DNA from: a virus
Lineage: Duplodnaviria; Caudoviricetes
IMG/VR virus record: IMGVR_UViG_3300028920_000023
Reading direction: 5' to 3' (one strand)
Length of the DNA stretch: 64,000 bases
In this document: positions 1 through 64,000 of the stretch, one piece after another
How the letters are laid out: the number at the start of each line of letters is the position of its first letter
How positions within the stretch are numbered: position 1 is the stretch's first letter
Position numbers and translations under genes: made by a program
Notes under the pieces: generated by a model
Told to the model about the DNA's origin: nothing
What the model saw: only the letters and a program-made list of their open reading frames with translations
Database searches by the model: none

Positions 1-3000
1 AGATTCGCTCTCATAATCACCAAACGGATTTTCCGCATCTGGCTCCAGTGCGAACATATTTTGTACAGCTTCTGTTAGATCTTCAAATTGTTCTATTTGT
101 TTATCTACAGTAAGACTATCTTTTAGCTTTTTAGCTTCATCGCTAGCTCTAGTCATTTGATCTGCTACGAGCCTGGAATCATCTAACAAGTCCTTCATAG
201 TTATATCTTTTTGGGTCTTCTGCCGCTCCTTTAGGATATGATCCATGTTCTTTTCGAAAATTAGTTTCTCTTTGCTGGCCGTAATACCTACTTGTTCTAT
301 TCTCTTCTGCTCTTGTATCTTCTTCTTTTCTTTTTCACGAATAGCTATCATTTTCTCGTGTTCTGCTGTTATATCCGCCGTTATTTTCTTTATTCCTTCT
401 TGATCCTTATACAACTCAGTTATCGGTTTGTGTGTACGCAAGGCCTCCTTGCGGATACCCAGTATAATCGCTTGAGCAAGATTACCTTGCTTAATAGCTT
501 CCTGATATTGCTTATCAAGAACATTAACATCGCCTATTACTGCCTTATTCGCTTTAGCTTGAGCCACCACCAGAGAATTCAGTTTATTTTCTAATTCCAT
601 GATCTCCTTAGTCTTTTTGATCGTAACTCCGGTATCATCTCCAAATAGATATCCAATCCCCTTCGATATCGCAGACGGGTCTAACATTATTGCATCAATG
701 GCATCACTATATGCCTGCATCTCAGCTTTATCCATCTGCTCAATTCTTAATTTTGTTAATTTAGTCCTCAATTGTTTTATTTCTTCCTCATGTATCCCTT
801 GCATAATTTTCTTTTGTTCTAATAATTTATCACGACGTCTATCTAATGCCTTATTCCCTTCCTCGATAGAGGCTTTACCTTCCTTGAATGCCTTGTGAGT
901 ATCATAGACCCCCTTAGCCAATATATAAATTTCGGCGGCTATAGCTGCCCAGAATCCAAACTGAAGAACACGCAACCCGCTCATGCCTTTAAGCATATTA
1001 AACAATCCAGACACCTTATCACCAATAATTGAGAACCCTCTTCCTATAAAGCCACCACCTTTCCCAGTTACGCCTGCAAACATCTGTCTAAAGAAGTTAG
1101 CAACATAACCAGCCGCACCTTTCATCTTACTTACTAAACCACCAAGCATTTTACCTACAAAAGGAAATGCCTCTAATGCAGCCTTACCCACACCTAAGAT
1201 CCCACGTGTTACGCCGCCCAACAACGACCCCACTGAACCTAATAATCCGGAGAAGGCAGTTATCGTAATACCCCACGATGCCAAAGTCTTGACCCATGGG
1301 GTATCTAGGAAACCAATACTAGATTCAGCAATTGACTTAAGATAACTATGAGTAGTTTCCAAACTGTTCTTAATATCATCTACCGTAGTCTTTAGGTCCC
1401 TAATCAGTGTGTTTGTTTTATCTAGAGTCGCATTCATCTCCTTCATAGGATCTGCTGACTCTTCTGCGACCTTGTCGAAATCCTCCTGCCCACTTGCCAA
1501 TAATCTAACAGCTTTCATGATATCCATCCAATGTGCACCTTGCATACCTATCCGAGTACCCACATCTTGGATTTTGGCTATTTTACTTCTGCCACCCTCC
1601 ATATCATCAAGAATCTCAAGCCACTGCGTGGCCTGTTCAGCCAATCTCTTCTGCATAGCCGCCGGATCGTCCATAAGATTAAAAGCATCCTGGCCTATAA
1701 AGGCCACTGATTGCAAGGGATCAAGCATTCTCTTAACAACAGAAACAGCATCAGAAGTATTCATACCCAATTTTTTAGCACCACCAGCAGCACGCATAAG
1801 CGCCTTACTGTATCTCTCTGCAAACACCCCACCACGATCACCCATAACCACAGCAGATTCACCAATATTACTAAGTATTTGGTCAAGATCAGAACCAGTA
1901 AGCCCAATTTCTTTCGAAGCCCTGTTCATCCATAAGAGCTGCTTGGTAGCTGCTTTTGTATTACCCGTAACAGAAGTCAAATTCAACGCCATTCTGGCCA
2001 TGACTTCATTACTCGCACCCGCATTCCTCTTTAGAATCTGCATCTGCACGCCAATAGTATCAACAGCCTCCGCATTCTGGAAACCGACAGACCTCATAGC
2101 GACTATAGACTGTTCCAATTCCTCGGCCATAACATCATACTGACCCGCTAAATCCAAGGTTCTTTCGCTTAGAGCCTCCATCCCACCCATAGTCTGGTAA
2201 TGTAGCTCATGAAATAGTTCTTCTCTTTTTGCTGCCCTATCAACAGCAACAGAGTAAATACCAGCTGCACTGGCCATTTTAGTTAATTCGCCAAGACCTA
2301 CCGTATCCAGAGTCTTGCGTAAACCCTGGCCAATAGAACCTATAGTGTCCTTGATAGACGACCATACTTTGCCCATTGCCCTTAGACCGCCAATATAATT
2401 CTTAGCTTGACGAATATCTAGTACTTTCTTCTGAGCTTCCGCTCTGTCCTCCACGGAATCAGATAGGGCCTCTGATATTTTGTTTCTCTGTTCCTGTATT
2501 TCAAGAATCTCTTCATAAAGATCACGTTCTTTCTCAGACATCTTAATAATATCAGATTTCGTCTTAATACGATTATCCAGAGTCTTACCAATTTGTTTTT
2601 CGTACCTCTTCCTAAGATCATAATGCCTATATGCCAGTTTAGCTTCCTGGGTCAACAACTTACTCTTCTCGGAAGAGAATTGCCTAATTAATACCATCTC
2701 CTCCTCGGCCATACCTATGCCTTTTTTACTGCGTTTCTCCATAAGATCCATAAGATAAGGAATCGCAGTATCGGACAGGTACTTATATTGCTCTACTGCA
2801 TAATCTAGATCCTCTCCCCGGAGATATCTTATCTGAGCTACGGAACGCATAGCTGAGCTAAGGCGATCCAGCATCGCCTCTGGTAATCCGAGTTGTTTAT
2901 TCAGCCCTTCGACATTCTGTGTCGCCCCAGAAGTTTCTTTGGCAAAATTCCTAACTGACTGGGATATATCAGTCTGGGATATAGTCTTTGATGTTTTCCC

Positions 3001-3198
3001 AAATGATTCGGATATCTTCGTAAAGTTACTTGCGATATTTCCACCCATTTTATCCAGCATATTACTGGTGTTTTTAGCCAAATTCTGCACACGTGCCTCT
3101 AGGCTCTCGATCTTAGTCAGAGCAGAATCTAGAACCTGGTCCACGTTGCTCTGCAGAACAAGGTCAATACTGAGAGCATAGGAAGTGATGTCGGCCAT
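1..3198 (-). CDS. Tape measure-like tail protein, partial (3' end beyond window, >1066 aa)
   Basis: Translated by hand from ATG at 3198 (MADITSYALSIDLVLQSNVDQVLDS...), in frame to position 1 with no stop seen. Long alpha-helical/coiled-coil composition, a Gly/Ala-rich hydrophobic stretch (LLGSVGSLLGGVTRGILGVGKAALEAF), and position near a baseplate-like gene. Absent from the ORF track because no stop lies inside the window. Confidence 0.7.
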   Translation of the reverse strand, partial: MADITSYALSIDLVLQSNVDQVLDSALTKIESLEARVQNLAKNTSNMLDKMGGNIASNFTKISESFGKTSKTISQTDISQSVRNFAKETSGATQNVEGLNKQLGLPEAMLDRLSSAMRSVAQIRYLRGEDLDYAVEQYKYLSDTAIPYLMDLMEKRSKKGIGMAEEEMVLIRQFSSEKSKLLTQEAKLAYRHYDLRKRYEKQIGKTLDNRIKTKSDIIKMSEKERDLYEEILEIQEQRNKISEALSDSVEDRAEAQKKVLDIRQAKNYIGGLRAMGKVWSSIKDTIGSIGQGLRKTLDTVGLGELTKMASAAGIYSVAVDRAAKREELFHELHYQTMGGMEALSERTLDLAGQYDVMAEELEQSIVAMRSVGFQNAEAVDTIGVQMQILKRNAGASNEVMARMALNLTSVTGNTKAATKQLLWMNRASKEIGLTGSDLDQILSNIGESAVVMGDRGGVFAERYSKALMRAAGGAKKLGMNTSDAVSVVKRMLDPLQSVAFIGQDAFNLMDDPAAMQKRLAEQATQWLEILDDMEGGRSKIAKIQDVGTRIGMQGAHWMDIMKAVRLLASGQEDFDKVAEESADPMKEMNATLDKTNTLIRDLKTTVDDIKNSLETTHSYLKSIAESSIGFLDTPWVKTLASWGITITAFSGLLGSVGSLLGGVTRGILGVGKAALEAFPFVGKMLGGLVSKMKGAAGYVANFFRQMFAGVTGKGGGFIGRGFSIIGDKVSGLFNMLKGMSGLRVLQFGFWAAIAAEIYILAKGVYDTHKAFKEGKASIEEGNKALDRRRDKLLEQKKIMQGIHEEEIKQLRTKLTKLRIEQMDKAEMQAYSDAIDAIMLDPSAISKGIGYLFGDDTGVTIKKTKEIMELENKLNSLVVAQAKANKAVIGDVNVLDKQYQEAIKQGNLAQAIILGIRKEALRTHKPITELYKDQEGIKKITADITAEHEKMIAIREKEKKKIQEQKRIEQVGITASKEKLIFEKNMDHILKERQKTQKDITMKDLLDDSRLVADQMTRASDEAKKLKDSLTVDKQIEQFEDLTEAVQNMFALEPDAENPFGDYESES

Positions 3199-3293
3199 GG
3201 ATACCCCTACGATAATTACTCTTAATATGTTTGGTTTACTATCTACTTTACAAATTATCCTAGCACGATACAACAAGACAAAGGAGGAACATC

Positions 3294-4025
3294 ATGAACG
3301 AAGAAGGCACACTACCTTGGATAAAAAGAAATCTAATCGGCATAGCGCTACTAACAGTCTTTCTGGTCCCAGTCGGTTTCCTGGTTATACTGATATCCAG
3401 ACTAATATTGCTAGGGCCGAAGAAAGCCTTTATCAAAATGCCGTCTATAAAACAATCCTTCATAGTCGGATTGGCTGTCTTGTGGGTGCCCATCGTGCTG
3501 CCAGATCCGGAAGAAGGAAGAATGGGAGCATATAGCGAAAGCAACCCCGCAGGGTACGACTACAAGATAGAAGGAAAGAAAGTAATCTTCAACAAACCAC
3601 CAAAAGAAAGAAAAAACAACCAACTGTTTGTGACCTGTTACGATGGGAAGAGATACTACGTAAAGCCAGAAACCAATGGACGAACCAAAATATTCACAAT
3701 ACAAGGCCCAGATACGAAATTCGACGAAGACAGCCCAGCAGAAGGCGTAGGTGTAAAATGCGTAGTGAGGAGACTACAGAGAAACTACGCAATATCCAAG
3801 AAAAAATTCGAATCAGATCCACTCAAATACGCATGGTCTAATCACAATTGGGACGAGCGAGTACCAGACGGATACAACGCCGGACACCACAAGAGAGGCT
3901 ATTGGACCTTCTGGACCATACTCATGCTATCACTCGGAGCATTAACCCTACTAGGTGCAGTAGTCGACACTACACCTTCACAGCACTCGCATCATAATCA
4001 AGACGAGCCAAATACAAATCAGTGA
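3294..4025 (+). CDS. Hypothetical membrane protein
   Basis: AGGAGG RBS before ATG; two N-terminal and one C-terminal hydrophobic segments. Confidence 0.7.
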   Translation: MNEEGTLPWIKRNLIGIALLTVFLVPVGFLVILISRLILLGPKKAFIKMPSIKQSFIVGLAVLWVPIVLPDPEEGRMGAYSESNPAGYDYKIEGKKVIFNKPPKERKNNQLFVTCYDGKRYYVKPETNGRTKIFTIQGPDTKFDEDSPAEGVGVKCVVRRLQRNYAISKKKFESDPLKYAWSNHNWDERVPDGYNAGHHKRGYWTFWTILMLSLGALTLLGAVVDTTPSQHSHHNQDEPNTNQ

Positions 4026-5286
4026 ACCACTCACCCCTAGTCATAATATGGTGAAAACCATAAACAAGCCAATCCCCACCTAAGAAAAACGGCTGAAAAT
4101 CAGCATCAATCCACAACAATTTCATCTTGCTCACACCCAAATTATGAGCATTCGCAAGATCCCTAGAAGTCTCACCAGTCACCCTAACCTTCAACCTCAT
4201 AACCAAATTCAACATATTCAAAAACATACCCCTAGCCCGACCGTCAATATAATCCTGATACCGTAAACCAAGATCCCCCGCATTATGCTCAGGAATCGCC
4301 AAGACGCTAGTAGACCACTCATGTGGCTTCTCGAAAGAACCAGGAGGACCTTGAGGCTTCTTAAAACCCTTTCTCTCATCAATATTAACATTCTTCTTAG
4401 AAGAAGTATTCTCATCATACACATGTGCAAAAGTACGACCAGCATCAGTAATCCTATCAATATACTTCTCAGTAGTAGCAGAAATACCCCCAGTGATAAG
4501 CTGCCTCTGAAATACAGAAATAAACGTATTCGCCAAAAACTCGAAGTTCATACCATCATGGCCACCAGGTGCATTCGTATCAAAAACCCAAGAACCATAA
4601 TCGATAGGGTTCCTAGCTGCTTGTTCCTTCACCCAAATAACAGGAACCTCATTCTCCAAATTCCCATCACTAGAAACAATAAAATTCGTCTTATTGCCAG
4701 TAACACTAGAAGCCCAATCAAGCAAAGAACCTATAAACGTCTTAGGATCCATCCTCATCATATACCACTTATTCTTAACATTATCTAAAGTCTCACTGAC
4801 CTCAACACGACCACCCTCTTCAACCACAGACCTATTAGGCTCAATAAAATAACGCTGAATAACCTGCTCAATAACCTCCTTTACGGAACCCTCATAAACC
4901 TCACCAGAACTATCCCCAGCATTAAGCCAATAAGACGGAGGATCAACAGCAACAAACTCAAAACCACCACCAGTATTAATACCATTAGCCCTAACATCAA
5001 CCAAATAACCTAAATGCTTACCCGTACGATCCGCGCCAGGCCACTCCAATTCCCACACAACCTTAGTCGGAATCCTTCTGCCCCTATCAAGATACTTATC
5101 CTGAGTAGCAAACTCCCTAAGGACGTTCCAATAAGAGTCTCTGACTTTACCCCTGACGATATAACCGCCATTGGTCATAGCTTGCCACTCGAATCTTTCG
5201 AAGATATATCCAAGGTCCTTTCCTCCTTCGATTGTTAAATATAACTTGGGACGTGACGAAATCTTTGTTAAACCGGTTTTGGCCAT
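3970..5286 (-). CDS. Probable baseplate hub / tail protein (gp27/GpD-like)
   Basis: About 440 aa, near the tape-measure gene; pattern GEVYEGSVKEVIEQVIQRY...WYMMRMDPKTFIGSLLDW and C-terminal GDWLVYGFHHIM resemble hub proteins; start taken at MAKTG. Confidence 0.5.
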   Translation of the reverse strand: MAKTGLTKISSRPKLYLTIEGGKDLGYIFERFEWQAMTNGGYIVRGKVRDSYWNVLREFATQDKYLDRGRRIPTKVVWELEWPGADRTGKHLGYLVDVRANGINTGGGFEFVAVDPPSYWLNAGDSSGEVYEGSVKEVIEQVIQRYFIEPNRSVVEEGGRVEVSETLDNVKNKWYMMRMDPKTFIGSLLDWASSVTGNKTNFIVSSDGNLENEVPVIWVKEQAARNPIDYGSWVFDTNAPGGHDGMNFEFLANTFISVFQRQLITGGISATTEKYIDRITDAGRTFAHVYDENTSSKKNVNIDERKGFKKPQGPPGSFEKPHEWSTSVLAIPEHNAGDLGLRYQDYIDGRARGMFLNMLNLVMRLKVRVTGETSRDLANAHNLGVSKMKLLWIDADFQPFFLGGDWLVYGFHHIMTRGEWFTDLYLARLDYDASAVKV

Positions 5287-5289
5287 ATT

Positions 5290-5607
5290 ATGCCTCAGCA
5301 ACTAGATCTAACTTGGGTTCTGTACGACAAAAATTCAAACCATTACTTACTTCTATATTTAGGAGAGGCAGAAGGCTACACCATAGCCATCGACGCACGT
5401 AGAGCAACACCAAGAGATACTATGATAATCCGAGCCAACCTAAACCACCTGAGAAGAACCAATCTAGAAACCGTCCTAGAATGGGTAAAGAAAGAATTAC
5501 CCGACCTATATAACAACGCAGTAAAGAAATTCAAAACAAACCAACTTATTATAAAGAAAGAATATTCACTTTCTCAAATTGATTCTATTAAGAAGACGAG
5601 TAAGTGA
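5290..5607 (+). CDS. Hypothetical protein
   Basis: 105 aa ORF filling the gap between two minus-strand genes; A/C-ending codons like other + genes. Confidence 0.6.
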   Translation: MPQQLDLTWVLYDKNSNHYLLLYLGEAEGYTIAIDARRATPRDTMIIRANLNHLRRTNLETVLEWVKKELPDLYNNAVKKFKTNQLIIKKEYSLSQIDSIKKTSK

Positions 5608-6588
5608 GCCAGCATTCAAATTATACACATTATTCTCAATATAAGACCTAGACGAACCAGGACACTCACTGTCCATATCGTTCCAATCAATATCTGGGTC
5701 CGGAGGAATAGAATAAGCCAATTTCCTGACCTTATCCCTAAGAACAAAATAATTCTTCTTAATAGACAAAATACCAGCCTCATCAGCATCCGGAGCCAAA
5801 ACCACAAGACCAGACTCAAAAGAAACCAACTTCTTAACCTGCAAACTATTACGCGACATCATAGCACCACCAGTAGCCACACAATCACCACCAATACCCA
5901 AACAATTAAAAATAGACTCAACAACAACCACCGACTCACAACCATACTCCACATTATCAAAACCATATAAAAAATCAGACTTAGACAAACCAGTCACAGA
6001 CTCATCAGGAAAATTAAACCTCTTATTCATAACAAACCTCTCCTGCCAATAAACCAAATCATCATACTCAAAATAAGGAAAAACAATAGTAGAAGGAGTA
6101 TAATACAACCTATTCCTGGAAATCACATCATCAGAAACACCACGACCATACAAATACCGCCTATACGCCCTCTCCAACTTCTTCCCAGAATCACCAAACT
6201 CCTGACTATGTTCAGGGAGCTTCAAATGCTCCTGCGGCTTTTCATCCTTCTCCTTTTTAAGGTCCCTGATCCTATTACGCTGCAACAACCTCCTAGCAGC
6301 ACTAGGCGCACCACCAACATCAGCCAAAGCCTTATAATACGACAAATTCTTATAATTCATTACAAACTTAATAAAAGAACCATCATAATCCTGATGTTTA
6401 GGACGGAAATCATGCACCCAATTTGATACAATACCACGTTTATTCTCTTCAGCGATCAAATTAATATAAAGATTAAACCGTTTATCGCCATCCGGATTAC
6501 AAATACGCAACTGAGTCTTATTCTTCGAATACTTATATTCGAAATGCCTAGATACCCAATCTTCAATTTGATGAGCTTCTAACTTCAT
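5566..6588 (-). CDS. DNA primase (DnaG/T4 gp61-like, TOPRIM)
   Basis: IVFPYF, FLYGFD, VVVVES (TOPRIM Glu), VATGG and APDADEAG (DxD) motifs. Confidence 0.8.
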   Translation of the reverse strand: MKLEAHQIEDWVSRHFEYKYSKNKTQLRICNPDGDKRFNLYINLIAEENKRGIVSNWVHDFRPKHQDYDGSFIKFVMNYKNLSYYKALADVGGAPSAARRLLQRNRIRDLKKEKDEKPQEHLKLPEHSQEFGDSGKKLERAYRRYLYGRGVSDDVISRNRLYYTPSTIVFPYFEYDDLVYWQERFVMNKRFNFPDESVTGLSKSDFLYGFDNVEYGCESVVVVESIFNCLGIGGDCVATGGAMMSRNSLQVKKLVSFESGLVVLAPDADEAGILSIKKNYFVLRDKVRKLAYSIPPDPDIDWNDMDSECPGSSRSYIENNVYNLNAGSLTRLLNRINLRK

Positions 6589-6606
6589 ACAAATAAAATA
6601 TCATAT

Positions 6607-9333
6607 CTAAGAACACTTAGAACTACCACAATCTTGACAAGTCCTACAAGTGCCCTCAAACTTCACATTACTACTACCACAATCAGTACACTTAAACGAA
6701 CCCTTAGCTTCCTTAGCATCAATATACTCAGTCAAAGCCCTCGCAATAGCCTTAGCAAACGACGTAACCGTCTCCTGAGACTTCAAAATCTGATCAACCA
6801 CAAACTCAATAGGAACACCATGCCTCAAAGAAGTAGAAATCAGCCTAGTAATAAGAGAAGCAGCCTCATCCTCATACCTATTCAATTGTCTTACAACCAT
6901 GGCACCACTCTCAAATTCATAAGTACCCTTCGCTTCGCCCTTATTCTTATGCTTAATTATATGACCCTTCTGCCTATCTGCAACACCAGCCTGAGCATGA
7001 TCTAAAGCAAAAACCTCGAAAACTCTACCCTTCAAAAACCCAATAAACACCGTATATATCTTACCATTCGGCTTAATCAAACGAACAACCGCATCCAACT
7101 TCCTAGGCCTCTTAGGAGACTTATGGCGCTTAATTTCAGATTCAGATTCGGATTCCGTAACCAAAACACCCTCTCTACTACCATCACGATAGACCGTAAT
7201 ACCCTTACAACCAGCCCTCCATGCCTCCTGATAATAATAGGAAATAACATCAGGCTTGCAATCCCTAGGAAGATTAACAGTATTACTAATGCTCTGATCG
7301 ATATACCTGTTCGTCACGCTCTGTAATCTGATCCTATGCTTCGGATCTACATCATGTGCCGAAATAAAATAATCAGGCAAATCCTCAGTATTATGAATCT
7401 CGCAATATTTCCTAGCAGCTGGATGAAATACGGTATGATGTTCTACCTTCTTTGACGTCCCCAGATTGGTCTTTCTCACATGCTTCATTTGGAATACTGG
7501 CTCTATCCCGGATGAGCATTGGGATATAAGAGAAAGAGAACCCGTAGGTGCTATGGCATGGATGCTTATGTTTCTGAGACCCTCTTTCTCTATTCTCCGT
7601 GTCAATCCCTCTGGGAGAGATTGCATGAATTCAGACTTCATATGGGTCTTGAAATCATAAACGGGAAAAGCACCTTTCTCAACTGCTAAATCACATGACG
7701 CCTCATAACTGTCATGGGCAAAACGGCTCATTACCTCTTCTGTCAATTCTATTGCAGACTCGTCATCAAAACGCATGCCCATCATCAGGAACAGATCAGC
7801 TAGGCCCATGATGCCCAGACCTAGGCGACGTCCATTGTCATTGGCCCATTGTTGGAATTCTTGTGGGGCTTTTTCTAGCGTTATAATATTATCTAGGAAA
7901 CGAACAGCGAGTTTTACATCTGATCCGAATTTATCATAATCGAATTCAGCTTCACTTGAAAATGGATCCTTTACGTATTTGCTCAGATTCATTGAACCTA
8001 AATTGCAGGAATCACCATGGGATAACAACGTTTCACCACAATTACCAATAATTACACCATTAGCAACAAAAGAATTTGTTTTTGGTTCTGTAAGGCAGAA
8101 TGTCTCATCTATTTTAAGATATGAGATAGATATTATTTTGGATTTAAATTTATTGTTATCTTCATAAGACCATAATTCGTCTCCTTTATTTAATTGTAAC
8201 AATTCAATTCTGCTACCATCAGTTTTTATGAATTTATGATTAGAGGTAGCATCTATATAAGAACCATTGTCCAATAATACTCTGAAGATCTTTTCTGATT
8301 TAGAAGTCCTATAAACTCTTGTTGCCTTCCCAGGACCATTAATAGTCATAATATCCAATACCAGACCTTGATCCCTGCTAATATACTCCTGATATTCGCC
8401 TTCTGCCCATAATTGTCTGGCTGTCTTATAACCAGAGTCTGTAAGAATCCTTGTATCACCAGTAATGCAAGGATTTGTAGTAACACACCCAAAACCACCA
8501 TAATGATGCGCCGGCACCGTCCTCTTAACAGTATCCCAAAACAACATACCAGGCTCACCACGCTTCCACGCACGATGAATTATCTCATTCCAAACCTTCC
8601 TAGCAGGGACCGTATCAAACACCTGGCCATTCCACTTCAAATCATACTCTCCGTCATCCTCAACAGCCCTCATAAACTCATCAGTAATCTTAACCGAAAC
8701 ATTCGCATACCGAACTAAATCAAGATCATCACCGCCCTTGATCTTAATGAAATCCATAATATCTGGATGATCAACATCAATCGAAATAAGCAAAGCACCT
8801 ATCCTACCATTCTGACCAATCATACCAGTCACAGTACTGAAAAATTGCATAAAAGAAACAGAACCTGATGACGTCCTAGCGGCATTGTGTACAGGCAAAC
8901 CTTTGGGTCTAAGCCTCGAAATATCGATACCACAACCGCCTCCGGCCTTGTAGGTCTCAGCCATCTTATATGCTGTATCGAATATACCTTTAATGGAATC
9001 TTCCTGAATGTCTATGACGTAGCAATTTTTTAGGGTTATGTTGGCATATGGGTTTCCTAGGCCGTATAAGATTCTTCCACCTGGTACAAATTTGAAATCT
9101 TCTAATAAGTCTCTGAATTTTAATTCAAATTCTTTTTTCAGCTGTTTTATTTCGGCTTGTGATATTGCTTTGGCTAATCTATCCCATAGGTGTTCTGGTT
9201 TATGTTCTGTATATAATTTGGTTTCTGGGTCTTGTAGGAAGTATTTGTCCACTAATATTTTGGCTGCTAGACGGTCTTTTGTTATTGTTTCGCATGTTTT
9301 ATATGCTTCTTCGATGGTGATACCTTCTGGCAT
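6607..9333 (-). CDS. nrdJ: Ribonucleoside reductase, class II (adenosylcobalamin-dependent), intein-containing, with C-terminal TSCPD-like/Zn-ribbon extension
   Basis: FVPGGRIL, CYV, GGGCG, NP-(intein)-CGE, RRLGLGIMGLAD, IAPTGSLS, SSGIEP, KGITVYRDGSR; C-terminal CxxC...CxxC; no beta-subunit gene in the window. Confidence 0.88.
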   Translation of the reverse strand: MPEGITIEEAYKTCETITKDRLAAKILVDKYFLQDPETKLYTEHKPEHLWDRLAKAISQAEIKQLKKEFELKFRDLLEDFKFVPGGRILYGLGNPYANITLKNCYVIDIQEDSIKGIFDTAYKMAETYKAGGGCGIDISRLRPKGLPVHNAARTSSGSVSFMQFFSTVTGMIGQNGRIGALLISIDVDHPDIMDFIKIKGGDDLDLVRYANVSVKITDEFMRAVEDDGEYDLKWNGQVFDTVPARKVWNEIIHRAWKRGEPGMLFWDTVKRTVPAHHYGGFGCVTTNPCITGDTRILTDSGYKTARQLWAEGEYQEYISRDQGLVLDIMTINGPGKATRVYRTSKSEKIFRVLLDNGSYIDATSNHKFIKTDGSRIELLQLNKGDELWSYEDNNKFKSKIISISYLKIDETFCLTEPKTNSFVANGVIIGNCGETLLSHGDSCNLGSMNLSKYVKDPFSSEAEFDYDKFGSDVKLAVRFLDNIITLEKAPQEFQQWANDNGRRLGLGIMGLADLFLMMGMRFDDESAIELTEEVMSRFAHDSYEASCDLAVEKGAFPVYDFKTHMKSEFMQSLPEGLTRRIEKEGLRNISIHAIAPTGSLSLISQCSSGIEPVFQMKHVRKTNLGTSKKVEHHTVFHPAARKYCEIHNTEDLPDYFISAHDVDPKHRIRLQSVTNRYIDQSISNTVNLPRDCKPDVISYYYQEAWRAGCKGITVYRDGSREGVLVTESESESEIKRHKSPKRPRKLDAVVRLIKPNGKIYTVFIGFLKGRVFEVFALDHAQAGVADRQKGHIIKHKNKGEAKGTYEFESGAMVVRQLNRYEDEAASLITRLISTSLRHGVPIEFVVDQILKSQETVTSFAKAIARALTEYIDAKEAKGSFKCTDCGSSNVKFEGTCRTCQDCGSSKCS
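8041..8469 (-). mobile_element. Mini-intein (143 aa, no homing endonuclease) in the RNR active-site NPCGE motif
   Basis: Starts CITGDTRILT after NP; block B ATSNHKF; ends SFVANGVIIGN followed by C+1 (CGE); removal restores NPCGE. Confidence 0.9.
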
Positions 9334-9985
9334 TTTTATCTCCTAGTTCTGTTCCTAGTATCTCTCTGATTTGAGGTTTGTAATTTAGAATCAGTTTGTG
9401 TCTTTTAAATCTCATTTCCCTTTTACTGGGAAGCATTGATAACTCGTCATCGTCAAGTTGTTCTAATGCCTCAATGCAAGATTTGGATAAGGAGATAAAC
9501 CCTGCAGTTATGCGTCTCTCCCTGAACCATCGGACAATATTGGCGTATCCTAATCTTCTTTTACGCTCCGATAGTGTCTCTTTTAGGTTTCTCTTTTTCC
9601 CGACTTTCATTTCTTTTAATACGAAAAGATATGATGCTTGTATATTCTTTATTTCTCTCATCTCGTCATTAACTTCACGTTCAAGCTCGTTTATACATTT
9701 ACTTATAGCATCCTTCTCGTCCAGTATCGCTATACCCCTTCGATACAATGATTTAGTCTTGTAACCATCTTCCACTATATGTGCAATAACAGTTGACATC
9801 ATATCGTCCGATATATCTTCTTTCTCTAGCTTCTTAACGAAATTATTTAAATATCTCCAACTATAAGTCTTTCTTGGATCTGTATTATCTGGGAATTGTA
9901 TCGACTTCTTGTATCTCAGAGCGTTTTTCTGAAATAATTCGTAAACACGAAAAATTTTCTCTTCTCTAGTAGCTTCTGCAATCAT
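9299..9985 (-). CDS. Hypothetical protein
   Basis: 228 aa ORF with GGAG RBS; overlaps the nrdJ start. Confidence 0.75.
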   Translation of the reverse strand: MIAEATREEKIFRVYELFQKNALRYKKSIQFPDNTDPRKTYSWRYLNNFVKKLEKEDISDDMMSTVIAHIVEDGYKTKSLYRRGIAILDEKDAISKCINELEREVNDEMREIKNIQASYLFVLKEMKVGKKRNLKETLSERKRRLGYANIVRWFRERRITAGFISLSKSCIEALEQLDDDELSMLPSKREMRFKRHKLILNYKPQIREILGTELGDKNARRYHHRRSI

Positions 9986-10040
9986 CGCTTTCTCCAGTAA
10001 ATAGTGTAGACACTAAGTTTAAATACCACGGGGAAACGAA

Positions 10041-10301
10041 ATGGAAACCAAATCGGAAGCCTCCCAAAAGGCAGATTTGAATAAAAAAGAACAGCTATCA
10101 GACTGGGCAGACAAAGTAATAGAAGAATTTAACGAAGTGGCGAAAAAACACAATATAACAAATATGGCGGTAGTATTCACGCATCCAGAAACTCAAACAC
10201 CAGCTGTATCCCAATTAGGACACCCTTACGACGTAGCTAAAATAATGGCAGCAGCAACCAGAGTCCTAAAAAACGAAATAAACAAACAACTAGAGACCTG
10301 A
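10041..10301 (+). CDS. Hypothetical protein
   Basis: 86 aa ORF with GGGG RBS-like element. Confidence 0.65.
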   Translation: METKSEASQKADLNKKEQLSDWADKVIEEFNEVAKKHNITNMAVVFTHPETQTPAVSQLGHPYDVAKIMAAATRVLKNEINKQLET

Positions 10302-11177
10302 TATCCTCTTCCAATAATAAGTAATCTCGTACGAATCAGGATTCCTACTCTTCGCCTTCTTAAATAAAACGTTAAGACGAGTATTATAATAATACTCACC
10401 ACGAAACGTAGACGCATCAGGCTCATAAGAAGAAAAAGAAGCCTGCGCACCACCCAACAACTCAATCAAATGCATAGAATTACCACCAGAACTCCTCTCA
10501 CCACTAACCTCAGACAACTTCTCATAAAAACGCTCAGTATTCCTAAACACCTTCTTAATACTAGGAACACCAACCTCACCAGGACCAATACCCTCAGGCC
10601 TAATAATCTGATCAATAACTAACGTAGGAGAACCAACCGCCTCTCCAGACGAAATACCAGAAGGACTAACCAAACCCTCAGAAACAACAATAGGAGTACC
10701 AAAAGCCTCACCAGAAGAAATACCGGAAACATCAACATAATCAGTACGATGAATAGTAGGCTCACCAAAAGCCCCACCAGACCCAATACCAACCGCAATA
10801 ACCAAACTCTCCGGAAGAACCTCTAGAGAACCAAAAGCCTCAGCCGAATCAATACCAACAACCTCAATAATCTGATCACGAACAACAGACGGCCTTCCCA
10901 CCTGGCCGGGACCAATACCAAAAACATCAATACTAACATTACCCTGTGGCTGTATCCTATATCCAAGAGGAGTCATAAAACCCTGAATACCAGAAGTAAC
11001 ATCCGCATCAGGATTATAAATAGGACCTAAGACGTCAATATTATGTTGACCAATAACTACAGAACTGCCGCCGGGAAAATCGTAAGCGAGCGTAATATCA
11101 TCAACATGAACAACGCCCAACGCCGGGCCAACAGCATCGACCGCAGAAGTTGGCCCCCGCGCAGATAACCCAGCCAT
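10290..11177 (-). CDS. Virion structural protein with GI(S/G)SxEA(F/V)G(S/T)P repeats
   Basis: About 5 imperfect repeats (GIDSAEAFGSL, GIGSGGAFGEP, GISSGEAFGTP, GISSGEAVGSP), typical of phage minor tail proteins; stop/start coupled to the upstream gene. Confidence 0.6.
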   Translation of the reverse strand: MAGLSARGPTSAVDAVGPALGVVHVDDITLAYDFPGGSSVVIGQHNIDVLGPIYNPDADVTSGIQGFMTPLGYRIQPQGNVSIDVFGIGPGQVGRPSVVRDQIIEVVGIDSAEAFGSLEVLPESLVIAVGIGSGGAFGEPTIHRTDYVDVSGISSGEAFGTPIVVSEGLVSPSGISSGEAVGSPTLVIDQIIRPEGIGPGEVGVPSIKKVFRNTERFYEKLSEVSGERSSGGNSMHLIELLGGAQASFSSYEPDASTFRGEYYYNTRLNVLFKKAKSRNPDSYEITYYWKRISGL

Positions 11178-12838
11178 TAGACAACCTCTGGTTTAGGATC
11201 AATGTATAAGAAAGCCCCAGCCTTCCTCTTCGTAAGATGCACACGAACAGGAACAATGCCGGATTGACCAGGAGTAATAGGAAGTTCCAATTTGAAAGGA
11301 GTAAGGCCAGAATCACCAACCCAAGAAGAACCATCAGTTAACAGATCAACAGCAACCTTCGACGATGCAAACTCCCTAGTACCACCAGAAACTTCAGACA
11401 AGTAATCCGTCTCCAAATAAAGATCATCCTGTAAAGGAGGGTCCCCACCATAATTCTTATAAGCACCATATACAACAATAGTAGAAGCAGAAGCAGGAAC
11501 ACTAGCATAAATCGTCTCTAAACCATGAATAAACGGAATCAAACCGAAATAATTATTAGGATCATCAACATCCCCAGAATCCATATCATATTTAAGAGAA
11601 TAAGACTCGCCACCAGTCCGATTCACACTGTTCGTGGAAACAGTACCCTTCGAACCAAAAAACGACCAACTTCCAACAACACCACCAATATCACCAACAA
11701 AAGCACCAAACTCATTCGTACCAAACATCGTACCAACAGACTCAACATTCTGCACAAAATAATGTTGGCCAACACCAGCACTAAAATTAGACACAGAATT
11801 AGTGGCAAACGAGAAATTAGAACCAGTAATAATCACGCCAGCTGAAGACTCAATAGCATAATCAGAATTAACCGCCTGTGTGAAATTTTTAAAATGAATA
11901 ATAGAGCCATGAGTATCCGAATCACTAAGATCAATCTTCCTACAGGAAACAACATCAAGATTATAAATAAACGCCTTACAATCTAATTCCAATATTATAT
12001 TCGAGGTTGATGTGGAAGTAGAAGCATCCGACATAACGCAATCGGCCATATAAACCACAGCAACCAAATTAGTACTTCTGAACATCACCTCAGCCATGGA
12101 AGTATGTTCAGATTCCAAAATACAATTTATGAAATAATATCTTCCTCCACCAGATATTAGCATCTCCCTACCATAAGTATTATCATCGCCAATTTGAACA
12201 ATAGTACAATCCTTGAATACAATCTCGCCAGATGAAGCAATACTATAAACAAAAGCAGAACTGCTAGTAGAGCCAGTCCTCTCCAGAATGCAACTATAAA
12301 AACGAACATCACCGCCAGTAATACGAACAGCACCATCGTAAGTAGCATCCGTATGGAAATAACAATTATAATAAGTAGAATCAATATCTATTATAATATT
12401 CTCAATAGAACTACCTGTGCCAGTACCGCTCACCTCTATTCTATGAAATTCCTGGGAAATACCAGTCTCAACATTCAACAATTGGCCATTAAAACCATCA
12501 GATTCTACGACAGCATATTCGCCGGGATCATCATCCCATAAGGCCCTGGCAACTGCCGGTCTAGTCGCATAGTAGATGTCATCATCTTGATCTGTCCCGG
12601 AAGTGCCACCTGTAGAAGCACCAACAGGCCAACCGACATAAGTCACCCCAACATCAGTGAGCGTTTGTGCCGACGATACAGTAAGCGTTTTGCGTCTAAT
12701 CCATACGAAATCACCATTGTTAAATGATTTTCCGAAGATCGTATTATACGCGCCAGGTTGTCCACCACCGGAAGCCTGGGAAGGAGAAGTGCCATCGCCA
12801 TCGAAAGTGGCACTAAAGTCCACAAAATGATTAGCCAT
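11177..12838 (-). CDS. Virion structural protein, possible beta-helix tail spike
   Basis: 553 aa, Ser/Thr/Gly/Asn-rich with repeated short beta-strand patterns (CYFH, CILE, CTIV, CVMS); N-terminus MANHFVDFSATFDGDG. Confidence 0.55.
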   Translation of the reverse strand: MANHFVDFSATFDGDGTSPSQASGGGQPGAYNTIFGKSFNNGDFVWIRRKTLTVSSAQTLTDVGVTYVGWPVGASTGGTSGTDQDDDIYYATRPAVARALWDDDPGEYAVVESDGFNGQLLNVETGISQEFHRIEVSGTGTGSSIENIIIDIDSTYYNCYFHTDATYDGAVRITGGDVRFYSCILERTGSTSSSAFVYSIASSGEIVFKDCTIVQIGDDNTYGREMLISGGGRYYFINCILESEHTSMAEVMFRSTNLVAVVYMADCVMSDASTSTSTSNIILELDCKAFIYNLDVVSCRKIDLSDSDTHGSIIHFKNFTQAVNSDYAIESSAGVIITGSNFSFATNSVSNFSAGVGQHYFVQNVESVGTMFGTNEFGAFVGDIGGVVGSWSFFGSKGTVSTNSVNRTGGESYSLKYDMDSGDVDDPNNYFGLIPFIHGLETIYASVPASASTIVVYGAYKNYGGDPPLQDDLYLETDYLSEVSGGTREFASSKVAVDLLTDGSSWVGDSGLTPFKLELPITPGQSGIVPVRVHLTKRKAGAFLYIDPKPEVV

Positions 12839-12853
12839 CCCAATCTCCCTGGC

Positions 12854-13258
12854 TTAAAGCTTGAAAATACGATTAACTCCGGAATCCCACCGCACTTCCA
12901 CATCACCGCCACTCGGGGTGAACGGAAGCCCTGACGCCGTATCTATAAACGCAATCAACGGGGAAGTACCCTCAACCCCAGTATCCTTATATAATACAAT
13001 CGCAACTACCTCAGAACCGGTGACAGATGTAATGGTTTCATCAGCAGCATCTGCCACACCATCTGTGGTCGTCTTAGCTGAAAGATTAGCTGATGTATCG
13101 ACCCTATTGCCGGCTACAATATCACTCAGGAATTCATCATTCGCAAGGTCTTCCGAATATCCGGAAGTCACCAATACGAACTTAATACTATCACCGGACC
13201 AATCCAGAGACCCCTCTAGGAATTTCTGTCTGGCTTTGTCGTATAATGCATTGGCCAT
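12854..13258 (-). CDS. Conserved small phage virion/tail protein
   Basis: MANALYDKARQKFLEGSLDW...DGVADAAD...VLYKDTG...LIAFIDTASGLPFTPSGGDV, a recognisable widespread phage structural family; GAGGAG RBS. Confidence 0.7.
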   Translation of the reverse strand: MANALYDKARQKFLEGSLDWSGDSIKFVLVTSGYSEDLANDEFLSDIVAGNRVDTSANLSAKTTTDGVADAADETITSVTGSEVVAIVLYKDTGVEGTSPLIAFIDTASGLPFTPSGGDVEVRWDSGVNRIFKL

Positions 13259-13302
13259 GAAAAATCTCCTCAGATTAGCGCGCTATTTTTAATTTTGACT
13301 CT

Positions 13303-15240
13303 TCAAGAAAGATTTCTATACTTAGATATCAGAGCATTATGCCTATCACGAACCCTCTTAGACATATTCTGAGAACATAAAGACTTCTCAATTTCTTTAT
13401 TCTTATCATGCAAAGAAATCCAACCATGCGTACGACCATGATGCAAATGAATCAAATCAATAGTTCTCTCATTACAAAATTCACAATTTTTAGATAATCT
13501 ATCAAAAAATTCCGTATCCTCATTTCCATATCCAACAAAAGACTCACAAAAGCCACCAATCTTAATAAAAACGTCACGTCTAACCGCTAAGGAACCACCC
13601 TCAAAATAACTTACAGAACGATCCATCCTCAATGAATCATTAACCTTCCCCTCACTGTGCACTCTATTCGTGGAAGGACGATCCATATACAGAACAGACT
13701 TCCCCACATGTGCAGCTTCAAAATTATCCAACAATCTAGACATCGTACTAGTATAACTAGCATGTACCAACATATCCGCATCATGTAAAATAATCTTATT
13801 CTGAGTAGACAACGAAAAACCATAATTAAAAGCCAAAGCCTTCGTGAAAGGCTGCTTTGGACTAGAGCCCCTCACCAACACCTTCCTAATACTAGCAAAC
13901 TCCGGACAAGACACCCTAGCAACATCATCCTGCTCAACAAAAATAATCTCAATAAACGGATACCTCTGCGCCTTAATATTCAGCAAAACATCCCTAATGC
14001 AAGCCGCCCTATCTTGTTCCCTGCTCTGAAAAGGGACAATATAGGTGACCCCAGGCACCTTGCTGGCGTCCCCCTGCTCCACACGAATCCTGCCCGCATT
14101 ACCAGACACATCATTAAAATAACCACGAGCCCTATTAAGATGCTTACCTCTCTCCTCAGTCGAAGAAGCTTCACCATGAATCTTAAAAAATTTCTCACTA
14201 CCAACAACATCATGATAACCACGAGGCTGAATACCAGATCTAGACACCCTCTGCGACCAATCCACATGCTCCATACCATAAACACCAAACTTCTCATCAA
14301 AATAACCAACCTTGTCAAACGCCACATGATCCAAAGCCATCACCGCACCATGTGGCTTAGCATTAATAGTCTGAATCTTAATACCATCAATATTCTTAAA
14401 AGTTCCCTCCGAATCTTTAGCACCATAAACACCATTCTGACGCATACAAAAATGATGATACTTCGTAATCTTCATAGCATTCACATAAAAACCAGCCCAC
14501 CCATCCCTCAATACCTCAACATCATCATTCAAAAGAATCTTATAAGTAAACCTACTCAAACACTGCAATAACCTATTCGCATTCCCAGCAATACCGATCC
14601 TATTATCATTCTTAAGGACCGTAATGCCCTTAACCGTGCTAAGATAATTCTTAACATCAGGCTGAGTAGACTCATCACTAACAATAACGGTAACCCTAGA
14701 CAAATCCGTATGCTTTTGTATCGAATTCAGCAATCTACGGATCGTATGCAATCTGTTATAACTAAGAATACCAACACCAATATCATTCGAGACAGGAACA
14801 GTAACTTTAGAAATCAATTGCTTATAATAATTAGTTGATTCAGAAGCCCTAGCCAACGTAGAACCAACAATCCTACGCTGCTTAGTAGCCCTCCTTAGAC
14901 TCCCAATATCCGGTTTTTTCGACCCAGACCTAGCAGAAGTAGCTTCCTTCTTAATATTCAACAGATATTGCCGCTTCTCGCGTTTCTGCTGTCTCCTCTT
15001 CTCTAAAATAGCTCTCCTATTCTGTACATTCCCAGCAGCCTGTACAACCTCGTTCTTTACAGGCTTATTCTTAACCTGTTTATCATTAATACGAAGATAC
15101 CTAGGAACATACCTAGTAAAATACTTTGGAAGATATTTCTTTTCATTCTTGCCAAACTGTATTGGTTTGGCATCCGGAGGTGGTCCGGTTAATGTTATAA
15201 TCCTATTGTGAATATTCGCAAACTCAAAGTACTCACTCAT
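13303..15240 (-). CDS. Two-domain glycosyltransferase (GT2 plus C-terminal GT2/GT7-like domain) with basic N-terminal extension
   Basis: IGILSYNR...LLNDDVE (GT2); second domain IVPF...LHDADML...FIKIGGFCESFVGYGNEDTEF. Confidence 0.85.
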   Translation of the reverse strand: MSEYFEFANIHNRIITLTGPPPDAKPIQFGKNEKKYLPKYFTRYVPRYLRINDKQVKNKPVKNEVVQAAGNVQNRRAILEKRRQQKREKRQYLLNIKKEATSARSGSKKPDIGSLRRATKQRRIVGSTLARASESTNYYKQLISKVTVPVSNDIGVGILSYNRLHTIRRLLNSIQKHTDLSRVTVIVSDESTQPDVKNYLSTVKGITVLKNDNRIGIAGNANRLLQCLSRFTYKILLNDDVEVLRDGWAGFYVNAMKITKYHHFCMRQNGVYGAKDSEGTFKNIDGIKIQTINAKPHGAVMALDHVAFDKVGYFDEKFGVYGMEHVDWSQRVSRSGIQPRGYHDVVGSEKFFKIHGEASSTEERGKHLNRARGYFNDVSGNAGRIRVEQGDASKVPGVTYIVPFQSREQDRAACIRDVLLNIKAQRYPFIEIIFVEQDDVARVSCPEFASIRKVLVRGSSPKQPFTKALAFNYGFSLSTQNKIILHDADMLVHASYTSTMSRLLDNFEAAHVGKSVLYMDRPSTNRVHSEGKVNDSLRMDRSVSYFEGGSLAVRRDVFIKIGGFCESFVGYGNEDTEFFDRLSKNCEFCNERTIDLIHLHHGRTHGWISLHDKNKEIEKSLCSQNMSKRVRDRHNALISKYRNLS

Positions 15241-15757
15241 AAGCCATCCCGATGATTTCTCTCAAACCGGAAATATCCGGCTCATCATTATTATCTATGA
15301 CCAAACTGCCATCGGAAAACTCAGACAGTTGCGGCCGACTTATGCTAAACTTCTTTTTATATTTATCAATAACGGACTCTGGTAACCAATCTGCGCTAGC
15401 TCTTTCCTTACAAACAGACAGATCGGCATCTACCCACACATAAATGACCATCCTGTCATAATTCTTAGCCAATTGAAAATATGGCTTCATAGACAAATAA
15501 CTTGCACATGCAGTATCGTATAACACCACCGGATTATCCTTCTCCAAACATTCCTTCAATACATCCAGAGACACCTCCCACACATCTAAATTCTCTTCCC
15601 TCTTCTCACTCTCAGTTAATGTATCGTACTTATCACTACGAAACTTCTTAGGATCAATAACACACTCAGGAAATCCTTCCGTAGCTAATCTGGCTACGTG
15701 AGATTTCCCACAAAAAGGGTATCCAGCCATGAAAATGGCCAGTTTCACAGATGACAT
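15233..15757 (-). CDS. P-loop kinase (AAA_33 / polynucleotide kinase-like)
   Basis: GYPFCGKS Walker A, LYDTAC, CKER lid. Confidence 0.75.
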   Translation of the reverse strand: MSSVKLAIFMAGYPFCGKSHVARLATEGFPECVIDPKKFRSDKYDTLTESEKREENLDVWEVSLDVLKECLEKDNPVVLYDTACASYLSMKPYFQLAKNYDRMVIYVWVDADLSVCKERASADWLPESVIDKYKKKFSISRPQLSEFSDGSLVIDNNDEPDISGLREIIGMAYE

Positions 15758-15773
15758 AATAATCTCCTAATAT

Positions 15774-16067
15774 TTAACCAATTGCACACGAGTATTCAGG
15801 CTGTTCAGGCTGTTCCATATCATTATCAGACCGACCATTTGACTGCAATTGGTCAACCAACTCATCACTATAAACCCTCATAGACTCACAGAATATCGGC
15901 AATACATCATCCTCATCAATACTCAAGTCCTTAGCAATATACCTCTTGTTATAGCCCTGCGAAATCAAAGCACTAATATATTGGAAAATTTCTCCCGGAC
16001 TCATCCTAGAAGACAGAGGTTCATCAATAGATTTAGCTATTTCAACAACTTCTGCATTTTCACTCAT
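15774..16067 (-). CDS. Hypothetical protein, possible HTH
   Basis: SQGYNKRYIAKDLSIDEDDV resembles an HTH; stop/start coupled. Confidence 0.6.
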   Translation of the reverse strand: MSENAEVVEIAKSIDEPLSSRMSPGEIFQYISALISQGYNKRYIAKDLSIDEDDVLPIFCESMRVYSDELVDQLQSNGRSDNDMEQPEQPEYSCAIG

Positions 16068-16405
16068 AGCCCCATTTCCCCATAAGGGTGATCCATGCTA
16101 GTCGTGGCCGCATAGACAGACCTGTCATTAAAACCCTTCTGAGTCTTCTTCCTAGAATTCTTAGCATCAACAGTCTGCCAAACCTGGTCCATAGTGTTTA
16201 CTTGCTTCCGTTTAAGATCAGATTTCTTATTCTCATCTACCTTATTCCTAGGACGATCCTTCTCCGGAGTAAGGACAGACAAATAACCATCATCCTCCAA
16301 TCTCTTGCTTTTCCATCTTTTCTTTTGAGGTTTACCGAAAGACCCACCAGGACCAATATCAACAGATCCAGTAGTTAATGATTCATGTAACAGACTTAAT
16401 TTCAC
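16064..16405 (-). CDS. Hypothetical basic protein
   Basis: GTG start (MKLSLLHES...) inside the upstream gene end; ORF track extends to 16438. Confidence 0.6.
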   Translation of the reverse strand: MKLSLLHESLTTGSVDIGPGGSFGKPQKKRWKSKRLEDDGYLSVLTPEKDRPRNKVDENKKSDLKRKQVNTMDQVWQTVDAKNSRKKTQKGFNDRSVYAATTSMDHPYGEMGL

Positions 16406-16964
16406 GGCGAATAACCCCATACATAGGAACAAGAACATCTTCTCTATTCATAAGTTTGAATTTAGAAGGCTTCAATACCACATCACCGGAATAATCCCCA
16501 ATACCATCACAAAGCATCTTCCTATTGTCCTCATCCAAAACCAGCGGCTTCCCAATTTGCTTCTGAACAGGAATTCTCTTACCCATAAAATCCTGCAACC
16601 ACCCAGGACCACAATACTTATTCATATCCCATCGAATATCAACAAGCAAAATATCACTAGAACACGAAAAATACAAGATACACTTATCAATATTAATAGC
16701 CGACAATATTGCCAAAGCACTCCTCATATAATCAGACATAATCTCATTAATATAATCAGACAAATCGCCCATACTATTAACATCAATAATATTACCAGAA
16801 AAATCAGATAACCTAATCCCAACATCCCCAGAATCTCTAACCACAGTAACGGCCACACCCTCATCAGGATATGCCTCTAGAACATAACAATAAACATTAT
16901 TCAATTCCTTAACATCTCTCAGATCATATAACCTATGATATGGAAGAGGATCGGGGATAATCAT
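16383..16964 (-). CDS. Hypothetical protein, possible degenerate ATP-dependent ligase/nucleotidyltransferase fold
   Basis: EAYPDEG...VGIRLSDFSG, LLVDI and DVVLKP loosely follow ligase motifs I, IIIa and IV, but the motif I Lys is absent. Confidence 0.55.
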   Translation of the reverse strand: MIIPDPLPYHRLYDLRDVKELNNVYCYVLEAYPDEGVAVTVVRDSGDVGIRLSDFSGNIIDVNSMGDLSDYINEIMSDYMRSALAILSAINIDKCILYFSCSSDILLVDIRWDMNKYCGPGWLQDFMGKRIPVQKQIGKPLVLDEDNRKMLCDGIGDYSGDVVLKPSKFKLMNREDVLVPMYGVIRREIKSVT

Positions 16965-17275
16965 GCTTTAAAATACCAAATATTATCTTGTTGAACATGA
17001 TACTCTCCTCTCGCCGAACTTTGTATTTTAGACATTTTTATTGCCCTAATGTTCTTGTCATAATCATTCTGATCCATAGTCATAAGTAGAGACGGAAAAG
17101 CTTCGGTCAGAACGAAGATCTCATTAACACCAATAGAACTGATTATACCAACCCACTTCCCGAACCATCCATACCAAAAAATCAAATCACCAACCCTAGG
17201 CTCCCACTTGTGCAACGGGGCATATCTGGCCAATTCCATCTCGGCTGATCGTGGAGAGATTCTTGATCCCGGCAT
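16961..17275 (-). CDS. Hypothetical protein (SH3-like pattern)
   Basis: PRVGDLIFW...VGII; coupled start and stop. Confidence 0.65.
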   Translation of the reverse strand: MPGSRISPRSAEMELARYAPLHKWEPRVGDLIFWYGWFGKWVGIISSIGVNEIFVLTEAFPSLLMTMDQNDYDKNIRAIKMSKIQSSARGEYHVQQDNIWYFKA

Positions 17276-17730
17276 TATTTCTCCACCCTAAAAACTTTTT
17301 TGGTATAGGGATCATACTCAAACGAACCTTCTTGCAGGTCCCATCTAATTCTAAGACCTTTTCTTTTACCACCAAGCCTATTTCGAATCAGATTATCTAC
17401 ATCGAATTTAAGACTATCGATATCCCAATTTACAAGATCTATAGGCTCGATAATCCCTTCTCTTTCTGCAGTTTTATATTCCTCAACCATCTTACTTAGG
17501 GCTTCTTTTCTTTTTTTGACCTTATCAAATCCAGTAATTAACATATCATGGAGACTAGCATCATTACTCTGGCCATTGACTTTATCGCCGTTTATACTTA
17601 CAGTAAACTCAACTTTACCAGAATTGTTTCTTCTAAAATTATCTAGGACTTTTTTGATGTCCGATAATGTCGATACCTCTATAGATGCGAATCGTTCTTC
17701 GAATTTTTTATTCTTCTGTTGAATCTTCAT
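17275..17730 (-). CDS. Hypothetical protein
   Basis: 151 aa ORF coupled to neighbours. Confidence 0.65.
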   Translation of the reverse strand: MKIQQKNKKFEERFASIEVSTLSDIKKVLDNFRRNNSGKVEFTVSINGDKVNGQSNDASLHDMLITGFDKVKKRKEALSKMVEEYKTAEREGIIEPIDLVNWDIDSLKFDVDNLIRNRLGGKRKGLRIRWDLQEGSFEYDPYTKKVFRVEK

Positions 17731-18091
17731 AACTCTCTAGGTCCTCATTCACATGGTGCACAACTAAATGCCATTCTCTCTTATACAACTTATGTACCAA
17801 ATTAGACAACCTATGGAGGGCTAAAGATCTAATTAAAACATCCACAACAAATACTAACACCGTATCGTAACCCAAAAAAGAAGAAACAAGCGAACCCTCC
17901 AGACACCAGCCAATAGAAAGGGCAGCCCAAACAGAAAAACAATAACCACACCTAGTCACAGCCCCAAAAGACCTTGGAAACTTATTAGTTAGAAATAATC
18001 TTATTCTAAAGAAAATATCGGACTCAGTTACAAGCTCCGTAACGGCCATAACATAGAACACAGCCAGAATCCAATGACTTGCAACGATCAT
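17708..18091 (-). CDS. Membrane protein, DUF1360-like
   Basis: Hydrophobic helices around CGYCFSVW (CxxCxSxW). Confidence 0.6.
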   Translation of the reverse strand: MIVASHWILAVFYVMAVTELVTESDIFFRIRLFLTNKFPRSFGAVTRCGYCFSVWAALSIGWCLEGSLVSSFLGYDTVLVFVVDVLIRSLALHRLSNLVHKLYKREWHLVVHHVNEDLESYEDSTEE

Positions 18092-18360
18092 ACCTTCACC
18101 CTATTCCTACAAATCCTATTCTGACAAATCCAAAACTTAATTAATTTCTTAATCGACGAATCATATCTACTTACCATCTTCATAGGTTTATTACATTTTG
18201 AACATGTCTTTGTTTCGTTTACTGCAAATGATCTTGTCTTTGGAGCTTTTTTCTTAATTATTATGGCTTTAGCCTTTGTAGTCTTAGGCTGTACACTATA
18301 TCCTCTTGATTTGTTTTTGTAGCTCCTAACTTTCCTAGAACCACCGCATCCACAGCCCAT
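18088..18360 (-). CDS. Small basic protein with MGCGCGG start and Zn-ribbon
   Basis: CSKC...CQNRIC; Lys-rich. Confidence 0.65.
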   Translation of the reverse strand: MGCGCGGSRKVRSYKNKSRGYSVQPKTTKAKAIIIKKKAPKTRSFAVNETKTCSKCNKPMKMVSRYDSSIKKLIKFWICQNRICRNRVKV

Positions 18361-18371
18361 ATTAAGCCCTC

Positions 18372-19031
18372 CTATGGATCAGACTCGTGTATAATAAATT
18401 TTTCGCATTCAGATATAGACCAATCCGGCATATTAAAGAAACTATCCTTATCACAATTCTCAGAAATAAGTTTCCAATTAACAATACAAGGAATAGGAAA
18501 ACTAACAAAATATTTCTGATACGTCGTCTTAGTACCCTTTTTCTTACTACCCGTAGATTTAATCATCTTCAACCAAAACGGCTTCCGATACACCTCCAGC
18601 ACAGTCAAGGGCATATCCTGAGGATAACCAATATGTTGTAAGACAGCATAGGACATAGCAACGAAATCATTACCAACAGTTCCAGCACTAGCTCCAACCT
18701 TAAAACCCAAAAAAGGCAGTAACTGATTAGTCTTAGCATCCAAACAGGTCTGGAACCACCACTTCGTAAACTCAGCCGATTCAGGTCTGGTATTAAGCAA
18801 AGCAAGCTGAAAATCGTCTGGTCTATTCTTGGACTCTAAGCAGAATATAAAATCCTGGTTATCACAGATAACATCACCACAAAACTTATGTTCAGCAATC
18901 ACTACGCCACCTTGCTTATTAAAACCTCCGCTAGACGGAGTCTTCCTGAATTTCTCACCAGTGAAATCGGACAGCAATGAAGCCCATCTGCGTTCTCCAT
19001 AATTACCCTTGCTCTTGGATTTATTAGCCAT
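18372..19031 (-). CDS. Holliday junction resolvase-like PD-(D/E)XK nuclease
   Basis: SKSKGNYGER...PSSGG...GDV...LESKN; AGGAGA RBS. Confidence 0.75.
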   Translation of the reverse strand: MANKSKSKGNYGERRWASLLSDFTGEKFRKTPSSGGFNKQGGVVIAEHKFCGDVICDNQDFIFCLESKNRPDDFQLALLNTRPESAEFTKWWFQTCLDAKTNQLLPFLGFKVGASAGTVGNDFVAMSYAVLQHIGYPQDMPLTVLEVYRKPFWLKMIKSTGSKKKGTKTTYQKYFVSFPIPCIVNWKLISENCDKDSFFNMPDWSISECEKFIIHESDP

Positions 19032-19046
19032 TATATTCTCCTAGAA

Positions 19047-19071
19047 AAACGCCCGCTTTGCGCGGGCGTTT
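19047..19071 (-). terminator. Rho-independent terminator
   Basis: 10 bp perfect inverted repeat AAACGCCCGC/GCGGGCGTTT, followed by a T-run on the minus strand downstream of the 19107 gene. Confidence 0.75.
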
Positions 19072-19106
19072 GATTTACTATATCTACTTACTAAAAATAA
19101 TTCTGT

Positions 19107-19652
19107 TTATGTCGACGGCTTAATCCATATGTTCGGCTTCCCAAGAGCTGCTCTGGTATCGCCGGTGTAGATGTTGGCCGCCTTCTCTAGTCCAGTAAGA
19201 AAAGCCATTATATAATCTATTTGTTGTTCAGTAAGCTTCTCATTCACATCTGGCGTAGGGAGATACACATCGAGGACAGCCGCTGCGGCAACTATCGCAT
19301 CCAGCGCTTCTTGAGGTAAATTTTTAAACAATGACGAATTGACAAACTCTTGTATTTCCTGAGATGATTTAAGTTTCCCATCACCTTGTATCCAAGGTTT
19401 TATTTGTTCCGAAATGTTCTTAGCTAATTTAGTAGCAGCTTCCTTGCAAGCAGCAGGATCAGCATCATTCCATTTCTTGAATCCATATTCAGCAGCTTTC
19501 ATAACCCCTATCTGGATTCCCAGCACTATTTCTTCGTGATGCTTCTTGATAATATCTGATGCATTATCCCCACATCCAACCAATAAAGCCGGGGGCAATA
19601 CTATAAAGAAACATAATGAGCAAAGCACAAGTGCCTTTCCAAGTCTGTTCAT
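19107..19652 (-). CDS. Putative lipoprotein
   Basis: Signal peptide with LLVGC lipobox; AGGAGA RBS. Confidence 0.65.
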   Translation of the reverse strand: MNRLGKALVLCSLCFFIVLPPALLVGCGDNASDIIKKHHEEIVLGIQIGVMKAAEYGFKKWNDADPAACKEAATKLAKNISEQIKPWIQGDGKLKSSQEIQEFVNSSLFKNLPQEALDAIVAAAAVLDVYLPTPDVNEKLTEQQIDYIMAFLTGLEKAANIYTGDTRAALGKPNIWIKPST

Positions 19653-19663
19653 CGTCTTCTCCT

Positions 19664-20077
19664 TTATCTGACGACCGTACTTAACAACCCGAGAGCAACA
19701 TTAGTACCCAATCGTTTTGCCAAATCCACCCAAAATCTTCTTACTTCCTGTATCTTCTTAGCATATTGGTCCATTTGTATCGCTGTTACTTTGGACATTT
19801 CCACTAGCTCATCCGTATCAATCTTAGAATAGAGTTCCTCCAGAGCATCTAAATCTTCGCCCTTTGACTTATGTATCAAGAAAAGCTGGAAGGTCTCAAA
19901 TCCCACAGAAAGCAAATGGCATTGATTATTCTTGATGAAATCGACAGTATCTGCAGTAATGGTAGTTACGATTTCTTCTCCAGACGGCAAATTAAAGGTC
20001 AGTTTGCCATCGTCAGATAGGGCTTGGTCAAGCACCTGCAATAAGTTTACGACCCATCCTCTTTCTGATGTAGACAT
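19664..20077 (-). CDS. Hypothetical protein
   Basis: 137 aa ORF with AGGTGA RBS; amphipathic C-terminus. Confidence 0.65.
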   Translation of the reverse strand: MSTSERGWVVNLLQVLDQALSDDGKLTFNLPSGEEIVTTITADTVDFIKNNQCHLLSVGFETFQLFLIHKSKGEDLDALEELYSKIDTDELVEMSKVTAIQMDQYAKKIQEVRRFWVDLAKRLGTNVALGLLSTVVR

Positions 20078-20080
20078 TAA

Positions 20081-20341
20081 TCACCTATCTGGTTTGTCTA
20101 TATCGACTTCCGACAACGTCTTATCAGGCTTCCAATTAGTGATTTCCCTATCTAATGCCTGGTAAGTCAGGGCAGCATTCCTGATCATTTGTTGTTCTTG
20201 TTGTCGGTTTGTCTTACCTTCATCCATTCTTTTGGAAAATTCTCTATAGATAACGTGTTGGTTCCTAATGTTTCTTACTGTTTCTTTGGATACGCTTTTA
20301 CAGCCAGGTAGCAATAATATAAGTAGGACTACGTACCTCAT
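20081..20341 (-). CDS. Small putative lipoprotein
   Basis: MRYVVLLILLLPGC lipobox-like start. Confidence 0.6.
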   Translation of the reverse strand: MRYVVLLILLLPGCKSVSKETVRNIRNQHVIYREFSKRMDEGKTNRQQEQQMIRNAALTYQALDREITNWKPDKTLSEVDIDKPDR

Positions 20342-20601
20342 GTTACCTTCTTTGTTATTATCAGCGATTGGAAGATCTGCACAGGTTGGAAATCGCTAGC
20401 AGCTTCCAATTCTAGGTACGTTTTGATGTCTGGATTGTTGCTCGTATTTGGTATTGTATCATCAGCCAACACCCTGTGTTGGGTGTCAAAGTGTAAGTTC
20501 TCTTGTATAGATCTGCTACCGGAGCTTCTGGTGTAGACTTCGCCCGTCCGTGTATCGACATGTAGAAGACCAATATTAGCTACGTGAACCTCGACAGCCA
20601 T
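20338..20601 (-). CDS. Hypothetical protein
   Basis: 87 aa, coupled to both neighbours. Confidence 0.6.
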   Translation of the reverse strand: MAVEVHVANIGLLHVDTRTGEVYTRSSGSRSIQENLHFDTQHRVLADDTIPNTSNNPDIKTYLELEAASDFQPVQIFQSLIITKKVT

Positions 20602-21470
20602 TACTTATCTCCATTAAACATTACTTTGAACGGGTGTGCAAGCTTACTTATCTCGGCATTAAGCCCCCTCACCTTATATCTTTGAATCTCTTTATGTAAT
20701 TTGCTCATATCCAAAGATACCTTCTCAGAAAGTACTTCGGAGATATATTTGATATTTATAAGCAAATTTGGATTAATTGATAAATCAATGATCGCACGGT
20801 TCATAAGATATACTTCCTCGTCATGCGACTTAAAAAATTCTTTTCTCTTGGCATAATCACCAATAATCTTTTTAGCAGTAACAGGACCAATTTTGTGGTA
20901 TCCAACAATATTATCAGATTTGTCCCCTACAAAGACCTTCTGTTCAATCGGGTTTACATCATCCGTTGGATCATATAATCTCTTAGATTTGTTGTTGGGG
21001 CTAAAGAGGTCAACGCCTTTATACTCAAAAGCAATCTGCCTCAGATCACCGTCACTGCTGATAATAATTATTTTGTCAGAAGGACATTGCCTACAAAAAG
21101 CATAAATGAGATCATCTGCTTCTTGATTTTCTAACATATAATTCCTACAACCAAGAACATTCGTTAAAGCCTCTACAACTTCACAACAATTTTCAACAAG
21201 ATTATTAATTTCCTCTTTATCGTATTTCCCACTCCTGCTCGTATCTCTACCTTCTTTATAACTTTCTAGGAGTTGCTTCCTCCAGACTTTCTTTCTTTTA
21301 CAATCCCAGAAGATATGCACATTTTGTGGTTTGAATTTCCTAAGATATGTCGATACAAACCTGAAAAATACAACCGCAGAATGGGCCTTAAAATTTGGAT
21401 CCGATAACCCTGCATAAATAGCTCGATACGTACAATTTCTACCATCAATTAGCATGTGATCATACATCAT
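20601..21470 (-). CDS. 5'-3' exonuclease / flap endonuclease (T4 RNase H-like)
   Basis: LIDGRN, WD..WRK...YKEGR, EADDLI, SSDGDLRQ, GDKSDNIVGYHKIGPVTA. Confidence 0.9.
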   Translation of the reverse strand: MMYDHMLIDGRNCTYRAIYAGLSDPNFKAHSAVVFFRFVSTYLRKFKPQNVHIFWDCKRKKVWRKQLLESYKEGRDTSRSGKYDKEEINNLVENCCEVVEALTNVLGCRNYMLENQEADDLIYAFCRQCPSDKIIIISSDGDLRQIAFEYKGVDLFSPNNKSKRLYDPTDDVNPIEQKVFVGDKSDNIVGYHKIGPVTAKKIIGDYAKRKEFFKSHDEEVYLMNRAIIDLSINPNLLINIKYISEVLSEKVSLDMSKLHKEIQRYKVRGLNAEISKLAHPFKVMFNGDK

Positions 21471-21485
21471 ATTATCCTTTAATTT

Positions 21486-21510
21486 AAAGCCCCACGGAAT
21501 GTGGGGCTTT
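21486..21510. terminator. Rho-independent terminator (possibly bidirectional) after the SSB gene
   Basis: Perfect 10 bp inverted repeat AAAGCCCCAC/GTGGGGCTTT. Confidence 0.75.
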
Positions 21511-21528
21511 GTCGATCATCCAGGATGC

Positions 21529-22680
21529 TTATTTCTTTGCCTTCTTAGCCCTGATTCTGGCCAATAGATCCTTTACGTCCGGATCTCCCTCTGGCTCCTT
21601 CTCCGGTTCCTTCTCCTTCTCCGGCTCTGGTTCCTTCTCCGGCTCCTTCTCCGGTTCTGGCTCCTTCTCCGGCTCTGGTTCCTTCTCCGGCTCCGGCTCT
21701 GGCTCCGGCTCCTTCTCCGGTTCTGGTTCCTTCTTTTCTTCGGCTACCGGCTCATCATCAGGCAAACCGCTCTTGTCTATCTCGCCAGCTTTCGTACTAC
21801 CAAGATTCTGTGTGGCGGCGGATGTCTTATCACGCGGTTTAGACTTCGTGGCATCGATGCTCTCATCCTCATCATCGTCACCACCACCAAGCAACTCATC
21901 TACGACCTTTTCAATCTTGTCGGGGTCACGGGCTTGGAACTTGTCCTGCAAGATATGTCTTTGAGCTAAAATCTGCCCCACCTTATCCTTAACCTCCTCG
22001 AAACCATCCTTTGTCTCTTCTGAGAGAAGATGCCCCAGACTGGAGACTACAAAGCCAGACTCCTCATAATTATTATATTCGTTTTTGTTTTTGATTGATA
22101 CCTTAAAAGCATAACCCTCTTCTGGATAGAAGAAAAGACCATGAGCCTTAGGATCGATCTCATCCCCACAATCATCATTCATAAGACACTCATCACACTT
22201 ATCATAAATCGTCTTGGGAAGATTCCACCACATCACCTTCCCTCTAACTTCCTCCGGATTTGCTTTGATATCCGGAAAATACACATTAACAGCATAATAT
22301 ACGCGAGATAAATACGTCCTGGCAATCTCGCTTCTCTTCTTTTCGTCTTTCTCTTCGTCAAGAAGATCAAAACCCAACTGACATATGGCGCAATCCCCAT
22401 TGTCATGCGCTCTAGGACATTCTAACTTCAAACGCTTACCTGCCGCTCCCAGCCAGTGGTTCCCATTTTCATAGAACCAATTATCCAGGGCTTTATCTTC
22501 GGGGCAAGTTCCCGTCACACACTTCTCGCCAGCTTCCAATGGCGGCAAAAACCGTATGTAGTAGGTCTTCTTGTCTTCCTTGACGCGGGGAGGACGGAAT
22601 TCCGTTGGGTCTTTTCTTCTGGTATTACGTTCCTCTCGCTTCTTCCGCATCCGGTTTAACATATCTTTCTTGCTAATCAT
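21529..22680 (-). CDS. Single-stranded DNA-binding protein (T4 gp32-like) with acidic PEPEKE tail
   Basis: YIRFLP...WF...HW...CP....CAICQ...YYAVNV...YNNYEES; located beside a UvsY-like gene. Confidence 0.75.
21586..21745 (-). repeat. Coding tandem repeat ([10 protein letters not shown] units)
   Basis: Imperfect 6-18 bp units such as TCCTTCTCCGG(T/C)TC in the SSB C-terminus. Confidence 0.9.
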
Positions 22681-22690
22681 GGAGGGTCTC

Positions 22691-23167
22691 CTATGCTCTT
22701 TTGTGTTCTTCTCTTTTAAATCCTGCTAAACTACGCAGACTCTCTGACTTGCGAAACAAAGCATTAACAATCGCTCTAACCTGGTTTTCCCTCTTTTGGA
22801 AAGCAATGAGTTGAGCAGATTCAGCCATCATGCGATTATCGGAATTCACAATATCGCGCATGATCTGAACGCTGATCCTGACATTGGTTTCCTCAGCCTT
22901 TTTCCTTATTTCATCAAGTATATCAGCCCGAATAGCCTCCTTTCTACTTTCTATGGTTGCAACTTCCGCTTTGACTTCTGCCAAAACTAAATCCCAAAAA
23001 GCCATGATCTCTGGAATCTCAGCCAGTTGTCTCTCTAAATCATCATAATCGATCCTAATATCAGGACGAATATCACGATGTATAAGAGAACGCTTCGGCA
23101 ACTTAACACGAATGTTAAACAGCCATTCAGACAAATCAGCATCAATGTTCCTAGTAATCCAACTCAT
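22691..23167 (-). CDS. UvsY-like recombination mediator
   Basis: Helical coiled-coil 158 aa with DIRID...LE...W pattern; position beside SSB. Confidence 0.5.
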
Positions 23168-23288
23168 TGAAACCTCAGGATGGTCAAATGGATAGAAGTT
23201 CTGGGGAAGACCTTCTCACCATCCAACCTAGTAATCGCAAAATCGCTAAACTAATCGTTTACTCGTTAACTCGCTATTTTATTTTTGA

Positions 23289-24422
23289 CTATCTACACGT
23301 CCGAACCTTAACCCAATCTTTCCAATGCCCACCAATACTTATCGTAAAAGGCATCCTAATATCAACCAAACCTTCAAGAGGCGAAATCATAATCTTACCA
23401 ACCTCATCTATAATATTACACACAACACGCTCCGGGCAACATAAAATCAAAGCATCATGAACCTCAGTTAGAATATACTCTGGATATTTATCAAAGACCC
23501 TAGACAAAACTGACTGCATAGCATGCACCACACTACCCTGAAATTGAGCATTAAACACACTCAATTCCCTATTATCACCCAAAACGAATTCTCTACCTAA
23601 GATCGTATCAACTTTATCATACATCCGCAATTCCTCCCTACGAGACTCCATCCAAGAACGAAAACCCGGAAATATAGAAAAAATATCATTATCGAAATTC
23701 ATAGCATACAAAGACCTAATAAAAGAATTCTTACAAACATCCCTCCCCAAACCAGTCTGATCCGAAATAACAGTATACGGATCAGACTCCGTAAAAGACC
23801 TAAGTAACTTCTTATCCCCAGACATATGCGCAGCCATACAAATATCAGCAGAAATCCAATCAAAACAAATAAAAAACTCATGATTATCATTAACTGATCT
23901 TATATTATCATCAGAAGTAGTCCCCTGGATATTAAAACCAGTTGTCTTAGACCTACCCGTCAAGGTCTGTAGACTATATCTAGGAAACTCCTTACGATAA
24001 CCGCAAAAAACACCCCTAGAATGCAACACCGAATATACAAGAGAAGCACTCGAGACAAGCCGACGCCACTGCTGAGAATAATCATCATCAATCAACTCGT
24101 CAATAATAGAACACAACGCCCTCTTGCATCTACCAAGATCATTCGTAGACAACTTAATCTCAGGAATACAATAATCATAAACATCATACGAATCACGAAT
24201 ATCTAAATCGAAAGCCTGGATATGCGAAAGAAAATCATTGCAACAAACATTATCCCGTGAAAATAACTTCTTGAACTTATTAATATTATCCTCTATCTGA
24301 TTTATAGTAAGGCCAGTATTGGGAAAATAGAAAGTATAGAACTCTATATCCTCATCATCCACTACCAAAGAAAGTAACGGAATTGGCGTCCTTTTATAAC
24401 TAAATAATGTAAGTACATTCAC
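23289..24422 (-). CDS. Compact family A DNA polymerase (polymerase domain only)
   Basis: TGRS, motif A FDWISADICMAAHMSGD, motif B RDVCKNSFIRSLY (RxxxK...Y), NAQFQG, motif C VHD. Confidence 0.8.
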   Translation of the reverse strand: MNVLTLFSYKRTPIPLLSLVVDDEDIEFYTFYFPNTGLTINQIEDNINKFKKLFSRDNVCCNDFLSHIQAFDLDIRDSYDVYDYCIPEIKLSTNDLGRCKRALCSIIDELIDDDYSQQWRRLVSSASLVYSVLHSRGVFCGYRKEFPRYSLQTLTGRSKTTGFNIQGTTSDDNIRSVNDNHEFFICFDWISADICMAAHMSGDKKLLRSFTESDPYTVISDQTGLGRDVCKNSFIRSLYAMNFDNDIFSIFPGFRSWMESRREELRMYDKVDTILGREFVLGDNRELSVFNAQFQGSVVHAMQSVLSRVFDKYPEYILTEVHDALILCCPERVVCNIIDEVGKIMISPLEGLVDIRMPFTISIGGHWKDWVKVRTCR

Positions 24423-24757
24423 TTCTTGCTCTTCTTGGTACTCATGTTAAACGTCTTAGGATTCTTTTGACGTTTACCACTATCTCTGAGAGTTTTAGCA
24501 ATATGATCAACCTCACCAGATTGACGCATGCCAGCATAAGGGTCATCATTCAATAACTTATATCTATGCATATCCGCACGACGTCCCTTAACATCTAGAT
24601 AACCATTGCCCCTTACATACGCCTCCGGCGAGGTCGTAATCGCTATCGCGGTGTTCTTACTGGAACACTCCGGGCATAGAATCTCTGGTTTCTCTTTCAT
24701 GGAATGTTCTACTTCCCAAAGTGCATCGCAATCTTTGCAATAATAATCATATCTCAT
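24419..24757 (-). CDS. FmdB-family Zn-ribbon protein
   Basis: YDYYCKDC...EVEHSM...CPECSS. Confidence 0.75.
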   Translation of the reverse strand: MRYDYYCKDCDALWEVEHSMKEKPEILCPECSSKNTAIAITTSPEAYVRGNGYLDVKGRRADMHRYKLLNDDPYAGMRQSGEVDHIAKTLRDSGKRQKNPKTFNMSTKKSKK

Positions 24758-25137
24758 TTTAATCGCCTCGCCCAAGTGTAAGACAAATGAACCACCACAA
24801 CCGAAATATTTACAGTTCTACCAAGCCCTTCCTTAGCACTCTCAATCTTAGCATTCTGTAAAAACCACTGCTGAACATTCTTATCTCCGCAAATTGCACC
24901 TATAATAATGTCCGTCTCCTTACCAGAATTCAACCAAACAGACATCGTCTCTACCATCCTAGTCGGAAATTCCATAGCAATTCTATGCCAAAAATGCTTA
25001 TTCTTCTTCAATACCTTCTTACCCTTAACTTCTTCCTCTATAATCTTAAACTCATATCTAGGCCAATCCACATAATACAACAATTGACGCTCAGACCCCA
25101 CCTGGGCATAATACGTCATATTCGGTTTAAGATTCAT
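24754..25137 (-). CDS. Hypothetical protein
   Basis: ATGA overlap with the helicase stop. Confidence 0.65.
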   Translation of the reverse strand: MNLKPNMTYYAQVGSERQLLYYVDWPRYEFKIIEEEVKGKKVLKKNKHFWHRIAMEFPTRMVETMSVWLNSGKETDIIIGAICGDKNVQQWFLQNAKIESAKEGLGRTVNISVVVVHLSYTWARRLK

Positions 25138-26546
25138 TTCTGAGATTTTTCTTTTTTCTTTTTCTTCCAAGCCTCTCTAGCATCATCAGTAAGCCAATCA
25201 CCCTCTGTCATCTTCATCTTCTCATAATTAATATAAGTCTCAATCTCCTTGAATTTCGGACCATTCCTATTCTTAGCAATATACAACCTAGCTCTAGCTC
25301 TAGTTACCGGAGCATCCTCAGCATCATGCTCCTTACCACTATCATACTCAGCTCTAGTCTGATTAATTGTAACAACATAACTCAGAGGCATATTCTTACC
25401 ATAACTCTCAGCAGTTTTATTGAGATCAATAACCTTATCCTTAACACTATCAGCATTATTAACATCCGTACCAGAACGATTCGTCTGACTGGCAGTAAAA
25501 ATCACAATATTTTCTTTAGAAGCCAAATTACAAATCTCAGTACTGACCTTCTTCTGCCTCTCATACTCATTATCTGTCTTGCTCCTAGGAACCATAAGCT
25601 CCAAATAATCAATAATTAAAACACTAACCCTCTTACCACTACACCTCTTAACATGATCAAGCAAACTACGTAACGTATCAATCGAAACCTCATCAGGAGG
25701 ATAAGCGGCAAGAATAATATCACCACCAGAATCAACCTTCTGCCTACGCAATTGCCTAGTAATAACATCCTTATTCTTATGCCTATCACGAATAATCTGA
25801 TTAGTTAAAGGACCCAAATAACGTTGACCAGTCTTCTCGCTAGTCATCTCCAAAGTCACATGTAAAACCAACTCCCCACGAACACAATTAGCAGCGCCAG
25901 TATTCACCAAAGCAATACTCTTACCAACACCAGTCGGAGCCATAAAACAAAAAACATCACCACGAATAACACCACCCTCATTAATAGCCTGATCTAATTT
26001 CTCAAACCCAGTTGTGTACCTCTTATCCTTATCCTCAGCAAACAATCTCTCATAATCATCATGCAACCACAGCAAATCAGTATTAAACTCAGTAATATTC
26101 CTAGCCTCTTCTATAATATTATCTAAATAATCATAATTGCCATTCTGATGTTGCTCCATAGCCTCCTCATCATAAAGCCTATCGTATTGCCTCTTCTTAG
26201 CCCATTCCACCAAATTCTCTTTGATAGCTGGCACATCACGAGGATCAGATTCCTCATTAATAATCCTAAGAATCTCCGAATGCGGATCATCAGCGGTAAG
26301 ATGCTTCTTAGCTAAAGACTCGCACAACTTCCTAGACATTATAATGCCTTTTTCATCATAATAAGCCTTAATTATATTAAAAACATAAAAAGTCTCATGC
26401 TTCTTAAAATAATCAGTATCTAACCTAGGAATAATAGAAGACATAAAAGCAGGCTCATCAAACATGAGCTTAACAATATTCTCTTCCTCATACTCATCAA
26501 ACTCAGGAGTCACCTCAACAAGATCATCCTTAGGCTTCATTATCAA
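25134..26546 (-). CDS. Replicative DNA helicase (DnaB/T4 gp41-like)
   Basis: TTGFEKLD, APTGVGKS, TLEM, IIDYLELM, TASQTNR, IAKNRNGP. Confidence 0.9.
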   Translation of the reverse strand: MIMKPKDDLVEVTPEFDEYEEENIVKLMFDEPAFMSSIIPRLDTDYFKKHETFYVFNIIKAYYDEKGIIMSRKLCESLAKKHLTADDPHSEILRIINEESDPRDVPAIKENLVEWAKKRQYDRLYDEEAMEQHQNGNYDYLDNIIEEARNITEFNTDLLWLHDDYERLFAEDKDKRYTTGFEKLDQAINEGGVIRGDVFCFMAPTGVGKSIALVNTGAANCVRGELVLHVTLEMTSEKTGQRYLGPLTNQIIRDRHKNKDVITRQLRRQKVDSGGDIILAAYPPDEVSIDTLRSLLDHVKRCSGKRVSVLIIDYLELMVPRSKTDNEYERQKKVSTEICNLASKENIVIFTASQTNRSGTDVNNADSVKDKVIDLNKTAESYGKNMPLSYVVTINQTRAEYDSGKEHDAEDAPVTRARARLYIAKNRNGPKFKEIETYINYEKMKMTEGDWLTDDAREAWKKKKKEKSQK

Positions 26547-27268
26547 TCCCCTTCGGTTCCCCCACAGAAAGTAGTTCTTCTGCGGGCATTATTCTGCAGA
26601 GCTGTAGAAAGGAAAGACTCACACAACGGTAGAACCTCGCACAACGTCAATAAAGAAGACTCAACCTTACCGAACGTATGCCCACGCAAAATCTCATTAC
26701 GATCACCAACAACCATATTCTTCTCAGGCCTAGTGTGAATATCAAAATTATAAAACCATTCGTTCGCATCCTTAGACCATTTAAAATTAGATACCCTATA
26801 AGCCTCAAGTCTACCCAAACTCTCCGCGCTCTCCCTCAGATAGACAACACTATTAACACCATATCTTGGCCTTGGAGGATAGACCAGGCCCCTGTCCGTA
26901 CTGACCGGTTGAGCGCCAGGATCATCTTCAACTTCATTACATAACATGTCAATCTTGCTGCGTATATCATCAAGCTCCTTAGCCAAAATTACGGCTTGGG
27001 ACTCCAGGGCTTCACAAAGAGTAACAAGACTACTCTCCATGACGGAGGCCGGCATCAACCTCTTACGTACGGGTTTTACAGTTCCATTAAAGTTCCGACT
27101 AAATTCACGATACATGTCATAGACATAAAAACCACGAGGATCAAAACGCACATCCGCAACACCGAGAGGTTCAACAAACCCCTTAGCAGCAGAAGCCTTC
27201 AAATAAGCAACCTCCCCGATAGCAAACCGGGGAGTCTGTGGCCTGATGATCGTCCTATCCTTAGACAT
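26543..27268 (-). CDS. Hypothetical protein made of two homologous halves
   Basis: PRFAIGEVAYLKASA...ESSLVTLCEAL and PRYGVNSVVYLRESA...ESSLLTLCEVL. Confidence 0.7.
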   Translation of the reverse strand: MSKDRTIIRPQTPRFAIGEVAYLKASAAKGFVEPLGVADVRFDPRGFYVYDMYREFSRNFNGTVKPVRKRLMPASVMESSLVTLCEALESQAVILAKELDDIRSKIDMLCNEVEDDPGAQPVSTDRGLVYPPRPRYGVNSVVYLRESAESLGRLEAYRVSNFKWSKDANEWFYNFDIHTRPEKNMVVGDRNEILRGHTFGKVESSLLTLCEVLPLCESFLSTALQNNARRRTTFCGGTEGD

Positions 27269-27272
27269 ATTA

Positions 27273-28334
27273 TCATTCCTCTTGTTCTGTCTCCTTTATA
27301 TCTTCGCTGCCAGCGATATCCAACACAATAGGACGAATCTTAGAATCAATATCATCTGCAAGTTTCTTATTTTCCTTAAGATACAAAACAGCCTCCCTCA
27401 AACCATTAGCAAAATTCTCACCACCATACTCATACCATGAACCAGCCTTCTTAATGATTTTATACTTGACAGCCAAATTAAGCAAATCAGCCTCTCTACT
27501 GATACCCTCACCAAAATAAATCAAAAAAGAAGCATCTAGAAAAGGAGGAGCAACCTTATTCTTAATAATCTTAGCTACCGTTTTATTCGCAATAGCCTTG
27601 CGATTCTTCGACTGTGCAGCACCCTCAAACTCAGAACCAATCCTCTTAATCTCAATACGCACAGAAGCATGAAACTTCAGAGCTCTGCCACCAGGAGTAG
27701 TAGTTGTCTTCATCCCAGGCATACCACCAATATTATCTCGAATCTGATTGATGAATATTAAAGCCGTACTGTATTCGTTAGCTATGCTCTTAAACTTCCT
27801 CATAGCCTGGCCCATAAGTCTAGCTTGAGCACCAACATTATGATCACCAATCTCACCATCTAATTCACATTGTGGTGTAAGAGCCGCAACCGAATCCGTA
27901 ATAATGACAGAAAACAATCCAGAACGAACCAAACGATCAACCAAATTCAAAGCCTCCTCAGCGCTATTCGGCTGAGAAAACAAAAGATTATCCATATCAA
28001 CACCAATATTCCTGGCATAAAAAGGATCTATAGCATGCTCAACATCTATAAAAGCAACCTTCTTATCCTTGAAATTTTTCTGAGCTTCTGCCGCAACGTG
28101 CAAACTTAATGTCGTCTTTCCACTACTCTCAGGACCGAAAATCTCTATTATACGGCCTATCGGAACACCACCAACACCAAGTGCAGCATCCAAACTCAAA
28201 CACGAAGTAGAAATAGCCTTACATTTCACAATACCGCCCGTGAACCCCACACGAACAGCACCCGAACCCAAATCCTTCTCAATCCCCTCAACAAGATCAT
28301 TGAACATCTCTTCATTTGTCTTCTTTTTGGCCAT
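27273..28334 (-). CDS. recA: Recombinase A
   Basis: LDAALGVGGVPIGRIIEIFGPESSGKTT, IDVEHA, SQP, DSVAAL, QARLMGQAMRK, FINQIR, TTPGGRALKFHASVR, KNKVAPPF; start at MAKKK with AGGAG RBS. Confidence 0.97.
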   Translation of the reverse strand: MAKKKTNEEMFNDLVEGIEKDLGSGAVRVGFTGGIVKCKAISTSCLSLDAALGVGGVPIGRIIEIFGPESSGKTTLSLHVAAEAQKNFKDKKVAFIDVEHAIDPFYARNIGVDMDNLLFSQPNSAEEALNLVDRLVRSGLFSVIITDSVAALTPQCELDGEIGDHNVGAQARLMGQAMRKFKSIANEYSTALIFINQIRDNIGGMPGMKTTTTPGGRALKFHASVRIEIKRIGSEFEGAAQSKNRKAIANKTVAKIIKNKVAPPFLDASFLIYFGEGISREADLLNLAVKYKIIKKAGSWYEYGGENFANGLREAVLYLKENKKLADDIDSKIRPIVLDIAGSEDIKETEQEE

Positions 28335-28611
28335 GCCTAAATCTCCTAATCTTACCAAGATCAGATTTAAACTTAATGCCCTTCAAAGCATCAAGCCCAA
28401 CCTGCAAATTATAATCAGCAACCTTAACAACATCATCCCCAGGGACTTGTATCGTAGTTCCCTCTTTACAACACACAAGAAAATTCGTATCCGCCACACG
28501 AGCTACAACAATCCAATTGCCATCTGGAGACGCAGGCCTACCAGCAGGGCCAGAAAGGTAAGAAACATGCTTCGCAGTACGAAGCTTAACTAAATCAAAT
28601 CTTCCAATCAT
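28312..28611 (-). CDS. Hypothetical protein (SH3/KOW-like)
   Basis: FDLVKLRT...WIVVA; overlaps the recA start. Confidence 0.6.
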   Translation of the reverse strand: MIGRFDLVKLRTAKHVSYLSGPAGRPASPDGNWIVVARVADTNFLVCCKEGTTIQVPGDDVVKVADYNLQVGLDALKGIKFKSDLGKIRRFRHGQKEDK

Positions 28612-28645
28612 GATCAAAAATATCTACAGACGCGGAGAATACAAA

Positions 28646-29131
28646 ATGAAGCAAATAGAAAAACAAATTATAGAAGGTATATCGAACCTCTTCGACAACT
28701 CAAGAAGCAAACTAGGAATAGTCAAAACAGACCACAAAGAAACCTCCCACGGATTCGAACACCAATGGCACAACATAGAATACGCCTATGCCCTAGAACT
28801 AACCGAATCCGCATTCTATGAAAGCCTGACCTCCGCATTCAGAGACATCCACAGCTACAAATACCTAGACGATCCAACCTTCCCAATAGCACTAGAAAAA
28901 AGACTAACAGCTATAGGAATACCCACAGAAGAACGCAAAAAAGCACTAGAAGCAATAGAGAAAATAAAAGAAGAATTCAAAAAAGAAGACTTCGAAGAAA
29001 AAGAAGCAGGCTGGAACATCAACATAAACGACATCGCAGACATGACAAGAAACGCAAACAACAGAAAAGCAGAAAACACCAAACCCTTCACAGGTGGTGG
29101 GCCAGCCCCAGACAACAATGAAATTGGATAA
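28646..29131 (+). CDS. Hypothetical protein
   Basis: GGAG RBS; A/C-ending codons. Confidence 0.7.
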   Translation: MKQIEKQIIEGISNLFDNSRSKLGIVKTDHKETSHGFEHQWHNIEYAYALELTESAFYESLTSAFRDIHSYKYLDDPTFPIALEKRLTAIGIPTEERKKALEAIEKIKEEFKKEDFEEKEAGWNININDIADMTRNANNRKAENTKPFTGGGPAPDNNEIG

Positions 29132-29360
29132 CCTCCACAAAGCTCCTATAGAAATGGACATGGAAACAAGCACAACACTAAAACCACTGTCCAAAAAACA
29201 ACAATATATCAACAAAGACATCTCTATGAACACCACATCACCATCAAGACCTACCCCCAGCGCAGGCGGACCATATCAAGGAGGACATTACGACGCCTAC
29301 ATAGAAGGAAAACCCAGATATAAGAAATACTTCGGTGGCTCCTTCATGAAAGCAATATAA
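29118..29360 (+). CDS. Hypothetical protein
   Basis: Start MKLDNLH overlaps the previous gene end. Confidence 0.55.
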   Translation: MKLDNLHKAPIEMDMETSTTLKPLSKKQQYINKDISMNTTSPSRPTPSAGGPYQGGHYDAYIEGKPRYKKYFGGSFMKAI

Positions 29361-29803
29361 TGTCCTGTAACTGCCCAACAGAACAAACATTCCCACAAGA
29401 ACAAAAACAATTCAGCCTCACAAACCGTATAGAAATAGCCAAAATAGACCAAATCTGCAATACAAACAGAAATAAATTCGACATGCTCAGATTTAATCTA
29501 AACAAAACAATAAAACAGTCAGTAATAACATTAGGAATAAAACAATCCGAATACGACGTATACCTAGTTTACGAGATACAAAACGGCAGATTCGACCTAC
29601 ATCAAAAATCATTCTCTGACTATATAGAAAGAAAAAGTATCTACTTCTTCGTTAACAAAGCAATATCAAAACCACTAAAATACCTAAACACCAAATTGTA
29701 TGACCTATGGAGAACAAAAAGCGGAAATATAGGAACTAGTACAACACCCTTCCCAATACCAACAATAAGATTCCCACTAATAATGCCATCTAGAGAGCTC
29801 TAG
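29360..29803 (+). CDS. Hypothetical protein
   Basis: TAATG coupling; 147 aa. Confidence 0.65.
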   Translation: MSCNCPTEQTFPQEQKQFSLTNRIEIAKIDQICNTNRNKFDMLRFNLNKTIKQSVITLGIKQSEYDVYLVYEIQNGRFDLHQKSFSDYIERKSIYFFVNKAISKPLKYLNTKLYDLWRTKSGNIGTSTTPFPIPTIRFPLIMPSREL

Positions 29804-30455
29804 GCTTACAATCCAACGGAACAGCCGTACTCTTGCCGGCAGCTTTAAGCTTCTCCAAATATTCATTATTGTCACTAACACGTGGAACCATAGTCATATC
29901 CTTAATCTCAACCTCAATACCTCTCTTGCTTCTACTACTAGCAAACTTCTCCATCCTACTCCTCAACTCCGGCTTACAATACCTAACCGTCCTAGTCCCC
30001 GTCTTCGGATCCTTCTCTATGACCCTAATACACTTAACCGAGGCACCACCAGGACCCTTAGGCCTACCCAACTTAGGATCATACGGAGCACTACTACCAG
30101 TAAGTTCCACCTTACCATCATCATAAACATAGCCAACTAACTCAAATTTATTATCCGTACCAAGACTAAACATCGGTCTTCTAGATTTTACTGGCGAGTC
30201 CCTCACAACAGCACCAGACGAATCTACCTCGCCACTCGGAATATATTCTAACGGAACGGAACCACCGAGATAAAACATCTGTCCCTTATAGACAGTAGGT
30301 TCCAAGCCTTGTTTCGTGCTTGGTAAAGGCATCTTCTTTACGCCAGGCGGAAGATGACCGACATCACCTGCCTCAATCAATAGACCGTTATTTAGAGAGA
30401 GATCCTCGGATATCAGGTTAGCTATCTCTTTCGGCGTAAGCACACGCGAAGACAT
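29790..30455 (-). CDS. Hypothetical protein
   Basis: GGAGG RBS; preceded by the CAAATATA motif. Confidence 0.7.
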   Translation of the reverse strand: MSSRVLTPKEIANLISEDLSLNNGLLIEAGDVGHLPPGVKKMPLPSTKQGLEPTVYKGQMFYLGGSVPLEYIPSGEVDSSGAVVRDSPVKSRRPMFSLGTDNKFELVGYVYDDGKVELTGSSAPYDPKLGRPKGPGGASVKCIRVIEKDPKTGTRTVRYCKPELRSRMEKFASSRSKRGIEVEIKDMTMVPRVSDNNEYLEKLKAAGKSTAVPLDCKPRAL

Positions 30456-30477
30456 TTATAATCCTCCAAATCAGTTA

Positions 30478-31260
30478 TCATATATTTGATATAACCCCAA
30501 TACCCTGACATTTCGGACACTTCGTATTCTCCCCCCTGACTTTCCTAATACTAGTTCCTTTGCACAATGGGCAGACACGCATACCATAATTCTGCATCTT
30601 ATGGCTAGAGCCCTCACTTGCCATATTCATGGCCTGTTGTCTTTGTTTAATCAGGGAGTCATCAGTCTCTACAATAATTATATCAGTCTTACCACCGGCA
30701 TTATCCCTAATATGAGAAGGAATCTCAATCTGTCTACCGGACTTACTACTGTACCTCCCAGTCTTAGTAACCTGAGCCCTTATCTTCTTAATACTAGCAT
30801 CTGTATTATGCTTAAGTTCTTCACTAACAATAGAATCTGGATCAATACTCTCACCGGCATCAATCTTTACACCATCAACAACACCACTAATAGACTTAGC
30901 TTTCATAACCTTTTTCGGTGATGACTTAATAACCTTGCTCCTGCGTTTTGGCACGTCCTCTTGTTCTGGTTCTGGTTCCGGCTCCGGATCTGGTATCTCC
31001 TCCGTCTTGGTAGATTCTACAACCGTAATAACCCCACCCTGGGACACGGACATACCCGCATTCCTCAGAACAATTAAAGCCTTTTCAACCTCCTCCAATT
31101 TTTTCTCTATTAACTCACGAACATTTTTTGGCGAAGTTTCTTCGTGGTCATCACATAACGCCACCGGATAAATATTTCCAGAATGTTTTAATTGGATAAC
31201 AGTGTTTAGTTTGGATGAATCACTACACCCACATACGATACAACACTTGTCGAATTTCAT
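30478..31260 (-). CDS. Hypothetical protein with N-terminal Cys/His cluster and C-terminal DnaJ-like Zn finger
   Basis: CIVCGC...CDDH; CPLCKGT...CPKCQGIG; PEPEPEPE linker. Confidence 0.7.
   Translation of the reverse strand: MKFDKCCIVCGCSDSSKLNTVIQLKHSGNIYPVALCDDHEETSPKNVRELIEKKLEEVEKALIVLRNAGMSVSQGGVITVVESTKTEEIPDPEPEPEPEQEDVPKRRSKVIKSSPKKVMKAKSISGVVDGVKIDAGESIDPDSIVSEELKHNTDASIKKIRAQVTKTGRYSSKSGRQIEIPSHIRDNAGGKTDIIIVETDDSLIKQRQQAMNMASEGSSHKMQNYGMRVCPLCKGTSIRKVRGENTKCPKCQGIGVISNI
30481..30488 (-). promoter_or_regulatory. Putative phage (late?) promoter motif CAAATATA
   Basis: Same 8-mer lies 5-26 nt upstream of four minus-strand starts. Confidence 0.45.
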
Positions 31261-31290
31261 GAATCGATCCTCCTAAGGTTAGGTACTCTC

Positions 31291-31674
31291 ATGAAAAAGA
31301 AAATGCAGATAATCACGCTAGACCTCGGCCTAACCGATACAAGTATCCCCGACAAAGACGAAAAAACAACAAAAAACATCGACGAAGCAATAAAGGAAGC
31401 CAAAACACAAAAAGAACTAATAGAAAAAGGAAAAAAGAAACGAGCAGAAGTACACATAGACAAAGCATTCCAACTACTCATGGAGGCCACCAACGAAGGA
31501 CTAGAAGTACCCACAGAGGATCTGATGGAAATAAGTAAAGCCAAAACATCATCAAGCCTAATATTAAGATTAAAAAACAAAATAAAACAAGAAGGAGCAC
31601 ATTGGGAAATAAAGAAAAGAAAATCAAAAGGAATCACATATTACTCACTTAAACCTTCCACTATAACCGAGTAA
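31291..31674 (+). CDS. Hypothetical protein, possible winged-helix C-terminus
   Basis: 127 aa, Lys-rich, ending KGITYYSL. Confidence 0.6.
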   Translation: MKKKMQIITLDLGLTDTSIPDKDEKTTKNIDEAIKEAKTQKELIEKGKKKRAEVHIDKAFQLLMEATNEGLEVPTEDLMEISKAKTSSSLILRLKNKIKQEGAHWEIKKRKSKGITYYSLKPSTITE

Positions 31675-32565
31675 CCTCTTAATACAAGAAGAAATATTCC
31701 TAAAATCATCCCACTCAGCATTGCTACCAACACAGAAAATATTATAAGAATCCAATAACGAAGAATCCGGAGGATCTCCCAAAGGAAAACACTCCTTAAT
31801 CCTCCTAGCCTCCATAAGATCAAAATTATACCCAATAAACTGACCAAAATAAGACAAAGGATTATCTAAAGGCTCGAAAGTACAAAAAATATAATCATTC
31901 GCAGAAATCTTATAAACCTTATAAAAAGCAATATTAGAATCACAAACCAAACTAGTCTCAGCACCCTCCAAATCAACCTTATCAGACCTAATCCAATAAA
32001 AACAAGTATCCTTAGACCTCAAATCACAAGACAAATTACAATAATCATATAAAGCATTCAAAGGAATAGTCGATACAATATTGTCAAAAGACAAAACCTG
32101 ATTCTCACAAGAAACAGTCTTATCCGACAACCTAATACTAACCACCTTACCCTGAGAAGCAACCCGACTATTAATCTCATCAATATAAATCCTAGACAAA
32201 CTACGATTCAATTCAAGACAAGTAATAGAATACACAGTCAGATTTGTCTTCAACAACTTATCAGCAACACTCGGAATAGCATCACCATAAACCTTACTCA
32301 AATACGAATCAACAGTTAAAGGAACCTCCTGATACATCAACTGGCCAGTATGAGAAAAAGGCCTCTTATAAAACAAAATAGGTCTATCTTTGTTAAACTC
32401 CTCTATAAAATCATCAACATCACTATCAATAGTAATATAATTATCAGAAAAGGGGATATCGTGACTATAATATCTAGACCTACCAAAAGGAACCAAAACC
32501 CACTCCGGCCCCAAAATATGCCTAGCAACCAAACCAACAACACCACTACCAAGAATCAAGTTCAT
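31645..32565 (-). CDS. FAD/NAD-binding oxidoreductase-like protein
   Basis: N-terminal ILGSGVVG; FDNIVSTIPL; CVGSNAEW (resembles GRxaxW). Confidence 0.6.
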   Translation of the reverse strand: MNLILGSGVVGLVARHILGPEWVLVPFGRSRYYSHDIPFSDNYITIDSDVDDFIEEFNKDRPILFYKRPFSHTGQLMYQEVPLTVDSYLSKVYGDAIPSVADKLLKTNLTVYSITCLELNRSLSRIYIDEINSRVASQGKVVSIRLSDKTVSCENQVLSFDNIVSTIPLNALYDYCNLSCDLRSKDTCFYWIRSDKVDLEGAETSLVCDSNIAFYKVYKISANDYIFCTFEPLDNPLSYFGQFIGYNFDLMEARRIKECFPLGDPPDSSLLDSYNIFCVGSNAEWDDFRNISSCIKRLLGYSGRFK

Positions 32566-32921
32566 AATTGATCCGGTTTAAAAACACCAATAGAAATAGG
32601 ATCACAAAAAGGATACTCAGTAGGTTCAGAAACAGCCCTGACCTCATCAACCACCTGACCCTCTTTAGCAACAACAACCTTATCTTTCTTAGGAATCTTC
32701 GGCGGTACAGAACCACAATCAGAACACCCAACCAAATACCTATCATCCCTCTTATCGACATCCGTCAACCTAAACTGAACCATACCACCACATGCAGGAC
32801 ACGTCGTCTCATAAGAAATAACACTAACAGGATTCTGATCAGCATCCATTTCGAATTCTATGGGTCGAGCATCTAGGTCATGTTTGTTTATAGTGACCTG
32901 TATTCTATCGAAGACATTCAT
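32562..32921 (-). CDS. Hypothetical Zn-ribbon protein
   Basis: CPACG...CSDCG. Confidence 0.65.
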   Translation of the reverse strand: MNVFDRIQVTINKHDLDARPIEFEMDADQNPVSVISYETTCPACGGMVQFRLTDVDKRDDRYLVGCSDCGSVPPKIPKKDKVVVAKEGQVVDEVRAVSEPTEYPFCDPISIGVFKPDQL

Positions 32922-33193
32922 GTGCTAGTGGTCCAATCTGATTTTTCTTTTTCCCGTTTCCGAATATTTACCAACACACGCTCCTTAATCTCATTATAAC
33001 ACAATGTGCAGATATCAAGATTAATCAATCTCTCATCAACAGATTTAGGCCCAGACCTCTGAACAACACAATCCACCTCAACCATATCAAAATTCACACT
33101 CAAATACTCAAATTTCTTAGTCAAAATCTTATTGCATAAATCACACCTAATACCAACAGCCTTCTTAGTCTTAGGATCACAATAAGCTACCAT
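32918..33193 (-). CDS. Hypothetical Zn-binding protein
   Basis: CDLC...DICTLC. Confidence 0.65.
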   Translation of the reverse strand: MVAYCDPKTKKAVGIRCDLCNKILTKKFEYLSVNFDMVEVDCVVQRSGPKSVDERLINLDICTLCYNEIKERVLVNIRKREKEKSDWTTST

Positions 33194-35736
33194 AACGGAT
33201 AATCCTCATCTCTAACCCTCTGTAAATCATCAGGACTCAAAGGCTCCTCCTCATCCTCAATATCAGCCCTCATAAGACGAATAATATCAGTATTATTACT
33301 GAACCTAAAACTCTTCCTAGGTACATTATAAATAATACCATCTATGTAAATCCCATTATCAACCTTCATAAGACCCTTATTCGCAGAAAAAATATCAGCC
33401 CAACAAACAATATCAGCAGTCTGCACACCATCCGTGACTCTAAGAGCATAATATGGATTGCCCTTCTTAGATTTTCTAGGCTCAACCTTCTCAATAACAA
33501 CCTCAAGCTTCTGAATAATCTCATCACTCTCCTGCTTGGCATTATCAATACACTTCTGTATCGTATAGCCCGTAGTACGGTACAAATCCAAAGGAGAATG
33601 CCAATAATAACCCAAATACTCCTTCTCAATATCCAACTGTTCGCGCAAATCAAAATCCTCGACACGAGCACTAATATCCTCATAAGAAGGATCTATCTTC
33701 GGAGTAAAAAACTCAACCTTCTTAGGCAACTTCTTCCGCTTCGGATACCACTCCTTATACTCAGCAATCTTCTTATCACGAATCTCCTGCAACTTATCAT
33801 CACTAAGCTTAAACCAAGAAGCAATTTCTTCACGCAACTCCTTGGTATTCTTATCCTTAGAATACTTCCAAACATAATAATACCACAAAGCCTTCTTATT
33901 AGCATACAACTTATCAAAAGCACCTAACTTAATAAGACGCTCAAAAACCGTTTTCTTCTTACCGCACTTCTCTATAACCTCCTCCAAACTAGTAAAGGAA
34001 GTACCGTAGGCCTTGGTAAAAGGCTCGGCAACAGAAGCACCAATACCCTTAATAGACTGAATACCAATAGTGACCTCATCACCATGAACAGTAAAATAGT
34101 CAGTCAACCTACAAACATCTAAAACACCAAACTTCACCTCATCCTTCTTAGCGGCACTCATATACAATGGTAACTTCTCTTGGTGGCATGCAGTCATAGC
34201 AGCAGCCCACCACTCAGCTGGATAATTCGCCTTAAGATACAAGCACATGTATGTTATAAGCGAGTACGCAACGCTATGGGATTTATTGAAGGCGTACCTG
34301 CCGAATGACTGCATACTTAGCCAATAATTATTTGTAGCTTCTTCACCAATTTCACTTATAGCACCTTCCTTCCACCTCTTTTCTACGTCTGGGAGCTTAT
34401 CTTCCCACTTCTTAGCAATAACCTTCCTAGCAAACTCAGCCTCAGGAACAGTAAAACCAGCCAAAGACTGCCACAAAGCCTGTAGTTGCTCCTGGTAACA
34501 AATAATCCCATAAGTATCCTCAAGAATCTTTACAATACGCTTATCCTGCCCAACCTGCCACCCATCGGGATCCTCATCGCGCCTCCTAATGTACTCTGGA
34601 ATTGTGTCAATAGGACCCGGACGCCCCAAGGCATTATAAATAACAAGATCATTAAAATCCTTCACAGAACCATCAGAAATAATGCCCTTCTGAATATCAG
34701 TCTCAACCTGAAAAACAGACTCAGTCTTAAGAGCATTACACATAGCAAGCGCCTTCTCATCCTTCAAAGAAATGCGCCTCTCAGAACCATCCAGATGGAC
34801 CTCGACACCAGCCTTATCAATCGTCGGATCAGGGTCAGACCAATCAATAACAATATTACGATTATTCTTAATATGCTCACCAGCCAACCACACATAACCC
34901 ATCGTCTTCAAGCCAAGAATATCGAACTTAACAAAACCCAACTTAGATAACTGAGTACTCCTACCCTCAGTCCACTGACTAGTCCAAGACTTATTATCAC
35001 CCCTACCCATATACGACAACGGAACAATATTCTCAATAGGCCTATCAGCAATAATCAACCCACCAGCATGAGTACCCTGAGTCTTAATCTTACCAACAAG
35101 ACGAAAAGCATAATCAACAATCTTCCTAGTAGTATCATCCCTCTCCCAATACTCATAAAAAGGTTTATACCTAGACAATTCCTTATGCGCTTCAGCCCTA
35201 ACCTCAGAAGGCAAAGACTTATCCTCAGCCTGCACCTTATACCTCTCAAGATCCTCCAAAGTCAAAGCATCAAACTCATCCGGAATCAATTTACTAAACT
35301 TAATAACCTCCCTAAAATCCTCACCCATAGCCCTAGAAACATCCTGCAAAGCACTCTTCGGCTTATACGTAACCCAACTACCAACACTACAAACATTCTT
35401 ATACTTATCATAAGCATACCTCTTAATATAATCCCTAGCATGAGGCAAAAAATCAATATCAATATCCGGAAAATCCGTCTGATATACCCATTTGTGCTCT
35501 ATAGACTCAGACAAAGGATCAACAGGCGTCATACCCAATAACCAAGGAAGAACCAACCCATTCTTATTATCATCCCACCTCTTCTTATTGACATAATAAT
35601 CCACCCAGCGCATAATAACGCCCTGCTTCTCAATCTCATAAAGCTCATCATCTAATCTATCATGATATTCTTCTGGGAGGTTTCTCTTCTTTAATTCTTG
35701 CAGGGCTTCCTTCTTAACATCTTCCCAGCTAGCCAT
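33187..35736 (-). CDS. dnaE: DNA polymerase III alpha, C-terminal part (catalytic palm, fingers, HhH, OB)
   Basis: PDIDIDF, GTHAGGLII, KFDILGLKT, ALGRPGP, ICYQEQ, YAFNKSHSVAYS, LKANYP, IKGIG, OB fold; no PHP domain. Confidence 0.93.
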   Translation of the reverse strand: MASWEDVKKEALQELKKRNLPEEYHDRLDDELYEIEKQGVIMRWVDYYVNKKRWDDNKNGLVLPWLLGMTPVDPLSESIEHKWVYQTDFPDIDIDFLPHARDYIKRYAYDKYKNVCSVGSWVTYKPKSALQDVSRAMGEDFREVIKFSKLIPDEFDALTLEDLERYKVQAEDKSLPSEVRAEAHKELSRYKPFYEYWERDDTTRKIVDYAFRLVGKIKTQGTHAGGLIIADRPIENIVPLSYMGRGDNKSWTSQWTEGRSTQLSKLGFVKFDILGLKTMGYVWLAGEHIKNNRNIVIDWSDPDPTIDKAGVEVHLDGSERRISLKDEKALAMCNALKTESVFQVETDIQKGIISDGSVKDFNDLVIYNALGRPGPIDTIPEYIRRRDEDPDGWQVGQDKRIVKILEDTYGIICYQEQLQALWQSLAGFTVPEAEFARKVIAKKWEDKLPDVEKRWKEGAISEIGEEATNNYWLSMQSFGRYAFNKSHSVAYSLITYMCLYLKANYPAEWWAAAMTACHQEKLPLYMSAAKKDEVKFGVLDVCRLTDYFTVHGDEVTIGIQSIKGIGASVAEPFTKAYGTSFTSLEEVIEKCGKKKTVFERLIKLGAFDKLYANKKALWYYYVWKYSKDKNTKELREEIASWFKLSDDKLQEIRDKKIAEYKEWYPKRKKLPKKVEFFTPKIDPSYEDISARVEDFDLREQLDIEKEYLGYYWHSPLDLYRTTGYTIQKCIDNAKQESDEIIQKLEVVIEKVEPRKSKKGNPYYALRVTDGVQTADIVCWADIFSANKGLMKVDNGIYIDGIIYNVPRKSFRFSNNTDIIRLMRADIEDEEEPLSPDDLQRVRDEDYPLW

Positions 35737-36142
35737 TATATTGTGGTTCCTTAGTCTTAGCAGTTACAGCAGTCATATCCGATAATTGCTTTATCACAGG
35801 ATCATCCTGTACGAAATTTACAGAACACTTCTCATAACTAAGAAATAACTTACGAATCCTCTCAACAACCTCAGTATTCTTAATAGCTTTCCTCTTCCAA
35901 TCACCACCTTCTCTAGCCAACATCATAGGCACGTACTTCCCACCAACATTAACCGTAGACTGCTTACGATGTTTAGGCAACACACTAGAAAGAGCCAACT
36001 CCACAGCCTTCAACTCAGCCTGATTATTAGTCATTTTAGGAACAGGAACAGACCTAGTCAGATTGTGCTTTTCATGATTAAGACGAATCGTAATCGCAGC
36101 ACCTCTCTTACCATAATTCCGACCATGAACCCACATAATCAT
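35729..36142 (-). CDS. RNase H-fold protein, probably catalytically inactive
   Basis: TNNQAELKAV retained; the usual DG Asp appears as HG and the TDS Asp as GG. Confidence 0.65.
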   Translation of the reverse strand: MIMWVHGRNYGKRGAAITIRLNHEKHNLTRSVPVPKMTNNQAELKAVELALSSVLPKHRKQSTVNVGGKYVPMMLAREGGDWKRKAIKNTEVVERIRKLFLSYEKCSVNFVQDDPVIKQLSDMTAVTAKTKEPQYNG

Positions 36143-36507
36143 ATCTTTGGAACCTCCACACCATGTCTCTTCAACTCATCAACCTTCATGTTACAAAACT
36201 CTACCAAAAGAGTTTTAGTCTCTAACGGATGAAGCTTATAATTATTTACAATGCGCTCAAGATTATCATATCGAGTATCATTTGCAAACATCCTCAACCT
36301 CTCGGTCAAGGCCTCAGCAATATAAACCAAAGGTAAACAAATAATATGTGAAATATCTTCTCTGAATTTTTCATCATCCTCAGCAAGAACAGAATCTATA
36401 ACATCCGGCCACTTATCTGTAATCTTAGAAATATCTAGGGGACCAGCATACATACGTATTGCATATAAGCTTTTCTTAGCTTCTGAAACAAGCTTGTTCT
36501 TATCCAT
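36139..36507 (-). CDS. Hypothetical protein
   Basis: 122 aa, coupled to neighbours. Confidence 0.65.
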   Translation of the reverse strand: MDKNKLVSEAKKSLYAIRMYAGPLDISKITDKWPDVIDSVLAEDDEKFREDISHIICLPLVYIAEALTERLRMFANDTRYDNLERIVNNYKLHPLETKTLLVEFCNMKVDELKRHGVEVPKI

Positions 36508-36509
36508 AA

Positions 36510-38000
36510 TTAATCCATAGAAACATTCAACATATAACCACCACGACTAGGGCTCAGGAACCTATTGAAAGACAAACCCTTCCATTTCAAAGGATCCAAA
36601 CTGTGAATGCCCAACAAGTAACACACCAAACTACCACCAGCAGAACCACGAGCAGGACCAACCGGCCAATTATGATGATCCGTAGAACGTCTAACCAAAT
36701 CCTGAGTAATTAAGAAATAAGAAGCAAAACCCTTCTCACAAAACCTCTTCAATTCAATCTCAACCTGCTCCCTATACGTCACCTCCCTGCCATCCATAGG
36801 ATACTTCTTATCACACTTATCCAAACCACGCTTCTTAAGCTCCCCATAAACAGAAGAGACTAATTTATATTCAGCCTCCTCAGGCGTACCTATCGTAGGC
36901 AACTTAGGATCTAAACTCGGCTTAAAAGTCTCACACTTTTCAGCAACCTCCAAAGTATTATCACAAGAACTCTCAAATAAACTCCTATCAACAAAATCAG
37001 AATATAAACCCCTACTAAAAGTAGCCCTCAACTCTGCCCTAGTCTTAAGATACTGCTCACTAGAATTCACATGAAATAACCCAGGATCATCATAAGTCAT
37101 GTCCTGATCTATAGCCATCATCAACTTCTGAAGCATAAAATCACGACGATCCAAATAGTGGCTATCGTTTGATAGTACTGTTTTAATACCCATATTATCC
37201 GCAAGAGATGCCAACAATGCAAAAATCTCGGAATCATGCCTTTCCTCATTAAACATAATCCCAGGCATCTGAAGCTCTATATAATAATCATCACCAAACA
37301 CCTCTCTAAATTTCTTAATATAATCTACAGCACCAGTTGTAAATTTTTTAGAATCTAAATTACCTCTTACTAATTCATGACTTACCGGACCATTCAAACA
37401 CCCAGACAATATAATCAGCCCCTCACAATGCTTAGCCAACACATCAAACCACACCCTCGGCTTATAGTAGAAACCATTCAGATAAGCATGACGATTTATT
37501 TTCAAAAGATTCTCATACCCAGTCATATTCTTGCAGATGACTGTCAGATGTCTGTTTCTTCTGAAACGCATCTGTAAATCGGGATCTTCCTCACCGATAT
37601 CTTTCATGGTAGCCCCCTGCGATATTAGTTGTTTCCTAAGGGGCTCGTAATCATTATAATAAATCTCACATCCTGAAAGGTATTTTATATTATGTTGTTT
37701 GGATGCGAAATAAGCATCTGGGACGCTGTTTAGTGTTCCGTGCTCTGTTATGGCTATTGCCGGCCATTTGTTATCTTCGCATTTTTGGAAGTAGTCTTCT
37801 GGGGATGCAACCCCGTCTAGGATGCTGAATAGGGTATGGTTATGGAGGTGGACCATTTCTGTTGGTCCAGGATATAGTTTCTCTGCTTCTTCTGCTGATA
37901 ATTCTTGTTCTAGTTCTTGTTCTCGTACTCTAATTTCAGCTTGCGGGGGTTTCTGTTCCGCTTGGGGTTTCTGTTCCGCTTGTGTCTGCGTCTGTTCCAT
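36510..38000 (-). CDS. dnaE: DNA polymerase III alpha, N-terminal part (PHP domain plus RGS motif)
   Basis: HLHNHT.FSILDG, AITEHG, GCEIY, HLTV, YYKPR, SGCL.G, NDSHY, GPARGSAGGSLVCYLLGI..LDP, LSFNRFL; stops just before where PDIDID would lie. Confidence 0.92.
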   Translation of the reverse strand: MEQTQTQAEQKPQAEQKPPQAEIRVREQELEQELSAEEAEKLYPGPTEMVHLHNHTLFSILDGVASPEDYFQKCEDNKWPAIAITEHGTLNSVPDAYFASKQHNIKYLSGCEIYYNDYEPLRKQLISQGATMKDIGEEDPDLQMRFRRNRHLTVICKNMTGYENLLKINRHAYLNGFYYKPRVWFDVLAKHCEGLIILSGCLNGPVSHELVRGNLDSKKFTTGAVDYIKKFREVFGDDYYIELQMPGIMFNEERHDSEIFALLASLADNMGIKTVLSNDSHYLDRRDFMLQKLMMAIDQDMTYDDPGLFHVNSSEQYLKTRAELRATFSRGLYSDFVDRSLFESSCDNTLEVAEKCETFKPSLDPKLPTIGTPEEAEYKLVSSVYGELKKRGLDKCDKKYPMDGREVTYREQVEIELKRFCEKGFASYFLITQDLVRRSTDHHNWPVGPARGSAGGSLVCYLLGIHSLDPLKWKGLSFNRFLSPSRGGYMLNVSMD

Positions 38001-38343
38001 TCGTGTCCGCCTTTTCTGTCTTCATCGTCTCTAATATCATCCGACGCAGAGGCGTAATCATCTTCCTGACCTCATTAAGGCCATTCCTAGCCCTTCGGCC
38101 TGCGGATTTATTATTACCATCAATAGATTTCTGGGCATTTGAGGCAATATCTTGTGCCACGTCAATAAGCTTCTGGAGCTCAGGATCATATTCCTCAGTG
38201 ACCTGTACCACATCCGTATCGACTTCCGCTGGTTTTCCTTCTGACATAGCTTTCTGAGCCTCCACGCAACCTTTGAGATGAAGATTAAACCCAGCGGAAC
38301 TCGTACAGAGTTTACCGCATACGCATTGATGGAATTTGTTCAT
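37936..38343 (-). CDS. Zn-finger plus histone H1-like (Hc1-like) protein
   Basis: CVCGKLC....FNLHLKGC; GNNKSAGRRARNGLNEVRKMITPLRR resembles the Hc1 family GNKAAGTRARK motif. Confidence 0.55.
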   Translation of the reverse strand: MNKFHQCVCGKLCTSSAGFNLHLKGCVEAQKAMSEGKPAEVDTDVVQVTEEYDPELQKLIDVAQDIASNAQKSIDGNNKSAGRRARNGLNEVRKMITPLRRMILETMKTEKADTNGTDADTSGTETPSGTETPAS

Positions 38344-40856
38344 ACCGACTCGGGATCTGTAGTTGAACAGGCATCGGGAGGCAAACACATCCTATAAGTA
38401 ACCGAGATAACACCAGTAATCCTACCAGGTCTTCTAACAGAATCCCAAAGACCAGCAAGAACGACCGCATCAACAGGCTCATCTCCACTCTGATCATCAC
38501 CTAAAATATTGATATAATGATCAAGCTTGATGTACTGTGTCAATGGATCAATATTATTGTCGTCATCCCGACCACCCGGATTATTAGCCTCCAGCCCATT
38601 GGTTACCGAAGTCACAAAATCCTGCACGTCACGAGTTATATACCTACCATCCCTAACAACCTGAGATCTAGTCAACAGATTACCGGCATCATCATACTTA
38701 TACTCATCATACAACGGAGGCGGATTCGCAGTACGATCACCATCCGGATCCACATGTGCACCATCAGGCCAAACATTACCCTTCGTGGAGACCCTAGCTA
38801 TAATCCTCTTATGCTGAGAATCCAAAATCTCATAAGCATCACCAACAGCAGGACGATCAGTACCATCACCAAGCGTAGGCCAAGGACGACGCAAAATCAA
38901 AGTATCAGAAGTATTATCACGAATAGTCCTACTAACACCAGCGAAAGCACCATCAACCATCGTAACCCGATAACCATTATTAGCAGGAAAATCCCCACCA
39001 TCATCATTATCGCGTTCACGCCACTGACCAGCAACCCAAGACTGACCAGAATCAATCAAATTACGCCTAGTAGAAGCAACCTGAGTAACAGTCCCAGAAC
39101 CATCCGCAGGAGGACCATCCGGAGTAGTAGAAGACAAAGCCGTCAAACTATCACTCAAATTATTATGAATCGTATGACCATCACCACGAAGATTATCCCT
39201 CTTATTCTCATAAGGTTCCCGATCACCAGGCCACTCCTGACGAGTAGACCTATTAGACACCGGATCACCCTGACGACGCTCAAGCGTAACCAAATCGAAA
39301 GTATAATAATTCCTCAAAGAATACTCAGCATTCGAAGAATTACGCGCAACACGAACAGCCGCAGTCAAATCCAACAAATACATATTCACAGCCTGCCTAT
39401 GAACCTTCACAGGCGTCAAATACTCATAATCCTTATTAATATTACCACGGAACTGCTGAGTATGACTCCTGCCAATAATAGGAACAGTCAACTGGAAAAT
39501 ATCAACACTCACCCACGCCCCAGTCTCCAGCGGGTCTAAAGAACGAACAACATCCGGATCATAATACCACTGAATATTCCTAGAAGTATCAAACCAAACC
39601 CTACAATCCGGAACAGCCGCATTAGAATCCCCAGAAGTAGCCGGAATCTCAGGACAATCACGCTGAACACAAATAGCAGACTCACCACCAACCGAAACCG
39701 GCAACCACCCAGTATTACCACCATCATTAAACACCTTCACCCACAAAGTATCATTCTCAGTGGGCTCATCAGAACCAACCGCATCACCACTACTCCGACC
39801 ATAAATCGCACCAATCGGAGCATAAACATAACCCTCAGGACTACCAGCACCAAACTTTACATTGTCGCCAGTAACGAATCCAGAAATATTAGCAGTAGCA
39901 TTTCCAGGAGCATTAGCAGCATTACTAACACTCCCAGCGATAATATGATTCGTAGCAACCACATCACCATAGACATCCAAACCCTCTTTAGAAAAAATGC
40001 CACGAACACCAGGACACTCACCAGCCTCGCCCGTATAAAACCTAATCGTCCCATCAGAAACCGTATCACCATCAACCCGCAACTCAATAGCACAAGAACC
40101 ATGCGCAGTAGGAGAATCTATACCACACTCAGCAGTCTCCTGAAACTGCACATTCTGACTAATAAACGAATGCTCAGAATCATCACCAGAAAAACCAACC
40201 ATAGACTGAAAACGACCAAAAGTCTGACCCGACTGAACACGATACTCACGATTGCCACCAACGCTATCTAAATAAACATCCCCACCAGAAACCCACAACC
40301 TATTACCAAGACCACTAGAAACCTCACCAGTACCAATAAGAACATTACCCTCAGAATCACCACGCATCAACTCAGAAATAACACCATCAGAATCCGTAGT
40401 AGCAAACTGAATATAACCAGACTTATCACCATCAACATCATTCTCCTTACGACCAGCAATAGTAGCAAAAGCAAAAGCCGAATAATCAGACTCAGCAGAA
40501 CGACCACTAAACCTCAACTGAGGGCCAACATCCTTAGCAGGACAATTACAACTAATAAGACGAATATTACCAGCCAACTCACCAGAATCAACAACATCAG
40601 ATTCTAACTGGAAACCAGCACTACTACGATAAATCTTCTGGCCAAAAATCTCAAACTGATCTGAGTAAGTATCTACAAAGACTTTCTCAGTAGAACCCGT
40701 ACCACCCCTGGAAATACCCAGAGGCTGGTCAGAATCCGCAATGGCATTAGTCAGAGCTAACTGATAAGCCTGTTCAGCCTTATCCGCAACCTCTTGGATA
40801 AGATCCTCATAACGCCTAATCCCATCACGACTATTCTCGCCCATAATCACCCCCAT
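38340..40856 (-). CDS. Large virion structural / tail-fibre-like protein
   Basis: 838 aa, G/D/S/T-rich; contains GAGSPEGYVYAPIGAIYGR...LWVK...GNTGW, a motif common in tail spikes. Confidence 0.55.
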   Translation of the reverse strand: MGVIMGENSRDGIRRYEDLIQEVADKAEQAYQLALTNAIADSDQPLGISRGGTGSTEKVFVDTYSDQFEIFGQKIYRSSAGFQLESDVVDSGELAGNIRLISCNCPAKDVGPQLRFSGRSAESDYSAFAFATIAGRKENDVDGDKSGYIQFATTDSDGVISELMRGDSEGNVLIGTGEVSSGLGNRLWVSGGDVYLDSVGGNREYRVQSGQTFGRFQSMVGFSGDDSEHSFISQNVQFQETAECGIDSPTAHGSCAIELRVDGDTVSDGTIRFYTGEAGECPGVRGIFSKEGLDVYGDVVATNHIIAGSVSNAANAPGNATANISGFVTGDNVKFGAGSPEGYVYAPIGAIYGRSSGDAVGSDEPTENDTLWVKVFNDGGNTGWLPVSVGGESAICVQRDCPEIPATSGDSNAAVPDCRVWFDTSRNIQWYYDPDVVRSLDPLETGAWVSVDIFQLTVPIIGRSHTQQFRGNINKDYEYLTPVKVHRQAVNMYLLDLTAAVRVARNSSNAEYSLRNYYTFDLVTLERRQGDPVSNRSTRQEWPGDREPYENKRDNLRGDGHTIHNNLSDSLTALSSTTPDGPPADGSGTVTQVASTRRNLIDSGQSWVAGQWRERDNDDGGDFPANNGYRVTMVDGAFAGVSRTIRDNTSDTLILRRPWPTLGDGTDRPAVGDAYEILDSQHKRIIARVSTKGNVWPDGAHVDPDGDRTANPPPLYDEYKYDDAGNLLTRSQVVRDGRYITRDVQDFVTSVTNGLEANNPGGRDDDNNIDPLTQYIKLDHYINILGDDQSGDEPVDAVVLAGLWDSVRRPGRITGVISVTYRMCLPPDACSTTDPESV

Positions 40857-40869
40857 TGGTATCTCTAAT

Positions 40870-40877
40870 TATATTTG
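40870..40877 (-). promoter_or_regulatory. Putative promoter motif CAAATATA
   Basis: Upstream of the 40856 start. Confidence 0.45.
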
Positions 40878-40886
40878 TAAAGGGGT

Positions 40887-41174
40887 CTAGAATAAAACAC
40901 CCTCATTATCGATACACATAACATCCCGATAATCAATAAAAGCATAATCTGCACGATGTGGATCCTTCCTATCCGGCTCAATAATATGGACAGGACAATG
41001 AAACTCAAAATAAGGACCCTCCTTATTAACCAGGATCCTATCACCAACCTCCAAACCAGAGACACCGCAGCCAATACCGACCACGGTGCCTCTAGAAGCA
41101 TCTCCCTCTGATTCAAGCCTAATCAAGATATACGAGCCATAAGGCTTAACGGGCAATTCATTCTTCATCTTCAT
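40887..41174 (-). CDS. GroES-like co-chaperonin
   Basis: VKPYGSYILIR...GTVVGIG...EVGDRILV...YAFIDYRDVMCI. Confidence 0.75.
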   Translation of the reverse strand: MKMKNELPVKPYGSYILIRLESEGDASRGTVVGIGCGVSGLEVGDRILVNKEGPYFEFHCPVHIIEPDRKDPHRADYAFIDYRDVMCIDNEGVLF

Positions 41175-42210
41175 GGAGTTCAGCAGCAGCCAAACAACCC
41201 TTGCTCACAGCGTGCAGAGGATCCGCAGCATGGCGAATCTCACCAATAGGAATCTGCAAATCATCCTTCTTCCTACCAAATTCTTTCCTCAAAAGATCAA
41301 TAAAACCCTTAGGCATAGAAGTACCACCAGCATTAATAACCGGAACCGGCTCCGGAAACCTCACCTTATCGCGATTCTCATTAAAACCACGAACAATACC
41401 ATTAACAACATTCTCAATCATAATCTCATACATAATCTTAATAGTCTGATCAACCTTATTATCATAATTCATCAAAGACAAATCAATCTTCTGCTTAGCA
41501 TGAGCAATCGTAGTCGGAGTCTCAGCATAATCACCATTCGGATTAGACGGATCATAGCCAAACCGAACAGCCGCATCAGAATCCACCCTATCACCCGCAC
41601 CAACCAAACAAAACTCAAAAATCGGAACACCAGCAAAACCAGCATGCACAGTAATCGTACCAGCACCCCAACTAATCCCAATAGCAGGACCAATCTCATC
41701 TAAAACCAAACACCTAGCCTCATTAATATGAAAAGCACTAATCTTACCACCACCAACAAACTTCTCAACCAACAACTTCACAATCTTCTTATGAAAATCA
41801 ACATTCAAACGCTCATCATTCAAAGCCTTAGCCGTAGTACAATAATACAAAACCGTATCATCCTTCACATCCTGCCCCAACGCATTCATAATAATCGACT
41901 TAACAATAATAGCCATAATCTCCTGAGCATTCTCATCCGTCTTAGAAACACCACCCTCAGCCATCGGGCGCTGTAAAGTCTTATTAAACATATAAGCCAA
42001 CTTCTCAGCCTTAGAGCCAATAGCAATCAACTGATCGCCATAAGGAACATAAGGAACACCCTGTTTCTTAAGAAGATTCTCAGTAAATTTATCACCCCTA
42101 CGCAAATCAATATAACCATTCACCTCATGAATGCTCTTAACCTCACCATCTTCCGTTTTCCAGGACAACACAATGTGCTTAGTACCTAAATCAAGTCCTA
42201 ATCTATCCAT
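41158..42210 (-). CDS. Actin-like ATPase (MreB/ParM/MamK superfamily)
   Basis: Phosphate-1 GLDLGT, connect-1 INEA, phosphate-2 ISWGAGT, adenosine GGTSMPKGF, connect-2 DPLHAVSKG; start MDRLG with GGGAG RBS. Confidence 0.85.
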   Translation of the reverse strand: MDRLGLDLGTKHIVLSWKTEDGEVKSIHEVNGYIDLRRGDKFTENLLKKQGVPYVPYGDQLIAIGSKAEKLAYMFNKTLQRPMAEGGVSKTDENAQEIMAIIVKSIIMNALGQDVKDDTVLYYCTTAKALNDERLNVDFHKKIVKLLVEKFVGGGKISAFHINEARCLVLDEIGPAIGISWGAGTITVHAGFAGVPIFEFCLVGAGDRVDSDAAVRFGYDPSNPNGDYAETPTTIAHAKQKIDLSLMNYDNKVDQTIKIMYEIMIENVVNGIVRGFNENRDKVRFPEPVPVINAGGTSMPKGFIDLLRKEFGRKKDDLQIPIGEIRHAADPLHAVSKGCLAAAELHEDEE

Positions 42211-42235
42211 GATTGGTCTCCCGCTTTTCTTAATG

Positions 42236-42517
42236 TTATTTATTGGTTTGGTCTTGCCCGAGATTAACTTCGGGCGTTTTGAAATTTTCGAACTTATCTT
42301 CGAAGTCCTGTAATCTTTCCTCATCCGTAACGGCTGGAGGAGATTTAATAAATCCTTCTTGGTTATCGTGTGATCCGGATCTATGTTCGGTGATATCGGC
42401 TTTTTCGGAGTTCTTCCCGGAACCATGTGTGAATACGTGAATTTCCGGGACATTAATATTGACCTCCACAACGACTTTAGGAGGCCCCAACAGCCATCTG
42501 AGGAATCTACCTAACAT
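42236..42517 (-). CDS. Hypothetical protein with amphipathic N-terminus
   Basis: MLGRFLRWLLGPP; acidic tail; directly upstream of the actin-like gene. Confidence 0.6.
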   Translation of the reverse strand: MLGRFLRWLLGPPKVVVEVNINVPEIHVFTHGSGKNSEKADITEHRSGSHDNQEGFIKSPPAVTDEERLQDFEDKFENFKTPEVNLGQDQTNK

Positions 42518-43059
42518 CGTCTTATATTTGCAAATATCTTAGAGTACTCCCTAAAATCCTCCTCAAACTCAAACTCCAACCTATCTATCTCAGTAAACGA
42601 CTCACTCGGACTCCTAGAACCATCAGACATAAACCACTGAACAAAAACCTCATAAGCATTCCTACCAACCACAACACCCTTCCTATCACCAGACCTAACC
42701 AAAACAGGAGGCTGCTTCACCTTATGCCTCCTCTCATCCCACAAACCATCTATCTTATTAACATCATCCCCATAATTAACAAGAGCAACAATCCTAGCAA
42801 ACTCATAAGATCTCCTAGGCTTCTCCCTAGACCTACACCACCACCCCTCACCAACATACTTCCACTGCAACTCCTCACCCGTATCAGGACTAGTAAACAC
42901 AAACCAAGAAGTAGGAAACCTACCAATCTTATCAACAAAATCCCCCTCAAAATCAACACCACCCTTCTTATACCTAGAAATAAGCCTCTTACGATCCTCC
43001 TTATAAGGTTCCTCAGGACGCATTCTAGGAACAAATAACTCTCTAGGTCTTCTCTGCAT
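42511..43059 (-). CDS. Hypothetical protein
   Basis: 182 aa; G/T-ending codons like other minus-strand genes. Confidence 0.7.
   Translation of the reverse strand: MQRRPRELFVPRMRPEEPYKEDRKRLISRYKKGGVDFEGDFVDKIGRFPTSWFVFTSPDTGEELQWKYVGEGWWCRSREKPRRSYEFARIVALVNYGDDVNKIDGLWDERRHKVKQPPVLVRSGDRKGVVVGRNAYEVFVQWFMSDGSRSPSESFTEIDRLEFEFEEDFREYSKIFANIRRC
42523..42530 (-). promoter_or_regulatory. Putative promoter motif CAAATATA (within palindrome ATATTTGCAAATAT)
   Basis: 5 nt upstream of the 42517 start. Confidence 0.4.
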
Positions 43060-43063
43060 AACT

Positions 43064-43219
43064 CTACTTACGCCTAAAAAGACCCCTAAGAGAATCAGTC
43101 AAACCACCCTTATAAAGAATACTCCGTATCGTCAAAACAATCATAGAAACATATACCAAAAACGGAATAAGAGATAACAACAACCACCACCAAGAATATT
43201 GAAACGCATACAATCTCAA
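43064..43219 (-). CDS. Possible small membrane protein (not in ORF track)
   Basis: Open frame LRLYAFQYSWWWLLLSLIPFLVYVSMIVLTIRSILYKGG...; only a TTG start is available. Confidence 0.35.
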   Translation of the reverse strand: MRLYAFQYSWWWLLLSLIPFLVYVSMIVLTIRSILYKGGLTDSLRGLFRRK

Positions 43220-43274
43220 TACGGTAACCGAGAAAAGAATACTGACAGAGATTATAATAACGGTTTTAAAATCG

Positions 43275-44438
43275 CTAATTTTTAGCTCCTTCTAATTCCG
43301 CGATGCGTTTCTTTAGATTTTGAATTTCCTCACTATTCTCCTGAGATTTCCGTATCGTGCTCTGCAGGCCAGCTGCTAAAATGGGCGTTATTTTGCCATA
43401 ATCTATCATTTGATAAATAGGCTTCCCATCATCATCTTCTGCATCCGGCACACCCGTAACAGCTGCTGGAATAACTAATTGTAATTCATCAGCAATAAAG
43501 CCTAATTGTACAGTCTGTTTTGGATCAGAAATAAATTCAAATAATCGTGGTTTAAGTTGCATCACTTGTTGTGCGGCTTGAAGATCTGGAATATACCTGA
43601 TATTGTCCTTTAATCGTCGGTCAGAAGCTGAACCGTAAGTCGTTGACGGTCCAGCTTGTGTAACGGAGATAGAACCACAATTCGTCGTATCTCTCACAAA
43701 ACCAATTGCGTCTCCATCTGCAGCGCTTCGATTCACCTGTATACCCACATAACCAAGTGAGGCATAAGCTACGTCGATAATAATGCCGTTATTTACTGTA
43801 CCGCAATCAATCTCTAATTTACCCGCATTTTCCTGAGCATTCTTATTGATAAGAATTTGACCATTAGTGTCAATACGCATAGATTCAACCCAGGTCGTAT
43901 CACCACCGCTGGTAGTTGATCGATACCAGACGTGTTCTGCGTTTCCGTTGTCATTTATGAGGTAGAGTGCTGCTTTGGCGGAGTCGTGGTGTTCCCATGC
44001 TCCACCAGAGCTTTGATAGGAGTTGGCTGCTAGACTTATTCTTTGGGTGCTTCCTGAATTTTGTGCGGCTACGTTTATTGAGCCGATTCTTAGAGCGGTT
44101 GTTCCTGTATTCCAGACGTCTGGTGCTGTTCCGATTCCTACGTTTCCTTCTGGGTTGATTTGTAGGGCTAGGTCTGGGTCTGTACTGTCTGTGAGGTTGT
44201 TTATTTGTAAATTACCATTATAACTAGTCAATTCCCATCCAGGCGAGGTATTATCCTCCTGAATCAACAAAGAAGGAGCACCGCTAAATAAAGTCAAACT
44301 CTCTAGTGTAGGATTCTGGTCTAATGGACCAGTTGCACCTGTGTTGCCCTGAGGCCCCGTGGGTCCTGTTACCCCCGTCGGACCCGTCGGTCCTGTAGCA
44401 CCCCGAAAAGTAATATTCTGTAAAGTACTAGTGCCCAT
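43275..44438 (-). CDS. Tail fibre protein with collagen-like start and C-terminal intramolecular chaperone (peptidase S74-like)
   Basis: GPTGPT repeats; SDRRLKDNI, QLKP..FEF, LGFIADEL, IDYGKITP, terminal coiled coil. Confidence 0.85.
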   Translation of the reverse strand: MGTSTLQNITFRGATGPTGPTGVTGPTGPQGNTGATGPLDQNPTLESLTLFSGAPSLLIQEDNTSPGWELTSYNGNLQINNLTDSTDPDLALQINPEGNVGIGTAPDVWNTGTTALRIGSINVAAQNSGSTQRISLAANSYQSSGGAWEHHDSAKAALYLINDNGNAEHVWYRSTTSGGDTTWVESMRIDTNGQILINKNAQENAGKLEIDCGTVNNGIIIDVAYASLGYVGIQVNRSAADGDAIGFVRDTTNCGSISVTQAGPSTTYGSASDRRLKDNIRYIPDLQAAQQVMQLKPRLFEFISDPKQTVQLGFIADELQLVIPAAVTGVPDAEDDDGKPIYQMIDYGKITPILAAGLQSTIRKSQENSEEIQNLKKRIAELEGAKN

Positions 44439-44450
44439 ATAAATCTCCTC

Positions 44451-44918
44451 TCACGATATTTTTGATATACCATAATTCCAAGCAGCCTGCCAATTACAAT
44501 ATGGAGAAAATCTCTCAAACATAAACTCAGCATCCTCAGCTGTATCCCTATCATACCAAATATCATGCCAAATACAATCGAACTTTCTAGACGGAACCCA
44601 CGTAAAAGCATCTCCATGAAAAATCTCAACATTCGGAAAATAAGGACCAACAAGATCAATAACCTCCTGATGCTTCTCCAACACACTAATCCTATCAGCC
44701 TTACCAGAATCAATCAACATCCCAATGTGCAGACCCAAACCAAGACCAGTAAACAAAACATCACCATAAGCATTCTCCAATAAGACCTCACAAGATAATT
44801 GCTCAATCTCAATATCTGTCATCATAACCCTGCCATCGTAAGTAAGCAAAGTAGACCCAGTCTCTTCACTCTTGTACACCTCAAAAGCACCAACCTTATT
44901 GGGTCTAATCTCAATCAT
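44451..44918 (-). CDS. SAM-dependent methyltransferase (spermidine-synthase-like fold)
   Basis: VLFTGLGLG, ISVLEK, IFHGDAF, FDCIWHDIW. Confidence 0.8.
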   Translation of the reverse strand: MIEIRPNKVGAFEVYKSEETGSTLLTYDGRVMMTDIEIEQLSCEVLLENAYGDVLFTGLGLGLHIGMLIDSGKADRISVLEKHQEVIDLVGPYFPNVEIFHGDAFTWVPSRKFDCIWHDIWYDRDTAEDAEFMFERFSPYCNWQAAWNYGISKIS

Positions 44919-44943
44919 GACAAAAATACCGTGAGGAATATCC

Positions 44944-45969
44944 ATGATAAAGAAAAAACAACTAGGATCATTATCAATACGTACCAGCGGATCAGGAATA
45001 ACAGACGCAGCCCAACTAACCACCTACGACCGCTACGGCATCTTCAACAACAACACACAAGCAACATACTTCCTACCACCAGCCCAAACAGGACTATCCT
45101 ACACATTCATAGTCACAAATACAGGCTCACTAACATTCTACACAGCCTCTGGAGATAGGTTCATAACACAAGGACTGACCGGAATAGAAGGTGGTTATAT
45201 CACAAGTGCAACGATCGGAAGTCGAATAAAAATAATCGCCCTAGACGATATAATATGGACAGCGATGATAATAACAGGCTCCTGGGAAATAGAAACAGAA
45301 ATATCACCAGGAACAACAGACATCACACTAGGTGCAGGCTGTACAAGCTGCGTAGAAGAATTCCCAGGAAGTGGACCAGTCAACGAACTTGCAAATTCCA
45401 ACGATCTTTCATCCTCTACCTGGGAAAAGAACAACCTAGCTGTGGCTTCAGACAGCAATCAAATAGACTGCTTCTGTAACCCAAACTCATGGAAAGTAAC
45501 AGACTCAGATGGATCCAACACAGGATCACTAAGAATATTATCATACGATCTTGGATTATCTTTCGGGCAAGCTACAGACTTATGGATGTCAATGTTCGTA
45601 AAGAAAATAGACAACGTAAGACCCTTCCTACAAATGACAGGCATATTCAGAAGCGGAATCAACGTAGGATATCTGGTTGACTTTGACAATGAAACTATGA
45701 TCCCCTATGCCGGAGGAGGCGTAAGCTCATTCCAACTGGAAAACATGAACTGCGACGGATGGTATAGAGCTGCATTCTATAGTGACGTATCTCTATTACA
45801 ACCGGGTGCAGCTAACGTCACAATAACATTCGGTCCAGCAGGAGCAACAACCGGAACCGTATTAGATCCAAGCGTAACGGGAAGCACATATATGGCCGGG
45901 TTTATGCTGACTTATCATACTTTCGGTTCCGATACACCATTACCAGATTACAACGGAGCAACAGCATGA
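44944..45969 (+). CDS. Virion structural protein, possible carbohydrate-binding C-domain
   Basis: N-domain paralogous to the next gene; NELANSNDLS...W...DGWYR pattern. Confidence 0.55.
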   Translation: MIKKKQLGSLSIRTSGSGITDAAQLTTYDRYGIFNNNTQATYFLPPAQTGLSYTFIVTNTGSLTFYTASGDRFITQGLTGIEGGYITSATIGSRIKIIALDDIIWTAMIITGSWEIETEISPGTTDITLGAGCTSCVEEFPGSGPVNELANSNDLSSSTWEKNNLAVASDSNQIDCFCNPNSWKVTDSDGSNTGSLRILSYDLGLSFGQATDLWMSMFVKKIDNVRPFLQMTGIFRSGINVGYLVDFDNETMIPYAGGGVSSFQLENMNCDGWYRAAFYSDVSLLQPGAANVTITFGPAGATTGTVLDPSVTGSTYMAGFMLTYHTFGSDTPLPDYNGATA

Positions 45970-46325
45970 GCCTCTTATCCCTAAAACAATTTGGAAATTA
46001 TGATATAACACATTCCACGGCTTCATCTACGAATCCTAATATCATAACCTCGGATGATAAGTTCACAGTTTATACAAACAAAGGAGCATCAGAATTAAAT
46101 GTACATGAATTACCAGCTCCGGAAGGAGGATTAGAATATTATTTTGCAGTTTATTCTTCCGTCGGCATAGAAATTCAGGCTAGCTCAGGGCAAATCCAGA
46201 TTGATGACGTATTAAGCACAGATGGCATAATATCCAGCACACAGGTGGGGGCTTTTTTGATCATTCTAGGATTAGATAATTCCACATGGCTCGCTACTTC
46301 AGTTGTGGGGACCTGGGTTCCTTAG
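45966..46325 (+). CDS. Small structural protein, paralogue of the upstream N-domain
   Basis: Shared LP.A..GL.Y.F.V...SG...I.S...G..I.I..LD...W.A....G.W. Confidence 0.6.
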   Translation: MSLLSLKQFGNYDITHSTASSTNPNIITSDDKFTVYTNKGASELNVHELPAPEGGLEYYFAVYSSVGIEIQASSGQIQIDDVLSTDGIISSTQVGAFLIILGLDNSTWLATSVVGTWVP

Positions 46326-46333
46326 GAGGTTTT

Positions 46334-47188
46334 ATGAACAAATTATATGGTGCTTTTGCTCTAATCTTCCTCACAGGGTGCATAGCAGACAACAATACAA
46401 GACAGACCCAAGGACCATCTATCGATCCAATAACAATAAACGTCCCAAAAACTGAAACCGTAAACCTAGACAAGGTCGTAGACGATACAGCCGCCAGAGT
46501 CTCCTCGGATATAAAAACAGAAGTCAGTAAAAACAACAGCCAATTATCTGGATGGATAAATGGTATGATCCATCAGTTAAAAACAGATATAGGAAAACTA
46601 TTCGAAGCACACGTACAAGCGACCCTGAATGCATCAAACGAAATGTCAGCAAACATCAGAACCAATATGAGCGAGCTGATTAAAGCACAAATATCCCTAT
46701 CAACACAACTGCAAATGCAAAACAAAATCAACGCAGAACTAAGAGCAGAACTAAACACCAAAATAGGAGTCATAGAAGAACTTAAAATAGCCAACTCCTC
46801 CCTAAAAGCAGAAGTCAAAGCCCAAGGGCAAATCGCAGCTAATGCCCAAATCGGCAAAAACACATTCGAACAACAAATAAAGGATATAAAACAAACCTTC
46901 GAATCCAAAGCTGGCAGAGACGTCAACATGTATCCTCCACAAGCAGTAGAGACAATAAAATCAACCTATCATTTCTTTCTAGGAATTATAGGAGCATTAT
47001 GCACATTGGCGACAACTATTATAGGTATGAGCTTCAAGTATTCTAGACAAAGAGCAGAGAGAAGATTTGAATTAGAACGAAAACGAAGCGACGAAATACA
47101 CGAATTGTTAACTAGTGCTCTAGTTTACGTCCCAAAAGAAAGGGCTGAACAAATAGAGACACGTATGCAGAGGAAACACAATGGTTAG
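46334..47188 (+). CDS. Lipoprotein with coiled coil and C-terminal transmembrane helix (unimolecular spanin-like topology)
   Basis: AGGAGG RBS; MNKLYGAFALIFLTGC lipobox; FFLGIIGALCTLATTIIGMSF TM followed by basic tail. Confidence 0.6.
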   Translation: MNKLYGAFALIFLTGCIADNNTRQTQGPSIDPITINVPKTETVNLDKVVDDTAARVSSDIKTEVSKNNSQLSGWINGMIHQLKTDIGKLFEAHVQATLNASNEMSANIRTNMSELIKAQISLSTQLQMQNKINAELRAELNTKIGVIEELKIANSSLKAEVKAQGQIAANAQIGKNTFEQQIKDIKQTFESKAGRDVNMYPPQAVETIKSTYHFFLGIIGALCTLATTIIGMSFKYSRQRAERRFELERKRSDEIHELLTSALVYVPKERAEQIETRMQRKHNG

Positions 47189-47345
47189 ATATTTCCTCAC
47201 CCAAAGCAGGATGATCATAAACGAATATAACCGTAGGAAGAAACTTGGCCAAGACGCCGAAAAATGGTTAGAAGAAAAATTATCTAATAAAGACTTTTAC
47301 TTAACAAACAAGGTTAACGAATTGAAAGAAAAACAAAATGGTTAA
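47181..47345 (+). CDS. Small hypothetical protein (54 aa, below track cut-off)
   Basis: MVRYFLTQSR...EKQNG; overlaps both neighbours; GAGG RBS. Confidence 0.5.
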   Translation: MVRYFLTQSRMIINEYNRRKKLGQDAEKWLEEKLSNKDFYLTNKVNELKEKQNG

Positions 47346-47742
47346 AGTGATCAGACTGAGCTTAGCCGCCGGACAGACATACGAGAACGTGAACATATAT
47401 CTACCACACGAGCAAGTAGGGGATATCCCAAACCACTTCGAGGATGCACAACTAGTATTCAGAGATAATATAGACACTTATATCGTACCGATTTACCAAG
47501 TAAGACTTATACAACTTAATAAACATAACCGTAGATTTCCATCAGATATCTCATACAGATATTCACATATTGCTTTATATGGGGATTTGACATTTGGGCC
47601 TATCTGGGCTTTGTCTTCAGCGGATGCGCTTAATAAAGCTAATATCCCAGTATTTCACGAAGCGTATGAACAATTTACTTTCGCCTGTAATGATGGGACG
47701 TTCGTAACCACTGACTTCAACGTGATCCAAATAAAGGTATAA
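47338..47742 (+). CDS. Hypothetical protein
   Basis: 134 aa, coupled. Confidence 0.65.
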   Translation: MVKVIRLSLAAGQTYENVNIYLPHEQVGDIPNHFEDAQLVFRDNIDTYIVPIYQVRLIQLNKHNRRFPSDISYRYSHIALYGDLTFGPIWALSSADALNKANIPVFHEAYEQFTFACNDGTFVTTDFNVIQIKV

Positions 47743-47744
47743 AA

Positions 47745-47909
47745 ATGGATGATCTAGAGGAGAAATTAGACAAGGTATTGGGCCTAGAGGGCCTGGTATC
47801 CAAAGGCTCTACCAAAGGTGCATCCAAAGGACCCACCAAAGACACAATGGCTCATGATTATGATGAAGACAGTCAATCTAAAGAAGAAGAGAACCCCGAG
47901 AATAAGTGA
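47745..47909 (+). CDS. Small acidic hypothetical protein (54 aa)
   Basis: MDDLEEKLDKVLG...ENK, starts 2 nt after the previous stop. Confidence 0.5.
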   Translation: MDDLEEKLDKVLGLEGLVSKGSTKGASKGPTKDTMAHDYDEDSQSKEEENPENK

Positions 47910-48072
47910 TCAGTAATAAATCTACTTTCATTTGTTCTATATTCCTATGACAGTTTTCTGCACATCGTGCTCTAATTAATCCAATGTGTTTGTTAATTTC
48001 TTCATCCTGTTCCAACATTATTCTCTTTCGCAATGACAACTCGATCTGGCTCAAGAGCATATCTTTGTTCAT
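47878..48072 (-). CDS. Small hypothetical protein
   Basis: GGAGGG RBS before MNKDMLLSQ; the upstream part of the track ORF is antisense to the fibre gene. Confidence 0.45.
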   Translation of the reverse strand: MNKDMLLSQIELSLRKRIMLEQDEEINKHIGLIRARCAENCHRNIEQMKVDLLLITYSRGSLLL

Positions 48073-48127
48073 GTTCTGACCCTCCTTTAATATATTCTTA
48101 CAAAGATAAAAGTAAGGAGAATAAAAT

Positions 48128-49636
48128 ATGAAAATTATTACTTCTGATGGTTCAGTATTATCTGGGGAAATAGGACCAACCGGTCCTCTTGGACCAACCG
48201 GACCAGAAGGACCACTAAACCAAAACCCAACACTAGAAAGCCTCACTTTATTCAGCAACGCCCCATCCCTACTCATACAAGAAGATAATACCTCTCCAGG
48301 ATGGGAATTAACAAGTAATAATGGCAACTTACAAATAAACAATCTGACAGACAGTACAAACCCAGAAACAGTATTGCAAGCCAGCACTGACAGCATAATA
48401 ACACTCCACAACGCTACCAATGGAACATTCTTAATCGGTGGAACCACACAGCCAGATGCAACGTTTGGAACAGTACTACAAATAGAAAACGATCAAACAG
48501 CAGCAAACTCCCTAATATTCCGTAAAGACACGAGCGGAACAGAACAAACCGTAGGCAGGATTGTAGCTAAAAGTGGAAATTCCTTGGCCTCGTATGATCG
48601 TCTAGCCCAAATTGATTTCGCTCAGGACGCCGCAGACAACAGCACGGGGATGATGTTATTCTATACTGGTGGGGCAGGCGGTACCTTCACCGAGAAAATG
48701 CGGATTGATTCTGACGGTTTTCTAGGATTAGGAGTTGCTCCAGAATCGGATATTAACACCAATTTCAAAGCACTCCGAATAGGCTCCAGATTAATTGTCC
48801 AATATGATGAATCTGGTGATTATTGCGGGTTAATGTATAACCGCTATCGTGCTGCCTCGTCATGGGCAAGTATGGAAACTGGGGTAGGTGCGTGGCATCA
48901 CTTTGAAGCTAACGGGGCGCAAACATTTGGATATTTTGCATCGGGTAGCGGCGATGCGGTAAACCGCATGGTTATTGATGAGAACGGACACTTAACGAAT
49001 TATAGTAATATATATGCAAGTAGCACAGGTACAGATTGTGCTATTGTATCAACGGATGGTGCGACAAATGCAAACGAACTTATCATGTACTTCAACCATT
49101 CTAGCAGCCGTGCAGAAATTATTGCGGTACAGCAAAACGTAGGATATCGCGCACTCTGGCTAAATCCAAACGGATCTGGTGTTGTGATCGGTAATCCTAC
49201 AGGTGGTGACAAAGGAACAGGTACATTAAATGCGCAAGGAGTATACGATGACAATGTTCTGTTGACATGTTACGTAGGAGAAGCCTACGCCACAGGAGAT
49301 ATCAACATAGCCAAATGGGATGCTTTAGTCCCAGACCAAACCGATACAGATGTAAATGGAGTAGAACGCACAATAAAGAAGACTCATGAGAGAGCACGTT
49401 ATATAAAAGATAATCTCTGGATGTTAGATCCTCGGAAATACGGAGATTTCTTTAAAGAAAAAAGACATCTAGCAGGCATGCCAAGTTTCGAAACCTGGAA
49501 GCACGGCGACATGCCTATCGGAGACCTAACATGCCGATTATGGGAATGCTGTGAATTATTAACTGTGCATATCCATAAATTAGAATCACAAATAACAGAA
49601 TTAAAGACAGAAATAGAAAAATTAAAAGCATCCTAA
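48128..49636 (+). CDS. Tail fibre protein with C-terminal chaperone-type domain
   Basis: AAGGAG RBS; shared PLNQNPTLESLTLFS module; GNPTGGDKGTGTLNAQGVYDD...LWECCELLTVHIHKL coiled-coil end. Confidence 0.8.
   Translation: MKIITSDGSVLSGEIGPTGPLGPTGPEGPLNQNPTLESLTLFSNAPSLLIQEDNTSPGWELTSNNGNLQINNLTDSTNPETVLQASTDSIITLHNATNGTFLIGGTTQPDATFGTVLQIENDQTAANSLIFRKDTSGTEQTVGRIVAKSGNSLASYDRLAQIDFAQDAADNSTGMMLFYTGGAGGTFTEKMRIDSDGFLGLGVAPESDINTNFKALRIGSRLIVQYDESGDYCGLMYNRYRAASSWASMETGVGAWHHFEANGAQTFGYFASGSGDAVNRMVIDENGHLTNYSNIYASSTGTDCAIVSTDGATNANELIMYFNHSSSRAEIIAVQQNVGYRALWLNPNGSGVVIGNPTGGDKGTGTLNAQGVYDDNVLLTCYVGEAYATGDINIAKWDALVPDQTDTDVNGVERTIKKTHERARYIKDNLWMLDPRKYGDFFKEKRHLAGMPSFETWKHGDMPIGDLTCRLWECCELLTVHIHKLESQITELKTEIEKLKAS
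48197..48369 (+). repeat. Dispersed repeat: shared fibre N-terminal module (copies at about 44180-44335 minus and 61611-61786 plus)
   Basis: Near-identical peptide QNPTLESLTLFSxAPSLLIQEDNTSPGWELTSxNGNLQINNLTDST in three genes; the 48.2 and 61.6 kb DNA copies are visibly highly similar. Confidence 0.9.
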
Positions 49637-49671
49637 CAGATAAATAATCCTAAACACCTAAGGAGTCCAAC

Positions 49672-51294
49672 ATGAACGCCATAGTCATAATTTGTATCGG
49701 AAAAGCCCATCAGCAATTCTACCAAATATCAAAACCAACAATAGAAGCATACGCAAGAAAAGTAGGAGCAGAACTAATAGAAATAACAGAACAAACAACA
49801 AACACAATAAGCCCACACTTCGAAAAATTCCAAATCTACGACCTCCTCATAAAATACCAACGAATCCTATACTTAGACATAGACCTCATCATAAGAGACG
49901 ACTGCCCAAACCTCTTCGAACTAGTACCAGAAGACAAAATCGGGCTCTTCGACGAAAGCCCACACAAAAACCACATCCGGCACATGGTAGAAGCAAGCCA
50001 AACCTACAAAATCAAAATCGAAAAAGACTACGACGGATCCTACTACAACACCGGCGTATTCATCCTCTCCAGAATGCACCGAGACCTATTCCAACCACCA
50101 ACCATACAAAGCATCCACAACCACCAAGACCAAAGCTACCTCAACCTAAAAATCCAACAAACACACACCCGAGTCCACAAACTACACCACAGACTCAACA
50201 GAACACCAATCGTAGACGAAACCACCGGAGACCACAGACTAAACGCCCACATCATCCACTACGCAGGAATATTACAAAACGCACAGAGAGTAATGCACAA
50301 CGACCTCCAAAGATGGAAACAAGGCGAAACACAAATACAACCAAAAGCCATACTAGCAATAGGAGCAAGACTAGGCGACATAACCTGCGCAGAACCAATA
50401 ATCAGATATCTAGCCACAAAACAATACCCAGAATATGAAATAACAATCTTAAGCAATCAACCAAGAATATTCGCACATCTAGGCCAAAGAGCCACACTAG
50501 CCACCTTCGAAGGACATAAACGAGACCCCGACCAAGCATACCTCATCAAAAACATAATGCTACCCCAAGAACACCCCATATGGCAATACATGACAGCCAA
50601 TAACATGCACACCGTAGACTGGATGGCAATAAACTGCCTCAAACACACACTACCAGACCAAGACAAACAAATACAACTAGCAGCAAGCCCACAAGGCAAC
50701 CAAGAAATAGACGAAATATTCATACAATACGGCTACAAACCAGAAGAAACAATCCTAATACACCCAGGACGAAGCTGGGCATCCAAAACATTCCCAGCAC
50801 GATACTGGAACAAAATCATCAACGGACTAATCAAAAAAGGACACAAACCAGTAATCATAGGAAAAGACATAACAGAAAAAATCCAAGGCAAAAAACTACC
50901 CAACCTAGGAACAGTAGAAGGACTCGAAATACCAGAAAACACCCCAGACCTAAGAAACCTACTCTCCATAGACAGCCTCATCTCAATAATATCCAGAGCA
51001 CCAATCCTAATATCAAACGACTCCGCACCCATCCACATAGCCGGAGCATTCAACAACCACATAATACTAATACCAACCTGCAAACACCCCGACTTCATAC
51101 TCCCATGGAGAAACGGAAGCAAATACCACAAAGCACAAGCACTATACAACCAACCCATGTGGGAAGCACCCTGCAAAAGCCCACAAAACACACTCAATTA
51201 TGAACTAGAAACAATACCAGAAGGACACAACATCCTAGAATACCTCCCAGACCCCAGCAAAATCATCAAAACAGCAGAAGAGATCACCAAATGA
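49672..51294 (+). CDS. GT8-like plus GT9-like glycosyltransferase fusion
   Basis: ILYLDID, YNTGV, DQSYLN, IIHYAG; then RLGD...HPGRSWASKTFP...ISNDSAPIHIAGAF. Confidence 0.85.
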   Translation: MNAIVIICIGKAHQQFYQISKPTIEAYARKVGAELIEITEQTTNTISPHFEKFQIYDLLIKYQRILYLDIDLIIRDDCPNLFELVPEDKIGLFDESPHKNHIRHMVEASQTYKIKIEKDYDGSYYNTGVFILSRMHRDLFQPPTIQSIHNHQDQSYLNLKIQQTHTRVHKLHHRLNRTPIVDETTGDHRLNAHIIHYAGILQNAQRVMHNDLQRWKQGETQIQPKAILAIGARLGDITCAEPIIRYLATKQYPEYEITILSNQPRIFAHLGQRATLATFEGHKRDPDQAYLIKNIMLPQEHPIWQYMTANNMHTVDWMAINCLKHTLPDQDKQIQLAASPQGNQEIDEIFIQYGYKPEETILIHPGRSWASKTFPARYWNKIINGLIKKGHKPVIIGKDITEKIQGKKLPNLGTVEGLEIPENTPDLRNLLSIDSLISIISRAPILISNDSAPIHIAGAFNNHIILIPTCKHPDFILPWRNGSKYHKAQALYNQPMWEAPCKSPQNTLNYELETIPEGHNILEYLPDPSKIIKTAEEITK

Positions 51295-52574
51295 AAACAG
51301 CACTAATGACACTAACAATCGGAACATACTTCAGAAGTATGTCCATAACAGCACACAAATATATGCAAGCCTACGCCCACAAAATAGGCGCAGACTTCAT
51401 CGACATAGACGAAAGCCAATACTCACACTGCCACTACGACAAATTCAGAATATACGAACTATTAGAACAATACGACAGAATAATATACCTAGACGGAGAC
51501 ATCCTAATAACACCCGAAAGCCCCAACCTATTTGACATCGTACCCCAAGACAAATTCGGTGCCCTATACGAAGGAAAATACGCCACCGACGAAGAACGAC
51601 AAAAACACCACCAAGTAATACTCAAAGCAAGCCAAGAACACGAAATACAACTACCAGAAAACTACAAATTCATAAACGCAGGAATAATGATCATATCAAA
51701 ATGCCACAGAGAATTATTCGCACCACCACAAAAAATCGTCCATATGGAATACGGCGACCAACCACTAATGGTACTAAGAATAGCAAACAGTAACACAGAA
51801 ATATTCGACATCGGACCAGACCTCAACAGAATGCCATACCTAGACAGACTAGGAAAACCAAGAACAGAAAGCCACATCATACACTACGCAGGACTAAACA
51901 ACCCACACGAACTAATGAAAAGAGACATACACCACATAGAGAACGAAACAGGACCGAAAATAATCTACGTCCTAAACATCAACAACTACATGCCAAAATT
52001 ATGCGAAATAACCATACCAAGTATACAAGCCTATGCAGATAGAATCGGAGCAAGACTTCACATAATAACAGAAAGACAATATCCAGAATGGCCAATCGTC
52101 TATGAGAAAACCCAATTATGGGACCTAGGAAAAGACAACGAATGGACAATCTTCATAGACGCAGACGTAATAATCGGAAAAGACCTACCAGACCTGACAG
52201 AATACATGGGGCTAAACGAAGTAGGAATGCACATGTCCTACGACTACGATAAACACCTCCCAAGCGATTATCTCGTAAACAAAGACAGAAGGAACATCGG
52301 AATCGTCGGCAGCTTTCTCGTAACCCATAAAACATGCCATAGAATATGGGAACCATTCGAAGAAACAGTCCACAACATAAAAAGAAGACTAGCCTGCAAT
52401 GAGACAAAAGACCACCTAATACACGAATACAAACTCAGCAGAAACCTAGCAAGATACGGCTTTAAACACAGAGGAATAACAGAAATAAGCGACGACTTCC
52501 TACACTTAAGTGCCACAGTAGAAGACAACGACACACTAGGAAGAGCTAGAGAATTCGCAGAAAGAAGATGCTAA
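51291..52574 (+). CDS. Tandem GT8-like glycosyltransferase
   Basis: IIYLDGD, INAG, DQP, IIHYAG; second domain EKTQLW...IFIDAD. Confidence 0.8.
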   Translation: MKTALMTLTIGTYFRSMSITAHKYMQAYAHKIGADFIDIDESQYSHCHYDKFRIYELLEQYDRIIYLDGDILITPESPNLFDIVPQDKFGALYEGKYATDEERQKHHQVILKASQEHEIQLPENYKFINAGIMIISKCHRELFAPPQKIVHMEYGDQPLMVLRIANSNTEIFDIGPDLNRMPYLDRLGKPRTESHIIHYAGLNNPHELMKRDIHHIENETGPKIIYVLNINNYMPKLCEITIPSIQAYADRIGARLHIITERQYPEWPIVYEKTQLWDLGKDNEWTIFIDADVIIGKDLPDLTEYMGLNEVGMHMSYDYDKHLPSDYLVNKDRRNIGIVGSFLVTHKTCHRIWEPFEETVHNIKRRLACNETKDHLIHEYKLSRNLARYGFKHRGITEISDDFLHLSATVEDNDTLGRAREFAERRC

Positions 52575-54157
52575 TTCCAATCATTAAGCATATTACGAAT
52601 CTCATTACATACAACATCAACCTCAGGCAAATAATCCATAATATCACCATTCACCCAGTCAATATCCTGGCCATGCACCATAGTAGGACGAGAATCGATA
52701 TCGGCACAAACCAACCGCTTATATAAAGACGCAGACTTATAAGTCTGATGACCATACCTATACGGAATAACATGATCAGGAGCCTTGCAAGTCGGAATCA
52801 ATGCAATATAATTATCAAAAGCACCAGCAATATGAACCGGAGCAGAATCATTAGTCAACAACACCTTAGCCTTGCTAACTAGAGCAAAAATACCACCCAA
52901 AGACAATAAATTGATTGTATTAATCACATCGGAAGGAATATTATCAAGCTTCACAACACCCTGCTCATCAGAAATATGTTTACCAATTAAAATAACCCGA
53001 CCGACCTTAGACAACTCGCGAACAACCTCTTCCCAATATTCCTTAGGAAAAGTCTTAGAAGGCCAACCCCTACCAGCATGAACCAAAACACAATTATCAA
53101 AATCCAAATCAGAACCAACTACCTTCTCAAGCTCCTCATAATCTTCCTTAAGAACCTTCAATTTAATATGCTTACAATCATTCGGAATAGTCCCCCTCAG
53201 ACTCATGACACTGCTGTAGTCCGTCGTATGCATCTGATTAGGAGAAACATAACGCCAAGACGGACAACCATGCTTGGCCATCGTATGAATCTCGTAATAT
53301 GAGGTATCATCTTTGGGCTTGAAGGTGCCCATATCGTACACCGGAACAGGAAGATGCATAAACGCCCTGGGATACCAAGTAGTCACGTGTATTCTAGCAT
53401 CTGGATAAGCTTTTTCAATAATATAACGGATTACGGGTTCAGCGCAAATCTGATCACCTAAACCTCCATGAACCTGGACATTAATATTAAAAGGATAATC
53501 TGATAAATTGCTTCTCCAAGAAGCCAAATCTTTCTCGACAAGGTTAAAAACAGTTCCAATATTTGGACAACCAGCATAATGAACAATATAACTTGCTAAC
53601 CTATGCTTACCGACGAAATCTAGAACCGTCATCCTATTAAAATTATACTCAAGTTCAAATATTTCAACTTTAGATTTCTTGAACATTAAATTTAGAAATG
53701 ATTGCTCATAAAAATTGCTAATTTCATTCATAGGCTTTACAAACAAATGTTTATGACACCTAGAAATGACAAGAACGCCAGTATTGTAATAATCATTATC
53801 CCAATTTAGTTGTACATTATATTGCTGTTTAATAGCTTGGATAGCACCAGAACGGTCAGCGAATCTTCCTTCATTAAAGGCACCCAATTTATCTTCTGGA
53901 ACGATATCAAACAAATTCGGACAATCTTCTCTAACAATTAAATCTGTATCCATATAGATAATTCTATGGTAGACGTTTAGATAATAATATATCTGGAATT
54001 TTTCGAAATGTGGTGTAGTTTGTGAGATCTGTTGTTGATCAATAACAATAAAATCGGCACCAATTCTCTTGGCATAGGCTTCCAGAGTAGGATGCGTCAG
54101 TTTTGCTAAAGACTGATGATTCTGACCAATTGCGATCGTTATTATTGCTGTTTTCAT
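52571..54157 (-). CDS. GT8-like plus GT9-like glycosyltransferase fusion (paralogue of 49672)
   Basis: FEKFQIY, IIYMDTD, YNTGV, IVHYAG; GGLGDQICAEP, GWPSKTFP, TNDSAPVHIAGAF. Confidence 0.85.
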   Translation of the reverse strand: MKTAIITIAIGQNHQSLAKLTHPTLEAYAKRIGADFIVIDQQQISQTTPHFEKFQIYYYLNVYHRIIYMDTDLIVREDCPNLFDIVPEDKLGAFNEGRFADRSGAIQAIKQQYNVQLNWDNDYYNTGVLVISRCHKHLFVKPMNEISNFYEQSFLNLMFKKSKVEIFELEYNFNRMTVLDFVGKHRLASYIVHYAGCPNIGTVFNLVEKDLASWRSNLSDYPFNINVQVHGGLGDQICAEPVIRYIIEKAYPDARIHVTTWYPRAFMHLPVPVYDMGTFKPKDDTSYYEIHTMAKHGCPSWRYVSPNQMHTTDYSSVMSLRGTIPNDCKHIKLKVLKEDYEELEKVVGSDLDFDNCVLVHAGRGWPSKTFPKEYWEEVVRELSKVGRVILIGKHISDEQGVVKLDNIPSDVINTINLLSLGGIFALVSKAKVLLTNDSAPVHIAGAFDNYIALIPTCKAPDHVIPYRYGHQTYKSASLYKRLVCADIDSRPTMVHGQDIDWVNGDIMDYLPEVDVVCNEIRNMLNDWN

Positions 54158-55002
54158 AGATTAGGACCAATAGGACCGGATTTAAGATGCTTTTCCCAGA
54201 AACGAGCGTTACCAGTTATGTTCTGCCAAATCTCGTTTTTAAAAACAGTGTCATCAAAACAATTTTGCCATGATGAGGGTTGTGGTTTTACCTTGGGTCT
54301 TATCTTGTGTAAGTTCTTAAAACCATGCACATCATCGTCTTCATGTGTTATTTGTTCTACATTATCAAAATCATGGTCATAAGGTTCTTCTCCTAGAAAT
54401 TCGTAAATGCATTCCATCGTGTTTTCTGGACTATTTGTCAATTTTTCATAATCAACAAAATACATATGATTAAGCCAGCCACGAAGAATAGAATCATTAA
54501 TAGCATTAAATGCCCTTCCGATAGGCTCACCATCGGAAATGAAAACTCTAATTCTATTTAATGCTATTCTCATCTTAAGAGGATCATCATCCTGCGGAAT
54601 ACGACCCAAAGCTGAGGTCATTCTGAATAATTTCTCAAAGGAGGTAATAACGTCCCTAAGGTCTCTAACCGTGACCAGACATTTAAAATCACCTATTAGG
54701 GCTTGAGCTAATTCAAAGAATGAGGGCCAGCCTCTGTTCTTGTCGAAACAGACTGGTTTATCGGTGTGTTGGAAAGATGCCTGTAGAACGGCATTTAGGA
54801 CGTTTTCTTTGACTTTTTCACAAAGGTCGTTGTCCCATGCTTTGAACATGGGGTTGGTATTCCAGGTGTTTTTCATCTGGACAAGTAAGTCTAACGTACC
54901 CGAGGATGGTGTTACGTAGAACTTTGGATTTTGTCCCAGGATATTCATAAGCAGGGTTGACCCACTACGGGGCAACCCTGATACTAGGTGTATTGTTTTC
55001 AT
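54154..55002 (-). CDS. PAPS-dependent sulfotransferase
   Basis: SGLPRSGSTLL 5'-PSB loop, DKNR, VRDLRDVITSF 3'-PB, VDYEKL. Confidence 0.85.
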   Translation of the reverse strand: MKTIHLVSGLPRSGSTLLMNILGQNPKFYVTPSSGTLDLLVQMKNTWNTNPMFKAWDNDLCEKVKENVLNAVLQASFQHTDKPVCFDKNRGWPSFFELAQALIGDFKCLVTVRDLRDVITSFEKLFRMTSALGRIPQDDDPLKMRIALNRIRVFISDGEPIGRAFNAINDSILRGWLNHMYFVDYEKLTNSPENTMECIYEFLGEEPYDHDFDNVEQITHEDDDVHGFKNLHKIRPKVKPQPSSWQNCFDDTVFKNEIWQNITGNARFWEKHLKSGPIGPNL

Positions 55003-55006
55003 GTTA

Positions 55007-56650
55007 TTATGTACTTGCGATATAGTCCAAACCAATTCTGTTAGTGGGCAAGAAACTCGGGTCTAAATTAATTCCGGCTATATTACTGTTCCAGTACAAT
55101 TTATCGTTCTCCTGAATATCCCCAATAGCTCTTACTGATGGCGAGAACTGATTAAAAGACATTGCCACGGACGTTGGACTTGATCTGTTTTGTATTGTAT
55201 TATCACCTAATCGACCAGGATATCCGTAGGCATTATTAGTATTAGAATTATTTCCCCAATTCCAGACAGAACCATCTTCCTTAACCAAACAGGAAGCAGT
55301 GCAATCTGTATTGAAGAAAGAATGATTGCCAACCACACTAACAGGACTTGTTCTAACCAATATAGTATTATCCCCTACGCTATCATAAACGCCGTATACG
55401 GGATGCGCAACATCATATTTATTCTCACCCCAAGCCCAAACCTCACCATTGGCCTTCAACCCAGATATCGTGTTAGTTAAACTACTCATTACCCTAATAA
55501 ACGAATGATTACCAGCTACACTAACGGGGCTAGATTCTTTCGCATACCCATTACCAAGACCTGCCTGACCAGCAAGACCACCAGCCCAAGTCCATGCGCT
55601 CCCATCAGCCTTAAGACCAATCATTGCTCTACCACCAGCGATCTGAACAAAAGCATGATCACCATGCACACTGGTAGGGCTAGACCTATTAATAGGAGTT
55701 TCATCACCAACTATATAATATCCATTATCCTGTCTGCCCCACCCCCAAGCAGAACCATCGGCCTTCAAAGCAAGAAAACCATCTATAAAACCATGCGTGA
55801 CCTGAATAAACGAATGATTACCTATAACACTAGTAGGACTAGATTTATTTGTAATTGTACCATCACATACTACACCATAATAATTAAAGCCCCAAGCCCA
55901 AACAGTACCATCAGCCTTCAAACCAATATTAGTCTGATAACCAGCAACCACAGATATAAAAGAATGATTACCAACAACACTTACAGGACTAGATTTATTA
56001 TCAGGAGTATTATCGCCCAATTGACCACTATCATTAGTACCCCAACTCCAAGCAGTACCATCAGCCTTCAACGCAACAGTATGATATTTACCCATACCAC
56101 CAAAAGATACAAAAGAATGGTTACCAACAACACTCACAGGACTAGAAACATTATCAGCAGCATTATTACCCAACTGCCCCACATTATTAAGGCCACTCAT
56201 CCAAATACCACCAGTATAACCATCTAATACAGTCAAATTATTAGCAGACAAAGCAACCTTAGAATTGGTAAAATAATTAAAAGAATCAGGACTAAAGAAA
56301 CAATCTTTAGTCTTAACACCATCACCAAGAGTCCTCTGAATACCATTCAAAGTAACATTCACATAATCAGCCGGAGTAGAACCAATCTGCACACCAGTAT
56401 TCTGCTGATCACCAGAAATAAAAGACGTAACCTTAGTAGTCTCACTAACCAACCCACCACGACCAATCGGACCAGTAGGACCAGTAGGACCAGTCGGACC
56501 AGTAGGACCAGCAGAACCAGCAGGACCAGTCGGACCAGCCACAGCAGGACCAGTAGGGCCAGTAGGGCCGGTAGGGCCAGTCGGGCCAGTAGGACCAATT
56601 ACACCTTGTGGTCCAAGAAAAACACCATCAGTAATCGATGAACCAGCCAT
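55007..56650 (-). CDS. Collagen-like plus RCC1-repeat protein 1
   Basis: (GPT)n; [21 protein letters not shown] and [12 protein letters not shown] repeats. Confidence 0.88.
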
Positions 56651-56658
56651 GAGTCACC

Positions 56659-58233
56659 TCAGACAAAGTAATTGAAATCAACCCTATCAGTCGTAGACAA
56701 GCCAACACCGGAAATATTACTATTATAATACAAATAATCATTAGCGCTTATATCAGCATGGGCTCTAGGCGGTGCAGTAAAAGGGAAACTCTGCACAGCA
56801 GACGCCGGAGTAGATCTATCATTAACATCATTAGTGCCAAGTCTACCATTCGAATTATTGCCCCAACCCCATGGAATACCATCACTATCTAAACCACCCA
56901 TCATAGCAATATCAACAAAGGTATGAAAACCGGATACCAAAACAGGGCTGGTCCTAGTTAATGTAGTACCATCACCAGCAGAATCATCATTATAGGGCTT
57001 ACCCCAAGCCCAAAGCTGACCACCAAACTTCAAACCAGTCATAATACCACGAGGACCACTAGCTATCTTAATAAACGAATGTCCACCAACCACACTAGTG
57101 GGGCTACTTCTAGGATTCGAGGTACCATCACCAACAGTATCATTCAAACCACCCCAAGCCCAAACAGAACCATCAGACTTCAAACCAGCCGAAATAACAC
57201 CGCCAGCAATTTGTGTAAAGACATGATCACCAACCACACTAGTGGGACTACTGCGAGGGTTCGTAGTACCATCACCCAAAAACGGACGTGTAGCATCCTG
57301 AAAACCCCAAGCCCACACAGTGCCACCGGATTTCAGGCCAGCAAATCCGGGGAAATCACTATAACCAAGGCCAACAATCTCTGAAAAAGCATGGTTCCCA
57401 ACAACCTGCCCTGGAGCATCTCCTGGACCGCCACCATTAAAATAAGTATTATTACCTAATTGCCCATACTTATTATTACCCCAAGAATAAGTATAACTTC
57501 CTTCTAATGCAACAATAGAATCACCAGCAGCAGCTACTCGATCAAAAGTGTGATCTCCACTTACGCTGGTAGGGCTCGACCTAGGAAAGGAAGGATCAAA
57601 TCCCCACCACCACGCAGCCCCTAAAGTATCTATAGCCACAGTATGCCTATAACCAACTGCAATATGAGAAAATTGAAAATCACCAATCACACTAACGGGA
57701 CTAAGTGACCCAATAAAATCAGTATAATCATTACCCAATTGACCATAATTATTCTTGCCAGTAGTCCAGACATAACCATAATTATTACCACCGGTCAGGA
57801 AAGCGCTATGATACTGGCCAAAGACAGCCTTACTCCAATAATAATTATTGCCAGAAGCAGGAGCAACAGAACTAAAGAAACAATCCGCATCTGCAGAAGC
57901 ATCACCAACCTCTTGCCGGACACCATTCAAAAAGACAGAAACAGCCTTGTGCGGATTATTTGAGATCTGTAAATTATTATTACTGTGAATATTAGGATAA
58001 GTAGTATTGGCACCAGGAGACAGATCCTTGTCATCCTTCGTAAACAAATAACCAGAGCCCGTAGGACCAGTCAAACCAGGGCCAGTAGGCCCTGTCGTTT
58101 GAGGACCAGTTGGGCCAGTCGGGCCGGTAGCGCCTACGGGGCCAGTAGGACCAGTAGGACCACCCAAACCAGGACCAGTCGGACCAGTCGGGCCAGCAAA
58201 ACTATCACTATTTAATGAAGAGCCCATGGTCAA
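56659..58233 (-). CDS. Collagen-like plus RCC1-repeat protein 2
   Basis: (GPT)n; [11 protein letters not shown] and RSSPTSVVG repeats. Confidence 0.88.
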
Positions 58234-59864
58234 TCCTCAACGTAGTTTAAATCAACACGATCAGAAGGAGAAAGATCAAAACCCGCGATGTTGCTATTCC
58301 AATACAGATAATCATCTTTGCTAATATTATAAACAGACCTAGGTACAACAACAAAAGGATAGGAAGAATTCACAACTGTTATCGGACTATTAATACCCTC
58401 GTTAATATAACCATTTCCAATATTGCCATACTTATTATCACCCCATGCCCAAATCTGTCCATCATCCTTGACACCAACAGTAGAAGTTGGAACATTGGTG
58501 AAGCTATGATCACCAATTACACTAGTTGGACTACTTCTAGAATTGGAAGTATTATCACCTACGGAACCATAAGCCCACGAATAAATAAATTGCCCACCCC
58601 ACGACCATAACGATCCGTCAGCTTTCTTTCCACCAACAGTCTTGTTCCCACCGCCAAATACACTGACAAAACTATGTTCTCCGGCAACGGAAGTGGGACT
58701 AGAACGGCTATTTGTAGTATTATCACCTACACCAACACCGTAAGTGCCACTCCCACCCCAGCCCCAAACCGTTCCATCAGCCTTTAAGCCTAGAGAAATA
58801 AGAGTAGAGGCAATATCTATAAAACTATGATTTCCGATCACACTAACAGGGCTAGACCTATGATATTGAAAATCACTATAACCTTCACCCAAATTACCAT
58901 AATAATTAGCACCCCAACACCACGCAGTACCATCGGCTTTCAAAGCAACAAAATGATTAACACCATACTCAGCCCCACCAACAACCTTAATAAAACTATG
59001 GTTACCAATTACACTAGTAGGACTGCTCCTGGAATAAATAAAACCATTATACCCATCACCAATAATACCAGACTCATTAATACCCCAACACCAAACTGTC
59101 CCATCAGACCTCAGACCAGCCGCATTTCGATTTGTCCGAGTAACCTGAACAAAATTATGACCACCAACAACAGAAGTAGGACTAGAACGATTACTAGTAT
59201 CACCAACACCTAACTGACCATACGAATTAGAACCCCAAGCCCAAGCAGAACCATCAATCTTAATAGCCACCACACTACCATTATAAATACTACCACTAAC
59301 AAACCTATGACCACCAACAACACTAGTAGGACTAGTCCTATTGGTAGCATAACCATCACCAATAGCACCAGAATTACCTCGACCCATAACCCAAGCCGTG
59401 CCACCAACACCATTACTACTACCACCAGCAATAATCAACGTATTATATAAAGGCTTAAAAACCAAAGTCTCATATCTATAACCACTAAAATTATCAGAAG
59501 AAAAGAAAACATCCTTAGTCCTAACACCATCACCCACAACACGCTGAAAACCATTAATCAACGTACTAACATAACCACGAGGAGATCCACTAACCTGCAA
59601 CCCCGTATTCTGAGCATAACCACTAATAGTAGAAGAAACAGACAAATCCTTATCAATACTTACAAAACCACTACCAGGACCAGTAGGACCAGTAACTTCT
59701 GCACCCGTAGGACCAGTAGGACCAACAGCCGCCGTAGGACCCAAAGGACCAGTAACACCAGAACCAGTCGGGCCAGTAGGACCAGCAACAACCTCATCCG
59801 AAGGACCAGTAGGGCCAACCGGGCCAGGAGAACCAACAATATCAATAAAAATAGAAGAACCCAT
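58230..59864 (-). CDS. Collagen-like plus RCC1-repeat protein 3
   Basis: (GPT)n; [13 protein letters not shown] and [13 protein letters not shown] repeats. Confidence 0.88.
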
Positions 59865-59865
59865 A

Positions 59866-61419
59866 TTAGTCCTTAACGTAATCTAGATCAACACGATCAG
59901 AAGGAGAAAGATCAAAACCAGCAATATTACTATTCCAATACAAATAATCATTAACCGCTATATTGTCAATAAACTTAGGGGTAGGTTGAAAAGCAGATGG
60001 AGTTAGAATAACGCTAGTTGGGCTAGATCTACCTGATGTATCTCCTAACCCCAATTGCCCAGTACCATTAGAACCCCAAATCCAAGCAGTACCATCAGAC
60101 TTTAAACCAACATCCTCAGTCAGAACATTAGCAAAAGAATGATTACCAAATACACTGACAGGACTGGACTTTTCCCCAATCGAATTATCTCCGGCATTGC
60201 CAGCATAAACTCTACCCCAAGACCACATGGTACCATCGGACTTAAGACCTCTAGACATCCCATGTCTACTATTTATAATCCTAATAAAACTATGATTACC
60301 GAGAACACTAGTCGGACTAGAACGGCTCACTAGATTAACGGCAAAAGCACCCCAAGCCCAAACCGTTCCATCACTTTTTAACCCATTACTAGTAGTACCA
60401 CCAGCGATCTGTATAAAACTATGATTCCCAACAACACTGACAGGACTTCTTTTATCAATAACAGTACCATCACCAAGCTGCCCACTACCATTTTGACCCC
60501 AAGCCCAGACAGTACCATCAGGCTTCAGAGCCATTACACCTTCATCACAAGCCGTAATCTGCGAAAAATAATGATCACCGATAACAGAAGTAGGACTAGA
60601 GCGAGAAGTAAGAGTCCCATCACCAACATCAGTACCCCAACACCATAAAGTCCCATCAGCCCTTAAAGCAGCCATAACCTGTCTAGAACCGACAACATCG
60701 ACAAAATTATGACCACCAACAACACTAGTGGGACTAGAACGACTAACATTATAATTATCACCAATAGTCCCAGGACCGAAAAAAGACCCGCCCCAACACC
60801 AAACACTACCATCAGCCTTAATAGCGGCCATAGTATAACGACCACCAGCAGTAATCTTTCTAAACTTATGATTACCAGCAACCGCTACAAAAAGAGACCT
60901 GTTAGACCTATTAGTAGCCTCACCATTAGCACCCCAATAACCATAACCACAACAATAAGCCTTACCTGCATTAGCACCAGAACCACCAACAATTAAACCA
61001 GAATTTTCAAAACCAATACTAATACTCATATCATATCTATAACCACTGAAATTATCAGAAGAAAAGAAAGTATTCTCAGATCTAACACCATCACCAACAA
61101 CCTGCTGAAAACCATTAATCAACGTACTAACATAACCACGAGGAGACTCACTAACCTGCAACCCCGTATTCTGAGCATAACCGCTAGTAGCAGAAGGAGA
61201 CAAACCCTTATCAACACCAACAAAACCACTACCAGGACCAGTAGGACCAGCCACCTGTGCACCCGTAGGACCAGTCGGACCAACAGCAGCCGTAGGACCC
61301 AAAGGACCAGTAACACCAGAACCAGTCGAACCAGCAGGCCCAGTAATACCAGGACCAGTCGGACCAGTCGGACCGGTACTACCAACAATATAAATCGAAG
61401 TCAAAGACGAACCAGGCAT
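59866..61419 (-). CDS. Collagen-like plus RCC1-repeat protein 4
   Basis: (GPT)n; WAWGQNGSGQLGDG and RSSPTSV repeats; 5' about 300 nt nearly identical to paralogue 3. Confidence 0.88.
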   Translation of the reverse strand: MPGSSLTSIYIVGSTGPTGPTGPGITGPAGSTGSGVTGPLGPTAAVGPTGPTGAQVAGPTGPGSGFVGVDKGLSPSATSGYAQNTGLQVSESPRGYVSTLINGFQQVVGDGVRSENTFFSSDNFSGYRYDMSISIGFENSGLIVGGSGANAGKAYCCGYGYWGANGEATNRSNRSLFVAVAGNHKFRKITAGGRYTMAAIKADGSVWCWGGSFFGPGTIGDNYNVSRSSPTSVVGGHNFVDVVGSRQVMAALRADGTLWCWGTDVGDGTLTSRSSPTSVIGDHYFSQITACDEGVMALKPDGTVWAWGQNGSGQLGDGTVIDKRSPVSVVGNHSFIQIAGGTTSNGLKSDGTVWAWGAFAVNLVSRSSPTSVLGNHSFIRIINSRHGMSRGLKSDGTMWSWGRVYAGNAGDNSIGEKSSPVSVFGNHSFANVLTEDVGLKSDGTAWIWGSNGTGQLGLGDTSGRSSPTSVILTPSAFQPTPKFIDNIAVNDYLYWNSNIAGFDLSPSDRVDLDYVKD

Positions 61420-61445
61420 ATCAGACCCCTATTAAAAACCTACCT

Positions 61446-61453
61446 TATATTTG
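61446..61453 (-). promoter_or_regulatory. Putative promoter motif CAAATATA
   Basis: 26 nt upstream of the RCC1 operon start. Confidence 0.45.
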
Positions 61454-61544
61454 AAAATTCAAACCTAAAACAAAGAAAGAATAGGATCAACATCAAACAA
61501 CGACATTATAATCCCACAAGGTGCAGCAATAACAGGAAATAAAC

Positions 61545-62912
61545 ATGAAAATCATCACCTCAGACGGCACCACAAAATCAGGAATAGCAGGCCCCACAGG
61601 CCCCACAGGCCCAACCGGACCAGAAGGACCACTAAACCAAAACCCAACACTAGAAAGCCTCACCCTATTCAGTTCAGCACCGTCCCTACTCATACAAGAA
61701 GACAATACCTCACCCGGATGGGAATTAACAAGTGATAATGGCAACCTCCAAATAAATAATCTGACAGACTCAACAAACCCACAAACAATACTACAAGCCA
61801 ACACAGAATTATTAACAATAAACGCAGCAACAAGTTTGGACGGTGCAGTAACAATAAACGATTCTGGATCGAATGTAAACTTTAGAATAGCATCAGACGT
61901 ATCAACACACGCATTCTTCATACAAGGCAGTAACGGGAACATAGGAATAAACAATAGCACCCCCGCTAGCAATTCAGGATTTAGTAATGCACTAGAATTG
62001 ACACAAACGACCGATGGTTGGGATCTGATGTTTAACAACCCATCCGCAGGTACGAGCACCTCAATTGGAGCCATAACAGCAAATCGCGACTCTGATGTAT
62101 TAACGGCCTTACTGTTCAGTGCAGATGGCGCGACGGACTCTGGTGTAATGAGATTCTTTACGCAGCCGACTGGCGGTGCACTAACCGAGCGTATGCGCAT
62201 TGACTCTAACGGGAATGTAGGTATCGGGGGCACACCGGTTTCGGACTGGGACGGTCGTTATGCAGTGCAATTTGGTGACAAGGGTTCATTGTCTTCAACT
62301 AAATCTGGCAATCCAAATGTGTATCTTACGGCAAACTTAGCGTTTGATGATCCAAACTGGGAATATCTAAGTGGGTACATCGGCGGAATGTATCAAATAG
62401 ATAGGGGTTGGCACTATTGGTATACAACCACTGATGCCACGCAATCTGCGGGGGCGACAGCAACACTAGCCCAGCGAATGTCGCTAGATACAGGCGGACG
62501 GCTATACCTACCATCCCTGCTCCAAACAACATACTCGGGTTTGACCGTAGAAATTGATACGGCTAATGGCGGACTATACGTCGAAACAAGCACGAGAAAG
62601 ACAAAGACGAATATTCGGGATGTTGACGGTAAAGCGTGGAATGACATCTATTCTTTGCGTGTTAGGTGTTTTGATAGTCTGGATGGGAAGCATAACGGTA
62701 TGGTCGGCCTTGTGGCAGAGGAAGCCGCACAGATCAACCCTCGGTTTGTAGTGTTTGACGGCGAAGGCGCGCCACTAGGCATCGATAGGAAGAACATACT
62801 ATATGCGCTCGTGAAGTGTCAGCAGGACCATAGAGGGAAGTTGCAAACGGCAAAAGCTAAGGTGCAAGAACTCGAGTCCCGCATCGCAGCATTGGAGGCA
62901 GCGAATAACTAA
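61545..62912 (+). CDS. Tail fibre protein with collagen-like start and S74-like chaperone
   Basis: Shared N-module; MRIDSNGNVGIG; STRKTKTNI...GLVAEE...IDRKN...ELESRIAALEA. Confidence 0.85.
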   Translation: MKIITSDGTTKSGIAGPTGPTGPTGPEGPLNQNPTLESLTLFSSAPSLLIQEDNTSPGWELTSDNGNLQINNLTDSTNPQTILQANTELLTINAATSLDGAVTINDSGSNVNFRIASDVSTHAFFIQGSNGNIGINNSTPASNSGFSNALELTQTTDGWDLMFNNPSAGTSTSIGAITANRDSDVLTALLFSADGATDSGVMRFFTQPTGGALTERMRIDSNGNVGIGGTPVSDWDGRYAVQFGDKGSLSSTKSGNPNVYLTANLAFDDPNWEYLSGYIGGMYQIDRGWHYWYTTTDATQSAGATATLAQRMSLDTGGRLYLPSLLQTTYSGLTVEIDTANGGLYVETSTRKTKTNIRDVDGKAWNDIYSLRVRCFDSLDGKHNGMVGLVAEEAAQINPRFVVFDGEGAPLGIDRKNILYALVKCQQDHRGKLQTAKAKVQELESRIAALEAANN

Positions 62913-62984
62913 TGCTCGGTCACGGCACCATTGTTGATAAAAGCAGAGCTTGAAGCTCGTATTATAGCTTTAGAGGCGCAGTAA
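62913..62984 (+). pseudogene. In-frame remnant of an alternative tail-fibre chaperone C-terminus
   Basis: Immediately after the TAA the same frame reads CSVTAPLLIKAELEARIIALEAQ*, matching the LIKAxxEL...LEARIxALE ending of S74 chaperones. Confidence 0.6.
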
Positions 62985-63013
62985 TTTACAAAACACCTCT
63001 CGCCGTATATAAA
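62985..63013 (+). promoter_or_regulatory. Sigma70-like promoter
   Basis: TTTACA (62985-62990), 17 nt spacer, TATAAA (63008-63013). Confidence 0.55.
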
Positions 63014-63019
63014 AGCACA

Positions 63020-63665
63020 AGTCTTTAGAAAGGCAGCCACGCGACAATCCCCGCTGGTATAGGAGCGTGTGGAGACGCACATTGTGCGTTCGTTGGACTT
63101 TAACTAACGCAGCCTCGGGGGTCTTCAGCAGAGACGCTGTCGTAAAATCCCAGTAAGACGGAGGCCCGCCAGTAAATCTTAGATTCTATAGCTGGCACAA
63201 CTTAACGCATAACCATTATGGTGAGGACCAACCTGGCAACAGGAAGGTTTCCAGAAAGCAAGGACTTTCTGGGCGGATGAGGGCCTTTGCTGGGTCACAA
63301 CCACAAGACAAGATCTTGACCGGTTGCGATACAAAGCACCCGTTGAGGAGACAAGAGAACAACCGCCAACAAACCACGCTAATCCCGAGTGGTTAATAAC
63401 GGCTCTTGAGCCCTCTGCGCACCACCAAAACCAAACAGGAGGAAACACAAGCCTATCAGCAACAACAAAATACCGACATGCTGTCAAAACACAACAAAAC
63501 AACAGCTAACCGCGCAACAGCACAGCCAACAAACACAAAACAACAGCAAACCAAAAAACAGCAAACGGCACGCTACCACGAAAGTAGGCTTGTAAGAATC
63601 TGTTTGGGAAAAACACCAAAATAGCCAAAGAAAAAGAAACATATCACGTCAGAATTTTTCTTGGT
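63020..63665 (+). ncRNA. Candidate large structured non-coding RNA (family unassigned)
   Basis: Multiple hairpins with GNRA/CUUG loops and G-U pairs, a 10 bp long-range helix (63447-63456 with 63584-63593), no convincing ORF, upstream promoter. Confidence 0.5.
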
Positions 63666-63773
63666 TATTGTTTTATGGGGGGCGGATGCGGATGCGAGGG
63701 AGAATCTCTATCCCAAATACAATTGCACAATGTGCACACTAGACAAACACCCACCAAAAGATAAACAAACAAC

Positions 63774-64000
63774 ATGAACGAACATAACACAAACCAACCA
63801 ATACACCTCAGCGGCGGCTCCAAACATTGGGCCGCCAACAGCCCAATCGCCAGCAAATACCTAGAAAACAAAGACAATAGCAAAAACATAAAACAAATGA
63901 ACAAATATGCAAACATCCTAGACAGCATACTGCCCAGAAAAAAGCCACATAACGCAGAACTCTACGCAAAAGAAACACAACTCAACGAACGAGAAAAACA
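63774..64000 (+). CDS. Hypothetical protein, partial (runs off window)
   Basis: MNEHNTNQPIHLSGGSKHWAANSPIASKYL..., open to 64000; A/C-ending codons as in other + genes. Confidence 0.55.
   Translation, partial: MNEHNTNQPIHLSGGSKHWAANSPIASKYLENKDNSKNIKQMNKYANILDSILPRKKPHNAELYAKETQLNEREK

Follow-up and report, generated by a model that had tools for sequence, protein, structure and literature searches.

Kilobase patches of strong strand skew at silent sites in a T4-like phage genome from marine sediment

Genes and features of the locus

The window, a 64,000-nucleotide stretch of Caudoviricetes DNA, belongs to a giant T4-like phage with its own RecA, gp32, RusA, DnaB, primase-like protein and split Pol III alpha. 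The replication genes comprise a DnaB-like helicase, a Toprim primase-like protein and a gp32 SSB, and a family-A polymerase fragment is also present. A tblastn search with the C-terminal part of Pol III alpha returned distant relatives only, the best with ~27% identity.

Contigs on record from JGI, ENA and Logan, all from the same marine-sediment material, are 100% identical to the window, and contigs from three marine-sediment runs match it identically; no RNA run is listed among those that contain it. The window and these public contigs together give 87.7 kb, over which the patches were mapped. A sequencing or assembly artefact is ruled out, since codon positions are respected, the ORFs are intact and the three sources agree at 100%. 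From a wetland run came only short pieces, 95–99% identical and too sparse for polarising changes. No match emerged from exact-pattern scans of viral and metagenome collections, nor from Megablast, or tblastn of one glycosyltransferase, against phage records.

The A+C fraction at third codon positions, read on the + strand (A+C3), divides the DNA into strongly skewed patches of the prevailing polarity (P), near-balanced patches (N) and reversed, mirror-image patches (R). The features are listed below.

1..64000, no strand: whole window; + strand A+C-rich at silent sites in both gene orientations, mean A+C3 0.75
1..1591, - strand: N patch, tape-measure-like gene, extending left of the window to -894
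7402..8440, - strand: N patch, RNR mini-intein (aa 289-431, nt 8041-8469) in its greater part, plus ~0.6 kb of the extein downstream
9010..9319, - strand: R patch, first ~108 codons of nrdJ (N-terminal all-alpha domain), A+C3 0.14
10196..15124, - strand: P patches, a double glycosyltransferase and two ORFs (10290-12838) that relatives lack, A+C3 0.85-0.86
18816..22132, - strand: longest N patch, small ORFs, 5'-3' exonuclease and part of gp32, A+C3 0.57
31320..37530, - strand: P patches, dnaE C-part, RNase H-like ORF and most of dnaE N-part, A+C3 0.81-0.93
37719..37984, - strand: R patch, codons 5-94 of dnaE N-part, A+C3 0.18
38382..43033, - strand: P patches, 838-aa ORF, actin-like Volactin and 182-aa ORF, A+C3 0.92-0.97
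43929..44208, - strand: R patch, tail-fibre gene aa 77-170, A+C3 0.12, edges sharp to a few codons
48128..48390, + strand: tail-fibre N-terminal module, a natural control, with further copies in the + gene at 61545 and, to the left of the window, in a - gene
49579..53291, no strand: strongest P patch, A+C3 0.91, over the + glycosyltransferase genes 49672-51294 and 51291-52574 and into the convergent - gene 52571-54157
53294..55400, - strand: N patch, 5' part of a 528-aa gene, 293-aa phrog_27463 gene and start of the first RCC1 gene
55403..61964, - strand: P patches, four RCC1/beta-propeller paralogues, A+C3 0.81-0.88
61967..63419, no strand: N patch, most of the + tail-fibre-like gene 61545-62912

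Strand skew and gene orientation

The + strand of the window consists of 33.6% A, 25.8% C, 25.3% T and 15.3% G, with a GC skew of -0.25 and an AT skew of +0.14. A or C stands on the + strand at 75.2% of 20,011 third codon positions (z = 71), and within patches 87–99% of silent positions are A or C on this strand. The initial annotation had described this excess from two hand counts of A+C, 48 of 60 bases at 50161-50220 in a + gene and 45 of 60 at 40321-40380 in a - gene, both of which are exact on recount. Intergenic DNA (2.7 kb in total and weakly informative) has an A+C content of 0.565.

Third positions of the 14 + genes contain A.449, C.291, G.110 and T.150, while those of the 48 - genes, in + strand letters, contain A.495, C.258, G.094 and T.153. 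At fourfold sites A+C amounts to.761 in + genes, and G+T on the coding strand to.756 in - genes. A+C3 is above 0.5 in all 14 + genes and in 46 of the 48 - genes; the per-gene medians are.708 and.756, correspondingly, with no effect of orientation (Mann-Whitney p=0.57). This split of third positions by gene strand bears out the claim that the skew is tied to the DNA strand and not to gene direction: its sign does not follow the coding strand of each gene, as transcription coupling would have it. Codon choice is mirrored between the strands, as had been proposed, with + genes favouring A/C-ending and - genes G/T-ending codons. NNC makes up 57–73% of pyrimidine-ending pairs in + genes vs 11–25% in - genes, and NNA makes up 75–89% of purine-ending pairs in + genes vs 33–40% in - genes. 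The G+T-rich strand carries 81% of the coding DNA.

The patch mosaic

The initial annotation had placed the skew over most of the window. The skew itself is real, but it is a mosaic with sign-reversed patches instead of a single uniform field. Over the 87.7 kb, P patches cover 57% of codons (A+C3 ~0.87), N patches 39% (~0.55) and R patches 4% (~0.13), in 49, 54 and 10 segments, correspondingly. P outnumbers R polarity by about 13:1. A+C3 of P segments ranges from 0.78 to 0.97, and there is no positional gradient along 85 kb. Fourfold sites of strong patches have, on the affected strand, T.62-.69, G.18-.27, A.055-.062 and C.047-.069, and the composition of R patches is the reverse complement of that of P patches. 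The stretches that had been called balanced (the tape-measure gene, 18.8-22.1 kb, and the intein with its flank) are near-balanced on measurement, and N stretches of this DNA retain a weak A+C excess of the same sign as P patches.

The strongest P patch crosses the convergent +/- gene junction unchanged, and at the fourfold sites of its 540-aa glycosyltransferase gene the GC skew is -0.94 and the AT skew +1.00. The P patches at 38382..43033 are separated by short balanced gaps at gene junctions. Some R patches sit within intact genes, namely nrdJ, dnaE and a tail fibre. The left edge of the nrdJ patch rises within ~225 nt, and on its right the skew decays over ~1.1 kb into the upstream ORF. 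To the right of the window, a 2-kb R patch at 68.4-70.5 kb spans two conserved + genes and stops at a gene end, with a Mom-family, homing-endonuclease-like gene directly to its right. The flip near 68.4 kb was considered as a replication origin and rejected, because the reversal lasts for only 2 kb and is one of several. Patch shapes show no consistent origin-like sawtooth: nrdJ and dnaE fit one roughly, in contrast to gp5, the tail fibre and the 68-kb patch. Scans for consensus promoters and terminators that might anchor the patches gave no more hits than shuffled sequence.

Mutation and selection

The tail-fibre N-terminal module, present on both strands, shows the effect at identical residues, where A/C-ending codons make up 75–90% in the + copies and 34–35% in the - copy. 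The amino-acid composition is also shifted. Gly, Val, Phe, Trp and Cys together account for 13.6% of residues in + genes vs 24.1% in - genes (p=6e-54), as mutation pressure predicts. Fourfold skew is the same at conserved and variable residues (.889 vs.864, p=0.32), which rules out translational selection, including selection for accuracy. Selection for unstructured mRNA was also rejected, as most genes give G+U-rich transcripts, which fold at -33.3 kcal/mol per 150 nt vs -31.6 for balanced ones; only the A+C-rich strand is unstructured (-16.8 kcal/mol per 150 nt). The neighbouring-base context left by APOBEC- or DddA-type deaminases is absent.

Because third positions are saturated, the mutation spectrum was drawn from the equilibrium composition and from sparse non-synonymous changes. 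Among the latter, polarised against two syntenic relatives, the ratio of C>T plus A>G on the - strand to the complementary changes is about twofold higher in P than in N, a difference that stems mainly from fewer complementary changes in P. Transitions relative to the 95–99% identical wetland relative are weakly asymmetric (35 vs 21). The skew is a real mutational footprint, much stronger and patchier than ordinary replication bias; its size, as had been suspected, lies far beyond the usual leading/lagging difference.

Relatives

In 16 stretches from 14 related contigs, islands aside, the strand component lies between -0.08 and +0.04, compared with +0.25 here. The genome-wide skew of syntenic relatives is mild, and rare extreme islands occur in three of the four relative contigs that were read whole or nearly whole. 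The island of contig G001 (733-5450) has A+C3 of.85-.94 over a + helicase gene and three - genes and stops at a divergent intergenic region. Contig G006 has an island at 179.5-183.5 kb, and in contig G003 one 833-aa gene has G or T at 97% of third positions. G003, a complete relative, shows a mild background that is independent of orientation (A+C3 ~.38-.47 on both strands) and whose sign two of its three islands share.

Identity ratios to two syntenic relatives are 1.10, 1.11 and 1.13, N and R segments being no nearer or farther than P. The lineage-specific ORFs at 10290-12838 are strongly P, while the core virion genes gp5 and p181 are N or R. A general rule that balanced DNA is recently imported was therefore rejected.

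Comparison with known systems

The closest described phenomenon is that of GRINS (2021, PMC8256042), which are defined by duplication within PKS clusters (>500 bp at >80% identity). In both cases G+T vs A+C skew is local, third codon positions are the most skewed, signs change abruptly inside intact genes, and amino acids shift between Gly/Val/Cys/Trp and Pro/Thr/His/Gln. In 150-nt windows of the phage DNA, the mean absolute GC and TA skews are 0.280 and 0.226, above the GRINS threshold of 0.15, and in 42% of these windows both skews exceed 0.15 with the same sign. In GRINS the two skews are correlated and share a sign; over the window, which is mostly of one polarity, their Pearson correlation is only r = 0.23, and at third positions both are strong and of the same sign. 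As in GRINS, the skew is maximal at third positions and is accompanied by the matching amino-acid shift. The phage differs in that its patches take up more than half of the DNA, with one polarity dominant by ~13:1, and in its lack of repeats: no duplicate of >500 bp and >80% identity was found within the 87.7 kb, the best self-matches being 800 bp at 74% and 200 bp at 87.5%. The GRINS authors noted that replication could not account for both skew signs on one strand, and mentioned single-copy skewed regions and phage genes (PMC8256042).

In bacteria such as Lawsonia and Borrelia, strand-specific codon usage is linked to replication and independent of transcription and the G+T-rich strand carries most genes (PMC2671203). 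Codon and amino-acid use there likewise differ by strand and not by gene orientation, but polarity switches only at the origin and terminus, whereas in the phage it switches many times, in some cases inside genes. The bacterial effect is small (in Lawsonia, for instance, RSCU of GAU 1.73 vs 1.60; PMC2671203) next to the phage NNC shares of 11–25% vs 57–73%. Vertebrate mtDNA has A+C-rich and G+T-rich strands at silent sites, attributed to deamination of C and A in the exposed strand (PMC3269012), with a single polarity and a gradient tied to single-stranded time, in contrast to the gradient-free, mirror-image patchwork of the phage. Huge phages can have a unidirectional-type GC skew (Al-Shayeb et al. 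2020, PMC7162821) that is similar in its constant sign over long distances and of which the G003 background looks like a mild case on both gene orientations; this skew was described as a whole-sequence GC pattern, and neither two-letter saturation of third positions nor patchwork is reported there.

Possible origins of the skew

The letters agree with what the initial annotation had read in them, as the G+T-rich strand is depleted of C and A, which fits the C>T plus A>G deamination signature of the mitochondrial H strand. The replication mode that it had drawn from this, with one strand long single-stranded genome-wide as in mitochondrial strand displacement, is highly improbable, even though the skew at fourfold sites is comparable in size to that of vertebrate mtDNA. 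There is no positional gradient, 10 reversed and 54 near-balanced segments interrupt 87.7 kb, and the predicted helicase, primase-like protein and gp32 SSB would form a toolkit for coupled forks. Such a mode is also insufficient on its own because relatives are mildly skewed and carry rare extreme islands of the same kind. What is required is a process that acts locally; replication direction at most sets the prevailing polarity. Transcription could act through deamination of the non-template strand in long read-through units of the locally dominant direction, in which genes of the minority orientation lie antisense. Usually the locally dominant coding strand is the G+T-rich one, as for 81% of coding DNA here and in the islands of G001 and G006; the first of these islands stops at the divergent intergenic region, and the 68.4-70.5 kb patch spans its two + genes and stops with them. 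Nevertheless, this origin is improbable: of all genes, the two + glycosyltransferase genes have the highest skew, and have it in the "wrong" sense; R patches occur within - genes; P/N borders cut through genes belonging to a single co-oriented array; in G003 the 833-aa gene has an A+C-rich coding strand; and promoter and terminator hits do not exceed those in shuffles.

Recombination offers another source of patchiness. A lineage-specific, one-directional replication asymmetry would make resident DNA P, with N segments recently imported from unskewed relatives and R segments from oppositely replicated regions or relatives. Polarity is constant over 85 kb, unidirectional-type skew occurs in about 30% of huge phages (PMC7162821), and RecA and RusA are phage-encoded; the balanced patch of nrdJ corresponds to the mini-intein and a 0.6-kb flank, as in homing with co-conversion, tail fibres and the tape measure, which are typically exchanged, are N, and the Mom-family gene abuts the 68.4-70.5 kb R patch. 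This explanation is nonetheless rather unlikely, given the equal distance of N, R and P segments from two syntenic relatives, the strong skew of ORFs that these relatives lack against N or R core genes (gp5, p181), and the islands in otherwise mildly skewed relatives. It also requires homologous exchange between mirror-coded alleles at ~70% DNA identity or less, and a search for a paralogue that could have donated the tail-fibre R patch was negative; gene conversion there from opposite-strand paralogues was rejected, as these are only ~40% identical in amino acids. A cause other than single-strand damage, namely strand-biased repair or conversion, a mispair-prone polymerase, an enzymatic deaminase or DNA-level selection, has little probability. 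Its polymerase variant would involve keto/enol or amino/imino mispairs in repair synthesis; the GRINS authors invoked such tautomer-based errors together with gene conversion, and the phage encodes a family-A polymerase fragment as well as a rich set of recombination functions. Against the other variants, deaminase-type context is lacking, folding energies do not support selection for unstructured mRNA, and the skew of the whole window would lower palindromic 4-mers by only ~8%, as calculated from its base composition.

The explanation favoured here, tentatively and at somewhat less than an even chance, is a deamination-type process (C>T plus A>G) acting on one strand in kilobase tracts, whose usual polarity tracks a genome-wide direction. 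Such an amino-to-keto change would strip one strand of nearly all silent C and A, while selection at the protein level would keep it mostly at silent sites. The affected strand would be the - strand in 57% of codons and the + strand, with mirrored letters, in 4%, with a mild bias in the remaining 39%. One strand would have to be exposed as single-stranded DNA time and again, in fixed kilobase tracts, while the DNA replicates or recombines. The usual polarity may be set, most simply, by fork direction. A genome-wide direction, as judged from 87.7 kb, fits the same-signed excess in N stretches, the 81% of coding DNA on the G+T-rich strand, and complete relatives with mild background skew and most islands sharing its sign. 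By analogy, the chemistry resembles that of leading-strand or mitochondrial skew, with strength probably set locally, as in GRINS. The one-strand process gives no specific account of R patches in single-copy genes or of the sharp edges in the tail fibre.

Significance

A process that rewrites nearly every silent site of a 2–4 kb tract on one strand and shifts protein composition goes beyond textbook replication or transcription bias. The patch map might even be a fossil record of where, and on which strand, the phage DNA is regularly single-stranded, although this is unlikely; candidate sites would be fixed gaps, D-loops, R-loop origins, or single-strand gaps in virion DNA that persist for long in sediment. 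If so, silent-site keto/amino skew would provide a strand-resolved map of replication and recombination intermediates, and a sequence-only handle on the replication of uncultured giant phages. One undescribed process would then also underlie both the phage patches and the GRINS of Streptomyces. Codon-based host prediction and phylogenies of such phages are expected to be distorted. A gene finder trained on the majority strand overlooks genuine genes; the recorded gene calls of the public contigs, for instance, lack the 540-aa glycosyltransferase.

The phage and its genes

The sequence comes from an uncultured giant T4-like myophage of marine sediment; it is present in identical form in a 183-kb ENA contig, and two of the window proteins are recorded on a contig of 354,787 bases. 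Through 100%-identical public contigs, the window was extended to 87,743 bases (-16,829 to 70,913 in window coordinates). Short contigs from a wetland metagenome run are 95-99% identical to parts of 30001-50000. Matches to Pfam or PHROGs identify a class II ribonucleotide reductase (RNR, nrdJ) with a mini-intein, gp32, a DnaB-like helicase, a Toprim primase-like protein, a bacterial-type RecA, RusA, a 5'-3' exonuclease, several glycosyltransferases and tail fibres. Genes and features with coordinates are:

8041-8469, - strand: RNR mini-intein of 143 residues, starting C-I-T-G and ending G-N, followed by C
10290-12838, - strand: two ORFs (295 and 553 aa) between a glycosyltransferase and a 228-aa gene
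23289-24422, - strand: family-A polymerase fragment, 377-aa ORF (Pfam/PHROGs)
33187-35736, - strand: Pol III alpha, remaining part
35729-36142, - strand: RNase H-like ORF (Pfam/PHROGs)
36510-38000, - strand: Pol III alpha, PHP/N-terminal part
41158-42471, - strand: actin-like protein (Pfam Volactin, E 3.5e-41)
55007-61419, - strand: four tandem RCC1/WD40-like beta-propeller paralogues, 40-54% identical to one another

Between the two Pol III alpha genes lie a 122-aa ORF and the RNase H-like ORF. The 377-aa ORF, which matches family-A DNA polymerases over their C-terminal part only, is situated beside the Pol III alpha replisome genes. Three of the four RCC1-type paralogues have a short N-terminal stretch in common with a tail-fibre protein, and the first also has tail-fibre N-terminal matches in PHROGs. 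The ORFs at 10290-12838 show no family match and are missing in syntenic relatives.

Strand skew at silent sites

The initial annotation described an A/C excess on the strand as given (the + strand), independent of gene orientation and dictating codon choice. Its two hand counts of A+C are exact on recount, and both statements are borne out. In + strand letters, third positions are A.449, C.291, G.110 and T.150 in the 14 + genes and A.495, C.258, G.094 and T.153 in the 48 - genes, with the same pattern at fourfold sites in both. The share of A or C at third positions (A+C3) exceeds 0.5 in 14/14 + genes and 46/48 - genes; the overall excess is large (z=71), with no difference between + and - genes (p=0.57), and across the 62 genes third positions do not follow the orientation of individual genes. 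Codon choice is mirrored between + and - genes in every codon family.

The + genes are genuine, several having family matches and two small ones appearing among the genes called on the public contigs. A natural control is provided by the tail-fibre N-terminal module, which is encoded on both strands: at identical residues, A/C-ending codons make up 75-90% in the + copies vs 34-35% in the - copy. Protein composition differs as well, with Val at 2.9% in + genes vs 7.9% in - genes and the keto-codon amino-acid group at 13.6% vs 24.1%. The G+T-rich strand carries 81% of coding DNA. A 540-aa GT8/GT9 glycosyltransferase ORF (49672-51294, + strand) is absent from the recorded gene calls, which have three short opposite-strand ORFs (152, 88 and 52 aa) in its place; perhaps a trained gene finder takes the codon dialect of the minority strand for non-coding sequence.

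A patchwork of three states

A three-state model fitted to the third codon positions of the 87.7 kb yields a strong state (49 segments, 57% of codons, A+C3 about 0.87), a near-balanced state (54 segments, 39%, about 0.55) and a reversed state (10 segments, 4%, about 0.13). At fourfold sites the reversed state (T.65-.68, G.20-.25) has the reverse-complement composition of the strong state (A.62-.69, C.18-.27), suggesting that one and the same process has acted on the opposite strand there. Of the following reversed patches, the first four fall within intact single-copy genes:

nrdJ, first 108 codons
dnaE N-part, codons 5-94
gp5-like gene, 5' part
tail fibre, residues 77-170
a 2-kb patch just right of the window, spanning two consecutive + genes and the end of the + gene before them

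A strong patch runs unchanged over the convergent gene junction at 52.57 kb.

Islands in related phages

In 16 stretches from 14 related contigs, some of them syntenic (RNR identity 53-61%), the strand component is -0.08 to +0.04, vs +0.25 in the window phage. One contig stood out in this first comparison, and four were read whole or nearly so. In G001 (IMGVR_UViG_3300033153_010864, 47.9 kb), an otherwise balanced contig holds a 4.8-kb island (L028 733-5450) with A+C3 of.85-.94, which spans a + helicase (PHROG 1e-97) and three - paralogues regardless of orientation and stops abruptly at a divergent intergenic region. G003 (IMGVR_UViG_3300013121_000020, 354 kb, 98% complete) shows a mild background that is independent of gene orientation (A+C3 about.38-.47 for both strands over 220 kb), an 833-aa gene that in + strand letters has G/T at 97% of third positions (L064 17247-19751) and, at 237.5-244.4 kb (L062 17556 to L063 4403), two adjacent extreme blocks of opposite polarity meeting near 240.5 kb. 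A further contig, G006, has one island, and none was seen in the 200 kb read of G005. The sign of most islands is that of their background. Since these islands stand in otherwise mild or balanced relatives, the extreme skew is local: rare in relatives and pervasive in the window phage.

Intein and homing-endonuclease-like genes

The intein site is empty in the RNR of one relative. In another the protein is longer and contains a LAGLIDADG domain, which presumably belongs to a larger intein. Several proteins of 455-578 aa have the Pfam 'Mom' domain (PF25680) at their C-terminus, and one of them has an HTH at its N-terminus as well; their genes include L006 10712-11065 (window-equivalent 70560 onward) and L009 4417-5874. 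One relative's gene has a faint DUF559 match on record, taken to be Vsr-like, and proteins with the same N-terminal part carry NUMOD3/TnsA domains. Judged by these domains, the Mom-family genes look like free-standing homing-endonuclease-like genes.

Origin of the patches

Several causes were tried and rejected. Selection for translational accuracy is not the cause: inside patches, the skew is as strong at conserved as at variable residues. Nor is selection for unstructured mRNA, since most genes have G+U-rich transcripts that fold no less well than balanced ones. A context-dependent deaminase would leave a motif; none was found, and neighbouring bases are without effect. The pattern is no artefact, as codon positions are respected and contigs recorded under three sources, all derived from one sediment material, are identical at every base. 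No origin-like shape was consistent across the patches examined, and promoter scans were empty.

A strand turning G+T-rich would be losing the amino bases C and A, the classic signature of single-strand deamination (PMC3269012). Third positions are saturated and show the end state only. At first and second positions, which are less saturated, the ratio of - strand C>T plus A>G to the complementary changes is ~2x higher in strong than in near-balanced segments, a difference lying mainly in fewer complementary changes in strong segments. The letters and this ratio together favour a one-strand, deamination-type process that would act in kilobase tracts, the usual polarity of which would follow a direction common to the whole genome, in the simplest case that of fork movement. 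A possible alternative is a purely global asymmetry plus imports of other-state DNA: the near-balanced nrdJ patch comprises most of the mini-intein (aa 289-431) with ~0.6 kb of downstream extein, and one Mom-family gene adjoins the 2-kb reversed patch. At the resolution available, phylogeny gives no sign of foreign origin for near-balanced or reversed segments.

Comparison with known systems

The initial annotation attributed the skew to deamination during mitochondrial-type asymmetric replication. This reading is borne out in part: the letters and strength do agree with mitochondrial asymmetry (PMC3269012), but the layout of the latter does not match the patchwork. Strand-specific codon use in bacteria (PMC2671203) is of the same kind but far weaker, and its polarity switches at origin and terminus only. 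GRINS, the locally skewed duplicated regions of PKS clusters, have the same compositional signature, and their mechanism is likewise unexplained (PMC8256042); the repeats that define them, however, were not found within the 87.7 kb read. In huge phages, GC skew of the unidirectional type is known (PMC7162821).

Follow-up and report, generated by a model that had tools for sequence, protein, structure and literature searches.

A DnaE-type replicative DNA polymerase encoded as two proteins in a giant phage, with a probable active site shared between the chains

In a giant (jumbo) phage from marine sediment, as in a large clade of uncultured relatives, the replicative DNA polymerase, which is of bacterial type, is divided between two proteins, DnaE-N and DnaE-C. 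We consider it probable that the two form a C-family (DnaE-type) polymerase as an obligate pair that shares one active site, with a duplicated segment at the head of DnaE-C acting as a docking module. Replicative C-family polymerases are textbook single-chain catalytic subunits. The window analyzed here is a 64,000-nucleotide stretch of viral DNA (IMG/VR record IMGVR_UViG_3300028920_000023). All four ORFs of the locus, and all features given below, lie on the minus strand, as the first-pass annotation had placed them.

The division of the polymerase is directly visible in the gene layout. DnaE-N (P0001; 36510..38000; 496 aa) has a low-complexity N-terminal extension, followed by a PHP domain and by the portion of the palm that binds the nucleotide, its N-terminal part. 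Its stop codon is followed after 2 nt by the ATG of gene X (P0003; 36139..36507; 122 aa), which encodes a helical protein with a KWPD motif and without a known family. The stop of gene X overlaps the start of gene R (P0004; 35729..36142; 137 aa; RNase HI fold) in an ATGA, and the last 8 nt of gene R overlap the start of DnaE-C (P0002; 33187..35736; 849 aa), so that the genes are tightly coupled. DnaE-C comprises the head, the catalytic palm strands, thumb, fingers, helix-hairpin-helix (HhH), an OB fold and an acidic tail ending YPLW. The two polymerase ORFs are thus separated by 780 nt. The pair of genes between them is present as first described, but their place there is more than incidental, as both are conserved members of the cassette. 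Gene X keeps its position in relatives, and an Atlas structure search with it returned just weak helical-bundle look-alikes (TM under 0.5). Gene R matched PF00075 (E 4.2e-7) and, in the Atlas, RNase HI (TM 0.83). Of the DEDD catalytic residues, the window and three relatives have kept just the Glu (HG replaces DG, and GG replaces DS), and the product of gene R is a pseudo-RNase H with the fold of RNase HI rather than a catalytically complete one. Our guess is that the products of genes X and R may be further polymerase subunits.

In DnaE-N, Pfam identified a PHP domain (core 37158..37850; PF02811, E 4.6e-40) and positions 5-98 of PF07733 at residues 390-486. All nine PHP metal-ligand positions (H51/H53, D62, H87, E112, H151, C201, D279 and H281) are conserved in the family, and the domain matched the E. 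coli PHP chimera 4gx8 with Z 30. PHP domains of the Taq/M. tuberculosis type have 3'-5' exonuclease activity, and by analogy that of DnaE-N is likely an active 3'-5' proofreading exonuclease. Aligned to solved structures, N 148-486 corresponds to E. coli DnaE 80-396, and the chain stops where the catalytic PDIDIDF strand would start, which agrees with the initial reading of a PHP-plus-RGS protein that ends before PDIDID. The tail (residues 378-496; 36513..36869; PF07733 4-98, E 5e-25) is the canonical copy of the overlap. In it a helix leads into strand 1, the RGS loop and the C-family insert follow, and the sequence SPSRGGYMLNV forms an end that is specific to the family. The loop residues R451-G452-S453 (36642..36650) do not vary among 114 N halves and make up the GS signature of the nucleotidyltransferase fold. 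The role of this motif is also known from Pol III alpha structures. In the nucleotidyltransferase fold it binds the incoming dNTP (PMC11646218). A second triplet, R486-G487-G488 (36537..36545), is invariant and specific to the split family, stands where canonical DnaE has ...ERVSMP, and falls within the predicted interface with the C head. The AF2 model of DnaE-N (pLDDT 91.3) superposed on DnaE structures as a single body from residue 1 onward, tail included (VIA Z 34-35 over model residues 44-496).

DnaE-C carries the complementary set of catalytic residues. Pfam matches comprised PF07733 positions 7-260 (residues 8-275), the fingers (residues 320-460; 34357..34779; PF17657, E 6e-30) and HHH_6, with the helix-hairpin-helix at residues 539-616 (33889..34122; PF14579, E 6.2e-10); C 23-617 aligned to E. 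coli DnaE 320-898 in solved structures. D91-I-D93-I-D95 of the PDIDIDF motif, the metal-binding palm strand 2 (35452..35466), is invariant in the family, and alignment together with family conservation places the third catalytic Asp in K270-F-D272 (34921..34929). The E. coli counterparts are D401, D403 and D405 for D91, D93 and D95, and K553/D555 for K270/D272 (numbering and roles from PMC3919608). An OB fold at residues 719-826 (33259..33582) was recognized by structure (VIA Z ~11 to RPA/SSB/Teb1 OB folds) and also lies within the DnaE alignments. The three Asp, fingers, HhH and OB fold first read from the letters were therefore all recovered. A tau-binding C-terminal domain was not found in DnaE-C, which has the acidic tail instead. 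The AF2 model (pLDDT 93.0) matched Taq/E. coli DnaE with VIA Z 20-23, and the N and C models together tile the solved DnaE structures. In most alignments of the DnaE-C model the aligned range begins at residue 85 (E. coli 397 / Taq 459), which leaves the head outside; a few begin at residue 2 or 34 (5fku, 5fkv, 5fkw). The head thus likely sits outside the canonical palm site, a placement kept at likely because of these few earlier starts and because VIA ranges give the first and last aligned residues only.

Both chains cover the same ~90 positions of PF07733, since the Pfam matches run over 5-98 in N and 7-260 in C; the overlap equals E. coli DnaE 320-396. Comparison of family profile with family profile by hhalign equated C 5-77 with N 378-473 (probability 95.5%, E 1.5e-8, 73 columns), which bears out the degenerate second copy first noticed at the start of DnaE-C. 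The strings quoted at that time, ELKKRGL/ELKKRNL, SLVCYLLGIHSLDPL/GLVLPWLLGMTPVDPL and RGSA/NKNG, are all present in the translations. Profiles were needed because BLASTP run directly between the chains gave no significant match (E 0.19). Compared by itself with PF07733, the C head stayed under the Pfam cut-off (E 0.0048, 17 bits), and no nucleotide-level repeat was found between the two segments. This head (residues 1-88; 35473..35736; helices 4-17, 22-37, 41-49 and 62-66) is as conserved as the rest of the chain, with Q38, N57 and P74 invariant, and was modelled within the C chain at pLDDT 89-97. N57-K58-N59-G60 (35557..35568; N57 invariant, G60 nearly so) replaces the RGSA loop, and a His replaces the Arg that N has as R480. 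The strong conservation of NKNG could reflect a catalytic or regulatory role of the head itself. The first-pass annotation derived the overlap from duplication and reciprocal loss. The homology of the segments stands, but the duplication itself we infer from sequence comparison. The head HMM scored alike against the N tails of the family (9-21 bits) and two intact DnaEs (16-18 bits); with the head equally far from both, the overlap may instead have originated as a chimera of two dnaE genes.

Homologues with the same cut come from independent assemblies and number more than 100 for each half, at 38-67% identity and on contigs of up to 408 kb, in keeping with the early judgment that a frameshift or sequencing error is unlikely. 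Overall, the searches recovered about 1000 proteins that resemble the N half, and over 100 C halves that lack PHP. N and C occur together in one cassette in every locus examined, and the order N-X-R-C is the same in six sampled loci (L001-L003, L006, L007/L008). R451, G452, S453, G456, R480 and the PHP metal ligands are invariant in N only, and D91, D93, D95, K270 and D272 in C only. Judged from these sequences, the split is old and under selection. A profile search with the head returned 192 protein clusters, formed at 50% identity. Of the 150 clusters listed, 149 have the match at or near the protein start; the exception is P0372, a 1487-aa repetitive protein in which the match spans 322-370 (E 1.2e-6). 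Stand-alone proteins of ~130 aa account for at least 25 of the clusters, which marks the head as a separable module. In one relative (L009), an endonuclease-like gene is inserted directly after the head. INPHARED contained no close relative, every match being under 35% identity, and its records LR756511 (595 kb) and MT835750 encode an intact single-chain DnaE.

To model the pair, N 49-496 and C 1-540 were predicted as a complex with ESMFold2 and custom alignments. The complex scored 0.87, versus 0.00 for the best of three controls. In calibration, 58 of the 80 solved complexes and 2 of the 110 mismatched pairs attained the mark, counts that are only rough here because custom alignments were used. 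Runs agreed in at least 93% of contacts, with partner pLDDT of 89 or more. The contacts with the lowest error bring together N 435/438, in the helix before strand 1, and C 104/107, in the helix that follows strand 2; the nucleotidyltransferase fold has these two as its core helices (PMC11646218). In the model, the N tail packs on the C palm and the C head contacts the final 18 residues of N, with N 491 touching C 34 and C 83, and the interface includes the family-specific invariants N 486-488, C 38-39 and C 57. The pass may reflect likeness to solved single-chain DnaE, and the model shows that the two chains jointly resemble one DnaE, a likeness that falls short of showing binding. At that strength, it supports the original proposals of a heterodimer with an active site from two chains, which conservation and the complementary invariants also favor, and of the duplicated segment at the interface.

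From models and conservation we infer binding between the chains, an N tail that serves as the active copy and a head that serves as a clasp. The cut interrupts the nucleotidyltransferase fold of the catalytic core where the C-family insert ends, with the GS motif on one side and the DxD strand on the other. Chain N has the PHP domain (probably the proofreader), strand 1 with the helix that precedes it, the RGS loop that binds dNTP, and R480; chain C has the strand that binds metal (D91/D93/D95) and K270/D272, together with the thumb, fingers, HhH and OB fold. Because the catalytic parts are divided in this way, two polypeptides would build a single active site, completed without protein or RNA splicing. 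The N tail would occupy the canonical palm position, and the degenerate C head, having lost the dNTP-binding residues, would be seated elsewhere, where it would clasp the family-specific N extension …SPSRGGYMLNV, which would run beside the stretch of C that precedes the DxD strand.

The roles of the two copies might instead be reversed, with the C head in the canonical palm and DnaE-C self-contained by means of NKNG as a nucleotide-binding loop, leaving DnaE-N as a separate PHP proofreading subunit whose tail is a docking handle. Strong conservation of the head, including N57 and G60, its confident modelling within the C chain and the few structural alignments that start at residue 2 or 34 fit such an arrangement. 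However, RGS and R480 are invariant in 114 N halves, though they would be of no use in a mere handle; the head lacks the GS/GG signature, which is universally conserved in the fold (PMC11646218); the lowest-error contacts join the N and C helices that form the core pair of the fold; and most DnaE-C ranges begin at residue 85. We regard reversed roles as unlikely. A complete separation of the chains, with C a repair or specialized polymerase, N a stand-alone PHP nuclease or phosphoesterase and no complex between them, is less probable still. Stand-alone PHP proteins exist, and replication need not depend on DnaE alone, because the window also holds a gene for a 377-aa family A polymerase-like protein and a FEN. 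Independence is nevertheless hard to reconcile with a cassette shared in every locus examined, with the retention in N of ~120 residues of polymerase palm with invariant catalytic-site residues, and with the complex score, which may, as said, owe something to likeness to solved DnaE.

We give the least credence, and very little, to the halves being rejoined by protein trans-splicing, RNA splicing or ribosomal bypass, or to an assembly error or decaying pseudogene. The family is intein-prone: some homologues carry full inteins, and some relatives have Hint-like pieces and stop-containing micro-inserts elsewhere in the gene. Against this, Pfam found no Hint/intein domain in either chain, even at E<=5 in N 440-496 and C 1-95, as the first-pass annotation had claimed from the absence of intein motifs. 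There is also no space for an intein, as N ends 10 residues past the canonical alignment and C opens with the head, and both split ends align to the DnaE palm. An Rfam search of 32000-39000 found no intron, the sole match being a chance sR2 (E 0.48). The 780-nt gap is filled by two conserved protein genes, joined halves would carry a palm subdomain twice, and the identical cut recurs in more than 100 diverged contigs from independent assemblies.

Set beside the single-chain DnaE found in bacteria and in many phages (E. coli 2HNH/5FKU, T. aquaticus 2HPI/3E0D, M. tuberculosis 5LEW/7PU7), the proposed two-chain enzyme has the same domains in the same order, with an N-terminal PHP and with fingers, beta-binding HhH and OB after the palm, and shares the complete PHP metal ligands of the Taq/Mtb type. 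The GS motif and three Asp of a C-family DnaE palm are found only in N and C together, with PF07733 on both. It differs in having its catalytic domains on two polypeptides, with a cut that parts the GS motif from the DxD strand, in the extra degenerate copy of E. coli 320-396 at the C start, and in the two conserved small genes between the halves. Cyanobacteria (Synechocystis, Nostoc punctiforme) likewise have two dnaE genes. Their DnaE halves bear split-intein halves, an N-intein closing the first and a C-intein opening the second (Hint fold, Cys/Ser +1), and the DnaE halves are ligated into one chain; the cut is at another site. The phage enzyme, in contrast, has no N-intein or C-intein at its split ends, is cut inside the catalytic fold and has a duplicated overlap; for the cyanobacterial intein, we rely on Caspi 2003 as cited in PMC3919608.

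In T4-like phages, split gp43 and split nrdA with mobE are known as 'genes in pieces'. In fractured genes, the gap between the pieces contains the gene of a free-standing homing endonuclease, with split intein halves on either side (Dassa et al. 2009, PMC2677866). These too are essential phage replication genes in separately translated pieces, often beside a homing endonuclease. The N|C cut of the window, however, has neither split intein nor endonuclease gene, only the helical protein and pseudo-RNase H, which belong to no endonuclease family, and its pieces overlap by the duplicated segment. The endonuclease-like gene of the L009 relative sits at a different break. Closest by description is the minimal Pol III alpha of group 2.2 (T4-like) jumbo phages, an intein-free split into an NTP-binding N part and a Mg-/DNA-binding C part, for which reconstitution of one enzyme from the halves was predicted (Iyer et al. 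2021, PMC7824862). The structural junction is the same. That version is a minimal core without PHP or other DnaE domains, encoded by distant genes alongside a family B polymerase, and no duplicated overlap was described for it; the enzyme encoded in the window has PHP, fingers, HhH and OB, a duplicated overlap and both halves in one cassette, and no family B polymerase was found among the window ORFs scanned. A full-text literature search for split phage DnaE returned no description of a two-chain architecture with duplicated overlap, just Iyer 2021, with its different version, and papers on inteins and fractured genes.

A bolder extension, which we offer as speculation with the odds against it, is that the locus encodes a new multi-subunit phage replicase, in which the head would be a dedicated socket, the active site would be completed on assembly, the PHP/dNTP-binding module could be exchanged or gated, and X and the pseudo-RNase H would be undescribed subunits. 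Should the favored two-chain reading hold, a large and widespread clade of giant phages would long have relied on a polymerase with its active site split over two proteins, and a full-size enzyme would now join the minimal phage Pol III alpha in which Iyer et al. 2021 (PMC7824862) described this junction. For annotation, the cassette is a warning, since such genes are named 'DNA polymerase III alpha' twice or mistaken for fragments. As a natural intein-free polymerase split, it could guide the engineering of split enzymes. More broadly, it would be a natural experiment in the tolerance of the nucleotidyltransferase fold to fission and in the reuse of a duplicated catalytic piece as an interface.

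The first-pass annotation had placed a split DnaE, the Pol III alpha subunit, at 33187-38000, and open reading frames, Pfam, PHROGs and alignment to solved structures all bear this out. Every gene of the region lies on the minus strand: the first half, DnaE-N (N; P0001, 36510-38000, 496 aa), two small genes, X (P0003, 36139-36507, 122 aa) and R (P0004, 35729-36142, 137 aa), and the second half, DnaE-C (C; P0002, 33187-35736, 849 aa). The four are tightly packed, with 2 nt between the TAA of N and the ATG of X, an ATGA overlap between X and R, and the ATG of C 8 nt inside the end of R. Gene callers start N at M49, and a conserved YPGP motif upstream of M49 indicates that the start lies further up. 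The low-complexity N-terminal extension contains an exact 18-nt tandem repeat (37946-37981) that encodes QAEQKP twice.

By Pfam, N consists of a PHP domain and ~95 positions from the start of the Pol III alpha palm model, and C of positions 7-260 of the same model followed by fingers and HhH; structural comparison adds an OB fold at residues 719-826 of C. In agreement with Pfam, N covers 17-439 and C 342-1053 of the 1190-position PHROGs family of phage DnaE. Alignment to solved structures equates N 148-486 with E. coli DnaE 80-396 and C 23-617 with E. coli 320-898, the two halves overlapping at E. coli 320-396. N ends 10 residues past its last position aligned to E. coli DnaE, exactly where the catalytic strand starts in canonical DnaE; that strand (P90 D91 I D93 I D95 F) and the third Asp (K270 F D272) are carried by C. 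Thus, the initial descriptions of N as PHP plus the RGS motif ending before PDIDID, and of C as holding all three catalytic Asp, fingers, HhH and OB, both stand.

Metal ligands in E. coli DnaE are D401, D403 and D555, and all DnaE enzymes conserve D405 (PMC3919608). A GS/GG signature between strands 1 and 2 universally marks the nucleotidyltransferase fold, and C-family enzymes carry an insert of ~40 residues between this signature and strand 2 (PMC11646218); the cut between N and C falls at the end of this insert. R451, G452, S453, G456, R480 and the PHP ligand positions are invariant in 114 N halves, as are D91, D93, D95, K270 and D272 in 100 C halves. The first 88 residues of C, here called the head, have NKNG in place of the RGSA of N, a replacement already seen in the first reading and upheld by family alignments, and His in place of R480. 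Judged from these alignments, the catalytic residues complement each other: each chain alone has an incomplete site, and the two together have exactly one.

Direct BLASTP of N against C gave no significant match (E 0.19), and C 1-95 by itself reached only E 0.0048 against Pfam. Because these single-sequence matches were weak, family profiles were compared, using the N-terminal 86 positions from 100 C halves and the last 135 from 114 N halves. Over 73 columns, hhalign equated C 5-77 with N 378-473 (probability 95.5%, E 1.5e-8). Predicted secondary structures of the two copies agree (N helices 373-390, 409-422, 426-442 and 452-462; C helices 4-17, 22-37, 41-49 and 62-66), with a predicted hairpin at 400-407 extra in N and absent from C. 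This confirms that the head and the N tail (N 378-496) are homologous and that C opens, as proposed, with a second, degenerate copy of the overlap segment.

The AF2 model of N (pLDDT 91.3) superposes as one body on E. coli, Taq and M. tuberculosis DnaE from its first residue on (Z 34-35), the last 25 residues being less certain in the lone chain (pLDDT 59-79). C was also modeled well (pLDDT 93.0; Z 20-23 to the same three enzymes). Most rows of its alignment open at residue 85, equivalent to E. coli 397 or Taq 459, which puts the head outside the aligned range; three rows open at residue 2 or 34, and the ranges of all rows give first and last aligned residues only. An ESMFold2 model of N 49-496 with C 1-540, built with purpose-built alignments, scored 0.87 versus 0.00 for the best of three controls. 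In calibration, which is rough here given those alignments, 58 of 80 solved complexes attained the pass mark, as did 2 of 110 mismatched pairs. Runs agreed in at least 93% of contacts with partner pLDDT of at least 89. Since single-chain DnaE structures have been solved, this pass may reflect likeness to them; what the model shows is that N and C together look like one DnaE.

Among the lowest-error contacts of the modeled complex are those of N 435/438, in the helix before strand 1, with C 104/107, in the helix after strand 2, joining the two core helices of the fold; a further contact links N 491 to both C 34 and C 83. On the N side, the interface comprises the RGS loop (445-456) and the entire end (479-496); on the C side, it comprises the head (30-64), the DxD strand with its flanks (81-97) and the surroundings of K270/D272 (265-274). 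The family-specific invariants R486-G487-G488 in N, along with Q38, G39 and N57 in C, lie within these interfaces. From the model we infer that the N tail would serve as the working palm piece, and the head would be a displaced paralogue clasping the C-terminal extension of N. Complementary residues and the complex model support the heterodimer suggested at the outset, and we consider it probable that the enzyme is an obligate pair of chains whose active site is composed from both.

The same split recurs in many homologues and loci. About 1000 N-half-like proteins, mostly 440-510 aa, occur in the protein database (52-67% identity among the best 120), along with a long list of C halves lacking PHP (780-920 aa, 38-55% identity) on contigs of up to 408 kb; the contig of the window is itself 354,787 bp. 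The order N, two or three small genes, C is shared by three IMG/VR relatives at 40% identity (L001-L003), by L006 and by L007/L008, the last being a contig that was binned with a Nitrosocaldus MAG. Within N, the tail belongs to the best-conserved parts, and the head is conserved nearly as well as the whole C chain (mean column identity 35% versus 37%), with Q38, N57 and P74 invariant. A head-only profile searched against 1.84 billion representative proteins found 192 clusters, and in 149 of the 150 listed the match is at or near the protein start, the exception being the repetitive 1487-aa protein P0372, where the match falls at 322-370 (E 1.2e-6). The head is thus a feature of the split form only. 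With cut and order kept in diverged relatives, the split is neither an error nor a relic, in line with the original view that a frameshift or sequencing error was unlikely.

The L008 contig (GCA_038848635.1, 119,972 bp) carries the same phage-type cassette N, X, R, C, UDG, Cpn10 and was deposited in a Candidatus Nitrosocaldus MAG; probably a viral contig was grouped with the archaeon in binning, or the contig is from a virus of this archaeon. Upstream of the polymerase cassette, the window has a Volactin-family gene (PF25216; 41158-42471, minus strand), as does a relative (L009:401-1555).

The genes between the halves had been called unrelated. Both are present, and X and R (35729-36507) are not random passengers, keeping their place in relatives at ~20-25% identity. 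R has an RNase HI fold (PF00075 E 4.2e-7; Atlas TM 0.83) that, in relatives as in the window, retains only the Glu of four catalytic carboxylates. X, a helical protein in which a KWPD motif is conserved, matched no recognisable family in Pfam, PHROGs or Atlas structure searches. Both may be accessory subunits of the polymerase; genes downstream of the cassette are also syntenic in relatives, so position alone is no proof of such a role. C itself ends in an acidic stretch and YPLW (DEDYPLW, 33187-33230), and its closest homologues likewise have acidic residues followed by a terminal [YE]P[LI][WF]. By analogy with SSB-type or clamp-binding tails, this may be a partner-binding peptide.

Elsewhere in the window, a minus-strand 377-aa ORF (23289-24422) aligns with the family A DNA polymerase model PF00476 over its C-terminal third only (positions 233-380 of 381, E 2e-12). 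Either this is a very short PolA-like enzyme or a second polymerase is divided into pieces. Genes for a FEN 5'-3' exonuclease (20601-21470) and a gp32-like SSB (21529-22680) adjoin this region. The ribonucleotide reductase large subunit (6607-9333, minus strand), with a C-terminal TSCPD domain, has a weak intein-splicing match at residues 326-388 (E 5e-6, below cut-off).

How the two halves arose was first explained by duplication and reciprocal loss. The nearest relatives of both halves in the phage collection are the same intact phage DnaEs, e.g. MT838831 and JX006077, and in MT838831 the two matches overlap on the same 94 codons; this fits one ancestral gene. However, N tails of this family (9-21 bits) do not outscore two intact DnaEs (16-18 bits) against a head HMM, making duplication within the lineage only plausible; joining parts of two dnaE genes would give the same picture.

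In cyanobacteria, the halves of split DnaE are rejoined by a split intein. Domain searches detected no Hint or intein domain on either chain or on the two ends at the cut, upholding the earlier statement that neither carries intein motifs, and Rfam gave no intron model within 7 kb around the DnaE genes. Several homologues of either half do carry intein and LAGLIDADG domains (Pfam). In T4-like jumbo phages, a minimal Pol III alpha is divided between an NTP-binding and a Mg/DNA-binding protein whose genes lie far from each other (Iyer et al. 2021, PMC7824862). It shares the split junction, whereas it lacks the PHP domain, fingers-to-OB body and duplicated overlap, all present here. Literature on split phage DnaE yielded no description of the architecture seen here, although split replicative polymerases, DnaE among them, are known.

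Relatives contain further breaks. At least 25 clusters have the head as a protein of its own, of ~130 aa, made up of the head and ~50 beta-rich, weakly Hint-like residues; L009:4456-5930, L010:1120-2040 and L012:4605-5360 show the arrangement. A small ORF (MKI…G.PH.I..YH.DFP) lies between free head and polymerase body in relatives. Beyond it, these three loci have stop-containing inserts of 7, 9 or 6 nt inside FPDIDIDF: TGAGCTA with a frame change in L009, and in-frame TGA GAC GAC in L010 and TAG CTT in L012. The window's gene is uninterrupted there. Either recoding, by readthrough, hop or +1 frameshift, or an additional split at the DxD strand could account for the inserts. Directly after the free head in L009, on the opposite strand, is a gene for a DUF7487 protein (4808-5686, minus strand of the locus) with weak endonuclease I/TnsA-like and HTH matches, likely a mobile endonuclease. 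Fractured genes combining split inteins with endonucleases have been described (PMC2677866), and the endonuclease-like insertion in L009 hints at how breaks in dnaE arise.

What the first reader, a model, noticed from the sequence alone, without database searches (positions are those of the whole stretch)
37500..38050. Short patches where the skew reverses inside intact genes
Within the single dnaE-N ORF the 5' ~320 nt use A/C-ending codons (+ strand 37741-37800 has only 20 of 60 A+C), while the rest uses G/T-ending codons (36961-37020 has 46 of 60 A+C), with a graded transition. Similar reversed patches of about 300 nt appear at about 9040-9400 (nrdJ 5' end), 20150-20560, 43900-44200, 54720-55000 and 62200-62900. 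Several sit at gene 5' ends and several are roughly 10-11 kb apart. The reading frames are intact, so these are not inversions. They could mark recurring replication priming or D-/R-loop sites where the opposite strand is exposed, giving a mutational map of origins. They could instead be segments recombined in from oppositely oriented homologues.
Basis: partly seen in the sequence, partly recalled or inferred. Interest (0 to 1): 0.8.

Follow-up and report, generated by a model that had tools for sequence, protein, structure and literature searches.

The report
Mirror-image strand-bias patches inside genes
In this giant marine-sediment phage one DNA strand is almost pure A/C at silent codon positions, and a few 100-650-base stretches inside intact genes carry the exact mirror image of that bias. 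These patches are real, but whether they are recombination scars or places where the other strand is damaged in place stays open.

Summary
Observation confirmed. A three-state model on third codon positions recovers all six listed patches. Within-gene heterogeneity is three times that of synonymous-codon shuffles and exceeds all 500 of them.

The background skew is purely strand-based. At two-fold sites, + genes are the arithmetic mirror of - genes. The patches carry that mirror signature down to its internal asymmetry, and their first and second codon positions are shifted too, so codon selection is unlikely.

The "map of origins" reading finds no support. Spacing is irregular, no motif is shared, patch edges have no consistent polarity, and the dnaE-N patch is absent from 63 relatives.

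For recombination:
- Several patches have step-like edges and a full mirror amplitude.
- Tail-fibre distal modules and the nrdJ intein region are non-resident.
- nrdJ segments take independent states in eight relatives, with breakpoints at the most conserved motifs.
- Two close relatives show a sub-genic low-divergence block.

Against recombination:
- No suitable mirrored donor was found.
- Mirror alleles would be only about 70% identical.
- Some edges are graded.
- The nrdJ 5' patch recurs in two diverged relatives.

Verdict: recombination tracts from oppositely oriented alleles about 0.45; in-place local reversal about 0.3. The scan has noted similar mirror-image patchworks in other genomes.

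The parts
37671..37983 (-). Reversed-skew patch in the 5' end of dnaE-N (ORF 36510..38000). It covers codons about 6-110, including the first 55 residues of the PHP domain. The core is 37722-37944.
   Evidence: The + strand A+C at third positions is 0.24 over 105 codons, and 0.13-0.27 in the core. Two-fold sites give C 0.65 and A 0.88. The right edge is at about 37964 with scale <=40 nt, and the left edge at about 37672. The PHP domain hit spans aa 51-244.
37936..38000 (-). A/C-rich low-complexity junction where the Hc1-like gene's 3' extension overlaps the dnaE-N 5' extension. It holds a tandem 18-nt unit, CAAGCGGAACAGAAACCC, in two copies.
   Evidence: Read directly. Relatives L021 and L053 have a shorter junction without it.
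9010..9656 (-). Reversed-skew patch that spans the 3' half of gene 9299..9985 and the first about 110 codons of nrdJ (6607..9333). That part of nrdJ is its all-alpha N-terminal domain.
   Evidence: A+C at third positions is 0.26 over 227 codons. The left edge is graded with scale 60 nt (40-120), and the right edge with scale 240 nt. The same segment is low in relatives L073 and L077.
7402..8440 (-). Nearly unskewed segment of nrdJ. It consists of the mini-intein (aa 289-430, nt 8044-8469) plus about 200 codons of the C-extein.
   Evidence: A+C at third positions drops from 0.90 to 0.60 at the intein N-junction and stays near 0.5 until about 7390. Intein models hit. The same C-extein segment is low in L074, L076 and L078.
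20189..20542 (-). Reversed-skew patch covering two small genes (20081..20341 and 20338..20601). It lies inside a 4-kb weakly skewed block (18816-23036) that holds UvsY-like, gp32-like SSB and exonuclease genes.
   Evidence: A+C at third positions is 0.34 over 119 codons. The right edge is step-like at 20544. Gene names come from PHROGs.
43929..44208 (-). Fully mirrored patch in tail-fibre gene 43275..44438 (codons about 77-170). It lies just past the N-terminal anchor that is shared with two + strand paralogues.
   Evidence: A+C at third positions is 0.12. At four-fold sites the + strand is T 0.64, G 0.30, A 0.06, C 0.00. Two-fold sites give C 0.77 and A 1.00. Both edges are step-like, at 43930 and 44212. 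The sequence is, and the paralogy.
54694..54934 (-). Reversed core of a broad valley of about 2 kb (53294-55400). The core lies in the sulfotransferase gene 54154..55035.
   Evidence: A+C at third positions is 0.30 over 81 codons. The flanks are graded with scale about 320 nt.
62606..62702 (+). Short patch of G/T-ending codons in + strand tail-fibre gene 61545..62912. It coincides with the gene's S74 chaperone domain.
   Evidence: A+C at third positions is 0.15 over 33 codons, against about 0.5 in its surroundings. The Peptidase_S74 hit is at aa 349-402. It is only marginally significant on its own.
61967..62912 (+). Unskewed distal part of tail-fibre gene 61545..62912, after a resident-skewed N-terminal anchor of 140 codons.
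   Evidence: A+C at third positions steps from 0.75-1.0 down to about 0.45 near 61965.
48559..49576 (+). Unskewed distal part of tail-fibre gene 48128..49636, after a resident-skewed N-terminal anchor.
   Evidence: There is a step at 48556 with scale <=20 nt, from 0.80 to 0.47.

Best explanation
Shown. The genome is under an extreme, purely strand-specific mutation pressure. On the - strand, C is driven to T and A to G, so the + strand becomes A/C-rich whichever strand codes. Each reversed patch carries the exact mirror of that signature, in its silent sites and partly in its amino-acid usage. For a long time, therefore, the other strand of that stretch was the exposed one.

Inferred, and my preferred reading. 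The patches are short recombination or gene-conversion tracts copied from alleles or paralogues that lay in the opposite orientation relative to the asymmetric process, either in related phages or elsewhere in this genome. Because the resident bias is so strong, every such tract stays visible until local mutation erases it. On this reading the abundant nearly unskewed segments are older tracts, tracts from weakly skewed donors, or tracts around hot spots of exchange (the intein homing site, tail-fibre distal modules).
For: - Strand-only regime. At two-fold sites, - genes have C 0.08 and A 0.19. The mirror prediction for + genes is 0.81 and 0.92, and 0.81 and 0.92 are observed. Four-fold sites show the same.
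- Mirror signature in the patches. Patches have C 0.64 and A 0.83, and patch 43929-44208 has 0.77 and 1.00. Their G+T at codon positions 1 and 2 is 0.45 and 0.40, like + genes (0.40, 0.40) and unlike resident - genes (0.57, 0.48).
- Step-like edges with full mirror amplitude occur at 43930, 44212, 20544, 37964 and 48556. This is what a copied block gives.
- Known exchangeable DNA is non-resident. All three tail-fibre paralogues keep a resident-skewed N-terminal anchor and switch at about codon 140. The nrdJ skew drops at the intein N-junction, and relatives have a full intein, a mini-intein or none at this site.
- nrdJ segments behave as independent modules. In eight relatives the segments aa 1-105, 431-630 and 651-908 take low or high skew independently of one another; L080 even has the opposite pattern to the window. 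The breakpoints lie at the most conserved clusters: aa 82-143, 255-288/432-447 and 594-628.
- Sub-genic exchange happens in this clade. L021 and L053 share a low-divergence block of about 400 nt amid saturated silent sites.
- The dnaE-N patch is lineage-specific: the 5'-minus-rest difference is -0.62, against +0.03 with sd 0.11 in 63 relatives.
- Both gene orientations of the fibre family exist in this window.
Against: - No donor was found. There is no second copy of any patch in the window.
- None of the nine nrdJ or 63 dnaE-N relatives is strongly mirrored as a whole. L065 reaches only 0.34 and is distant.
- Mirror alleles would differ at most third positions, giving about 70% identity with hardly any identical run. 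Homologous exchange of a 300-nt tract within single-copy core genes should therefore be rare. This point is my own reasoning.
- Inside the dnaE patch L021 is still the nearest relative (0.70 against at most 0.61), so any donor must come from the same unsampled clade.
- The nrdJ 5' patch is also present in L073 (0.42 against 0.67, p=3e-6) and L077 (0.38 against 0.63, p=1e-5), although silent sites are saturated between these genomes. That needs repeated imports at the same place, or maintenance in place.
- Some edges are significantly graded: nrdJ left, up228 right and the sulfotransferase flank.
- About 40% of codons are non-resident, which is a great deal to call imported.
- Segment-wise protein identities show no discordance. 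All relatives are 50-70% identical.
Confidence: 0.45

Rival explanations
1. In-place local reversal. At certain sites the + strand, not the - strand, is the one that is recurrently single-stranded or otherwise damaged, so the same mutation process writes its mirror image there. Candidate causes, none shown: strong antisense transcription or R-loops with + sense RNA; resection at recurrent nicks or breaks; leading-strand gaps left after the replisome meets a roadblock; local initiation of synthesis in the opposite direction.
For: - The mirror signature includes its internal Y/R asymmetry.
- Patches cross gene borders. State borders lie no closer to gene ends than chance: median 202 nt against 233 nt.
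- Valleys are graded at nrdJ/up228 and around 54.8 kb.
- The nrdJ 5' patch recurs, with the same extent, in L073 and L077.
- A reversed small gene sits next to the gp5-like gene in L075 (0.15).
- L021 remains the nearest relative inside the dnaE patch.
- The A/C-rich repeat expansion at the Hc1/dnaE junction appears to have arisen in place.
Against: - A full mirror amplitude needs the genome-wide resident pressure to be switched off inside the patch, not merely opposed. That is hard to reconcile with 280-nt blocks whose edges are sharp to within 20 nt on both sides.
- There is no shared motif, no GGCC link, no promoter or terminator excess and no late-promoter link.
- There is no common polarity of sharp and graded edges, and no periodicity.
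- The dnaE-N patch is absent from 63 relatives.
- nrdJ segment states differ freely between relatives, and L080 is inverted.
- Known transcription-associated deamination would make the coding strand of - genes more G/T-rich, not less. This rests on established knowledge (Beletskii and Bhagwat 1996; Francino and Ochman), recalled from memory.
Confidence: 0.3
2. Selection on the messenger or on decoding. A/C-ending codons, which pair by Watson-Crick with G34/U34 tRNAs, or A/C-rich unstructured RNA, are favoured in the 5' parts of some genes. This overrides the mutation bias in - strand genes.
For: - Five of the six patches are in - genes, and four of those lie in the first 45% of a gene.
- Codons 11-70 have 0.08 more A/C endings than the rest of the gene: 25 of 37 genes, p=0.002, with the big-patch genes excluded.
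- + genes reach the most extreme A/C values, 0.95-0.99 at four-fold sites.
Against: - + and - genes are exact arithmetic mirrors at two-fold sites in both the resident and the unskewed state, which leaves no room for a coding-sense component.
- Patches reproduce the mirror's Y/R asymmetry and shift codon positions 1 and 2.
- Patches cross gene borders and cover the 3' half of gene 9299..9985.
- 45% of + gene codons are unskewed, and one + gene patch is G/T-ending.
- The 5' effect may be inflated by over-long ORF calls. One was found at 42236-42471.
- There is no consistent selected RNA structure: z is -1.7, 0.2 and -2.8.
Confidence: 0.1
3. Artefact. The patches come from wrong frames or gene calls, from amino-acid composition, or from a chimeric metagenome assembly that joins two strains.
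For: - The contig is a metagenome assembly and is not in the searched collections.
- One over-extended ORF call was found.
- Lys/Glu/Gln-rich stretches have weaker G/T endings.
Against: - Frames in the patches are fixed by homology.
- In non-resident segments no other codon phase is skewed.
- Shuffles that keep the protein sequence do not reproduce the pattern.
- Cross-genome correlation survives correction for codon family, with r 0.35-0.48.
- A chimera would still need a mirror-skewed strain as its source, which is the recombination reading in another guise. Six or more in-frame chimeric joints are unlikely.
Confidence: 0.05

Closest known systems
Replication-associated strand compositional asymmetry (bacterial leading strand G+T-rich; vertebrate mitochondrial H/L strands, attributed to C and A deamination on the strand left single-stranded)
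   Same: The bias ignores gene orientation. The direction of change is the same: C to T and A to G on one strand. Codon choice is dictated by strand. This rests on established knowledge of these systems.
   Different: The amplitude is far higher, with 90-99% A+C at four-fold sites. The sign flips in patches of 100-650 nt inside intact genes, instead of only at an origin or terminus.
Local GC-skew reversals read as a record of gene or segment inversion (Merrikh and Merrikh 2018, PMC6220195)
   Same: A stretch with inverted skew is taken as DNA that spent its past in the other orientation relative to replication.
   Different: Here the reversed stretch is only part of a gene whose frame and orientation are intact. 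A physical inversion of that stretch is therefore excluded, and only copying from an inverted allele could give it.
Amelioration of horizontally acquired DNA, and the mosaic genomes of phages (Lawrence and Ochman; Hendrix; both from memory)
   Same: Atypical composition marks DNA with a different history. Tail-fibre distal modules and an intein region are the atypical parts. There is sub-genic exchange between L021 and L053.
   Different: The atypical composition is not foreign but the exact mirror of the resident one. The tracts sit inside conserved single-copy replication genes, and no donor is known.
Intein and homing-endonuclease homing with co-conversion of flanking sequence
   Same: The nrdJ unskewed segment starts at the intein N-junction and runs on into the extein. 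The intein is polymorphic among relatives, which have a full LAGLIDADG intein, a mini-intein or none.
   Different: The tract extends about 600 nt on one side only. A low-skew C-extein is also seen in L078, which has no intein.
R-loop-primed phage origins (T4 oriF/oriG) and R-loop-linked GC skew at promoters (Ginno et al. 2013, PMC3787257, listed)
   Same: Both involve short regions of a few hundred bases in which one strand is displaced, some of them near gene 5' ends.
   Different: An R-loop from sense transcription would expose the - strand, which is the resident direction. The patches need the + strand exposed. No promoter or unwinding element was found, and there is no conserved position for the dnaE patch.

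Membership tests
Mutational strand asymmetry (replication-type) | The bias follows the DNA strand, not the coding sense | tested here: met
   At two-fold sites + genes (C 0.81, A 0.92) equal the mirror predicted from - genes (0.81, 0.92). The same holds in the unskewed state.
Mutational strand asymmetry (replication-type) | The sign changes only at an origin or terminus, over long domains | tested here: not met
   There are six sign reversals of 100-650 nt within 64 kb.
Recombination / gene-conversion tract from a mirror-oriented allele | Block-like tract with abrupt edges | tested here: inconclusive
   Edges are step-like at 43930, 44212, 20544, 37964 and 48556. They are significantly graded at nrdJ left, up228 right and the sulfotransferase flank.
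Recombination / gene-conversion tract from a mirror-oriented allele | The tract has a different phylogenetic affinity or divergence from its flanks | tested here: inconclusive
   All relatives are 50-70% identical, and no discordance is seen. Inside the dnaE patch L021 is still the nearest relative.
Recombination / gene-conversion tract from a mirror-oriented allele | A plausible donor exists (the same gene under the mirrored regime) | tested here: not met
   There is no second copy in the window. No strongly mirrored nrdJ or dnaE-N was found among 9 and 63 relatives. The lineage is poorly sampled.
Recombination / gene-conversion tract from a mirror-oriented allele | Sub-genic exchange occurs in the clade | tested here: met
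   L021 and L053 share a low-divergence block amid saturated silent sites. nrdJ segment states assort independently among relatives.
Replication origin / priming site | Recurrent sequence element (iterons, unwinding element, promoter) at each site | tested here: not met
   No k-mer of 8-10 nt is shared by four or more patches. Promoter- and terminator-like sites are at chance level.
Replication origin / priming site | Regular spacing or a conserved position among relatives | tested here: inconclusive
   Spacings are 6-17.5 kb. The dnaE patch is not conserved. The nrdJ 5' patch is shared with L073 and L077.
Replication origin / priming site | Nascent strands or R-loops start there | not testable with these tools
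   This needs infected-cell mapping.
Translational or mRNA-level codon selection | The bias follows the coding sense and the expression level | tested here: not met
   There is an exact strand mirror in both states. Patches cross gene borders. There are unskewed and G/T-ending stretches in + genes.

The most novel reading that the evidence does not exclude
The patches are written in place. At defined sites the normally protected strand of this phage's DNA is recurrently exposed, through resection at programmed nicks or breaks, antisense R-loops or local opposite-direction synthesis. The genome's extreme deamination-type pressure then records these events at base resolution. The silent-site map would then be a natural footprint of single-strand exposure across a giant phage genome. 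The similar mirror-image patchworks that this scan noted in unrelated bacteria and archaea would share one undescribed cause.
Probability: 0.25. Interest if true: 0.85.

Novelty: new variant of a known kind. Interest (0 to 1): 0.6.

Why it matters
The strand bias here is extreme enough that silent codon positions act as a high-contrast recorder of each stretch's history.

If the patches are recombination tracts, this genome offers a rare direct view of exchange at a scale of a few hundred bases inside essential phage genes, at breakpoints that protein trees cannot resolve. It also warns against reading local skew reversals as inversions.

If they are written in place, they would map where the opposite strand is exposed during the replication or repair of a giant phage, something for which no experimental map exists.

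In either case gene finders and codon-usage methods will mis-score such genes.

Tried and rejected
Searches for the contig and for close relatives
- The window has no held genome. It is not in IMG/VR by exact 39-mer, and it shows no DNA similarity to INPHARED phages.
- The one metagenome scan and the viral scan gave relatives of at most 64% amino-acid identity, so patch-versus-flank trees had no power.
- Segment-wise identity of nrdJ to 38 homologues, and all pairwise comparisons among them, showed no discordance.

Tests on the patches that gave nothing
- A search for donor copies inside the window by blastn and tblastx found only the old fibre N-terminal paralogy.
- The inverted paralogue trio at 49672-54157 is about 35% identical, so there has been no recent conversion.
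- The late-promoter motif YAAANATA is not tied to the patches.
- GGCC sites, a lead from another genome's note, are not enriched and do not sit at edges.
- No k-mers are shared.
- Sigma-70-like promoters and terminators are at chance level.
- Selected long-range RNA pairing between A/C patches and G/U flanks is inconsistent (a first attempt timed out).

Corrections to my own analysis
- The first skew correlation with relatives could have been due to amino-acid composition. It survived correction for codon family. I now read it as shared breakpoints plus some shared states, not as a fixed landscape.
- The apparent low silent divergence in the first 78 codons of the actin-like ORF of L021 and L053 was partly a wrong-frame effect. 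After I corrected the gene model the low-divergence block remained.

Technical limits
- Four of eleven contig look-ups returned no DNA.
- The cap on Python scripts was reached.
Full report
WHAT THE WINDOW IS

The 64 kb belong to a giant, uncultured phage. Earlier notes of this scan place it in marine sediment. No whole genome is held for it. Genes are tightly packed and mostly on the - strand. They include:
- a split DnaE polymerase: dnaE-N 36510..38000 and dnaE-C 33187..35736;
- an Hc1-like histone-like gene just upstream of dnaE-N;
- nrdJ with a mini-intein;
- gp32-like SSB, UvsY-like and exonuclease genes;
- a sulfotransferase;
- several tail-fibre genes.

The + strand is A 33.5%, C 25.8%, T 25.3%, G 15.3%.

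THE BACKGROUND AGAINST WHICH THE FINDING SITS

At four-fold degenerate sites the + strand is about A 0.68, C 0.2, G 0.05, T 0.06 whichever strand codes. In the + genes 49672..52574, A+C reaches 0.95-0.99.

The cleanest test is at two-fold sites:
- Resident - genes have C/(C+T) 0.08 and A/(A+G) 0.19.
- A pure strand process then predicts 0.81 and 0.92 for + genes.
- The observed values are 0.81 and 0.92.

The nearly unskewed state obeys the same mirror rule. The predicted values are 0.46 and 0.72, and 0.44 and 0.70 are observed.

The bias is therefore a property of the DNA strand. It has the direction expected from C-to-T and A-to-G change on the - strand, with no detectable coding-sense component. 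This is the mitochondrial or leading-strand type of asymmetry, at very high amplitude.

Most relatives lack it. Only the nearest ones show a weaker form: L021, L053 and L057 for dnaE-N, and L073-L078 for nrdJ.

CHECKING THE OBSERVATION

About 37% of codons fall in a third state near 0.58.

Permuting synonymous codons within each gene gives a within-gene window variance of 0.0053 (maximum 0.0062 in 500 runs), against 0.0157 observed. It gives 29.5 windows at or below 0.30 (maximum 101), against 383 observed.

The patches are not frame errors. In dnaE-N the PHP domain starts at residue 51, inside the patch. No other codon phase is skewed in any non-resident segment. I did find one over-long ORF call (see the 5' tendency below), and it did not alter the conclusion.

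WHAT THE PATCHES ARE MADE OF

On the + strand their four-fold sites are T 0.5-0.64, G 0.2-0.4, A 0.06-0.16 and C 0-0.1. This is the complement of the resident composition.

At two-fold sites they show C 0.64 and A 0.83, and the fibre patch shows 0.77 and 1.00. The purine sites are more biased than the pyrimidine sites, exactly as the mirror of the resident process requires.

Their first and second codon positions are also shifted. Coding-sense G+T is 0.45 and 0.40, as in + strand genes (0.40, 0.40), against 0.57 and 0.48 in resident - genes.

So the patch DNA evolved for a long time under the same process with the strands swapped. This makes selection on codons or on the messenger an unlikely cause, and it leaves two DNA-level readings.

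EVIDENCE BEARING ON THE ORIGINS OR EXPOSED-STRAND READING

- Spacings are 11.0, 17.5, 6.2, 10.7 and 7.8 kb. This is not periodic, and only weakly more even than random (P=0.04, six points).
- No k-mer of 8-10 nt is shared by four or more patches.
- Promoter- and terminator-like sites are at chance level.
- The candidate late-promoter motif from earlier notes is not linked to patches.
- GGCC, which another follow-up found at switch points in an archaeon, plays no role here.
- Edges have no common polarity. The dnaE patch is sharp on the right, the nrdJ patch is sharper on the left, and the fibre patch is sharp on both sides.
- Across 63 relatives the dnaE-N 5' part does not differ from the rest of the gene (mean +0.03, sd 0.11). 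The window stands at -0.62, and one relative, L050, reaches -0.27. The closest relatives, L021 and L053, have normal G/T endings there.

Some facts do favour an in-place process:
- The nrdJ/up228 valley and the valley around 54.8 kb have significantly graded flanks.
- L021 remains the nearest relative inside the dnaE patch.
- The first 105 codons of nrdJ are also reversed, relative to each genome's own weaker regime, in L073 (0.42 against 0.67, p=3e-6) and L077 (0.38 against 0.63, p=1e-5). Silent sites are saturated between these genomes.
- In L075 a small gene next to the gp5-like gene has G/T endings of only 0.15.

EVIDENCE BEARING ON THE RECOMBINATION READING

- Several patches are blocks with edges sharp to within 20-40 nt and a full mirror amplitude. 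Examples are 43930-44212, the right edges at 20544 and 37964, and the step at 48556. An exposure process that spreads out from a site would not give this. It would also have to cancel the genome-wide pressure inside the block.
- The parts of the window known from phage biology to be exchanged are the non-resident ones. All three tail-fibre paralogues keep a resident-skewed N-terminal anchor and switch near codon 140. The one G/T-ending patch in a + gene falls on an S74 chaperone domain. The nrdJ skew drops from 0.90 to 0.60 at the intein N-junction, and relatives carry a full LAGLIDADG intein, a mini-intein or none at that site.
- In eight nrdJ relatives the segments aa 1-105, 431-630 and 651-908 are low or high in different combinations. 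L073 and L077 are low in the first. L074, L076 and L078 are low in the second. L080 is low in the last, the reverse of the window. The joints fall in the most conserved clusters of the protein: aa 82-143, 255-288/432-447 and 594-628. Shared breakpoints with freely assorting states are what exchange between diverged alleles gives.
- L021 and L053 show that such exchange happens in this clade. A block of about 400 nt (a small gene plus the first 40 codons of the actin-like gene) differs at 6-30% of silent sites, while the rest is saturated at about 50-65% despite 93-100% protein identity.

WEAKNESSES OF THE RECOMBINATION READING

- No donor was found, either in the window or among relatives.
- Mirror alleles would share hardly any identical run, which should make homologous exchange of 300-nt tracts in single-copy genes rare.
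- The recurrence of the nrdJ 5' patch needs repeated events.
- Protein-level discordance could not be shown, because nothing closer than 58-64% identity is available.

A GENERAL 5' TENDENCY

Codons 11-70 carry slightly more A/C endings than the rest of the gene: +0.08, in 25 of 37 genes, p=0.002, with the big-patch genes left out. I give this little weight for two reasons:
- Longest-ORF calls over-extend 5' ends. An example is the actin-like ORF, whose first 88 codons overlap a real, conserved 93-residue gene at 42236..42517.
- The exact strand mirror leaves no room for a coding-sense force.

VERDICT

The patches are stretches that carry the mirror image of the genome's own strand-specific mutation signature.

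| Reading | Probability |
|---|---|
| Recombination or gene-conversion tracts from oppositely oriented alleles or paralogues | about 0.45 |
| In-place local reversal (the opposite strand exposed) | about 0.3 |
| Selection | about 0.1 |
| Artefact | about 0.05 |
| Both DNA-level processes acting together (sharp blocks and graded valleys may have different causes) | the remainder |

The specific idea of a periodic map of origins is not supported.

This scan has noted similar mirror-image patchworks in unrelated bacteria and archaea, and follow-up verdicts there were also split between recombination and in-place change. I found no paper that describes sub-genic mirrored patches. The closest published idea reads local skew reversals as inversions (PMC6220195), and inversion cannot apply inside an intact gene.

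Noticed in passing
window 49672-52574 (+ genes) and the whole window: The strand skew is extreme and independent of gene orientation. Four-fold sites are 95-99% A+C in two + genes and 85-93% in many - genes. At two-fold sites + and - genes are exact arithmetic mirrors. Most relatives lack this.
   Followed up: partly
window 42236-42517 (-): This is a conserved 93-residue gene, with homologues in L021 (1502..1762) and L053 (4346..4606). It overlaps the over-extended start of the actin/ParM-like ORF 41158..42471, which more likely starts near 42207. The small gene itself is unskewed (0.43) between two strongly skewed genes.
   Followed up: partly
window 8044-8469 (-), inside nrdJ 6607..9333: A mini-intein of 142 residues (CITGD...VIIGN|C) sits at the conserved TNP|C site. 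Relatives carry a full LAGLIDADG intein, a mini-intein or no intein at the same site.
   Followed up: partly
window 33187-38000 (-): DnaE is split into dnaE-N (496 aa: PHP plus the start of the NTPase domain) and dnaE-C (849 aa). Two small ORFs lie between them: 36139..36507, and 35729..36142, which has a weak RNase H-like PHROG hit. No intein halves were looked for.
   Followed up: no
window 38001-38343 (-): This is an Hc1-like (chlamydial histone H1-like) small basic protein with a Cys-rich N-terminus (CVCGKLC...HLKGC). It lies directly upstream of dnaE-N, and the gene pair is conserved in L021 and L053.
   Followed up: no
window 43275-44438 (-), 48128-49636 (+), 61545-62912 (+): Three tail-fibre paralogues share an N-terminal anchor of about 95 residues (75-80% nucleotide identity) in both orientations. 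Arms 44173-44375 and 48164-48366 form a 203-nt inverted repeat that brackets 3.8 kb of + genes with mixed skew. Whether this segment ever inverts was not tested.
   Followed up: no
window 55007-61419 (-): This is a tandem array of four paralogous genes of 517-547 residues. Each has a collagen-like Gly-X-Y run and about 50-residue internal repeats (period about 150 nt).
   Followed up: no
window 23168-23288: This 121-nt intergenic region upstream of the UvsY-like gene has closely spaced GCGA/ACGA(G/T)T(A/T) repeats. They look like an operator or iteron array. The region sits at the right border of the 4-kb weakly skewed block 18816-23036.
   Followed up: no
window 49672-54157: Three diverged paralogues (about 35% identity) with similar signal-peptide-like N-termini lie as two + genes and one - gene. 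The - copy shows a 5'-to-3' gradient of skew, from 0.5 to 0.9.
   Followed up: partly
L021 1502-1900 and L053 4346-4740: Two related phage contigs share a low-divergence block of about 400 nt in which amino-acid changes outnumber silent ones. It lies next to genes with saturated silent sites and near-identical proteins.
   Followed up: partly
window 21566-21751 (-): The gp32-like SSB gene ends in an imperfect 6-18-nt repeat that encodes an acidic Glu/Pro/Gly-rich tail. This repeat drives an apparent skew in the wrong codon phase.
   Followed up: no

Follow-up and report, generated by a model that had tools for sequence, protein, structure and literature searches.

A candidate family of large structured non-coding RNAs in huge uncultured phages

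The locus examined here raises the question of what occupies an 861-nt gap (62913-63773) between two genes of a huge uncultured phage. The stretch analyzed, hereafter the window, comprises 64,000 nt of this phage and carries a split DnaE, an intein-bearing ribonucleotide reductase and collagen/RCC1 fibres. The 5' neighbour of the gap is a tail-fibre gene (61545-62912, + strand) with a C-terminal S74 chaperone domain, while the 3' neighbour is a + strand gene that begins at 63774 and is cut by the window end; in the identical contig L003 it is whole, starts with ATG, encodes a 200-aa coiled-coil protein and is followed by a gene for a 603-aa protein. A preliminary description, made from the letters of the window, had read the gap as lacking a credible gene and as holding a novel large structured non-coding RNA. 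The first point was borne out, as no credible open reading frame and none longer than approximately 100 aa was found in any frame of the gap (table 11, table 4, or TAG read as Q), the longest stop-free frames had no Pfam match, and conservation of a reading frame across the homologues described below is absent. Six-frame peptides of the eight family sequences gave only short mutual matches, spread over all frames of both strands with no consistent open frame, as nucleotide conservation predicts. The gap folds better than its shuffles, and does so more clearly on the + strand (z = -4.0) than on the - strand (z = -2.55), which taken alone is weak evidence; a self-blast against the whole window revealed no repeat of it elsewhere. 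The second point was supported by covarying homologues together with the lack of an Rfam match and of a conserved frame: positions 63020-63714 (+) are probably the gene of a new family of large structured non-coding RNAs, encoded as a stand-alone unit.

Homologues and extent of the RNA gene

Homologues were sought by nucleotide, protein, and pattern searches. A blastn search of the gap against 50,697 phage records gave no match, an exact 25-mer from hairpin Hh (see below) had none in viral contigs, and an exact look-up of the 455-aa fibre protein returned no record. The shorter called form of the fibre protein retrieved only contigs L002 and L003, which are 100% identical to the window and hold no usable variation, and the fibre, 200-aa, and 603-aa proteins used as single queries in viral contigs gave one weak locus or none. 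Homologues of the 603-aa protein were recovered at 28-53% identity and their contigs were examined for the RNA. With the gap as query, nhmmer matched intergenic DNA of L004 and L005, and their alignment revealed a near-invariant 25-nt word (GTCGTAAAAYCCCARTARGAnnGAG); a pattern scan with this word yielded L008 (viral contigs) and L009-L013 (metagenomes), while the GC-rich L020 came from loci that an alignment of the 603-aa family had retrieved and that were then searched with a profile. In L014 (Xenorhabdus) and the viral contig L028 only the search word matches, and both were set aside as chance occurrences. The family thus assembled has eight distinct sequences (the window, L004, L005/L013, L009, L012, L008, L011, and L020), that is, the window RNA and seven diverged homologues, all of them in metagenomic huge-phage contigs and known only in huge phages of sediment and marine origin that form a small clade. 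Their central domain is 56-63% identical to the window at the nucleotide level, and a single copy of the RNA is present in each of two IMG/VR contigs (~100 kb each) that were searched whole.

Profile and alignment matches span the window RNA end to end (63020-63714, +, ~700 nt). Most relatives are ~480-520 nt long, and the window copy is the longest because of two lineage-specific expansions. Since no terminator-like site was found after its 3' end, the limits of the RNA were placed from conserved features: the 5' end from an upstream box, and the 3' end no earlier than the terminal GCGGAUG words and the last hairpin. The box, CGTATATAA (63004-63012, +; family consensus CGTATMTAA), resembles a promoter -10 region and in all eight members precedes the first conserved helix by 8-50 nt. 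Its word GTATNTAA shows no enrichment in the rest of the window and is therefore no general promoter word of this genome. The claim that the RNA has its own promoter, a TTTACA (62985-90) placed 17 nt upstream of TATAAA, stood in part: the -10-like TATAAA is part of the box, which is conserved in 8/8 members, whereas the TTTACA is not conserved in the family and the 63004-63012 site was not listed by a sigma-70 consensus scan. From this conservation, transcription would start at the CGTATMTAA box just upstream of the RNA. In subfamily B another conserved box, AAGUAUUUAAG, lies between the RNA and the next gene; in L004, L009, and L012 it sits ~30-40 nt upstream of the start of an 84-aa gene, resembles the GTATMTAA upstream of the RNA, and may serve as another promoter of that kind.

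Predicted structure and covariation

The family was defined by the CGTATMTAA box, a pseudoknot formed by the loop of helix Hb, the junction GUCGUAAAA, and a bulged long-range helix around hairpins Hf-Hi, and further by the word GCGGWU, which occurs at both the junction and the 3' end and pairs with CAnCCGU; window positions 63004-63714 have all of these features. Comparison of the sequences indicates that a three-domain secondary structure is conserved and has been kept through many compensatory changes. All helices listed in the preliminary description are present in the sequence where it had placed them; their fate in the family differs by domain.

The most conserved core is the central domain (63126-63294, +, R1 alignment of all members), which that description had mostly missed. 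It opens with hairpin He (63126-39), followed by the near-invariant purine-rich junction GUCGUAAAAU and by the 5' strand of a long-range helix of 14 bp with a conserved 5-nt bulge (63149-56/63287-94 and 63162-67/63281-86; CCCAGUAA/UUGCUGGG plus AGGCCC/GGGCCU). Within this helix lie Hf (63168-73/63191-96, with a conserved 17-nt loop), Hg (63213-21), Hh (63227-48, capped by the GNRA loop GCAA in the window and by GCAA or GCGA in the family), Hi (63251-72), and the junction word GCGGAUG (63273-79). Hh and Hi had been described beforehand and are conserved in the relatives with compensatory changes.

For the central domain, a covariance model (R1) was seeded with three subfamily-B sequences only, its structure was read from them, and Infernal was used to align all members. 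In the resulting alignment 97.1% of 314 cells are standard pairs and 32 of the 43 pairs have changes on both sides, values to be read with the caution that only eight distinct sequences are available and that alignments fitted to a model favour that model. None of 500 shuffles reached any of five measures, and when the partners were slid by 1-3 columns as a control, 35-43% of the cells were paired, with 5-7 covarying pairs. L020 alone contributes three long-range-helix pairs changed on both sides, and the window copy scores 72.8 bits (E 2.8e-17) against this model, which was built without it. Cells with G-U (20) far outnumber those with A-C (4), which shows that the window + strand is the folded one and that selection acts on RNA and not on DNA palindromes. 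Covariation among homologues had been named beforehand as a test of the RNA reading; homologues exist, and covariation is strong in their central and 5' parts.

The 5' subdomain (63037-63120, +) consists of Hb, a pseudoknot, Hc, and Hd, and the order of these helices is identical in 8/8 members despite different letters. Hb pairs CCACGCG with CGUGUGG (63037-43/63066-72), Hc is the hairpin CGCAC-AUU-GUGCG (63076-80/63084-88), and Hd pairs CGUU with AACG around a conserved 11-nt loop (63091-94/63106-09). The helices proposed earlier for this part, GUGUG-GAGA-CGCAC (63067-80) and GCGUU/AACGC (63086-110), can be formed, but the family keeps the Hb, Hc, and Hd pairings instead. In a model-fitted alignment of seven sequences 10/10 Hb pairs are changed on both sides, and 93% of the cells of Hb, Hd, and He together are paired, a value reached by 0/500 shuffles and to be set against 30-41% in slid controls. 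The Hb-loop pseudoknot (+) is probable on comparative grounds: in the window the loop word CCCCG (63049-53) faces CGGGG (63116-20), and family-wide a 4-6-nt word of the Hb loop pairs with the nucleotides just before CUUC. Shuffling the loop reproduces a Watson-Crick run as long as the observed one in only 1.4-7% of cases, depending on the lineage (window, L008, L020, and the subfamily-B sequences), while in L011 the pseudoknot depends on a G-U pair and is uninformative in this test. A model of the 5' subdomain seeded with subfamily B (R2) missed subfamily A with default filters and detected it at E 0.001-0.06 with the filters off; because of this weakness, Hc and the pseudoknot were not formally counted in common columns and rest on scripted checks.

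In the 3' domain the relatives provide the plan. Independent minimum free energy folds of L008 and L011 give one architecture, made of hairpin Hj, a closing helix, a long helix, and the terminal hairpin Hm, and the long helix carries two small hairpins. Hj (63298-63326, +; CAACC..CAAGA-CAAGA-UCUUG..GGUUG) has the loop CAAGA in common with L008 and L011, where it reappears in the independent folds, its stems being different. The 5' strand of the closing helix, CACCCGU (63337-63343, +), has as its partner the terminal GCGGAUG, with the junction word at 63273-79 as an alternative; it lies 39-44 nt past the long-range helix in all members and forms 6-7 of 7 pairs in 7/7 full-length ones, and it covaries, the third pair U-A of L008, L011, and L020 being replaced by A-U in L009 and L004. 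The two small hairpins at 63372-94 and 63401-12 (+) have positional counterparts in L008 and L011, and the helix enclosing them is uncertain in the window. The long hairpin Hm (63431-63607, +) is built from CCAAACAG/CUGUUUGG (63431-38/63600-07) and ACAAGCCUAU/GUAGGCUUGU (63447-56/63584-93); L008 and L011 have a long hairpin in the same place, without the 127-nt A/C-rich expansion that forms its tip in the window. Our placement of the window's internal 3'-domain helices is tentative. The pairings that the preliminary description had given at 63372-94, 63401-12, and 63447-56/63584-93 exist in the sequence and have only positional counterparts in the folds of L008 and L011.

The 3' domain has an interior of 345 nt in the window against 112-153 nt in most relatives. 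The tip of Hm shares the A/C skew of the genome (the window + strand is rich in C and A irrespective of gene orientation), and the earlier remark that the stems resist an A/C drift to which the loop yields is consistent with a lineage-specific, unconstrained expansion of the loop. Three ACAAAACAACAGC-like direct repeats, spaced by 41 and 15 nt, lie inside this expansion (63494-63578). The hairpin that had been noted at about 63625 is present as Hn (63625-63664, +; CCAAAGAAAAAG..UUUUUCUUGG), as a window-specific expansion with no counterpart in the relatives. The 3' terminal motif GCGGAUGCGGAUGCG (63682-63714, +) contains two overlapping copies of the word and then a small hairpin (63698-63714); AUGCGG(A/U)U is found near the 3' end of 7/7 full-length members and is duplicated in L011 as in the window. 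As a separate observation, two near-palindromes of 11 nt, GCACATTGTGC (63077-63087) and GCACAATGTGC (63725-63735), are exact reverse complements of each other; the first lies inside hairpin Hc, the second 10 nt past the last hairpin of the RNA, and neither is seen in the relatives. Operator-like sites are one possible reading of the pair, a long-range pairing of the 5' and 3' parts another.

A repeat search pairs 63271-82 with 63680-91, that is, the junction word (63273-79) recurs as the terminal word (63682-94; GGGCGGAUG in the window). Both copies are GCGGAU in subfamily A but GCGGUU in subfamily B, and the single complementary strand CAnCCGU changes along with them. Because the copies switch from A to U together with CAnCCGU, this strand would have two alternative pairings, either a pseudoknot with the junction copy, which stands at a distance of 1 nt from the long-range helix's 3' strand in the geometry of an H-type pseudoknot, or a helix with the terminal copy that closes the 3' domain. 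The terminal word of subfamily B is also able to form a local hairpin. The duplicated word with its concerted change thus offers a concrete and testable hypothesis of an RNA switch.

Comparison with known RNA classes

The preliminary description had named an Infernal/Rfam scan as a check, and the RNA matches no known family: with Rfam 15 (4227 models, 6S and SRP RNA among them) no match reached the gathering score in the whole window, none was found at E <= 10 between 62800 and 64000, and nothing overlaps the element at E <= 5 in five relatives. A search of the literature found no description of this RNA family; a catalogue of candidate structured RNAs from IMG/VR, whose motifs average 67 nt (PMC10690425), was not compared by sequence. 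Several known classes were considered and rejected. ARAGORN found neither a tRNA nor a tmRNA in the 64-kb window. For RNase P RNA no Rfam model matches; the junction GUAAAAUCCCAG superficially recalls CR-I, and it differs from P4 in that its A-rich stretch is unpaired and its 3' strand is followed by a further domain of 200-400 nt. Group I and II introns were discarded for lack of a model match, with the flanking genes complete and the RNA of the relatives lying between divergent operons, and IscB/TnpB guide RNAs, retron RNA, and DGR template RNA were set aside because model matches or the partner genes were lacking.

Membership in GOLLD or ROOL, which had been raised as a possibility, was not upheld, as their Rfam models (RF01998 and RF03087) do not match, and the parallel holds only at the level of a large ornate phage RNA. 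Like the present RNA, both are phage-borne, at least 500-700 nt long and rich in helices, pseudoknots, and GNRA loops, and are non-coding, apparently stand-alone genes; unlike it, they have a different helix plan. GOLLD and ROOL often adjoin tRNAs, whereas no tRNA genes are found near the window RNA. Both have been resolved by cryo-EM as RNA-only multimeric assemblies (bioRxiv 10.1101/2024.12.08.627333).

Other large RNAs resemble it in part. OLE, raiA, and HEARO are likewise large, with strong covariation and highly conserved unpaired junctions, but they are bacterial or mobile-element RNAs with known partners (OLE with OAP, HEARO with IscB), while the phage RNA matches no such model and no specific partner gene travels with it. 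Riboswitch leaders with mutually exclusive pairings share the arrangement of one strand, here CAnCCGU, with two or three identical possible partners (GCGGWU), but the phage RNA is several times larger, has no recognisable expression platform, and precedes different downstream families. ColE1 RNA II and the T4 origin transcripts are, like it, promoter-driven structured RNAs (~550 nt) beside replication genes; unlike the case for these, no skew switch or origin signature and no antisense partner was seen at the phage RNA, and its conserved tertiary-type structure exceeds the needs of priming.

RNAs of at least 500 nt with such a density of conserved helices and pseudoknots are rare, and those with a known role are almost all ribozymes, ribonucleoprotein cores or, lately, RNA-only cages, so that a further unrelated class would extend a short list of large natural RNA folds. 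The present one is confined to uncultured huge phages, at the junction of a replication/actin-like operon and a fibre-like gene, and its short versions of ~480-520 nt in the relatives make a defined target for cryo-EM and probing.

Genomic context and competing readings

The RNA of L008, L011, and L020 occupies the gap that separates two divergent operons. One of them holds an unknown gene of 203-241 aa, an actin-like gene of the Volactin family, and then the split DnaE; the other begins with the 603-aa family gene, and the RNA is directly upstream of it on the same strand. In L004, L005, L009, and L012 the orientation of the RNA to the 603-aa gene is reversed, and the RNA precedes an 84-aa gene and DnaE. 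The window retains parts of the first arrangement at a distance, with an actin-like gene at 41158-42471 (-; Pfam Volactin, E 3.5e-41), 54% identical to its counterparts in L008 and L011, and upstream of it a conserved 182-aa gene of unknown function (42511-43059, -), ~30-34% identical to the counterparts in the same contigs. Co-directional with the split DnaE, these two genes may form a genome-segregation or cytoskeletal module. A block of ~20 kb (43.1-62.9 kb) with fibre, RCC1-fibre, glycosyltransferase, and sulfotransferase genes separates the 182-aa gene from the window RNA, unlike in L008 and L011, and as homologues of the genes of these contigs stand at 41158-43059, the block is best read as an insertion beside the RNA. 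The ancestral place of the RNA would then be the gap from which the actin-like/DnaE operon and that of the collagen-like 603-aa gene diverge. Other contigs have the 603-aa family without the RNA; related phages with the same neighbours and no RNA indicate that some lineages can do without it. No partner protein was found that co-occurs specifically with the RNA.

Different lineages have different genes downstream of the RNA (the 603-aa family in L008, L011, and L020, the 200-aa coiled-coil gene in the window, and the 84-aa gene followed by split DnaE in L004, L009, and L012), which argues that the RNA stands alone and is not the leader of one gene. Size and complexity, the RNA's own conserved box, and its inversion relative to the neighbours favour the same reading. 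If so, the RNA would act as a fold in its own right, as a scaffold of an RNA-protein or RNA-only assembly or as a ribozyme. By analogy with the large RNAs discussed above, one can go further and tentatively picture a new class of large catalytic or self-assembling huge-phage RNA with a conformational switch, acting in trans on replication, segregation or virion assembly; this more specific role is possible, though we would not call it probable.

The same neighbourhood can be read in another way. A same-strand gene follows the RNA at 8/8 loci with no terminator-like site in between, so the RNA could be the 5' part of an mRNA and serve as a very large cis-acting leader, in which the choice of a GCGGWU copy by CAnCCGU would set the transcription or translation of the downstream operon. 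The three word copies that compete for one strand and change together between the subfamilies would suit such a device, as would the local hairpin available to the terminal word of subfamily B. Against it, the three downstream families are unrelated, the spacer between the RNA and the start codon is unconserved (~50 to ~190 nt), no Shine-Dalgarno or terminator element is visibly sequestered, a length of 480-700 nt with ~17 helices is far beyond known leaders, and in subfamily B the AAGUAUUUAAG box intervenes between the RNA and the next gene. We regard a cis-acting leader as the main alternative, although a rather unlikely one.

Control of replication or segregation, with the locus as a structured pre-primer (as in ColE1 RNA II or the T4 origin transcripts), an origin or a centromere near the DnaE and actin-like genes, appears improbable. 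In all relatives the RNA does lie in the divergent gap beside the actin-like and split-DnaE operon and near SbcCD-like and helicase genes, L019 has direct repeats in place of the RNA, and the window expansion contains the three ACAAAACAACAGC-like repeats; but the GC skew keeps its sign at the RNA site, selection is on RNA pairs including G-U and not on DNA repeats, the window RNA is 20 kb away from the replication genes, and the RNA strand of the expansion is A/C-rich, a composition that would be unfavourable to a stable R-loop. At the corresponding place L019 has a gap of 612 nt, which was rejected as a homologue of the RNA; its long direct repeats (~60-nt units, 5359-5970), at the RNA's position in L020, may be an iteron or centromere-like array.

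That the gap holds no functional RNA, only debris of a tail-fibre cassette exchange or foreign DNA with chance hairpins, is very improbable. Right after the TAA of the fibre gene, 23 codons in the same frame (CSVTAPLLIKAELEARIIALEAQ, 62913-62984) run up to a stop and resemble the gene's own end, KVQELESRIAALEAANN; cassette exchange has probably left here the remnant of an older fibre C-terminus, and a readthrough extension is less likely. The segment ~61900-63420 lacks the strand skew of the genome, as newly acquired DNA would, whereas 63420-63650 shows it in extreme form, and the distal part of the last fibre gene looks as if newly acquired on the same ground. Both observations would fit debris, but the element recurs in seven other contigs with no fibre gene adjoining, its pairs are kept through compensatory changes, which contradicts chance hairpins, and tblastn of the small genes flanking the 603-aa homologues gave no match in the gap and hence no trace of a pseudogene. 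A small protein is hardly credible: a 72-aa frame (63406-63624), annotated by a gene caller in the identical JGI contig, and a 107-aa frame on the - strand (63179-63502) are both open and an AGGAGG occurs at 63439-44, but the 72-aa frame falls in the window-specific expansion, is absent from all relatives and has the low complexity (Q, T, K, N) expected from A/C-rich sequence, the AGGAGG is 34 nt from the first ATG, and neither a frame conserved across the family nor a Pfam match was found.

Some features of the neighbouring genes deserve mention beside the stand-alone RNA gene that we favour. The 603-aa gene (L003, 4577-6388) encodes a short collagen-like Gly-X-Y run, a Cys-rich block, and a long poly-Ser tail and has no Pfam or PHROG match. 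In most relatives the neighbours of this conserved family are replication genes (SbcCD-like, helicase); in L026 a baseplate gene (Tail_P2_I) precedes it, and in L021 it reaches 2281 aa. In L015 a helicase gene (ResIII/Helicase_C_2; 10167-12848, -) is split by an intein with a LAGLIDADG endonuclease, and the ribonucleotide reductase of the window (6607-9333) also carries an intein signal.
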